Positions 1 to 27,674 of a DNA stretch of 27,674 nt are shown in pieces. Below the pieces are notes generated by a model. That model ran no database searches and was not told the DNA's origin. It worked only from the letters and a program-made list of their open reading frames with translations. The number at the start of each line of letters is the position of its first letter. Position 1 is the first letter of the stretch. The stretch is from a virus (taxonomy: Duplodnaviria; Heunggongvirae; Uroviricota; Caudoviricetes). The DNA is taken from IMG/VR virus record IMGVR_UViG_2799113139_000004; one strand, given 5' to 3'. The position numbers were made by a program, and so were the translations under genes.

Positions 1-1472
1 TTCTGGGCGAAGTTGCCACCGCCGGGCATGTTTTGCAGCTCGGCTTTGTGGGCGGGGTCGGCCATGTAGTGGCCTATCTTGTTGGCGACTTCGGCACCCT
101 CCTTGCTGTGGTCGCCAGCCCATTGAATGGCGTCATCGACCTTGCCGGACTGATCGCCGTACGGCTCTGCTAGGAGACCGCGGATGAACTTCTCACCCTC
201 GGTCGGTTCGCCGGTCACGATGGCATGAACGTCCGAATGATCTTGTGCGCCACTGTGATAGATGTCGGCCAGAGCGTTCGTCAGCGGGCCGTGAGCATCA
301 GAGATGATATGCGTGGGCAAGCCAGTGCGGCTGTCGATGTCGGCATTGCTGAAGGCGGTACCCGCTTCCAACATGGCCTTGCCCGCCTCCGAGCCGTTCA
401 GATAACCAGGGGAGGTGCCCTCGAAGATCTTGGCCACCTCCTGCAAGTCACCAACGCCATTGAGATGCACGTTAGGCAGACCCGCCTTGTCGGCTGCCGG
501 ACCAATACCTGGCGAGCTGACGGTCACCCAATCGCCGCGCGTCACCGCCTGACGGATGGAGTCGGGCAAGTTCGCGGCGCTACCCGCAGTCGGGATGAAG
601 GTGCCCTTGGTGTCATCAGTGACCCCACTGGCGTTGCTCACCCCCGACTTGATGTTCTTACTGGACACCAGCGCCAACCCATTACGCACGGCAGCCTGAT
701 CGGCCGGGTTCTTCAGTCCATTGATGATCTGGTCAATCTCAGTGCGAGACTTGCCATCTAAGGCTTGCGAGAGCTGATACAGGTATTGCATCCGGTTGGA
801 GGCGATGACGGTCGGCTTGCCGACCTGATCAGCGTCCAACGTGGCGGCAGCGCGCACCCGAGCAAGTACCGCTGGGTCGGACAAGTCACCGCTCGCTAGC
901 AGCACGCCATCGTTGTGACCGTTGGTGGAAGTCAGCTCAGCGACGGGGTTGAGCGAGATACCCAATTCGTCGGAGATGGCGTCGATCTGCTTGGCCACCT
1001 TCAGCTCGGCGCTCCACCATTTGTCATAGGCCGCCCGTAGTCGCTCGGTGAACCGAGCCGCGATGCGTTCACCATCGGCGATCGCGTCTGGGCGAGCGCG
1101 CGGTGGCACGATCCAGTCAACCTTCAAGTCCTCGGCCACGCTGTAGCCATTGCCGGTGTACTCCTCATACAGCTTGACGGCACGACTGTGAGCATCGATG
1201 ACTTCGAAGACAACCGCGTCCAGAGCGGCCGACGACTTGTCCTGAAGGTGTTGACCCGTCTGGTAAATCGTCTTCTCGTCGATACTCGCGGTCTCTTGAG
1301 CGGCGGAGGCTGACGCCCCGCTCCAAGGCTGTCCGCCGGGTAGGTCTATGGCGCGCTGATAGGTCTTACCCTCTTGCTGCAATTCAGCGCCAGTGAGCAC
1401 CGTCTGGCGAAGTGGGGACGCTACAGTTTCTTCGAGATGAGCGTTCAAGAGCAGCGTCAGTGACCGGGACAT
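1..1472 (-). CDS. ESX/type VII-secreted WXG-type protein, probable polymorphic toxin (3' end outside window, >490 aa)
   Basis: Absent from the ORF track because it has no stop in the window. Hand translation from ATG 1472 is open to base 1: MSRSLTLLLNAHLEETVASPLRQ...GGQPWSGASASAAQE...GNGYSVAEDLKVDW. W50-S-G52 and the G(F/Y)xVxED motif are typical of mycobacterial WXG-fusion N-termini. TGATG overlap with the upstream gene. Confidence 0.75.
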   Translation of the reverse strand, partial: MSRSLTLLLNAHLEETVASPLRQTVLTGAELQQEGKTYQRAIDLPGGQPWSGASASAAQETASIDEKTIYQTGQHLQDKSSAALDAVVFEVIDAHSRAVKLYEEYTGNGYSVAEDLKVDWIVPPRARPDAIADGERIAARFTERLRAAYDKWWSAELKVAKQIDAISDELGISLNPVAELTSTNGHNDGVLLASGDLSDPAVLARVRAAATLDADQVGKPTVIASNRMQYLYQLSQALDGKSRTEIDQIINGLKNPADQAAVRNGLALVSSKNIKSGVSNASGVTDDTKGTFIPTAGSAANLPDSIRQAVTRGDWVTVSSPGIGPAADKAGLPNVHLNGVGDLQEVAKIFEGTSPGYLNGSEAGKAMLEAGTAFSNADIDSRTGLPTHIISDAHGPLTNALADIYHSGAQDHSDVHAIVTGEPTEGEKFIRGLLAEPYGDQSGKVDDAIQWAGDHSKEGAEVANKIGHYMADPAHKAELQNMPGGGNFAQ

Positions 1473-1783
1473 CAGCGCATCCCTCGGGCCAACGGGGCCG
1501 TTGATTCGATCAACTGCGTGACGTGTTCCTCGGTGGCCGCCAGCCCGTGATGAAGCTGCACCGACCAGCCCGCCACGTTCCGGCAGCGCGCTGCAAACGT
1601 GCGCTGCACTCCCGGAATCGCTTCGGTCACCAGACGGTGCACCGCGATCTGTGTGGGTGTCGTATAGCCGCCAGCAGTGGCCGGATTGCCGGCCTTGCTC
1701 TCCAGCTTCACAGCCAGGTCATCCAGGTCTGGCGCGAGACGCGCCAGGGCTGCCATATCAACCTTCAACTGCTCATCAGACAT
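1472..1783 (-). CDS. Small ESX substrate-like helical protein (type VII secretion target / WXG100-like), 103 aa
   Basis: MSDEQLKVDMAALARLAPDLDDLA start resembles ESX partner proteins; ~100 aa, helical; RBS GAGGGGTGG; coupled to the downstream WXG gene. No canonical WxG. Confidence 0.55.
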   Translation of the reverse strand: MSDEQLKVDMAALARLAPDLDDLAVKLESKAGNPATAGGYTTPTQIAVHRLVTEAIPGVQRTFAARCRNVAGWSVQLHHGLAATEEHVTQLIESTAPLARGMR

Positions 1784-1811
1784 CGATCCACCCCTCGCCG
1801 ATTTGCCGAAA

Positions 1812-1817
1812 AGGCTA
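1812..1817 (-). promoter_or_regulatory. Candidate -10 box (TAGCCT) for the ESX gene pair
   Basis: TANNNT hexamer about 30 nt upstream of ATG 1783. Confidence 0.3.
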
Positions 1818-1859
1818 CACCGTGGACCGATGAGCTGCCACGCATTCGCGGCATAGCGG

Positions 1860-1932
1860 TGCCCCCTGTAGGGCTCGAACCTACGACCTACTGATTAAAA
1901 GTCAGCAGCTCTACCAACTGAGCTAAAGGGGC
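1860..1932 (-). tRNA. tRNA-Lys(TTT), divergent second copy
   Basis: Reverse complement GCCCCTTTAGCTCAGTTGGTAGAGCTGCTGACTTTTAATCAGTAGGTCGTAGGTTCGAGCCCTACAGGGGGCA folds as a cloverleaf; anticodon TTT; CCA not fully encoded. Confidence 0.93.
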
Positions 1933-1941
1933 GGCCCGCAT

Positions 1942-1947
1942 AGGCTA
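1942..1947 (-). promoter_or_regulatory. Candidate -10 box (TAGCCT) of the second tRNA-Lys
   Basis: TANNNT 9 nt upstream of the tRNA 5' end; the other tRNA-Lys has TATCCT at near-identical spacing (10828-10833). Confidence 0.45.
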
Positions 1948-2090
1948 TCTGATCCGAGCGCCCGCGAGACGCGCCAGGTAACCCCAGGGCTCTGACCTGC
2001 ATTGATCAAAATTCAAGTAAGCTACACTACAAGCTACAGTGACCCCGACAGCAAACCCAAAAATGCTGGTTCACGTGCGTAGATGGAAAA

Positions 2091-2645
2091 TCAGTTGAGA
2101 AGCAAACGCGGATTAAAAGTCCGCAGGATTGCGCAAAAGATCCGCAGATTCGCCAGCTGCCAGCCGCTCAGGCCCCAGTCGAGCCTGAGCGGAAGGCGGC
2201 ATAAGAGTCCGTAGTTTCCAGCCCAGACCGCGATCGGTGGTGCTGGCCTTATGGTCGGGCCTCGGCGACATAGGGTTCCATGATCACCACATCCGACGAA
2301 AATCCTTGGCGCCCAGCGCTTGTATCGGCCTCGGCGTGCGCTGGCGGTGCAGTGGGCGCAGGCACGACCCTTCCCGGGTGCGACGGATGGCTCGCTGCCG
2401 TCCTGCTCCACATCCAGCGTCCAGCCGTTGGCGCGGGTAGTGATGGTCATCGTGGTGTTCCCAGTGGGCTGGCCCAGCTCGGCCAGCGTGCCCGCCTGTG
2501 CGAGAGTGACTATCACGGCCAGACCCCAATCCTGCCCGCCGGATTGGCGCTTAAGGTCGGGGATATCCGGCGGCGTGGAACGCCACTTACCTGGGTCGGT
2601 GTCCATGAGGACCTTGCCGTCGACGGTGATCTTGATATTGCTCAT
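2091..2645 (-). CDS. Phage hypothetical protein; probably frameshifted, with the true end near 2249
   Basis: ATGA-type overlap with 2642..3040. The annotated frame crosses the att core; removing one G at 2368-2370 gives ...KVVPAPTAPPAHAEADTSAGRQGFSSDVVIMEPYVAEARP* ending at 2249. Confidence 0.6.
   Translation of the reverse strand: MSNIKITVDGKVLMDTDPGKWRSTPPDIPDLKRQSGGQDWGLAVIVTLAQAGTLAELGQPTGNTTMTITTRANGWTLDVEQDGSEPSVAPGKGRACAHCTASARRGRYKRWAPRIFVGCGDHGTLCRRGPTIRPAPPIAVWAGNYGLLCRLPLRLDWGLSGWQLANLRIFCAILRTFNPRLLLN
2108..2123. repeat. att core, left copy (GCGGATTAAAAGTCCG)
   Basis: Exact 16-bp match to 10775-10790, the anticodon arm of tRNA-Lys. Confidence 0.9.
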
Positions 2646-3040
2646 TGGGCTAGGAACTTTCGTAGTTGACGGGCATCGATCGTCACGTCGTCGGTCTTGC
2701 CGACCGTCAGCACCAACAAGGGCGTGGCGCGCTGGTGGTCGGTGCGGTCGTACAGCGTGACGATTCGGGTGCCGTCCGGCGCTTCTGCGGCGTCCTGGCG
2801 CAGCTGTGCCGCATCGGCTTTGGTGAGTACGTCGAATTCGCCATCGATGACCGACTCGATGGCCTCGGCCCAGAGCTTGGCGGCCTGGCCGATCATTTCC
2901 TGCGCTTGGTCTTCAGGCATACCGGTCGCCCGGAAGCCGGGAATCGGAATCACTCGTGCGGGACTGTTTGCGTTGCCGGGATGTTGAAGGGCTCCCGAAG
3001 CGAACGTGCGAGTGAGCAGGTCGACTAGGGATTGGTTCAC
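2642..3040 (-). CDS. Phage hypothetical protein, 132 aa
   Basis: Strong RBS AAAGGAGGG upstream of GTG; protein-like composition; coupled to the next gene. Confidence 0.8.
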   Translation of the reverse strand: MNQSLVDLLTRTFASGALQHPGNANSPARVIPIPGFRATGMPEDQAQEMIGQAAKLWAEAIESVIDGEFDVLTKADAAQLRQDAAEAPDGTRIVTLYDRTDHQRATPLLVLTVGKTDDVTIDARQLRKFLAQ

Positions 3041-3182
3041 AGCGCGTGTGCCCTCCTTTGGAGGCTGCCAGCGTTATGGCGGGGTCGCTCTGGCGACTGG
3101 CGGCCTGGCGTAAATGAACTGGCCAGTGCATAGTGAGAAGAAAGTCAGCAAAGTAGTGGTCATGTGCAAGGGAGGGGTTGCA

Positions 3183-3662
3183 GTGAGCGTTGGGCTGATG
3201 GCACTGACGCCGGTTGTGGTGGTGTTTGGCTATCTCGGTTGGCAATCGGCCCGCGGCGTCGGGCGCTGGGTGCTAGATCGTCGGCGCCGTGACGTTTCAA
3301 ATGCCGCCCTGGGATCCGAGTCGGAGGCCGGGGACGCCACAGGAATCTTTGATGGCAAACCTACTGGGCGGATTCGCGTGAAGAGTCAATCCGAATCCAG
3401 CTGGGAACTAGCGATAGAACCGATAGGTGACCATGTTCAGCTTCCTAGCGGCGACGATGCGCTCATCGAGTACGTGTTACCTGGTAGGCCGATGATCACT
3501 CGAGATGGTGTACCGGAGGTAATCGCTTACTCTGATCGCGGCATCGTTGTGTGCCTACCGCGATTCGACGAGTTCAGGGTCCTCAACAAGGCAGGCGAGA
3601 TACTCATTGAAGTCGGAACCATAGGGCCGAAGCCCAGGAGTAGTGACGAAAACCCCAGCTAG
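3183..3662 (+). CDS. Membrane-anchored hypothetical protein (cassette 1)
   Basis: GTG 3183 after GGGAGGGG (ORF track starts at 3114); N-terminal hydrophobic segment followed by RRRR; stop lies inside the hairpin. Confidence 0.7.
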   Translation: MSVGLMALTPVVVVFGYLGWQSARGVGRWVLDRRRRDVSNAALGSESEAGDATGIFDGKPTGRIRVKSQSESSWELAIEPIGDHVQLPSGDDALIEYVLPGRPMITRDGVPEVIAYSDRGIVVCLPRFDEFRVLNKAGEILIEVGTIGPKPRSSDENPS

Positions 3663-3674
3663 ACCGGGGTTTTC
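3648..3674. terminator. Hairpin, probable bidirectional terminator
   Basis: GAAAACCCC-agctagacc-GGGGTTTTC. Confidence 0.7.
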
Positions 3675-3822
3675 ATACGGTGGACATAGTTGTCCAGGTC
3701 AAGAGATTGCCCGCCCAGCGGCGTCTTGAGCTGGTGACCTACTGCCCGGCGTTGAGATTCTGGCCAGTCCATAATGAGAAGAACGTCAGCAAAGTGGCTG
3801 CCAGATGCAAGGAGTGGTTGCA

Positions 3823-4086
3823 GTGAGCATTGGGCTGATCGCGCTGACGCCGTTTGCGGTGTTACTCGGGTACCTCTGCTGGCAGTTAGTCCGCAAAGCG
3901 AGCCCTCGGGGGCCAGATCATGGCGGTCGTCGCGTTTCGGACGGTGCGCCTGGGTATAGCCCGGGAGCCGGGGCCGACACGGGAACCTTTGGCTTCTTCG
4001 GCGGATTCGGCGGAGGCAGTGGCGGCGGGTACTGCGACAGCGGCGGATTTAGTGACGGCGGTGGTGGGTGCGACGGCGGTAGCTGA
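3823..4086 (+). CDS. Small membrane protein with Gly-rich tail (cassette 2)
   Basis: GTG 3823 after AAGGAG; N-terminus MSIGLIALTPFAVLLGYLCWQ is paralogous to cassette 1; ends GGGSGGGYCDSGGFSDGGGGCDGGS. Confidence 0.7.
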   Translation: MSIGLIALTPFAVLLGYLCWQLVRKASPRGPDHGGRRVSDGAPGYSPGAGADTGTFGFFGGFGGGSGGGYCDSGGFSDGGGGCDGGS

Positions 4087-4107
4087 CCGCCAGAGCCTCG
4101 AAACGAC

Positions 4108-4134
4108 GAAAACCCCAGCTAGGCTGGGGTTTTC
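4108..4134. terminator. Perfect 12-bp hairpin, probable bidirectional terminator
   Basis: GAAAACCCCAGC-tag-GCTGGGGTTTTC between convergent genes. Confidence 0.8.
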
Positions 4135-4579
4135 ATGCGGTGGATATAGTTGTCCCACCGACATGTTGGGACTCATTTTGCCATACGTGCAGGTCAGGCC
4201 TGCGATATCGGCGCTTTCGCGTGTCGCGACGCCACAGGGTGTGCGCGGCCATGAGTGCTGAGGCCAGCGCTGGCGCGTCCTGCACGGGCAGCTTGTCGGG
4301 CACGTTGCGAATGGCCACCTGGTCGCCGTGCGGGCTGATGCGAACGGCGCCGTCAGACCATGGTTGTGCGGTGATCGGTACTCGGACATATTGCCGGCCG
4401 GACTCGTAGGTCTCGACCTCGGGTAGTGCGATGACCACGTGGCCCCTGGACTTGAGGGCGTCGGGCAGTATCGAGGCGACGATGTCGGCGACCTGCGCCT
4501 GCGTGTACACGATGGTCTCGGTCTGACCTTCGGCGCCGATGCTCTCGATGACCTCACGAATGGCCTTCCGGGCGTCCAT
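4133..4579 (-). CDS. Phage hypothetical protein; 3' end possibly frameshifted
   Basis: MDARKAIREVIESI... is protein-like. The tail runs into the terminator; one extra A at 4215-4217 would give ...DTRKAPISQA* ending at 4194. Confidence 0.65.
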   Translation of the reverse strand: MDARKAIREVIESIGAEGQTETIVYTQAQVADIVASILPDALKSRGHVVIALPEVETYESGRQYVRVPITAQPWSDGAVRISPHGDQVAIRNVPDKLPVQDAPALASALMAAHTLWRRDTRKRRYRRPDLHVWQNESQHVGGTTISTA

Positions 4580-4870
4580 GGGCGAGTTCTACGCCGAGAG
4601 TCCGACATGACGGCTAGATCGCGGGCAGAAGATGAAGATCTGGCGAACACGGTCCGACCCGCCGAGCGAGACGTGGCGTCCCATGGTCGATGTTGCTCCA
4701 AGATCGCGGTACCGCGCGAGGGTCTTCATGCTGTGTCTACCAGCGGAGATGCAAGCCCGTGCTGAAGTGGCTAACTCTTTAGCTGGGGTTTTCTCGACAT
4801 GGCAACCATATGTGTGTAATGATCTGCCCAGGGGCGCGTTCAGCGTCGGCTGAAAGGGGCGGTTGTATTC

Positions 4871-6055
4871 ATGGTCATGAAGGAGCGTTGGACGATGCCA
4901 GCGGGTTTGCGGCGAGCCTCGGCGCTGGTGGCAATTGTCGCTTTGGCTGTCGGTGGAGCGAAGGTTATCGACGGCCACACCGTCGCTGGTAGCGGCTTTT
5001 CGGCGGTCGCGACCGTGGCAGCTGATCCCACTGGCGGCCCAACAGGCGGGCCTGGCAGCGGGCCCGGAGGAATGAATGGAAGTCAGTTTCAGCCACCTTC
5101 TGCGCCTCAGCAGATGCCCGACTATCAGGGTGGAAACAACTTGCCGCCGCTAGATCAGAATGGCGGAATCAGCATCTATAACAGCGGGGTTCAAGGTGCC
5201 CCGCAACAGGCGCCGGGTGAGCAAAGCGCGCAACAGCCTCAGCAGGGCTGGGATCAGCCCGCTCATGGGAATCAGATTCCTGACTATCAAACGAATCCCG
5301 GGTTCACCCAAGGCCCCGGTAAGCCCAACCCGGACGCTCAAGCGCCTCAGCAAGGCAACCAGCCTCAGCAGGGTCAGCAGCAGCCGAGTCAAGCCCCGAC
5401 ACAACAGCAGCAGCCGGGGCAGGAGCGCGATAGTGATCGAATTCGGGATTTCTCCGAGAGGTGCAGTCTGGCGTCTGATGTGCTGCAGTCGGGAAGTGTG
5501 CCGGTCTCGCTGATCGGTGCGGCAGGGGGCGCCTTGGTGAATGCGCGCCTCGAGCCTGGTCGGGACCCGAGTATTCCGATTTGCCCGGACTGTAACCCAC
5601 CGGTTCTTAAGCAATTCACTGATGGGGACAATCCGCTGGATCAGTTGTGGCGGGATGTGCTCAAAAAGTACGTCGACGAGAAGATGGATGAAGCCAAAGA
5701 AGAGGCCATTGACAGTGCTTTGGAGCCGTTGAAGAAGTGGCTCTCGGAGAACTCGACGGCGGACTGCGGTATCACCTCATGCTCGGTCTATTTCCACAAG
5801 AACGTAACGAAGTGGCTTAAGGACAACGCAGCACTTACTGCTCTTGCTCCGGCGGTAAGCGGCTATATCCTGTGCACTGTCGTCGGCGCTAAAACTAACG
5901 CGTATGTGGGTGGCGCATGCGGATTGGCGAATACCGCCAGCTGGGCTTTTCTTATCAATGCCATCAACCGTGCGGGCGACGGCACTGGTTGCCTGCGCGT
6001 GCGTGCGGGTATCCCTGCCGGGTATTACGCTGATCATTCGGGGTTCTGTGTATGA
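4871..6055 (+). CDS. Exported P/Q-rich protein with PDYQGG/PPLDQN module and Cys-containing hydrophobic C-terminal domain, 394 aa
   Basis: Hydrophobic signal (RRASALVAIVALAVGGA), VAA-DP candidate cleavage site, module shared with 23449..25605, Q-rich linker. Confidence 0.85.
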   Translation: MVMKERWTMPAGLRRASALVAIVALAVGGAKVIDGHTVAGSGFSAVATVAADPTGGPTGGPGSGPGGMNGSQFQPPSAPQQMPDYQGGNNLPPLDQNGGISIYNSGVQGAPQQAPGEQSAQQPQQGWDQPAHGNQIPDYQTNPGFTQGPGKPNPDAQAPQQGNQPQQGQQQPSQAPTQQQQPGQERDSDRIRDFSERCSLASDVLQSGSVPVSLIGAAGGALVNARLEPGRDPSIPICPDCNPPVLKQFTDGDNPLDQLWRDVLKKYVDEKMDEAKEEAIDSALEPLKKWLSENSTADCGITSCSVYFHKNVTKWLKDNAALTALAPAVSGYILCTVVGAKTNAYVGGACGLANTASWAFLINAINRAGDGTGCLRVRAGIPAGYYADHSGFCV

Positions 6056-6489
6056 GCAAGCAGCTTATGAGGAGATATGCCGTCGCGTTTGGTGCCGTGG
6101 CCGTGCTGGTGGGATGCTCCGCCCCCGAAGAGGGTGCGGGGGAAGTCCCTGCGGTAGAGAAGGCCGTCCGGGGGTATGTTGAGGCCTATAACAGCGGGGA
6201 CGTTCAGCGGTATCTAGGTTCGATGTGCCCAAGCCTGAGGGATTCGCGTGTAGCAAAAACAAGATCGCCCGACCGAGATTTGAAGGATGCTCTTGTTCAG
6301 GATGGGGCGATGGCCCTCGACTCCATCACCGATGTTCACCTGGAATCGTCAACCAAGGCCACTGCGCTGGTTCAAATTCGCTACGCCAATGATGAGAAAA
6401 ACGGCGGTACCGGCGCCTTTCCGCAGAAGCAGGTTTTTATTAAGGACGGTGACCGTTGGATGATCTGCACTGGGAAGACCGACGAGTAA
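6052..6489 (+). CDS. Lipoprotein, Rv0361/NTF2-like
   Basis: Lipobox LVGC; AVRGYVEAYNSGD..YLGSMC and final VFIKDGDRWMIC are NTF2-like; ATGA overlap with the upstream gene. Confidence 0.75.
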   Translation: MSKQLMRRYAVAFGAVAVLVGCSAPEEGAGEVPAVEKAVRGYVEAYNSGDVQRYLGSMCPSLRDSRVAKTRSPDRDLKDALVQDGAMALDSITDVHLESSTKATALVQIRYANDEKNGGTGAFPQKQVFIKDGDRWMICTGKTDE

Positions 6490-6493
6490 TAGA

Positions 6494-6676
6494 GTGCGTC
6501 AGATGGAGAAGAAAACCGCCCTCAAGCGCCTCACTCTTTTGAATAGTGCAATTGCCGCTGCGTGGTGGCTCACCTATCCGCTATTAGGCCTCAAAGGTGT
6601 GGTTATAGGCGAAATCGTTATCTTTGTGGTCACGGTGATCGCGGCCGTGTCGATCGAGAGAAAGATGGAACGCTGA
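6494..6676 (+). CDS. Small two-TM membrane protein, 60 aa
   Basis: Two hydrophobic stretches; fills the gap between neighbouring operon genes. Confidence 0.65.
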   Translation: MRQMEKKTALKRLTLLNSAIAAAWWLTYPLLGLKGVVIGEIVIFVVTVIAAVSIERKMER

Positions 6677-6678
6677 GA

Positions 6679-7260
6679 ATGTTTGCCAAGACCGGATCTT
6701 TGATCGCTGGGATGGTCGTACTCTCAGTAGCGGGATGCTCAAGCACGGAGCCATCAGGGACGGGCGCCACGACAGTCCGTACCTCCGTAGCGTCAGGTCC
6801 GGTGGATTTCGCAAAGATCCCGGGACAAATACCTGCTGAGGCGGAAATGACGCAGCAGGGAAGCGAAGAGGCGCCTATCGGAGCCTGCGTCTACCTCAAG
6901 GGAAAACCCGGCAGCGTCACGCTAAACAAAGTGGACTGTGACTCCCAAGATGCGAACTACCGTGTCATCCAGAGAGTCGGCTTCCCTGACCAATGCGTCA
7001 ACGACGCAGACCGACGATTCTACTTGGGCAGTCCGCAGGGCGAATGGACTGCCTGCATGGACTACGCATGGACGAGTGAGGGCTGCATCAGCGTCGCGCC
7101 GGACAAGGTTGTCCGGGCCGAATGTGATGACAAAAATCTGCCGAACCGAGAACGGCCAATAACGATCTTATTCAATACGATTGATACCAGCCGCTGTCTT
7201 TTCGGCGGGTTTGCACATCCGGTGCGCCGGTTCACGGTATGTACGGAGACCCAGAAGTAG
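6679..7260 (+). CDS. LppU-family lipoprotein
   Basis: ATG 6679; lipobox VAGC; Cys pattern GACV..KVDC..ANYRV..QC..TACMD..GC..EC..C..FTVC. Confidence 0.8.
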   Translation: MFAKTGSLIAGMVVLSVAGCSSTEPSGTGATTVRTSVASGPVDFAKIPGQIPAEAEMTQQGSEEAPIGACVYLKGKPGSVTLNKVDCDSQDANYRVIQRVGFPDQCVNDADRRFYLGSPQGEWTACMDYAWTSEGCISVAPDKVVRAECDDKNLPNRERPITILFNTIDTSRCLFGGFAHPVRRFTVCTETQK

Positions 7261-7270
7261 CCTGTCATGT

Positions 7271-8066
7271 GTGGCTGATGGTGTAGCTCAGCGGCGGTGG
7301 ACCGCTGACGAGCTGGCAGTGGCGCTGGACCGGTCACTATCGTGCGCCGAGGCTGGCGCGAGGTTGGGCCGCACCCGGCTACAGGTGGAGAAGGCTCGAA
7401 AGCGGTACCGGGGACGCGATATTGAGCAACTGCTCGCCCAGAAACGTGGTCGCGCTGCCGAGCTAGAGCAGGTAGCCGAGACCGACATCGCCTGCTATGG
7501 GTCATGGACACCACAGGAGATCGCGATCGCACTGGATCGGTCGATTTCCCGCACTGAAGCGGCCCGCCGGTTGGGGCGTTCCTTCAGGGCGATCAAGCAC
7601 ATTCGAGACCTGCAGCGCCAAAAGGCCTCGGGTTTGATCCCGGCGCGCGAGTCGCGCGCGGAGCCGATACGGCAGCGCCTCTGGACCGAGGATGAGATCG
7701 CTGTCCTGGCCGATGAGTCCCGCACACCTACGGAGATTGCCGCCTTCGATCAATTCGGTCACTGTGGCTCGTGCGCGGTGGCTGGGGCGCTTGCAGGGCA
7801 AGGTCCCTGAACATCTGCACGGAACCAACACGGGCGTGAGCCGATACGGATGCCTATGTCCGCGGTGCCGGGACGCGGCCGAAGCAGAGCGGGAGCGACG
7901 CCAAGAGGCCACCCGGCACACGGCGGTCAACTACAAGGCGCCCTGGACCGACAGCGATATCGAGATCGCGCTAGATCGCAACCTGACCGTGATTGAGGCC
8001 GCCCAGCGCTTGGGACGAACCCACAGCGCGGTGCGTGCGCTGCGATACAAGTACCGAGACTCCTGA
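7271..8066 (+). pseudogene. Phage protein with four Myb/HTH-like repeats, frameshifted near 7745
   Basis: Repeats WTxxE..ALDRS.S..EAA.RLGR occur in ORF 7181..7810 (two complete, third broken after EIAA) and continue in ORF 7692..8066 (SINSV...CLCPRC...WTDSDIEIALDRN). Confidence 0.75.
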
Positions 8067-8131
8067 TTGCCGTTGGGCACGAGGTCACCGACGTACGCGT
8101 TAGGGAACTTGTCGCGTGGTGGGCGTGCCAT
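7931..8131 (-). CDS. Possible phage gene fragment (MARPPRDKFPNAYVGDLVPNG...)
   Basis: Its ATG follows the same 22-bp motif as gene 4579, at the same spacing; the 3' part is antisense to the HTH-repeat gene. Confidence 0.3.
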   Translation of the reverse strand: MARPPRDKFPNAYVGDLVPNGNQESRYLYRSARTALWVRPKRWAASITVRLRSSAISISLSVQGAL

Positions 8132-8202
8132 GTTCTGGTTCTACGCCGAGGGTCTGACACATTTGCTACGTTCACGTGATGGTTGAAGTTAGGGGTGCGG
8201 AA

Positions 8203-8847
8203 ATGACTTCGATTTCGAATGAAACCGAAGATGAAAGGGCAGCCAAGGCTGGCATACGGATGCTTACAGGAATTGGCGGGTTAATCCTGCTGTTTGCCTT
8301 GGCGAATCTGGACTACGTTCCGCGCATCATTCGTTTCAAACAAGTCCACCCTGATCTGTTCTGGTGGACTGCGGCGATAACCGGCATAAACGCGGCGATC
8401 ATCCTGCTCGCGGCTGTCGTTCTATGGAACTGCCCGCCTCGACCACTGATACCCGACAATCGACTTACGGTGCGGGTGAAGCAGATTGCGAAATTCTTGG
8501 TCGGCGCCACGACCTTCGGACTCGCTGCCTTCTGGGGAGCCCTAGCTGGCGCCATGATGCCTTCGCCTGAGAAGGGCGTCACGCACGATGAGATGAATCA
8601 TCTTCTAGGCCAGATCGTGGGTGAGCCATTGAAGTTCATGACCATGCTGGCGTTAGTGGGAATGGTCCTAGCACTTTGTTTGGATCTCTACGTGGTGGGT
8701 CGAGAACGTCGAAAATCTATATTTAGAGGGCTACGCCCCGTGCTGGCGTGGCTTTGCACGCAACTGACATCACCGCGGGTGATCGGCACCGTGTCTTATC
8801 TGTCGCTGGCGATGATCACCTGGTGCGGCACGCTCCCACGCACCTAG
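8203..8847 (+). CDS. Multi-pass membrane protein
   Basis: About five hydrophobic segments; start may be 8176 or 8203. Confidence 0.75.
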   Translation: MTSISNETEDERAAKAGIRMLTGIGGLILLFALANLDYVPRIIRFKQVHPDLFWWTAAITGINAAIILLAAVVLWNCPPRPLIPDNRLTVRVKQIAKFLVGATTFGLAAFWGALAGAMMPSPEKGVTHDEMNHLLGQIVGEPLKFMTMLALVGMVLALCLDLYVVGRERRKSIFRGLRPVLAWLCTQLTSPRVIGTVSYLSLAMITWCGTLPRT

Positions 8848-8925
8848 TCGGCTTCAATGCCAATTCTGAATTTCCCCTAAATATGCATACGGCCTGACGG
8901 CGCCAGTGTAAGTATCACGGCAAAT

Positions 8926-9444
8926 ATGGTTCGTGGGGGATCTGAAATGGAAGGCGGCACAATGGAACGCGAGCGCAGGCTACAGGCAGGACATTGGTAT
9001 CTGGTAGCCGATGAGCACGGGCAGGCCGATATCCGGGCTTACATGGATGACGGGTGGTATCCCCTCACCCCCGAGCCGAAGTACGCCGTATGTGAGATGA
9101 GCAGATCACACCACCCGGACAACGTTGACCCCATCGTTGATTCGGCCGATGATGTGGAAGTGCCCGAATCTGATCAGGCCATTATCGAGCACCACTATCC
9201 CATCGCTATTTCCGGTTCGCCCGTATCGAAACTGGTGTGGGTCTTCGCAGAGCGAATCTCAAGGGCAAACGGGGCCGATTGGGAAGACCTCGACAGCCGC
9301 GCAAACTACTTGGCGATCTCCACTGGTTTCATCAAGCAGGCGCAAGACAACACCAATCCGCCTACCCCGCCAATGCTAGGCGTCTTCCGGCCCAAGCGCT
9401 GGCCGATGAAAACTACGCCGCAGGAACCGGTTCCAGTTGGCTAG
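8926..9444 (+). CDS. Hypothetical protein
   Basis: 172-aa ORF with protein-like composition; start uncertain (8926/8947/8962). Confidence 0.6.
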   Translation: MVRGGSEMEGGTMERERRLQAGHWYLVADEHGQADIRAYMDDGWYPLTPEPKYAVCEMSRSHHPDNVDPIVDSADDVEVPESDQAIIEHHYPIAISGSPVSKLVWVFAERISRANGADWEDLDSRANYLAISTGFIKQAQDNTNPPTPPMLGVFRPKRWPMKTTPQEPVPVG

Positions 9445-9468
9445 GCGTCGACCACGCCTTGAACACCT

Positions 9469-10514
9469 TTATGTGAGGCCCCTCGCGTTCCGTGGCCGCT
9501 CCGCCCGCACCGTGCGCACATCGCCAATGCGAACCATCTGGTGCCCCTGGGCGTCCCGGCCGCGCACCGGCACCCGCCCGCGTCTGATCCACCGCTCGAT
9601 GGTCGACTGCGGCACGTGCTCATCAAGGCGGGGGAGTATCACGTCGACGAGTTCGCGCACGGTCGCGTTGCGGTCGTCGAGCTCGCTAAGGTTGCGTGCC
9701 AGCACGTCGGCCACCGAATGCGCGGTGTCGCACTGGGGGCACACGATTGAGCCGCTGTGGCTCGGTGCCATGAGTGCGTATCCGCACCGGGTTGAGTTGT
9801 CGCCCTTGCGGCCCCGCTCGGCAAGCACCTCGTCGGGTGCCGGGTCGGTGATGCATGGTCCGATGATCATGGGCTCGGGTGGGCGGTTCACCACGCGTGT
9901 AATTGACCGGTACACCTGCTCGATCTCGTCGCAGATCTCGGCGCCGTTCTCCTGCAACGCGATATTGGCCGCGTGCCGGTGCAGCCACTTGGCCATGCGC
10001 GCCGTCGTCGCGATCGAATGCGTCTCGTCGCCGCGCCTTCCTGCGTAGATGACGCGCCAGTTTTCCGCGGAAAACTGGTCGAGTGCGCGCGTCTCCGGGG
10101 CGCCGTCGCAGTCGTCGCACAGCGGTCCGGCCGCCGAGGTGGGCAACGTGACGAAGCATCGTCGACACGAGCCCGCCCGGGCCGGCGGTGCCGAATCGAG
10201 GCTGAACCGATCTGCCGGTCGCCGTGCATCCGATTCGACGACCATCGGCAGAGGCCTTGGACTCGTGCGGAACTCGGGCACCTCCAGCCCGCGCGTCTCG
10301 CACATGTCGCGGATGGTCGTCGACAGCGCGTTGCGGATTCGGTCGAGCTCGTCGCTGGCGCGTCCGTTGACCCGGCCGAGTGCCAGGGCATGCCACAGTG
10401 CCCCCTGGTGCCTGTCCCGGTGGTCCCTCGCGGTCGGGGTGGTGTCCTTGTCGCGCGGGAACGGTTCGACGTGGCTCACGAGCGTGTCGTCGCCGTGCAG
10501 TACGTCGCGGCGCT
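9469..10514 (-). pseudogene. 5'-truncated phage regulator (Zn-ribbon plus C-terminal HTH)
   Basis: GPC...RCGYAL...IVCPQC and STIERWIRRG..VRIGDV resemble actinophage late regulators. The frame is open upstream of GTG 10479 (RRDVLHGDDTL) until a stop at the junction near 10514. Confidence 0.7.
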
Positions 10515-10793
10515 ATTTCGATCCGACTGAAGCAAGAGCTGGTTGCGTTGGGTCTATCGGTGAACAGGGCGGCCAAAGAGCTTGGTGTAAGCCAACCTTG
10601 GCTGTCACGCCGAACCCTCGGTGGCGTCCGATGGAAGGTGGAGGAGGTAGACGACATCTGCGACAAGCTCGGTCTTGATGCCAACTACACCCTCACCGGT
10701 TACCGCTCACTGCCTGACGGCGGTGACGACGGCGGTGCTGCTGGTGCCCCCACCAGGGCTCGAACCTGGGACCTGCGGATTAAAAGTCCGTAG
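10512..10793 (+). pseudogene. Prophage immunity repressor (HTH), 5' end deleted, reading through the att core
   Basis: AISIRLKQELVALGLSVNRAAKELGVSQPWLSRRTLGGVRWKVEEVDDICDKLGLD is an XRE-like HTH; it ends GAPTRARTWDLRIKSP* antisense to the tRNA. No start codon or RBS. Confidence 0.8.
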
Positions 10794-10817
10794 CTCTACC
10801 AACTGAGCTATAGGGGC
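10742..10817 (-). tRNA. tRNA-Lys(TTT)
   Basis: GCCCCTATAGCTCAGTTGGTAGAGCTACGGACTTTTAATCCGCAGGTCCCAGGTTCGAGCCCTGGTGGGGGCACCA; CCA encoded. Confidence 0.97.
10775..10790. repeat. att core, right copy
   Basis: Identical to 2108-2123. Confidence 0.9.
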
Positions 10818-10956
10818 GTGCCGAGACAGGATACTGGTCGAGTGTGCGCGCGAGCACCGAGGTTATCCGGTTTGGGTTCTGAGGCAGTTGTGCCCTAAGC
10901 TGGGCGAGCTCCCAACGCGACACGCGTTGTGGGTACCCCGGAGAGATTCGGAACGG

Positions 10957-11029
10957 GCCCCCATCGTCTAGTGGCCTAGGACGCCGCCCTTTCACGGCGG
11001 TAGCACGGGTTCGAATCCCGTTGGGGGTA
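10957..11029 (+). tRNA. tRNA-Glu(TTC)
   Basis: Cloverleaf; anticodon arm CCGCC-CTTTCAC-GGCGG. Confidence 0.97.
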
Positions 11030-11058
11030 CGCAACCAGTCATACTGGGAGCAGAGTAA

Positions 11059-11135
11059 GGCCCTGTGGCGCAGTTGGTTAGCGCGCCGCCCTGTCACGGC
11101 GGAGGTCGCGGGTTCGAGTCCCGTCAGGGTCGCCA
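11059..11135 (+). tRNA. tRNA-Asp(GTC)
   Basis: Cloverleaf; anticodon arm CCGCC-CTGTCAC-GGCGG; CCA encoded. Confidence 0.97.
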
Positions 11136-11171
11136 GTACGGCGAGGCAGTAAGTAGTTGGGTCTGCCGTCC

Positions 11172-11248
11172 GGCCAGGTAGCTCAGTTGGTACGAGCGTC
11201 CGCCTGAAAAGCGGAAGGTCGCCGGTTCGATCCCGGCCCTGGCCACCA
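11172..11248 (+). tRNA. tRNA-Phe(GAA)
   Basis: Cloverleaf; loop CTGAAAA; CCA encoded. Confidence 0.97.
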
Positions 11249-11249
11249 T

Positions 11250-11276
11250 AAAACCACCTGATAGCGGGTGGTTTTT
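11250..11276 (+). terminator. Intrinsic terminator of the Glu-Asp-Phe tRNA operon
   Basis: AAAACCACC-tgatagcg-GGTGGTTTTT. Confidence 0.85.
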
Positions 11277-11641
11277 CTCGTTTCTGGGGCGGGTGCTCGG
11301 AAGCGTGAATCTGGCCATCTGGCAGCTACGCGTCGATCGGGAAGTAAGGAACGGCTGAGGCTGTAACTCACGTGAGGCGCCATGCGTCGGTTTCCGAGAC
11401 CACTGAAACGCCAGCTCGGGCCGGATGCTTCGATTCCGGGGAAACCGCGTCGAGCTCAAGACGAATTGCGCGCTCCCCGAAAACGCTTCTCCTTGTGATC
11501 GGTAGCACGCGTCATGGGACAGTGTGGATAGAGAAGAGAAGGGACGTTACGCACCCCGCGGACGGCGGTGAGCACTGGTCGGGACGACACAGAACCGCAC
11601 CACACTATGGCGATCCCTGACCTGACGGGAAGGGCGGACAG

Positions 11642-12475
11642 ATGCCGCAGCACAGCCCGGGGATGGCGACCCCCAGCGATCACTCAGTGATATGGGCGAG
11701 CGCGAGCGCATCGATGCCGACCACCCTCGATCGCCCTCACGACGTTCCGCGTCCGGAGTCGGTCGACGAGATTAGCCGATGGGCCGGCAGCGAGGATCTG
11801 CGGCGCACCGAGCTCGTGTATGTGCCCGTGTTCTGGGTGTTCCTTCCCCTCGCTGTCATCGGTTTCCTGATCTACCAGATGATCACCGACCCGACGGGTG
11901 CTGGCTGGAGCATCACGGCAAATGGTGCGAGCCGTGATACGTGGCTGGCTTGGGTGCCGTGGCTCGCATGGATCGGCGTCACCGTATGGCTGCTCATCGC
12001 CGTCGGGGTTCTGCTGCTGCGGCTCAGTGCGCTGAGGGATCTGCGTGTCGAGAACGCGTGGGTCTACGGGCATGGCGTCGCGCACTCGATCCATCGCGCC
12101 TGCATCGACCACGACGACGGTGAGGCTCGCTGGGCGACGTATATCGCCATCAACCACCGCCTCGATGACGGACAGGCTGCGACGATTCACGCCGCGTTCG
12201 AGCTGTGGCTCTTTCAGGCAGGACTGCCGCCTTCGGGCTCCAAGCCGATCTCCTCGGAGACGCTGTTCGGTCCGCAGGCCAAGGGCGGGTACTTCATCCT
12301 GCACCTCCCCGTCTCGACGATCGCCGGAGACACCACCGAGCACCAGTGGATGCTCATCACCCAACCGCAAGAGGACGAGCGCGACGTGATTGTCACACCT
12401 GTGCCGGTACCGAAGAGACTCGCGAGGATCCGCCGCAGGCTCCACCGGAAGACAGTCCGAAGGGGCGCGCTGTGA
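11642..12475 (+). CDS. Two-TM membrane protein, array family C (FGPxAxGGY)
   Basis: Two TM segments; C-terminal domain similar to 17927..18682. Start uncertain. Confidence 0.8.
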   Translation: MPQHSPGMATPSDHSVIWASASASMPTTLDRPHDVPRPESVDEISRWAGSEDLRRTELVYVPVFWVFLPLAVIGFLIYQMITDPTGAGWSITANGASRDTWLAWVPWLAWIGVTVWLLIAVGVLLLRLSALRDLRVENAWVYGHGVAHSIHRACIDHDDGEARWATYIAINHRLDDGQAATIHAAFELWLFQAGLPPSGSKPISSETLFGPQAKGGYFILHLPVSTIAGDTTEHQWMLITQPQEDERDVIVTPVPVPKRLARIRRRLHRKTVRRGAL

Positions 12476-13089
12476 GCAGGTTGCGGGTGATCACGTTGCA
12501 GAGCCTGACCAGTCCTGATCAGCAGACTCGGCAGTGGATGGCGAAGGCCCGTACCCCGGAGACTCGCGCGGAAATCCGGCGGTGGTCGCGTTGGGAGACC
12601 GTGTCGGTGTGTCTTTTAGTCGTCGGCGGGCTCTGCGCTCTGGGAGCTCCGCTTGTCGGGGTGGGTCTCGGCGTCTGGGACGCCATCCACGGCGACGCCC
12701 CGTGGCTGTGGTGGCTCATCGGGTCCATCGGGGCCGCGTCGCTGTTCCTGCTCGCAGGAGCCTGGTTCGGGTCGTATGCCAGCGACCGGCGGTTGACGGC
12801 GCTTTACGCCGACGGACAGTCGGCAGTCGGGCGTGTCGACGAGGTCATTACCCATCCGGGCGGTGGGGATGAGCAGGCCACCTACGAGTTGCTCATCAGC
12901 GCAGAGCTCCCCGACGGCACATTGGTGCGTCGCAGGCTCGACTGGGGCGAGGACAACACCAGTTGGCCCATCCCTCGGCGGTGGGTCGGCCGCACCATCC
13001 GGTTCCGCCACAACACCCTCGATCCCGACGATCTGCGGGACGTCCGCTTCGACGGCTGGGCAGACGAGACGAACGCAGGCCGCTCATGA
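12472..13089 (+). CDS. Two-TM DUF3592-like protein, array family A (FRHNTLDP)
   Basis: GTGA overlap; ARTPETRAEIRR, two TMs, RFRHNTLDPDDL. Confidence 0.85.
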   Translation: MSRLRVITLQSLTSPDQQTRQWMAKARTPETRAEIRRWSRWETVSVCLLVVGGLCALGAPLVGVGLGVWDAIHGDAPWLWWLIGSIGAASLFLLAGAWFGSYASDRRLTALYADGQSAVGRVDEVITHPGGGDEQATYELLISAELPDGTLVRRRLDWGEDNTSWPIPRRWVGRTIRFRHNTLDPDDLRDVRFDGWADETNAGRS

Positions 13090-13676
13090 GCGACGAGTAC
13101 GTCGAGTACTGGGTTGCTCGGGCGAAGACGCCCGAGACCCGGGCACGGATCCGCCGTCTCTCCCGGCTCGAAGACCTCACGAACGGCATCCTGCTCACCG
13201 GAATGATTCTGTTCCTGCTGATGGCCCTGACGAGGGTTGTGCTCGCCATCTGGTTCTGGGCCCCCGACGCCGGTGACTCGACCATCTTCCTCTGGGTGCT
13301 CGGGATCACCCTCGGGGTGACGGTGACCAGCGTGTTCCTGAACAGCGCCGTCGAGACCCGCCTCTCCCAGGCGAAGTTCGCCGACGGATATAGCTCCGTC
13401 GGCGTGATCGACGCTGTCCGCTCGTGGGAGGGAACCGACGGGGAAGGCTCTCCCACGACCTTCTACGCACTCGCCGTGACCGCCGCGCTCCCGGACGGGG
13501 GTACGATCCGAAGGCACGTGGACTGGAGCACCGACAGCGGATCCGGCAGCTCGGACACACCCGACGAGACCTGGGTCGGGCGACGAATCAGCTTCCGCCA
13601 CAACACCCTCGACCCGGAGGATCTCGCAGACGAGCAGTTCGCCGGCTGGCCGGATACGGAGGTGGAACGCTCATGA
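13086..13676 (+). CDS. Two-TM DUF3592-like protein, family A
   Basis: ATGA overlap; AKTPETRARIRR ... SFRHNTLDPEDL. Confidence 0.85.
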   Translation: MSDEYVEYWVARAKTPETRARIRRLSRLEDLTNGILLTGMILFLLMALTRVVLAIWFWAPDAGDSTIFLWVLGITLGVTVTSVFLNSAVETRLSQAKFADGYSSVGVIDAVRSWEGTDGEGSPTTFYALAVTAALPDGGTIRRHVDWSTDSGSGSSDTPDETWVGRRISFRHNTLDPEDLADEQFAGWPDTEVERS

Positions 13677-14320
13677 GCACAAAGGATCGTAAGGAGTCGC
13701 TGCTTGAACGGGTCGCGGAGAGGCTGCTCGTCGGCTCGGGGCCGGAGGTGCCGTTCCTCGTCCGTCACGACTGGGCGATCCCGGCCGTCGTGTTCACCGG
13801 ATGCGGTCTCTTCGCGGTCCTGGTGCTGGTCGCGAGCTTCCAGGGATGGGGAAGGGTGCTCATGTGGACCGTCATCGGGATCGGCGCGCTCTGCGTCGTG
13901 CTGATGATCCCGACGTTCGTCCGGATGTTCCGAGCCACCCGCGGTCCCTTGCCCGCGCTCGACCGCACCCCGCGGACAGCACGAGTGACCCTGCGTGCGG
14001 ACGACGCGGACGGCGGGCAGACGATCCTCGTTGAATACCGCGATGAGCACGGACAGGGGCACGACGCGGAGCTCGCCGATGTCATCCATGAGTCTTGGGA
14101 GGACCGGTTCTGTCCCGGCTCGCGGTGGCAGGTCTACGCGTTCCGCGATCCCGAACTGGCCGACTCGGTCGTGTTCCTCACCGAGGCCCACGACGACGTA
14201 TGGCGGGCCGGGTGGAAGCTCGACGGCGTCCGCATCGGCGGTGAAGGCGGCCCCGTCAAGCCCGGACCGGGATCGCCGTTCCTGCGCGCGGGCTCGAAGT
14301 GGGAGTTCGCCGCCTCGTGA
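13673..14320 (+). CDS. Two-TM membrane protein, array family B (LTEAHDDV...GSPFL)
   Basis: ATGA overlap, RBS GGAGGTGG; paralog of the next gene. Confidence 0.85.
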   Translation: MSTKDRKESLLERVAERLLVGSGPEVPFLVRHDWAIPAVVFTGCGLFAVLVLVASFQGWGRVLMWTVIGIGALCVVLMIPTFVRMFRATRGPLPALDRTPRTARVTLRADDADGGQTILVEYRDEHGQGHDAELADVIHESWEDRFCPGSRWQVYAFRDPELADSVVFLTEAHDDVWRAGWKLDGVRIGGEGGPVKPGPGSPFLRAGSKWEFAAS

Positions 14321-14939
14321 CCGGCACACCGCAGAGTCGCCGACTGCACCGGAAGCAGGGACCGAACGGTTCGATCTGGACCGACGGTCGAACATGGATC
14401 GGACTGTTCCTGACCAGCTCGGTCCTGCTGAGCTGGGGCATCTTGTCCTTGCCGCTCGACGGGACTGTCCGCGGCGTGATGCTGTTCTTCGCCATTCTCG
14501 TGGTCGCGATCGCGTGCGGCGTCGGGTGGCTCCAGGCGATGTCGAGCACACCACTGCCCGCGCTGGACCACACCCCCGGGTGGCGCGCGTGCGCGAGATC
14601 CGCGAATGGGACCAACCTGACACCACAGCGGAAGCAAAAACGAAGAAGGTCATCGTCGACTACGACGGAGCCGACGGGAAGACACACACAGCCTGGCTGG
14701 GCGATCTCATCAACGAGGCGTCGATCGACCAGTTCACACCCGAGAGCAGCTGGCACGTGTACGCCTTCGCCGATCCGGAGCTGGCCGACACCATGGTTCT
14801 GCTCACCGAAGCACACGACGACGTGCGACGCAGCGGCTACCTGATCACCGGCCTCCACGGCAACACCGAGTTCACAAGCCTCCAACAACCCGCAGCAGGG
14901 TCGCCGTTCCTAAACGGGAAGCGCAGGTTCGTCTCGTGA
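14317..14939 (+). pseudogene. Family B paralog with a -1 frameshift at C5 tract 14573-14577
   Basis: N-half is in ORF 14299..14844 (LPALDHTP), C-half in ORF 13995..14939 (RVARVRE...LTEAHDDV...GSPFL). One extra C joins them, matching the paralog's LPALDRTPRTARV. Confidence 0.8.
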
Positions 14940-15478
14940 ACCGCGACGCCACAGCGTGGATGGCCCTGGCGCGGACGCCCGAGACCCGGGCGCGGATCCG
15001 CCGGTGGGTGTTCCTCAAGCGCGTCTTCTTCGGGCTGGCCTGCCTCGGGTTGACGGGGTTCGTGATCACCGTCGTCGTGGCTGCGATCCGCGAAGTCCTC
15101 GGGAAGCCGGACCCGTGGTGGGTCTTCCTCGCAGCCTTCGCAGTACTCGTGGTTTCGATCCTCCCGTGGTGCCTGGCCTCGTTCAGGCTCGACGTCGCAC
15201 GGTATGCCGACGGTAAGGAAACCGGCGGCACTATCACCAAGATCGTTGTCGATGAACACACGGATCCAGAGGCACTGCCCGCATACGACATCACGATCGC
15301 GGCCAGGCTTCCGAATGGGGGCATCCGTCGCACCTGCCAGGTGTCTGAGCGCACGGCGCCGGAGCTTGGACAGATGGTCCGGTTCCGCCACAACACCGGC
15401 GACCCGGACGACCTGAAGGATGTGTTGTTCCTCGGGTTCGTCGATGCACCAGATCCCGCAGAAGGCCCAGTGACATGA
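14936..15478 (+). CDS. Two-TM DUF3592-like protein, family A
   Basis: GTGA overlap; ARTPETRARIRR ... RFRHNTGDPDDL. Confidence 0.85.
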   Translation: MNRDATAWMALARTPETRARIRRWVFLKRVFFGLACLGLTGFVITVVVAAIREVLGKPDPWWVFLAAFAVLVVSILPWCLASFRLDVARYADGKETGGTITKIVVDEHTDPEALPAYDITIAARLPNGGIRRTCQVSERTAPELGQMVRFRHNTGDPDDLKDVLFLGFVDAPDPAEGPVT

Positions 15479-15792
15479 GTCGCGCAAAGAACTTCCTCGG
15501 CGCTCTGTTCGGGTGGCGATACCGCCGCGCCGAGCGTGCTCGGAGTATCCGGCTCACCGGGCCGCGGGTGCGGGCGAAGGTGGTCGAGGTGAAGCGCTCG
15601 AAGGGCAGCAACGTCCACGCGTACTACGACGTCATCCTGCGCTTCACCGACTCCCAAGGAATCGAGCACGATCACAAGGCCATGACGCGCACCCACAAGC
15701 CCTACGTCGGCAGCAAGCACTGGATCCGCTACGACCCAAAGAAACCGAATCGAAAGTCCACCTGGTTCGTCGACTGGGAACGGCGGCGGTGA
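15475..15792 (+). CDS. DUF3592-type soluble domain protein, 105 aa
   Basis: G..V.AKVV...V..RF...G.EH...VG....IRYDPKKP pattern; ATGA overlap; basic, no clear TM. Confidence 0.7.
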   Translation: MSRAKNFLGALFGWRYRRAERARSIRLTGPRVRAKVVEVKRSKGSNVHAYYDVILRFTDSQGIEHDHKAMTRTHKPYVGSKHWIRYDPKKPNRKSTWFVDWERRR

Positions 15793-16304
15793 GTAGACGG
15801 AGCGCGGCCCTCAGGGGCGCGGGAGATCGCGCGTCCGTCACGGGGACGGCACCGCTCATCCTGGGCGCACTGTTGTTCACGGGGATGCTTGCCCTCGGTG
15901 CGACGACCGGCAACGTCCCCGCGGAGAACAAGGCGCTCTTGTTCGCGCCGGTGTTCTACTCGCTGACCGTGATGGGCGGGCTCATCGCTTCTTTCCCCGG
16001 GTTCAGCATCCTCGAGACCGTCCTGCGCCGCCGGCACGATCCCGAGCAAGGGTGGACTCGGGCGGCGCTGACGATCCTGGTGTTGATCTCCGCTCTCTTC
16101 GTCGCCGCGTGCATGTTCGCGCTACCCGTGGTCGCACTCGGGGTCAGCGCGAACGGGCTTGGAGTGGGTATCGCCCTGCTCTGGTCGGCGCGTGGTCCGC
16201 GTGACGGCTCTGGTGCGTTCTGGGCGTTGCTGTGCGTGTCGCTCGCACTGGCAGCCGTCGCCGCGGCATGGACCACAGTCGCCATCCTCGGTGCGCTCAG
16301 TTGA
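15789..16304 (+). CDS. Multi-pass membrane protein
   Basis: GTGA overlap; four to five hydrophobic segments. Confidence 0.75.
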   Translation: MSRRSAALRGAGDRASVTGTAPLILGALLFTGMLALGATTGNVPAENKALLFAPVFYSLTVMGGLIASFPGFSILETVLRRRHDPEQGWTRAALTILVLISALFVAACMFALPVVALGVSANGLGVGIALLWSARGPRDGSGAFWALLCVSLALAAVAAAWTTVAILGALS

Positions 16305-16337
16305 GGCGCGAAGGCCGGGTGCGCCCGCGTCGATATC

Positions 16338-17108
16338 GTGGCGTGTATGGGTGATGGGCAGGAACCAGCGGACGTGGAAGCGACTGCGGTGCCGTGGTCA
16401 CCGCGCCGCCGCTGGACGTTCGGTGTTCTCAGCGGGGTGGTGGTGCTGGCACTTTTCGTATTCGTTCCCGGCCCCGTCTCGGGGATCCTCAAGGCGAACA
16501 ACGCCCGTCAGCTGGTTGACGACGTCTCCACCGGACGCGCAAAACTGCTCGCCAAACAGGACGAGTTCCGGCCACCGCTCGCGAGCTTAGGAAACCCGGC
16601 GCGCTCATGGACTCAGGTCTCGTGTTGGATGTCCCCGCGCTACAGCGATGGCGACGGTGAGCAGGACGTGGTCATGTTCTACTGGCAACAATGCGCGCTC
16701 CTGGCCTACGAGATCTACGCGCTGCCGCCCGATGCCGGTGACGCAGCGCAGGTCGCACAGCGCCTCCGTGGCCACTCTGCGGGTGAACCCTCCTGTGCCG
16801 AGCCACTCTTCGACGTGCTGACCCCCGACGTCGGTGCCAGCAGGATCGACGAGTTTGCGACAGGTCTCTGGTGGATGAATCCCGAAGGAGTACCGCCGTC
16901 TCATCAGCCGGACCGCTGCACGATGCCCACCCCGGACGACCCCGACACTGCACACACGCAAATAGGTATCGATGCCCGATTGGGCGCGGACGCCTACGTC
17001 GTCTACCAGGTCCGATCGCCAGTCAGCATGGTTGATGTGGGCTGCGACCGGCGACTGTCCTGGCTCGCTCCCTGCAGGGGAGAACCGGAGGGCTTCCCAA
17101 CGCTGTGA
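16338..17108 (+). CDS. Membrane-anchored exported protein with Cys-containing domain
   Basis: RRRW followed by one TM, then a soluble domain with several Cys. Confidence 0.75.
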   Translation: MACMGDGQEPADVEATAVPWSPRRRWTFGVLSGVVVLALFVFVPGPVSGILKANNARQLVDDVSTGRAKLLAKQDEFRPPLASLGNPARSWTQVSCWMSPRYSDGDGEQDVVMFYWQQCALLAYEIYALPPDAGDAAQVAQRLRGHSAGEPSCAEPLFDVLTPDVGASRIDEFATGLWWMNPEGVPPSHQPDRCTMPTPDDPDTAHTQIGIDARLGADAYVVYQVRSPVSMVDVGCDRRLSWLAPCRGEPEGFPTL

Positions 17109-17121
17109 ACCGAGCAACGCG

Positions 17122-17919
17122 CTACAGCAGCTGCTCCGGCAGCGGGCCGCAGACGTCGACGAACGGACCCATCACCAGTTCGAAGACTCGGGCGTCGACG
17201 TCGTTGGGGGCGAGGTCGCGCATCAGGGCCGCGACGCCGAGTGTCCAGAACGGCCCGCGATCGATACCGCGGCCCTGCGGGGCGACATCATGCAGATGCG
17301 ACAGGAACGCCCCGACCTGCTTTCGTAGATCGTCGGGGATGCTCGGGCCCCAGGAGTACAGCTCGGCTTCTGCTCGAACCCAGGCGTTTCCGTCACGGCG
17401 GATGTGATCGAGGATGGCCTGGGCCTCGGGCGTCGTCAGCAGGCCGAGCCGGTAGCAGACGGCGTCCCAGGCCGGGTGCGCCGCCGACGCGGTCGGTGTC
17501 ATCAGGTTGGCCAGTTCGGCGGCGGAGGGCGGCGGGTACAGTGCCGCCAAGGCGCTCGTGCGCAGGTCCCGGGCGTCTCGGATCGCCTGCAGATCATCTG
17601 GCACGAGCGGCAGATCCGGGCCGCACGGTGGTTCGAGCAGGATCACGCGTTTCGGATCGGCCCCGTCGATGATCACTGGGGCGTGCCAGCGGATGACCAG
17701 TCCGGTGAAGCTCCCTGGATCCGTGCCGCTGCGCAGTTCCGCTCGGAAGGAGGCTCGGCCCGGCGGCTGGACCTCGATGATCGCCGCGTCGTGATCAACT
17801 TGGAGCACGAGCGCACGCGCGTAGACGGGTTCGGCGAGGTCCGGGACACCGACGTCCGCCGACGCCGCGTCTCCGGTGGACGGCCGCTCCCGCCCGCGCA
17901 GTCGGTCTATCCAGCCCAT
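17122..17919 (-). CDS. Hypothetical protein, 265 aa
   Basis: Last gene of the minus-strand operon; purine-rich RBS; protein-like. Confidence 0.75.
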   Translation of the reverse strand: MGWIDRLRGRERPSTGDAASADVGVPDLAEPVYARALVLQVDHDAAIIEVQPPGRASFRAELRSGTDPGSFTGLVIRWHAPVIIDGADPKRVILLEPPCGPDLPLVPDDLQAIRDARDLRTSALAALYPPPSAAELANLMTPTASAAHPAWDAVCYRLGLLTTPEAQAILDHIRRDGNAWVRAEAELYSWGPSIPDDLRKQVGAFLSHLHDVAPQGRGIDRGPFWTLGVAALMRDLAPNDVDARVFELVMGPFVDVCGPLPEQLL

Positions 17920-17926
17920 GCGCTTC

Positions 17927-18682
17927 TCACCCCTGTGCCTGGTCGACGGGGATCACGAGCGCATTGCGCATCGGGTATGCCGGGGCCTCGGGTTCTCGCC
18001 AGTCGAGCAGCAGCGCCCACCGTGAACGCTTGGCGGTCCCGCGGACGAGGTATCCACCGGAGGCCTCGGGGCCGAAGATCTCGTCAGATGCGAAGGCGTT
18101 GATGATGCGCCGCCGGAACCCCGAGTTCCACGCATTCTTGGCGGCGGAGTCGGCTTCCTTGTCGGCTTCGAGGCGGGCCAGCCAGATCCGGAATGCGGTC
18201 GCGATCCTCGACACCTGCTCATCCGGGGTGCGTGCGTCGATAGCGACCGAGGTCAGGCACCACCCATCGCCGTCACCGATGTGAAAGCTCGTCGGATAGA
18301 TCTCACACAGCACACCGCGCGCGGGTGGGAAACCCTGGCGCTCTTCATACTTGCGCCACTGCCGGTGCCCGAGCCACAGCGCCGGCCCAACGATCAGCAG
18401 AACGACGCCGGCGAACCACTGCACACCAGCGGAGGTGCTGCGCCCGCTCAGCGGGAACACCCCGACCAGCAGGCCACCGACGAGAATCGCACCAACTACG
18501 GTGAACACCAGGGCGACCGCCGGCACGAACACCCGCTGCCCGCGCACGTCAGCCGCAATCTCCTCCAACGGCCTGATCGACGGCCGCTCGCCATACCGTG
18601 ACTTCGCCGCTGGGGCAGCGACTGCCTGCGCCCATGCGGACACGGGATCGGCGGGCCAGGGCCGAAGCTCAGTCGGACTCAC
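17927..18682 (-). CDS. Two-TM membrane protein, family C
   Basis: GTG 18682 overlaps the upstream stop (GTGA); VAIDAR..DEQ..I..AF..WL...S.EIFGPEASGGY matches 11642..12475. Confidence 0.8.
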   Translation of the reverse strand: MSPTELRPWPADPVSAWAQAVAAPAAKSRYGERPSIRPLEEIAADVRGQRVFVPAVALVFTVVGAILVGGLLVGVFPLSGRSTSAGVQWFAGVVLLIVGPALWLGHRQWRKYEERQGFPPARGVLCEIYPTSFHIGDGDGWCLTSVAIDARTPDEQVSRIATAFRIWLARLEADKEADSAAKNAWNSGFRRRIINAFASDEIFGPEASGGYLVRGTAKRSRWALLLDWREPEAPAYPMRNALVIPVDQAQG

Positions 18683-19200
18683 CCGGTGCCTCGCTGATGT
18701 TCGCGGATGCTGTCGAACAGTGCGTCCTCCAGGTCGTCGGGGTCCAGAGTGGTGTGCCGGAAGCGCAGCGTCTGCCCGATCCGTGGGCGGGGGTGGTCCC
18801 CACCCACGGTGCAGTGCCTTCGGATGGCCGGCCCGCCCTCCACTGCCACGGACACGGACACGGACACGGTGAGCATGAAGTAGCGCGAGACGCTGCCGTC
18901 GTCGTTGGTACGACGCACCTCGGTGACCTCTTCGATCGGCGCTTCGGAAACATGCGCGTTGGTGAACCACGCGCGGTACCGCTTGTGCCCGCAGTAGAGG
19001 CCGCCGAGGATGCCCGCCGGGATCAGGACGAAGACCGCGACGGCGGTTGCGACCCACAGCTGTTCTGGGCTGGAGCTGAACGCGCTCGCGATGGCTCCGA
19101 GCAGACCGGTCACCGCCAGAACCAGGCACGTGATCGCCCCGACGCCCCACCAGCGGTAGGCGCGGCCGGGCGGGGTCGACGCGGACTCGTGGGCGCTCAC
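18679..19200 (-). CDS. Two-TM DUF3592-like protein, family A
   Basis: GTGA overlap; RFRHTTLDPDDL. Confidence 0.85.
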   Translation of the reverse strand: MSAHESASTPPGRAYRWWGVGAITCLVLAVTGLLGAIASAFSSSPEQLWVATAVAVFVLIPAGILGGLYCGHKRYRAWFTNAHVSEAPIEEVTEVRRTNDDGSVSRYFMLTVSVSVSVAVEGGPAIRRHCTVGGDHPRPRIGQTLRFRHTTLDPDDLEDALFDSIREHQRGTG

Positions 19201-19685
19201 GAGCCAGGCCCCAACGACGCGTTGCGCTCCTCACGCCCGACGAACGCGTCGTCGAGGTCATCCGGGTCGAGGGTGCGGTGACGGAACCGGACCTGGTTCC
19301 CGACCCAGCCGAGCGGATCAGGATCCCCGCCGATGTCGATCCGCCGGTGGATCGACACCCCGTGTGCGAGTTCCGCATCGATCAGCAGCTGGTACTTCGA
19401 TGCCCCGTCTCCGAACTGGCTTTCCAGCACGTCGCGGACCGTGCCCACGGCGGTGGGGGCTCCCGCGAAGAGAGCCACGCGGTGCTTGTCCCAGGCGATC
19501 CTGAGCAGGCACCCGCTCACCAAGGTGGCGGCGAACCCCGCGATCCACACCCAGTGCGGGGAGGTGCCGAGCACACTGGCGATGCAGAACACGACCCCTG
19601 CCAACGTGAGGAACGCGAACAGCGACCGTGCGAGGTTCCAACGCCGGACGCGGTGATCGACCGACACGTCACTCAGACCATCCAC
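19197..19685 (-). CDS. Two-TM DUF3592-like protein, family A
   Basis: RBS GAGGGGAG; RFRHRTLDPDDL. Confidence 0.85.
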   Translation of the reverse strand: MDGLSDVSVDHRVRRWNLARSLFAFLTLAGVVFCIASVLGTSPHWVWIAGFAATLVSGCLLRIAWDKHRVALFAGAPTAVGTVRDVLESQFGDGASKYQLLIDAELAHGVSIHRRIDIGGDPDPLGWVGNQVRFRHRTLDPDDLDDAFVGREERNASLGPGS

Positions 19686-19990
19686 GGCGCTCCCCTCATC
19701 CCTCGCTTCCCGACGATGTCACCCACCATATCCAGCGATCAGGCGGGCGATGTTCAGCTGCTGGGCGGCCGAAGAAGGGCCCCGTCGACGGGGCGCGGAT
19801 CCTGACACCTGGGCTCCCACGGCTTGGGTTACGTGCTGTAGACCGCTCCGAGTCCGGCCGTCGCGTCGAGGAGGGACGGGCACCAGCGGTCACGGATCGA
19901 CATGGAATCACTGTGGGGCGCGTGGCGGGCGGGCCGCAGGCCGTCGAAAACCGGTTGTGGCGCCCCCGCCTACGACGCACCCTAGAGGGC

Positions 19991-20485
19991 ATGGAGGTCA
20001 CGTTCGTCAAGCGCCGGAACGGGTACGACGTGCGGATCCGCCGGGAGAGGGGCCCCGAGCTCACGCCGCGCGGCGGGCCGGGTGGCCGTCCACCCGTGCC
20101 GCACGACGCGGCGCACCTCATCGTCGAGCAGGAGGCGCGGCTGCGCGGCGGCGTGTTCGGGCGCCTCGCCGACGCCAACGGCCTCGACGGGCTCTTCTGG
20201 CCCGCCGATCCGGCGGAGCGGCGGAAGGCGTCCCGGCGAAACCGCAAGCCCACGGCGGCGCAGGCGGCGGACATGGCACGGTCGGAGTACCTCGCGTCGC
20301 TGACGGCGGCGCTGTGGGAGGTCGAGCGCGGCCACCGGCAGGCCGCTGGCCCGTGGCCCGGGCCAGCGGCCGAGGTCTACGTCGAACCCGCTCTCCTGGA
20401 CCGGATCTTCGCCCGCTACGACGACTTCGCACCGCGCTGGGCGGAACTCCCCGACGGCGGAGAGCTCACGTTGCTCTGGCGCTGA
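19991..20485 (+). CDS. Actinobacterial-type hypothetical protein (PHDxxHxxVE motif)
   Basis: ATG 19991 after GAGGG; very high GC3. Confidence 0.75.
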   Translation: MEVTFVKRRNGYDVRIRRERGPELTPRGGPGGRPPVPHDAAHLIVEQEARLRGGVFGRLADANGLDGLFWPADPAERRKASRRNRKPTAAQAADMARSEYLASLTAALWEVERGHRQAAGPWPGPAAEVYVEPALLDRIFARYDDFAPRWAELPDGGELTLLWR

Positions 20486-20576
20486 ACCGTGGCCATATGG
20501 AGCACACGCACACGCACACGCAACGAACGGCGGCACCCTACCGAGTTCGTTCGCATCGGTCTCCGGGAACACGGCG

Positions 20577-21200
20577 ATGATCCGGTCGCGATACTCCACC
20601 CACTATTACTTGGCTTTTCACGAGATCGACTCTCCCTCAGAAGACGAGAAGTTCTATCAAGCCGCCGAGCGGCTCCTTCTGCGCATCAACGGCCTTGGGC
20701 GCGTTGAAAATCAGAACTTTCGTCCGGTAGCGCTGAGCGACGAGTACACGACGTCCGACGGTCGGCGGCACACGGTCCTCCGACCCGCACCGGCTCAGAT
20801 CCGTGTGAATGTTGGGCGACCGACAGTTACGGTCGCGAGACCAGACGGCACGGTAGTTCCCGATCCGCCATCTCCCTGGCCGGACCGTTTCGCAGCGGCG
20901 GCGTCGAATCCAGATCTCGCCGAGGCGCTGGAAGTTCTGGGTAAGCCAGAGAATGTCTGGTGGTCAGATCTGTATTGGGTCTTCGAGATCATCACCGACG
21001 TGATTGGTGGCCGGAGTAAGATCTATGACGAATTAGATTGGGCCACAAAGACACAAGTGGATTCATTCATTGCCTCGGCGCAACGGGTGCGGCATGCCAG
21101 GTCGACAGCGGTACCCCCTCGCGAGCCTCTTACCGAGGCGCATGATCTGGTGAGCGCCCTTGTAGCCAAGTGGGCGGCGATGCTCGCCGCCAAGGGGTGA
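20577..21200 (+). CDS. Hypothetical protein, N-terminus possibly degenerate
   Basis: 207-aa protein-like ORF with WxDLYxVFE...W...F..SA...RHAR; no clear RBS. Confidence 0.6.
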   Translation: MIRSRYSTHYYLAFHEIDSPSEDEKFYQAAERLLLRINGLGRVENQNFRPVALSDEYTTSDGRRHTVLRPAPAQIRVNVGRPTVTVARPDGTVVPDPPSPWPDRFAAAASNPDLAEALEVLGKPENVWWSDLYWVFEIITDVIGGRSKIYDELDWATKTQVDSFIASAQRVRHARSTAVPPREPLTEAHDLVSALVAKWAAMLAAKG

Positions 21201-21318
21201 ATAAGTGTGGCAACCACCCTGGGGTCTTACAGGCCATATCCCTCAGCGGCGACTGCAGCTTTCGATGCGACGTGTGATCGCATCGTGGATGGCGGGGAGA
21301 TCCACCGCCCGGCTTTCA

Positions 21319-21575
21319 TCACCCACGAGCGTTCGTCTCTCGCCGCACACCATATTCGCTGTGAAAGCGTTTGCGCCACAACACCATATGCCGCTTCACT
21401 GGAGCCCCCTTGGGGCGACGCTCTCCCATTCGCCCGGATAGGTGAACGTCACCATCGCTGGGATGCGGCCCGATTCGACTAACGGGCTGTAGTCGAGCTC
21501 GGCGAAACTGCGGCAGGTTGCAGAACGGGACTTACGCGACCACTTTCGTGATGACCCGCCCGGTTGAGCCGGGTG
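21319..21575 (-). pseudogene. Rolling-circle (HUH-type) replication initiator fragment
   Basis: Three frames join as GRVIT/KWSRKSRSATCRSFAELDYSPLVESGRIPAMVTFTYPGEWESVAP/VKRHMVLWRKRF..EYG; VTFTY matches HUH Rep motif I. The frame ends before an HxH motif. Confidence 0.65.
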
Positions 21576-22254
21576 CAATGTCCGTAAGGCTCCGTCGCGA
21601 CACAGTCACGACGGCACGGGGATCAAGCTGGGATGCCTTGGCGAGGAGGTGGGGCAGCGGCGTAGAGCTCGGTTTCGGTCTGTGGAGGCCGGTCGAGCCA
21701 GCCGAGATCGACCGGGTTTGGTGCAGCTCGGACAAGCTCTCCGTCACAGCGTCGTCGGCAACGTAGCTACGCCCAATTCCTCAGCTCCAACTGCATCACG
21801 GCTGTTGTCCCGAAAACTGCTTCGGCGTTGTTTTCGTAGGCGGGCTCTCGAAGTGGCCGCATTTGGTCGCTGGCGCGGGCAGGTGGTGATCGGCGACTGG
21901 GCACTTGGGTGCAGCGGCGGTCGGCCACATTTGAGGTTGCGGCTATCTTTTCCCCACGCCCGCAGCTTTCGTCATCAGTCACACTCAACGCCTGAACTCG
22001 GTCGAATATCGCCCTGGAGTGCAGAAACGGGCGGGTCAACGAAGGACGCCTTCTATAGTTTGCCATACCGTGTAGGTGTGCTGGTATTGCTGGTATAGTC
22101 TAGTCGCTGACAGGTTGGTATCAATACGGCTCAAGGGGGGCTCGTGGGCGGCGAAACCGGCAGTCGGGGCGTACCGCATCGGCTGATGACGGTGATCAAC
22201 TGCCGTACGCGACCTGCTTCCAGCGAATCTTCGGGCGTCCACTACAGCCGACGC

Positions 22255-23391
22255 ATGCCTAGGCGGTTCCATCTCAGATCGGTTTTGTTGGCGGCCGTGA
22301 CAGCGGTTGCTGGGTTTGCGTTATCTAGCGCGAGTGCAGCTGGAGCAGACCCCAATCAGCCTGGGCCTCCTGCTCCGGCTCCGCCGCCGTTGGCGGTGCC
22401 GCAGCCCGATAATTTGCCGCGTGCGGTGAGTATTGGTGGGGCACAGGCTAAGACGAATGTGCCGCAAGGGATGGGGTCAGGAACAGGGCGACCTCTTGCG
22501 GAGGCGCGCCAGCGTGGTGTGGTGGCCGTTCCGCCAATCGCTACCGACGGGGTACATGCCGCGACCGCTTGGCCAGGCAAGCAAGTCGTCATCCATCTAC
22601 CCAACGAACGGGCCTTGACGGCTGCCAATTGGGGTGAGGGCGGTGCGGCCGCATACGGATCAGGCCCGGTGGATTATGTGGTGCTCCCCGATGCCGGCGG
22701 GGGCGCCGATATTCGCATGATTCGCAAGACCTTCATCTCGCCGAGTGACTTCACGTTGGGCGTCCGCTATCCGGAGGGCACTCATCTGCGCCAAGCCGCG
22801 CAAGCGGTGGTTGTTGAGACCGATGCAGCCCCCGGACATTCGGCAGCGATTATCGGGGCGCTGAGCATCCCTGATGCAAAAGACGGTGCCGGTAACCCGA
22901 TCCCGGTCACACCGTTGGTCGGGGGAAGTTATCTGTATCAGCAATCGGATGTGAATCTGAACGTCGGCGATGTCGGATTGCTCAATTTTCCCGTCACCAT
23001 CACCGTGGCCTACCGGCCATCTACCGGTGTTCCGGCGGTCGCTCAAGGCGATCCCGCGCCTAAAGCACCAGCGGGCAGTGCGGCCGGGCGGTGTGTGTCT
23101 GGGCCGCCACAATTCGCCGGCGGCGGGGACGACGGAACCCCTGGCGGGGCCGCTGATTTCGCGCCGTCGTGTGCCCGGCTGGCTGCGTGCATGAGCGCTG
23201 CCCCCGCCCACACCAGCGCCCTAACGTGTGAGAACACGTTTATGGCCGACCTGACGAATACCTGCGTGGCCGCGTTCGGCCACGACGGCGGTGACTACGA
23301 GGGCTGCCTGGCCACCGCCAACGGGCATGTGCGGTGGGCCAAAGAAAACCTGGCACCCGGCCAGCCCGCCGCAGCAGCGGGCGGAGCTTGA
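22255..23391 (+). CDS. Exported protein with C-terminal phospholipase A2-like domain lacking catalytic residues
   Basis: Signal peptide MPRRFHLRSVLLAAV...; C-terminal DFAPSCARLAAC...CENTFMADL...C...CLATA. Confidence 0.75.
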   Translation: MPRRFHLRSVLLAAVTAVAGFALSSASAAGADPNQPGPPAPAPPPLAVPQPDNLPRAVSIGGAQAKTNVPQGMGSGTGRPLAEARQRGVVAVPPIATDGVHAATAWPGKQVVIHLPNERALTAANWGEGGAAAYGSGPVDYVVLPDAGGGADIRMIRKTFISPSDFTLGVRYPEGTHLRQAAQAVVVETDAAPGHSAAIIGALSIPDAKDGAGNPIPVTPLVGGSYLYQQSDVNLNVGDVGLLNFPVTITVAYRPSTGVPAVAQGDPAPKAPAGSAAGRCVSGPPQFAGGGDDGTPGGAADFAPSCARLAACMSAAPAHTSALTCENTFMADLTNTCVAAFGHDGGDYEGCLATANGHVRWAKENLAPGQPAAAAGGA

Positions 23392-23448
23392 CATGCCTAC
23401 GGCACAACATCTTTCACAGCACGTTCTCCGGGGAAAGAAGGTTAACCG

Positions 23449-25605
23449 ATGACCGACACCGATCGCCCTGATGGCGATGATGCGCCCACGCAAACCCTGC
23501 CCGCCGCAGCCCCATTGTCCGCGCCGGAGTTGACGGGCTTTCCTGCCGGGATCGTCGGGGCCGCGCTGACGGTGCTCGGGGTGTGGGGTCTACATGTGCT
23601 CACCCGCGGTGATGGTGTGGCAGGTGTCCTCGGCTGGGTGATCCTGCTGTGCTTGGCCTTTAGCGCCTTGGGTAAAGGCATCACCTTGCTACGTCGCGCC
23701 CTGGCCCCGCTGTCGGCGGTGTGGTCGGCATCGGTCGACGGTGTGCCACCGCTGCTACGAGCCGCGGCGGGGATCATTGTCGGTGCGGCCGGTATCTGGT
23801 GGGTGATGCGCGGACACGCCAGCGGATGGTGGGCACAGATAACCGGCGGTGACTCCGGCAGCGGGCTGGGGTGGTCGCTGCCCTCACAGCTCGTGCAAGT
23901 GGCGATCATGGTGGTCGCCGGAGCGCTGCTGTTCGGCGGCGCCAAGGTCTTGGGCAAGCTTATCTTCGCCAACTCCGGTACCCGCCAACAGCCCTCACCC
24001 AACCACGACGGTGGCCAGCGTTGGCGGCAGTGGTGGGCCAGCCACCCTGGCCTGGGTTTGACGCTGCTGGCTGGCGGCGGCGCTCTGGTGTTCCTGTCCG
24101 GGTATGTAGTTCCGCGGGTGTCGTCATGGTTGACCGGCGATGACCCGATGGCGGCCCTGGCGGCGATCACCGCGATCCTGGCTCTGGCGCTGCTGGCCAA
24201 CACGTGGTGGTGGCGGGCGCTGTCGGGCTGGTGGGCGTGGGCTCACACCCCCAACGGCCCCGGCGGGCCCACCCCGATCGGGCAGATCTATGCCGGCGCC
24301 GGGGTGTTGGCATTGATCGCGTTCTCGGCCACCGCCTTCGGTCTGGCCACCTTCTCCTCTTACCTGCCCCAGAACGCCGCTACAGCTTCGGCTGATCCGT
24401 GTGGGGATCGTTGTGGTGGGGGTGGCAATGGGCAAGGTTCCTATGGTCCAGATACCGGTAACTTCCAGCCTCCGCAGATGCCCGGTCAGCAGCCCGACTA
24501 TCAAGGCGGGATCAATCAGCCGCCGCTAGACCAAAACTCGGGGATCTCGATTTACAACGAAAGCCCTGGCCAGGGCGGTCAGCAGATTCCGCAACAAAAC
24601 ATGGGCCCGCAGACCTCTGGCCAGCGCGCCGCACACGGAGAACCGTTGCCCAACTACGGGCCCTGGCAACCCGACGCACAACCTCCCGCCCAAGCACCCG
24701 TACAACAGGCACCCGTTCAGCAGGCTCCTCAAGCTCCGCAGCAGCCCGCACAAGCACCACAAAATCCTGCCGGCCAGCAGCCGGCGCAGCAGGCACCGCA
24801 ACAACCAGCCGGGCAGCAACCGGCACAACAGAATCCGCCGCAACAGGGCCAGCCTGGCCAGCAGCAGCCACAGAATCCTGTCAACCAGCAGACCCCGCAA
24901 CAGCAGCCGCAGAAAGAGCCGGACACACCGAAGAAGAATCCGATGGATCCCACGGATCTCGCGACGGCGGCCACACGCCGCGGTTCACAACAAGCCGGGC
25001 AGCAAGCCGCCCAGCAGGCTGGACAACAAGGCGCCCAACAAGCGGCCCAGCAGACCACCCAGGGGACACAGCAGGCGACCCAGCAGGGCACACAAAAGCC
25101 GGTCGAATCCGGCGAACAGTTCCCCGCCGACTTCCACATGGGCCAGCTCGGTGACGGCCTGAGCAAAACCGGGAAGTACGCCAATACAGGTACCCACTGG
25201 GCTCCCGACGCGAAAGTCTCGACCATGTCGAAAAGCACGGCCCAAAACCTTCTGCGGGCCGGAGAAAAGTTCACTTGGCTGGGGCGTGGGATGGAAGTCG
25301 CCAAAGCTGGTGTCGACTTGGCCAATGGTGCGCCGGTACCGGAAACGGTCGGTAGCACTGTGGGTTCGCTTGCCGGCGCGTGGGCCGGGGCCGAGGGCGG
25401 TGCCATCATCGGGGCCTCGATCGGATCATTCTTCCCCGGCCCCGGCACCGTGATCGGGGGTGCAGTAGGCGGGGTGATCGGCGGGTTCGTCGGCAGCGGC
25501 CTAGGCTCCGAAGTAGGAAAAGCGGCCGGCGGGGCTGTCCGCGCAGCTGGTTCTGCACTCTCCAAAGCTGGCGGCGCCGTCGCATCCTTCTTCGGCAGCT
25601 TGTAA
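23449..25605 (+). CDS. Multi-pass membrane/exported protein with PDYQGG/PPLDQN module, Q-rich linker and glycine-zipper C-terminus, 718 aa
   Basis: About 320-aa hydrophobic N-region, ASA-DP, shared module, PQ linker, repeated GxxxG C-terminus; RBS GAAAGAAGG. Confidence 0.88.
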   Translation: MTDTDRPDGDDAPTQTLPAAAPLSAPELTGFPAGIVGAALTVLGVWGLHVLTRGDGVAGVLGWVILLCLAFSALGKGITLLRRALAPLSAVWSASVDGVPPLLRAAAGIIVGAAGIWWVMRGHASGWWAQITGGDSGSGLGWSLPSQLVQVAIMVVAGALLFGGAKVLGKLIFANSGTRQQPSPNHDGGQRWRQWWASHPGLGLTLLAGGGALVFLSGYVVPRVSSWLTGDDPMAALAAITAILALALLANTWWWRALSGWWAWAHTPNGPGGPTPIGQIYAGAGVLALIAFSATAFGLATFSSYLPQNAATASADPCGDRCGGGGNGQGSYGPDTGNFQPPQMPGQQPDYQGGINQPPLDQNSGISIYNESPGQGGQQIPQQNMGPQTSGQRAAHGEPLPNYGPWQPDAQPPAQAPVQQAPVQQAPQAPQQPAQAPQNPAGQQPAQQAPQQPAGQQPAQQNPPQQGQPGQQQPQNPVNQQTPQQQPQKEPDTPKKNPMDPTDLATAATRRGSQQAGQQAAQQAGQQGAQQAAQQTTQGTQQATQQGTQKPVESGEQFPADFHMGQLGDGLSKTGKYANTGTHWAPDAKVSTMSKSTAQNLLRAGEKFTWLGRGMEVAKAGVDLANGAPVPETVGSTVGSLAGAWAGAEGGAIIGASIGSFFPGPGTVIGGAVGGVIGGFVGSGLGSEVGKAAGGAVRAAGSALSKAGGAVASFFGSL
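24988..25095 (+). repeat. Degenerate 12-bp (QQxx) coding tandem repeat
   Basis: QQAG QQAA QQAG QQGA QQAA QQTT QGT QQAT QQGT. Confidence 0.6.
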
Positions 25606-25624
25606 CTGAAAGAAACGAGAAACC

Positions 25625-25900
25625 ATGCTCACAGTAGCCGCAGTAATAATCGGCTTTCTCGGATTAGCAATCACGCTCGTCCTCATCCAGCTCCCGGAAC
25701 GCGTTTCATCTATTCAGCTATCGGCACTGGCGACCGGAGCGATGGCGTTCCTGGCGCTGACAACCTTCGGGCTATATACGCTGTCGGACTCACAGGCGCT
25801 GAAGACCGGCGCTGTATGCGGCGCTGTTGTCATCTTGCTGAATATCGCTACCGTGGTACGGCGGCGACACGACACAGCATCACCGGGTAGTAGCTCATGA
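25625..25900 (+). CDS. Small three-TM protein, candidate immunity protein
   Basis: 91 aa, three hydrophobic segments, 19 nt after the 718-aa gene. Confidence 0.75.
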   Translation: MLTVAAVIIGFLGLAITLVLIQLPERVSSIQLSALATGAMAFLALTTFGLYTLSDSQALKTGAVCGAVVILLNIATVVRRRHDTASPGSSS

Positions 25901-26229
25901 CCGCAGATGGAGTGCTAAAAGGGCTGTTCTACCTCGTTCTGATACTGAACTACATAGTCCTGGTATCACCCGTATTTAGCTCTAGAAAAGACGCCTATAA
26001 GGAGATGTCAACTGCCCGGTCCTGGCTGGCACCCGCAGCGGCGGCGGCGCTGTTTCTCTTCGTATCGCCAAATCTCGCAATCGCTTTCGGATGTATTTTG
26101 TTGTTCTTGTCAGCCCGATTTCTTTTTGTTCTCCGGTATACGCCACTAGGAAATAAAACGTTCGACCGGATTACCCTGCCGTTGCGTCGGCGCCTGCGCA
26201 GGAGCCGCAATAAGCACGACAAGTATTGA
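25897..26229 (+). CDS. Small multi-TM protein, candidate immunity protein
   Basis: ATGA overlap; about three TMs and a basic tail; visibly AT-richer than its neighbours. Confidence 0.75.
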   Translation: MTADGVLKGLFYLVLILNYIVLVSPVFSSRKDAYKEMSTARSWLAPAAAAALFLFVSPNLAIAFGCILLFLSARFLFVLRYTPLGNKTFDRITLPLRRRLRRSRNKHDKY

Positions 26230-26265
26230 CGAGCCAGTAATCGTTGAGCGGAAAGAGGTTCTGCT

Positions 26266-26910
26266 GTGAAAAGCTTTAGCTTGTTAGTGGCGTTGTTTGG
26301 CGCGGTAGTTGCTGTGGGCGCCGCAGGGTGTTCGTCACCTCAGTCACCGACCGTTGCATCTGACTCACCGGCTACGTCATCAACGCCGTCGACGGCAGCC
26401 ACCGCCGCAGGGTGTGCGGCTAGTGACGTTCACCGGGTCATGTTGGATACCAAGGCTGCCGAAGAGCCGAAGCTGGCATTGCCCACACCGGCCGGATGGG
26501 AGTACACGGCGGCGATGAATTCGCCGATGATCCGCGGCACCGTCACCAATATAGGGTTGCGGGCCAACGATTTCACACCGAACGCGGTGGTGACCTTGGA
26601 AGACCTGACCGGCAAGGTCACATCCGCCCAGCAGGGGATAGATGCCGAGATCACCGGCGTGGAACAGGGCGGTATGGCCGTGCAGTCCCGCACTGCGGGA
26701 ACTGTGTGCGGGCACCCGAGCAGCACAATCACCTACACCCTGCAGAATCGACCGGTCACGGCGCTCATCACCGCAGCCGAGGACGGCGCGAAAACCTGGG
26801 CCGCGATCGTAACCATCCAAACCACCGACCCCGACAACCCTGCCTACGTTGCGAGTAAGCAAGCCATTCTCGATGGCTTCCAGTTCACGGTGTCCGGGCA
26901 GGATCAGTAG
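26266..26910 (+). CDS. LpqN/LpqT-family lipoprotein
   Basis: Lipobox AAGC; P.L.LP.P.GW ... F.PNAVVTLE motif. Confidence 0.85.
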   Translation: MKSFSLLVALFGAVVAVGAAGCSSPQSPTVASDSPATSSTPSTAATAAGCAASDVHRVMLDTKAAEEPKLALPTPAGWEYTAAMNSPMIRGTVTNIGLRANDFTPNAVVTLEDLTGKVTSAQQGIDAEITGVEQGGMAVQSRTAGTVCGHPSSTITYTLQNRPVTALITAAEDGAKTWAAIVTIQTTDPDNPAYVASKQAILDGFQFTVSGQDQ

Positions 26911-26918
26911 CAGTTGCG

Positions 26919-27674
26919 ATGTGGCTGCGAATGGCGTTGTGGCCAGCACTGCTTGTCGTGGTTGCGATGTTGGTTGGTTGTTCGGAGCTAGTTAACGGGC
27001 GGGCGCTCAAGCCTGCACCGCCCCCTGACCCGCCCGAGCGTCCGATTACGAGGGTGTTGCCCGATCAAGCGGAACTATCCCGAGTGCTGCGTTCGCCGAT
27101 GCAGGCCAGGTACGGCGGCAGACCTGGTGGGGTGCAGATGCTGCCGGATGGCATGGCCGGCGCATCCCTGGTGGAGTGCATCAAGGTCCATGCGCCAGTC
27201 ATGCGGCACACCTATGAGCAAGCGCCAGTACACGCCGCAACCCGGATTACCTGGAACACCGAGCGCGGCCACATGCAGTTCCCCGCACCGGACTTGCGGA
27301 CCACATTCGGGGTTATCGAACTCGACACCTCTGACAGCGCCCGTTCTTGGTACCGACGGTTGGCGGCCGACTGGCGCCGATGTGAAGGCAAAACTGCGGT
27401 CATAGTCAGGGCCAACTACACGCTTCGCTACGACATCGGCCCCATCTCCGATGCCGGCGACCTGATGACCACGGTGCTGATGTTCTCCGGAACGGGCAGT
27501 AGCCGCCCGATGCCCGTGCAACGTGCCTTGGCCCAAGTATCGCGCTATCTCATTGATGTTGAAATCATGGACTTCGCCGATCTGAAGCACCCCGCTGAGC
27601 CCGGTATAACCGACAAAGCCGAGGCCATCGCACAGCTGATCACCGATCAGATCAACGCAGGCGGCGATATATAG
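26919..27674 (+). CDS. PknH-like sensor-domain lipoprotein
   Basis: Lipobox LVGC; A..W..C.GK and ..QRAL....YLIDVE patterns of the PknH extracellular domain family. Confidence 0.85.
   Translation: MWLRMALWPALLVVVAMLVGCSELVNGRALKPAPPPDPPERPITRVLPDQAELSRVLRSPMQARYGGRPGGVQMLPDGMAGASLVECIKVHAPVMRHTYEQAPVHAATRITWNTERGHMQFPAPDLRTTFGVIELDTSDSARSWYRRLAADWRRCEGKTAVIVRANYTLRYDIGPISDAGDLMTTVLMFSGTGSSRPMPVQRALAQVSRYLIDVEIMDFADLKHPAEPGITDKAEAIAQLITDQINAGGDI

Follow-up and report, generated by a model that had tools for sequence, protein, structure and literature searches.

Probable remains of an integration-dependent immunity switch at tRNA-Lys(UUU) in a decayed MabC-like prophage

Positions 2108-2204 of the window (the whole stretch of viral DNA analysed here, 27,674 nucleotides, IMG/VR record IMGVR_UViG_2799113139_000004) very probably represent the phage side of the left junction formed by an ancient phage, MabC-like and with integration-dependent immunity at tRNA-Lys(UUU). 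As judged from the DNA, attP lay inside the repressor gene, the stop codon of the prophage form is supplied by the host, the tRNA gene was rebuilt upon integration, an integrase gene follows the repressor in relatives, and a C-terminal -AA is conserved. The mechanism as such is not new: it is textbook knowledge in mycobacteriophages and has been catalogued in Mycobacterium abscessus, and no new principle emerges from the locus. The new elements are modest, namely a MabC-like backbone with an immunity module aimed at tRNA-Lys, a fixed remnant in genome G001 (the nearest genome compared, whose coordinates match those published for the M. abscessus type strain ATCC 19977) and the re-use of the att sites of this remnant.

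A repressor gene divided between two att cores

The elements of the proposed switch are located in the window as follows:

2108-2123, plus strand: left att core, 16 bp; extended through 2125 it forms the 18 bp held in common with the attL of prophiFSQJ01-1
2124-2204, plus strand: last 26 codons and TAA of the repressor gene in its virion form, now orphaned; they adjoin the body in L022 and L023
10513-10790, plus strand: repressor body, XRE-type HTH, 5'-truncated; the final 49 bp run antisense to the 3' half of tRNA-Lys
10742-10817, minus strand: tRNA-Lys(UUU), the attB gene, intact, with a phage-derived 3' half
10775-10790, plus strand: right att core, equal to the anticodon stem-loop of tRNA-Lys(UUU)
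10791-10793, plus strand: TAG stop of the prophage-form repressor; its T is the first host-specific base, where attP has CAG (Gln)

A search of the window recovered the 16-bp core GCGGATTAAAAGTCCG in two exact copies (2108-2123 and 10775-10790, both on the plus strand) and no third match at up to two mismatches, with 0.01 expected from shuffles. An XRE-type HTH reading frame on the plus strand matches Pfam HTH_31 as well as phrog_2328, annotated as "transcriptional repressor", and the latter match covers only profile positions 10-107 of 128, so that the C-terminus is missing. The frame passes through the antisense of the tRNA 3' half and ends ...GAPTRARTWDLRIKSP, with ...TWDLRIKSP followed by TAG at 10791-10793. 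Reading of this ORF confirms the original prediction that the repressor remnant ends RIKSP-TAG at 10793, with the stop just past the core. Continued from the left core, the same frame occupies 2124-2201 as QDCAKDPQIRQLPAAQAPVEPERKAA, a tail of 26 aa ending -RKAA, and is closed by TAA at 2202-2204; that the joined cores lead into such a tail had likewise been predicted and is confirmed. There is no in-frame start codon between the stop at 2040-2042 and the tail, which is therefore untranslated from the left flank.

Two tRNA-Lys(UUU) genes are present in the window, both on the minus strand (1858-1932 and 10742-10817), the second of them adjoined by tRNA-Glu, tRNA-Asp and tRNA-Phe. G001 contains 2108-11300 at 100% identity, with a remnant of 8.6 kb, and the tRNA-Lys(UUU) of 10742-10817 is the sole tRNA-Lys(UUU)-like match found in that genome. 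The displaced 3' half of the host tRNA-Lys was located at the attL of G001.

Natural genes in which body and tail are joined provide the main evidence that the two halves belong together. A protein search with the repressor body retrieved P0001, a 152-aa protein of M. abscessus with 96% amino-acid identity to the body, and in its contig (L022) the body runs directly into the tail QDCAKDPQIRQLPAAQAPVEPERKVA as a single gene. A Phage_integrase gene begins 43 bp past the repressor stop and is followed by a WXG100 and polymorphic-toxin cassette, and upstream of the repressor lie a divergent cro-like HTH gene (84 aa) and an antirepressor. The halves of the window joined at the core differ from the L022 DNA by few substitutions, and the similarity stops about 12 bp past the stop codon. 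In a second contig, L023, a body identical to that of the window is followed by a diverged tail, QEWVEDPQIRRLPVFPVPVEPERIAA (...EPERIAA), in which frame and stop position are unchanged. The tails of L023 and the window differ at 24 of 81 nt without any indel; eight codon changes are synonymous and ten non-synonymous, and in the PVEPER block all three changes are synonymous. Judged from this alignment, the substitutions follow a coding pattern.

The claims that attP lay inside the repressor, that integration took place at tRNA-Lys and that the halves now lie 8.6 kb apart are thus borne out by natural contigs carrying body and tail beside an integrase; L022 and L023 carry the same joined form as the attP that was built in silico and compared with relatives, as the original prediction had proposed. 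L022 and L023 might be tandem-prophage junctions instead of free attP, in which case the natural reading from body into tail would still stand. The attP core of L022 (L022:2898-4394) has ATA, not AAA, as the anticodon-loop codon (RIISP vs RIKSP), and this codon also varies in several other full-length members of the family (I, S, T or N).

The same comparison bears on the opposite strand. Positions 2108-2204 are spanned by a minus-strand ORF, and one might assign them to a minus-strand gene (the 184-aa ORF at 2091-2645, or an N-terminal extension of Mab_0771c) and the plus-strand reading for an accident, the more so as the frame stays open in G001 for 641 aa into an MFS transporter gene. However, the phage family match of the ORF at 2091-2645 is confined to residues 1-82 (phrog_1385, full length 83), and the remainder runs over the deletion joint and antisense to both the tail and the tRNA half, whereas on the plus strand L022 and L023 carry repressor and tail without a break, and the substitutions in the tail follow a coding pattern. 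We regard the minus-strand explanation as extremely improbable and reject the ORF as a real gene; its first 82 aa are a phage domain and the rest is read-through over the deletion joint.

A perfect inverted repeat around 7 nt had also been predicted. It is indeed present in the halves joined at the core (CCTGCGGA-TTAAAAG-TCCGCAGG), but consists mostly of the tRNA anticodon stem-loop: the anticodon arm of the tRNA accounts for the inner 5 bp as well as for the 7-nt loop, and only the outer 3 bp, where attB reads TCCGTAGC, are specific to attP. An identical perfect repeat occurs in the natural joined forms, in L023 and, with the ATA loop, in L022; the attP of phage IdentityCrisis (MN234184), which was compared, is without the extended 8-bp inverted repeat.

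The favoured reading of a divided repressor gene implies the following history. In the free phage the repressor gene would have spanned attP, its last ~16 codons ahead of the crossover (GAPTRARTWDLRIKSP) being the antisense of the tRNA 3' half, with a 26-codon tail ending -KAA past the crossover and a tyrosine integrase gene just downstream. Crossover within the anticodon stem-loop would have put the repressor body beside the tRNA 5' half, and the first host base at the junction would have changed CAG to TAG, resulting in a shorter, untagged repressor. Tail and int would have been carried to the far end of the prophage.

The tRNA-Lys(UUU) at 10742-10817 has, as in G001, an A27·C43 mismatch at the top of the anticodon stem. 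It was considered as a scar of the host/phage chimera and rejected as such, the displaced host half in G001 likewise having C43; the mismatch appears to be native and not a product of integration. The displaced half in G001 has a run of four C, compared with five in the functional gene.

The repressor family and its C-terminal tails

Hits to the repressor body share an invariant GAPTRARTWDLRI block in their alignment, dictated by the tRNA 3' half. Fifteen are prophage forms ending DLRIKSP, for which the tRNA supplies the stop, and fourteen are full-length forms, whose tails of 4-26 aa are otherwise unrelated and end in -AA in all but two cases (12/14). These proteins define a tRNA-Lys-aimed repressor family with an invariant, tRNA-dictated block, variable tails and an -AA ending almost always. 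P0002, which ends -ALP, appears to be frame-shifted. The -AA ending has exceptions: the tail of the closest intact relative, L022, ends -KVA, and the integrase of the same contig ends -VVA. The expectation that relatives conserve both the frame and the terminal AA is thus upheld for frame and stop in L022 and L023 and for the AA in 12 of the 14 full-length forms, but not for the AA in the closest of them. The Int-like ORF of L023 ends -VAG, and the tmRNA tag of G001 is ADSHQRDYALAA, which ends -ALAA.

The same design is known from the mycobacteriophages BPs, Brujita and Charlie (Clusters G, I1, N and P; Broussard et al. 2013, reviewed in PMC9262239). Shared with these are an attP inside the repressor gene, an attB overlapping the 3' half of a tRNA gene, a host base beside the common core that makes the stop codon, a virion form with a C-terminal -AA tail, and an int gene directly downstream (here in the relative L022). 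The remnant differs from them in its tRNA target, Lys-UUU, in the sequences of repressor and tail, and in being a decayed locus without int, cro and the repressor start, for which degradation is predicted only.

IdentityCrisis, in which integration-dependent immunity is already annotated at tRNA-Lys, offers a more distant parallel aimed at the same tRNA block. Its gp36 is annotated as immunity repressor and its gp34 as tyrosine integrase, in the order repressor then integrase as in our family, although the integrase gene starts 90 bp past the repressor stop instead of 43 bp as in L022. The tRNA-Lys-derived block DGGAAGAPTRARTWDLRIKSP at the crossover is common to this phage and the remnant. 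The HTH body of gp36 is only ~41-45% identical, and the phage infects M. smegmatis; gp36 ends ...DLRIKSPLESPFASVELEAA, with a tail of 13 aa that terminates in -EAA and is unrelated in sequence to that of the remnant, and the adjoining tyrosine integrase ends -RAA.

Integration-dependent immunity has been published for M. abscessus prophages (PMC8092301, PMC9934374) and catalogued for six of their clusters; tRNA-Lys is absent from the six sites listed (PMC8092301). The MabB and MabC records (prophiGD21-1, prophiGD43A-3, prophiCCUG48898T-1; PMC8092301) annotate the split repressor as two misc_features, and the annotated MabB tail of prophiGD21-1 ends DPDRIAA, resembling the EPERKAA of the window tail. 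MabC phages integrate at attB-12 and attB-13, neither of which is a tRNA site, and have repressors without -AA tags (PMC8092301), in contrast to the remnant, whose immunity and integration module is a different one aimed at tRNA-Lys. No paper that presents the remnant as what is left of a tRNA-Lys prophage with integration-dependent immunity came up in a literature search.

Analogy to BPs, Brujita and the MabB prophages suggests a tail that keeps the virion-form repressor inactive until it is lost upon integration. The 26-aa tail is a putative ssrA-like degradation tag, and we infer from the same analogy that it would send the virion form to Clp-type proteolysis, so that immunity would arise only after integration.

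An alternative is that the tail frame has been kept mainly as attP DNA (core-type or accessory sites for the integrase, int upstream sequence) and that the peptide is no degradation signal. Several observations point in this direction. The motif TCCGCAG occurs at 2120-2126 and again at 2141-2147, the second copy 21 bp past the core, and GATCCGCAGATTCG, the part of the tail that repeats the TCCGCAG of the core-type site, is identical in the otherwise diverged tail of L023. Furthermore, Dedrick et al. report several integration-dependent repressors of M. abscessus without -AA tags, and the L022 tail ends -VA. Constraints on attP as DNA could thus account for part of the conservation in the tail. 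As a main explanation we consider them unlikely: -AA closes 12 of the 14 otherwise unrelated tails, the changes between the window and L023 in the C-terminal PVEPER block are all synonymous, the tail stop codon is at the same position in both, and integration-dependent immunity systems need no arm-type sites (PMC9262239).

Decay of the remnant

The interior of the remnant consists of two elements:

2205-2216, plus strand: end of the spacer between repressor and integrase genes, and first deletion joint (at ~2213-2216)
2214-10513, no strand assigned: surviving internal segment of a MabC-like prophage, the reverse of ~11.4-18.8 kb in prophiCCUG48898T-1

The HNH endonuclease gene known from MabC-type prophages can be recognised by its 5' end from 2214 onwards, and window 2214-10514 is co-linear, in reverse, with intact prophages of this type, corresponding to 18,799 down to 11,410 of prophiCCUG48898T-1. 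The backbone of the remnant is ~91% identical to MabC prophages. The left end of the segment lies 57 bp inside the HNH endonuclease gene and the right end 163 bp inside gene 24, which encodes a 415-aa HTH protein; the homologue of gene 24 in the window (9469-10479, minus strand) is without its 5' end and joined to the repressor, the second deletion joint being at ~10511-10514.

This arrangement implies two deletions. The first, of ~31 kb, begins ~10 bp past the tail stop and took the integrase gene together with the toxin cassette and all genes for lysis, virion structure and terminase. The second, of ~11 kb, ends within the 5' end of the repressor and took cro, the antirepressor, RecET, replication genes and the repressor start with ~17 codons and the promoter region. 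The match between the window and L022 begins at AISIRLKQ, ahead of which P0001 has MTTLVLVDSPRGRSRDE, and this start codon with its ~17 codons is missing from the remnant repressor. No integrase is recognisable in 2108-10790, and the cro-like gene and control region beside the repressor, which are present in L022, are absent from the window (deleted). A promoter scan 5' of the truncated repressor yielded no site, which is weak evidence as the scan covered the sigma-70 consensus only.

Since the deletions removed int, cro and the repressor start, the switch is a fossil that cannot operate alone. The original prediction that excision would add the tail to the repressor is true of the sequence, but the locus is dead, lacking an integrase, a start codon and ~17 codons.

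We also considered whether the switch could be partly alive, with a 137-aa ORF expressed from the GTG at 10380 and giving immunity, and with an integrase acting in trans to recombine the cores and re-tag the repressor. The frame is open from this GTG, the strain of the window has three direct copies of the core, and the in-frame fusion of the remnant body to the tail of another phage in L023 means that att sites of the remnant have been re-used. Against this stand the deletion of the native start, of 17 codons and of the entire rep-cro control region, the lack of a promoter-like site 5' of the truncated repressor in the sigma-70 consensus scan, and the lack of an integrase in the remnant, for which prophiFSQJ01-1 or a superinfecting phage would have to serve as the source. 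Residual activity of this kind appears very unlikely, and we retain the reading of the locus as a fossil.

The reading of the remnant has some practical value. With it, G001 can be annotated as carrying, at tRNA-Lys, 8.6 kb of a decayed integration-dependent prophage, and, for the use of such a repressor as a selectable immunity marker, it implies that the truncated form must be cloned.

The left flank and later use of the att sites

Two further elements lie to the left of the tail:

1858-1932, minus strand: second tRNA-Lys(UUU), divergent and complete, carried by prophiFSQJ01-1 and outside the repressor switch
1933-2107, plus strand: probable left arm of the prophiFSQJ01-1 attP, missing from G001 at this locus

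After simple integration the tRNA 3' half would be expected left of 2108, but it is absent there. G001 has a regular attL, consisting of host DNA, the tRNA 3' half TGGTGCCCCACCAGGGCTCGAACCTGGGACCT, the core and the tail, without an insertion of prophiFSQJ01-1. In contrast, prophiFSQJ01-1 (BK061312, cluster MabR) accounts for window 1-1905, which matches its right end at 100% identity; the record of this prophage opens with the displaced tRNA half, followed by the core and by CATATAATTCC. A simple attL at 2108 was rejected, as the left flank is not the tRNA 3' half and prophiFSQJ01-1 is inserted in comparison with G001. The insertion of prophiFSQJ01-1 into the attL of the remnant explains why no tRNA 3' half is found left of 2108. 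This 67.7-kb MabR prophage inserted later into the same core in the strain of the window, and the core at 2108 is a hybrid junction, in which the right junction of prophiFSQJ01-1 is fused to the phage-side half of the remnant attL.

Cote et al. place the attR of prophiFSQJ01-1 within its own tRNA-Lys, ending at window 1905, and give its target as "attB-23 in Mab_0771c" (PMC9434293). The true right junction is probably at 2108, which would make the published end (1905) ~200 bp short. Three lines of evidence lead to this junction and to a phage-borne tRNA-Lys at 1858-1932: the comparison with G001, the exact 18-bp repeat GCGGATTAAAAGTCCGCA, which is found at the left end of the prophiFSQJ01-1 record and at window 2108 and bounds the insertion relative to G001, and the paired AAGCTACA repeats. 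Two direct copies of AAGCTACA at 2019 and 2031 mirror two copies in the other arm, so that pairs lie ~80 bp left and ~110 bp right of the core, and the motif was found nowhere else in the sequences examined. The left arm of prophiFSQJ01-1 is not tRNA-like, as for a short core in a tRNA gene without rebuilding of the tRNA. A blastn search with 1933-2123, the predicted attP region of prophiFSQJ01-1, against phage records gave no match.

The published "attB-23", into which the MabR phage prophiFSQJ01-1 inserted, is the attL of the remnant with its pseudo-tRNA half and orphan tail, which explains the odd location of this site inside Mab_0771c. The 641-aa frame of G001 (L004:113-2038, minus strand) runs from the phrog_1385 gene through the antisense tail and tRNA half into the MFS transporter, for which a separate start (MTSTAENTT...) exists to the left of the att site; the chance-open 641-aa frame is probably the reason for the placement inside Mab_0771c.

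With a short core and a complete, phage-borne tRNA-Lys(UUU) 175 bp from it, prophiFSQJ01-1 resembles the systems of tRNA-dependent lysogeny (PMC10865867). Its integrase shares ~36% identity with the integrases of Cluster L phages, in which lysogeny is of this mode. Because prophiFSQJ01-1 sits in the pseudo-tRNA of the remnant attL, no essential tRNA is disrupted in this strain.

The other end of the remnant has apparently also received an incoming phage. L023 (L023:202-693; GCA_017175815.1, M. abscessus; 6.7 kb seen) has a 5'-truncated body with a deletion joint identical to that of the window, and its in-frame fusion of body and tail is followed by two small ORFs and an integrase. This arrangement is consistent, on sequence grounds, with a second integration-dependent phage inserted in the attR of the remnant.

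Re-use of the att junctions of one integration-dependent prophage by another phage has been described for the tandem prophages prophiT36-2a/b (PMC9934374), in a study that likewise rebuilt attP in silico from 3' repressor remnants. That case involves two intact prophages, whose repressors use different reading frames across the core, whereas the resident here is a dead remnant. The incomers differ as well: that of the window belongs to MabR and has a conventional repressor, and that of L023 has its tail in frame with the dead repressor. The authors of the T36 study argued that an in-frame foreign tail would be lethal to a live prophage (PMC9934374). If in-frame re-tagging also hits a live resident, the degron of the incomer would destabilise the resident repressor, which would be a route to displace immunity or to induce a competitor. 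That the att sites of the remnant are still live recombination targets shaping later lysogeny is a minor possibility, to which we assign a small though not negligible chance.

The tRNA-Lys attB is an integration hot spot. In a 95-kb viral record (G002) this tRNA-Lys site is occupied by a prophage of ~77 kb, and the 53-bp repeats on either side of it have exactly the sequence of window 10741-10793 (G002:8907-9433 and 86399-86451). This prophage has its own tRNA cluster, the tRNA-Lys of which is 96% identical to window 1858-1932. The latter gene also shares 96% identity with tRNA-Lys genes from a dozen phages of Gordonia terrae, among them Vendetta and Splinter, and 90.5% with those of Cluster L mycobacteriophages, and these identities suggest that the gene moves among phages of different actinobacterial hosts.

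At the right end of prophiFSQJ01-1, window 1472-1783 (minus strand) encodes a WXG-100 family protein, and a large WXG-100 motif protein encoded at this end extends beyond the edge of the window. This pair is a polymorphic toxin cassette typical of M. abscessus prophage ends.

Follow-up and report, generated by a model that had tools for sequence, protein, structure and literature searches.

What kind of proteins would share a motif-rich module and have neither their N-termini nor their C-termini in common? The question is raised by two genes of the window (the whole 27,674-nucleotide stretch analysed here), encoding proteins of 394 and 718 aa (Table 1). The original prediction saw in them an undescribed family of polymorphic effectors, exported by Sec and not ESX, and spread by prophages and islands. 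From our findings, we consider it quite probable that both genes are paralogous members of one polymorphic toxin-immunity family, restricted to the M. abscessus/chelonae lineage apart from outliers in a few Mycolicibacterium.

The module shared by the two proteins

Translation of positions 5087-5182 and 24463-24558 gives exactly the peptides from which that prediction started, two 32-mers with 25 of 32 residues identical; they belong to a module of about 100 aa common to both proteins. Composition-corrected BLASTP of the whole proteins returned a 56-aa alignment (50% identity, E 6e-9) spanning the module core (DYQGG...) to a second motif, AHGNQIPDY (5261-5287) in the 394-aa protein and AHGEPLPNY (24631-24657) in the 718-aa protein; beyond this stretch nothing aligns save one weak hydrophobic match. 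In both proteins the module lies just past a signal-peptidase-like site (V-A-A/D-P at aa 49-53; A-S-A/D-P at aa 313-317) and ahead of a P/Q-rich linker (Gln about 31-33%, Pro 16-18%). The termini differ as had been described: one hydrophobic segment at the N-terminus of the 394-aa protein contrasts with seven predicted transmembrane (TM) segments in the 718-aa protein, and the C-termini are unrelated. The module match is far beyond chance: an alignment of six paralog sequences has 34 invariant columns and a profile built from it matched 127 representative proteins (E <= 1e-10) among 1.84 billion.

AlphaFold2, run on the module with the 127-sequence alignment, gave a pLDDT of 55 and a pTM of 0.14, and the model contains no strands or sheet, only a single short helical turn. 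Being predicted disordered, the module looks like a set of linear motifs. Such disorder, the embedding in P/Q-rich sequence and the youth and narrow range of the family would also suit a functionless module, a slowly diverging piece of low-complexity linker derived from a recent ancestor and carried along by recombination. We regard this as hardly likely at all, since the motifs are invariant while the adjoining linker is free to vary in length and sequence, and the module keeps one position behind two unrelated export elements (a signal peptide or a 7-TM domain). Moreover, a recognisable diverged form (FQPP..MP..NGIDINNP..HG-QPP-YD) persists in distant species whose partner genes, described below, are only ~40% identical.

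Table 1. Coordinates of the two module-bearing genes and their cassette neighbours in the window
Feature	Position	Strand	Basis
Signal-peptide-class family member, 394 aa, within prophage remnant	4871..6055	+	ORF and translation
Predicted export signal: basic n-region (LRR), hydrophobic core aa 9-27, spacer, V-A-A/D-P	4871..5023	+	Hydropathy and motif positions
Conserved module, FQPP..MP-DYQGG..PPLDQN-GISIYN..AHG-Q-P-Y..GPG-PNPD	5024..5335	+	BLASTP, alignment, profile, AlphaFold2
Gln/Pro-rich linker, ending at conserved Cys junction	5336..5452	+	Composition; conservation profile
Variable C-terminal domain, Cys-rich, one hydrophobic segment; orphan type	5453..6052	+	Sequence
145-aa lipoprotein, lipobox LVGC; immunity candidate for 394-aa protein	6052..6489	+	Start overlaps toxin-gene stop
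Cys-rich lipoprotein, conserved 3' cassette member	6679..7260	+	phrog_21858
Secreted partner: signal peptide, A-x-A-DP, Pro-rich stretch, beta-sandwich, Cys-rich helical domain	22255..23391	+	AlphaFold2 model and fold matches
TM-class family member, 718 aa	23449..25605	+	ORF and translation
Polytopic, conserved N-terminal domain with seven predicted TM segments; A-S-A at its end, then D-P-C-x-x-x-C	23449..24393	+	Hydropathy
Conserved module, second copy in window	24394..24657	+	Translation, BLASTP, alignment
Gln/Pro/Ala-rich linker	24658..25104	+	Composition
Second conserved motif, DPTDLATAATRRGS, inside this linker	24946-24987	+	Conservation across TM-class proteins
Variable C-terminal domain, glycine-zipper-like	25105..25602	+	Sub-threshold Gly-zipper_Omp match, E 0.008
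Two small membrane proteins, immunity candidates for glycine-zipper type	25625..26229	+	Co-occurrence with C-terminal type
91-aa protein, 3 hydrophobic segments	25625-25900	+	Hydropathy
110-aa protein, 2 hydrophobic segments	25897-26229	+	Hydropathy
LpqN-like lipoprotein, second conserved 3' cassette member	26266..26910	+	Pfam Lpp-LpqN E 1.2e-6, above cut-off

Family range, C-terminal types and downstream genes

The family is real. The profile search retrieved 170 protein clusters, seen only in Mycobacteroides and a few Mycolicibacterium, and all 591 homologs of the module region are from organisms named Mycobacteroides. Thirteen of 400 species genomes of the GTDB genus carry the module, whereas it is absent from all ~364 genomes that represent 33 further genera of that taxonomic family. 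Seven genomes of 4.3-5.1 Mb hold 4-10 copies each, and the nearest genome holds six paralogs. Across 274 retrieved proteins, or 170 representative clusters, the common feature is the module preceded by either a signal peptide or a conserved 7-TM domain, which defines two N-terminal classes. Within the libraries searched the family is indeed undescribed: Pfam and NCBIfam have no model, PHROGs lists 'unknown function' (phrog_35557 and phrog_30921 for the 394-aa protein), and we found no paper. Spread by prophages held for the signal-peptide class, the part of that claim which we could support, with 24 phage or prophage records bearing the module and the 394-aa gene itself inside a prophage remnant (across 2214-10514 the identity to M. 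abscessus prophages of the MabC type is ~91%). Matches to the 718-aa protein occur in 2432 index blocks of public assemblies.

Rather than being invariant, the C-termini of 246 family members fall into 76 clusters, so that at least 76 unrelated types exist; 45 signal-peptide-class proteins with differing C-termini have only their first ~200 aa in common. Pfam matches to C-termini include Colicin_D (1.8e-21), Ntox44 (1.3e-12), Endonuclea_NS_2 (5.8e-18), Tox-REase-7 (6e-15), Abhydrolase_8 (7e-47), GH-E, Gln_amidase, barnase-type Ribonuclease, Amidase_2/6, GH19, PLA2 and M10/M12 peptidases; an EssD-like nuclease, lipases, cutinase, PLA2, peptidoglycan hydrolases and metalloproteases are among the classes. 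Several types are found behind both N-terminal forms, and type swapping was seen at one locus.

Small membrane or lipoprotein genes directly follow each of the two genes, as had been claimed (Table 1). Over 496 locus pairs, which are phylogenetically non-independent, downstream genes co-vary with C-terminal type: a homologous downstream gene accompanied the same C-terminus in 9 of 12 same-type pairs (3 lacked one), and in 1 of 484 different-type pairs (483 had no match), where the lone match involves a short ORF that overlaps the conserved lipoprotein region and is probably spurious. Nuclease-type C-termini adjoin non-secreted neighbour genes, and directly after the nuclease paralog comes a gene for a SUKH-like protein, whose SUKH_6 match (E 1e-4) falls short of Pfam's cut-off. 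A constant module, a linker, a variable C-terminus in 76 types and a co-varying candidate immunity gene downstream make up the polymorphic toxin architecture that had been proposed. Invariant C-termini, or downstream genes indifferent to C-terminal type, would have spoken against that proposal, and neither was what we saw. The reading of the family as polymorphic toxins of the M. abscessus group with matching immunity genes is thereby largely supported, toxicity and protection being predicted.

The C-terminal domain of the 718-aa protein (cluster 0, the glycine-zipper type, 26 members) is probably membrane-active; Atlas features, which serve as leads only, scored 0.90 against Gly-zipper clusters and 0.80-0.83 against the pore domains of colicins. 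Homologs of both small membrane proteins follow every other glycine-zipper-type copy examined (L025, L026, L038; 33-51% identity), and loci with other C-terminal types are without them. Most likely, the 718-aa protein would be a membrane-damaging toxin neutralised by these two proteins. The C-terminal domain of the 394-aa protein has no homolog beyond its own 90% cluster, and Pfam, NCBIfam and Atlas give no lead for it. The 145-aa lipoprotein has no homolog at the other toxin loci compared, which fits a type-specific gene, and we infer that the 394-aa protein would be an envelope-acting toxin neutralised by this lipoprotein.

Another possibility is that the family consists of enzymes secreted for housekeeping or aimed at the host, together with adhesin-like proteins of the envelope; the module and P/Q spacer would then do no more than tether diverse hydrolases in the cell envelope, and the downstream genes would encode unrelated envelope proteins or self-protecting inhibitors. 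Ordinary hydrolases (lipases, cutinase, PLA2, peptidases, peptidoglycan hydrolases) account for many of the C-termini and could serve nutrition, wall remodelling or host interaction without antagonism; M. abscessus lives in amoebae and macrophages, where hydrolases could act on the host, and several downstream genes belong to generic mycobacterial lipoprotein families (LpqN, DUF4333, PknH_C). However, the Colicin D, Ntox44, Tox-REase-7, GH-E, EssD-like and barnase-like nucleases have no plausible extracellular housekeeping role and their neighbour genes are not secreted, and the first downstream gene closely tracks C-terminal type while types have been swapped at one locus, both hallmarks of toxin-immunity cassettes. 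We therefore hold this alternative unlikely and retain the toxin-immunity reading.

Export, accessory proteins and a proposed delivery mechanism

The N-termini, a signal peptide or a polytopic membrane domain, contain no detectable ESX-type domain, in agreement with the predicted non-ESX route: Pfam and NCBIfam gave no WXG100 or LXG match in eight family members, and among the genes called in seven loci none encodes a WXG100 protein. Passage through the plasma membrane would be by Sec, with cleavage of the 394-aa protein at V-A-A/D-P. The LRR and A-x-A-DP are conserved across the 45 signal-peptide-class proteins with differing C-termini; the ~20 aa that separate the hydrophobic core from the presumed point of cleavage make a long gap by the standards of classical SPase I sites, and the invariant LRR leaves room for a Tat contribution. 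All polymorphic toxins so far described from mycobacteria are linked to ESX (PMC8092301, PMC13444075), and an ESX-type cassette lies 3 kb away in the window (3-1783, minus strand), so the proteins might be type VII substrates with an unrecognised signal, or use Sec for insertion and ESX-4/ESX-3 for release through the outer layers. This appears very unlikely, as helical N-domains of the WXG100, LXG or PE/PPE-like kind are missing, the cassette lacks a gene for a WXG100 helper, signal peptides and seven TM helices are not known features of ESX substrates, and the neighbouring cassette belongs to a different prophage, past a tRNA-Lys attachment site and on the opposite strand.

The secreted partner gene is directly upstream of many family members, the 718-aa gene among them, and of 20 fetched loci with a partner homolog, 18 have a module-bearing gene immediately after it in the same orientation; six Cys are invariant in the partner alignment. 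Since the partner adjoins only about 28% of module genes in sampled genomes and none stands beside the 394-aa gene, it is not obligatory in cis. Downstream of toxin and immunity genes, homologs of the Cys-rich lipoprotein recur in 11 loci of several species with any toxin type, and homologs of the LpqN-like lipoprotein in 10 loci. MspA-type porin genes flank some cassettes.

Each of the 11 TM-class proteins inspected, whatever its species or C-terminal type, carries the motif D(P/L)..L..AA(S/T)TRR(G/R), which occurs in 1 of 112 signal-peptide-class proteins. The 7-TM domain lacks a catalytic-looking invariant polar set in an alignment of 11 divergent members, and only unannotated actinobacterial membrane proteins resemble it.

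By these findings, each protein has four parts: an export element, a small-x-small/D(P) site, the module with its Gln/Pro spacer, and an exchangeable C-terminal domain, the putative toxin. The export element is a cleavable-looking signal peptide or the 7-TM domain, predicted to put the rest outside the cytoplasm, and we propose that the gene or genes directly downstream encode the matching immunity protein, whose location would track the toxin target: cytoplasmic for nucleases, a lipoprotein or membrane protein for envelope-acting types. The constant delivery element would be the module and not the N-terminus; its linear motifs could bind a conserved factor, namely the partner protein, a conserved lipoprotein or a receptor of the envelope or target cell, in resemblance to the disordered translocation domain of colicins. 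The Gln/Pro spacer may bridge the thick cell envelope, and the RR motif of the TM class may be a release site. Tentatively, and with more doubt than belief, we extend this to a self-contained, ESX-independent route that would carry toxins, nucleases included, out through their own envelope and in through the mycomembrane of rivals, the module acting like a colicin translocation domain and engaging the beta-sandwich partner, the LpqN-like and Cys-rich lipoproteins and perhaps MspA-type porins.

Comparison with known toxin systems

Protein-mediated competition between mycobacteria was first demonstrated experimentally in 2026, for a type VII (ESX-4) toxin only, EatA (Benedict et al. 2026, PMC13444075), and the catalogued polymorphic toxins of M. 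abscessus prophages are all ESX-type (PMC8092301, PMC9934374), among them WXG-100/ESX-dependent toxin-immunity cassettes (Dedrick et al. 2021, PMC8092301). Prophage papers describe ESX-type cassettes only and annotate genes of the module family as hypothetical. Both kinds of cassette (PMC8092301 and PMC13444075 for ESX) share hosts and mobile elements and are exchanged between prophages; in each, the gene for a toxin with variable C-terminus immediately precedes its immunity gene, whose product is often an LpqN-like lipoprotein. ESX toxins begin with a WXG-100 helical domain, are accompanied by a small WXG-100 helper gene and have been attributed to type VII secretion, whereas the present family has a signal peptide or 7-TM domain, a predicted disordered module and other accessory genes, and is located mid-genome in the prophage, not at the attachment junction. 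New here are the predicted disorder of the module, the upstream secreted partner, the two recurrent downstream lipoprotein families and the RR motif of the TM class. If our reading is true, an important drug-resistant pathogen has a second, larger, apparently ESX-independent arsenal, partly prophage-borne, with 4-10 genes per genome and at least 76 toxin types. Such an arsenal would matter for how M. abscessus clones replace and dominate one another, for the fitness effects of prophages, and for annotating hundreds of proteins now 'hypothetical' or misnamed (for example 'TFIID subunit', 'VirB10', 'phage holin'). It also raises the question of how a Sec-exported, nuclease-bearing protein crosses two mycobacterial envelopes, for which the module motifs, partner protein, lipoproteins and RR site are candidate parts of the route.

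The S8-PTS/BetaH toxins of Gram-positive bacteria (PMC9424270, PMC13556192) also combine a Sec signal peptide (here the signal-peptide class), a family-defining N-region, many toxin domains and an immunity gene, with a conserved accessory gene in the operon and a dibasic motif ahead of the toxin (here in the TM class only). However, BetaH is a ~120-aa globular, acidic beta-sheet domain without sequence relation to our module, which is predicted disordered, the AlphaFold2 model with the pLDDT and pTM given above having no strands. [quoted passage not shown] One locus does have an S8 gene, coding for 856 aa and unrelated, at a distance of 2.3 kb on the opposite strand. PrsW-type toxins, as Zhang et al. 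2012 are cited in PMC9424270, likewise start with a polytopic membrane domain, fused to a toxin that is exported and exchangeable. Our 7-TM domain, however, gave no Pfam PrsW or CPBP match and has no conserved Glu/His catalytic set in 11 sequences. CDI (CdiA/CdiB) and Rhs identities were rejected, Pfam giving no match to TPS/haemagglutinin repeats, CdiB or YD repeats.

Colicins are modular, with exchangeable cytotoxic domains, a cognate immunity gene and a disordered translocation domain bearing short motifs; they have no signal peptide, are released by a lysis protein, contain a folded receptor-binding domain and use Tol/Ton. Unlike them, the family described here has a signal peptide or TM domain and neither a folded receptor-binding domain nor Tol/Ton, and no lysis gene or central folded domain was seen for the two window proteins. 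The likeness, a functional analogy only, lies in the exchangeable domains (Colicin D and pore-former-like ones included), the immunity gene and an N-region predicted to be disordered and bearing short conserved motifs; and in both, a nuclease would have an outer membrane to pass before it could act in the target cytoplasm.

The shared module and the family that carries it

Based on our analysis, the observation of a module common to two proteins of the window is real. The two 32-residue stretches quoted in the original prediction are exact in the window and 25/32 identical, and in a whole-protein BLASTP comparison of the 394-aa and 718-aa proteins with composition correction, only the module aligns (28/56 identical, E 6e-9). 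The small-x-small/D-P site just ahead of the module, the second motif AHG-x-x-x-P-[DN]-Y and the Gln/Pro-rich spacer are also found in both proteins, as had been described. At the N-terminus, the 394-aa protein has one basic-plus-hydrophobic signal-like segment and the 718-aa protein has seven predicted transmembrane (TM) segments; the loop charges of the latter fit an N-in/C-out topology, which would make the module extracytoplasmic.

The AlphaFold2 model of the module, built on a 127-sequence alignment (mean pLDDT 55, pTM 0.14), lacks strands and sheet and contains only one short helical turn, with local confidence peaking at FQPP..PDYQGG..PPLDQN. On this model a folded domain was rejected, and the module is more naturally taken as a set of conserved linear motifs within a predicted disordered region. 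Pfam and NCBIfam searches with the module and the N-terminal domains returned low-complexity noise only (TFIIA, PSMbeta). For the 7-TM domain, in which Gly, Ala, Trp and Leu make up most of the invariant positions, no relative with a known function was detectable: the Atlas fold search gave only unannotated actinobacterial membrane proteins and weak MFS matches (TM score 0.3-0.36), and a PrsW-like self-cleaving peptidase was rejected, there being no family match and no conservation of the catalytic residues. TM-class proteins carry a further motif, D(P/L)..L..AA(S/T)TRR(G/R), at the junction of spacer and toxin domain; it is essentially missing from the signal-peptide class.

When the module region served as query in a word-indexed search, 591 proteins were retrieved, whose named sources are all Mycobacteroides (abscessus, franklinii, salmoniphilum, immunogenum, chelonae, saopaulense). 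The TM domain extends to Mycolicibacterium mucogenicum and aubagnense as well. By exhaustive profile search, the module was detected in 170 representative clusters, 127 of them with E <= 1e-10, at about residues 45-160 or 300-440. It is present in 13/400 species-representative genomes of the GTDB genus, with a copy number of 4-10 in the seven that measure 4.3-5.1 Mb and of 1-2 in the six larger ones, and in 0 of about 364 from other genera of the same family (n=33). A search of PLSDB for plasmid carriage gave no instance of the module. The nearest genome, G001, has six module genes (frames of 410, 579, 719, 804, 1171 and 1185 aa), and 34 columns are invariant in the module alignment of these paralogs. 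Since a diverged form (FQPP..MP..YPAPPQ-NGIDINNP..HG-QPP-YD) lies beside the partner gene in further species, the true range is somewhat wider than the profile search indicates. Because of their Gln/Pro-rich linkers, family members bear wrong public names, such as 'Transcription initiation factor TFIID subunit TAF12', 'Forkhead/HNF3 transcription factor', 'Type IV secretory pathway VirB10' and 'phage holin family protein'.

Variable C-termini and their downstream genes

Comparative evidence makes the polymorphic-toxin reading of the family well supported. The 274 retrieved proteins comprise 146 of the TM class, 112 of the signal-peptide class and 16 truncated ones, and the predicted variability of the C-termini was borne out: clustering of the 246 with enough sequence past the module gave 76 C-terminal groups. 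In 45 signal-peptide-class proteins, all with different C-termini, conservation stops at about residue 200, at a Q-x-C junction. Equivalent loci with near-identical N-terminal halves encode different C-termini (718 aa, glycine-zipper; 835 aa, phospholipase-like; 774 aa, a third type), and several C-terminal types are carried by both N-terminal forms. In a Pfam scan of a single representative from each cluster, most clusters gave no match; the matches obtained were to nucleases and toxin-related domains (Colicin_D, Ntox44, Endonuclea_NS_2, Tox-REase-7, GH-E, a glutamine deamidase [Papain fold toxin 1] and a barnase-type Ribonuclease), cell-wall hydrolases (Amidase_2, Amidase_6, GH19, NlpC/P60), lipid-acting domains (prokaryotic PLA2, Abhydrolase_8, cutinase), peptidases (M10, M12, M48) and the uncharacterised DUF2599 and DUF6973. 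As for the window proteins, the C-terminus of the 394-aa protein has no homologs outside its own cluster and gave no Atlas lead. The Gly-rich residues 515-698 of the 718-aa protein match the PHROG phage families 'tail associated lysin' (E 1e-11) and 'endolysin' (E 3e-4), probably through common glycine-rich membrane-active or low-complexity segments.

The prediction that downstream genes follow the C-terminal type held up across 32 toxin loci from the window, prophages, the nearest genome, other species and metagenomes. In the resulting 496 pairs, which are non-independent so that the counts are descriptive, the first downstream gene(s) are homologous in 9 pairs of the same C-terminal type and not in 3, and in 1 pair of different type and not in 483; the single different-type match involves a short overlapping ORF within the conserved lipoprotein region and is probably spurious. 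Homologs of both small membrane proteins follow the glycine-zipper type in three other genomes (33-51% identity). Another type ends a signal-peptide protein of G001 as well as a metagenomic TM-class protein, and the lipoproteins encoded downstream of the two are homologous (E 5e-15). For a third type, found at two genomic sites unrelated to each other, both neighbouring genes are conserved (60% and 57% identity). The location of these immunity candidates looks matched to the expected site of toxin action: the Endonuclea_NS_2 paralog precedes a SUKH-like protein that is not secreted (full-length matches to three SUKH families, best E 1e-4, all below curated cut-offs), the phospholipase-like type precedes a secreted Rv2576c_beta protein, and the window types precede a lipoprotein in one case and two membrane proteins in the other.

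Cassette components and genomic setting

Directly upstream of the 718-aa gene is a secreted partner of a conserved family (39-100% identity) without a Pfam family. From its N-terminus on, the protein consists of a signal peptide, an A-x-A-D-P site, a Pro-rich stretch, a predicted beta-sandwich (pLDDT ~80-88) and a helical domain in which six Cys are invariant. Candidate fold identities (glycosidase N-terminal beta-sandwiches, CBM96, DUF2599, one 'phospholipase') came from weak whole-protein matches and were kept as leads only. At 18/20 partner-homolog loci from nine genomes (L023-L042), a co-oriented gene with the module or its diverged form, of either the signal-peptide or the TM class, lies directly 3'; of the other two, one is in divergent orientation and one lacks a toxin. 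At locus L030 (G001:C1:1889200-1894000), no toxin gene separates a partner-family gene from the LpqN-like lipoprotein gene directly downstream, possibly because toxin and immunity genes have been lost from the cassette. The partner is not a universal neighbour: it adjoins about 16/57 module matches in the sampled genomes and is absent upstream of 4/6 nearest-genome paralogs and of the 394-aa gene. Irrespective of toxin type, a Cys-rich and an LpqN-like lipoprotein family are repeatedly encoded 3' of the toxin and immunity genes, at some loci together. Two unrelated loci have MspA-type porin genes (L018:3650-4462 and L022:2-196) directly 5' of the partner-toxin pair. In one case the surrounding element also encodes FtsK/SpoIIIE and RepSA and resembles an integrative conjugative element of actinomycetes.

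The window comes from the chromosome of a Mycobacteroides abscessus-type strain, and 92% of the words sampled from it are shared with G001 (5,067,172 bp). Both the 394-aa and the 718-aa protein are encoded by M. abscessus ATCC 19977 as well. The right end of prophage prophiFSQJ01-1 is identical to the first 1905 bases. Between two tRNA-Lys copies 8.8 kb apart, similarity to MabC-type M. abscessus prophages (~91% identity) is limited to an 8-kb piece, and the 394-aa gene therefore lies within a prophage remnant; the 718-aa gene is in chromosomal DNA 19 kb away. The remnant's position between duplicated tRNA-Lys genes suggests that prophages integrated in tandem or serially at a single attachment site. 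ESX-type and non-ESX toxin genes are <= 3 kb apart here. The 8-kb membrane-protein array near the middle of the window, considered as kin of the small immunity candidates, showed no similarity to them at E 1e-3.

Features of the window and their positions
Feature	Position	Strand	Remarks
Identity to prophiFSQJ01-1	1-1905		right end of prophage
ESX-type cassette	3-1783	-	end of prophiFSQJ01-1-type prophage; 490-aa ORF with EspA-like TPR repeats and 103-aa WXG-100-type ORF
tRNA-Lys	1858-1932		adjoins ESX-type cassette end
MabC-type prophage similarity	2214-10514		
394-aa gene	4871-6055	+	signal-peptide class
Immunity candidate	6052-6489		394-aa gene
Cys-rich lipoprotein	6679-7260		phrog_21858; family in 11 loci
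tRNA-Lys, second copy	10742-10817		
ORF run (membrane-protein array)	11642-19685		no Pfam matches; beside tRNA-Glu/Asp/Phe cluster
Partner gene	22255-23391	+	
718-aa gene	23449-25605	+	TM class
RR motif	24946-24987		in 718-aa gene
Gly-rich C-terminal segment	~24991-25542		in 718-aa gene
Immunity candidates	25625-26229		718-aa gene; two small membrane proteins
LpqN-like lipoprotein	26266-26910		family in 10 loci
PknH_C-domain lipoprotein	26919-27674		Pfam E 8e-19; directly after LpqN-like lipoprotein; runs past window end

Proposed mechanism and relation to known systems

From these comparisons, we propose the following route. Sec-type export or insertion would put the module outside the cytoplasm, and cleavage at the A-x-A/D-P site, which the partner also carries, would leave it at the mature N-terminus. 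The module motifs could then bind a conserved factor, candidates being the partner, a lipoprotein, a porin or a target-cell receptor, while the Gln/Pro spacer would span the envelope and the RR motif might serve as a release site. The invariant LRR makes Tat involvement in export possible, and a later ESX-dependent step is possible as well. Since the nuclease types have cytoplasmic-looking immunity proteins, import into the target cell would be implied; for this reason, we think the constant region more likely to act in "delivery", in the manner of colicins, than to be a mere tether.

The module family appears unrecognised so far: our motif and keyword literature search, of partial coverage, found no description of it. 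The module is present in 24 phage/prophage records labelled 'hypothetical', 'membrane protein' or 'metallopeptidase'. The family would be of high interest to mycobacterial and bacterial-competition research. Papers on M. abscessus prophages describe WXG-100/ESX cassettes only (PMC8092301, PMC9934374, PMC9434293), and the first inter-mycobacterial toxin, in a 2026 report that surveyed T7SS-type toxins, is an ESX-4 substrate (PMC13444075). The nearest described architecture is the S8-PTS of Gram-positives, from which the present family differs in two defining features (PMC9424270).
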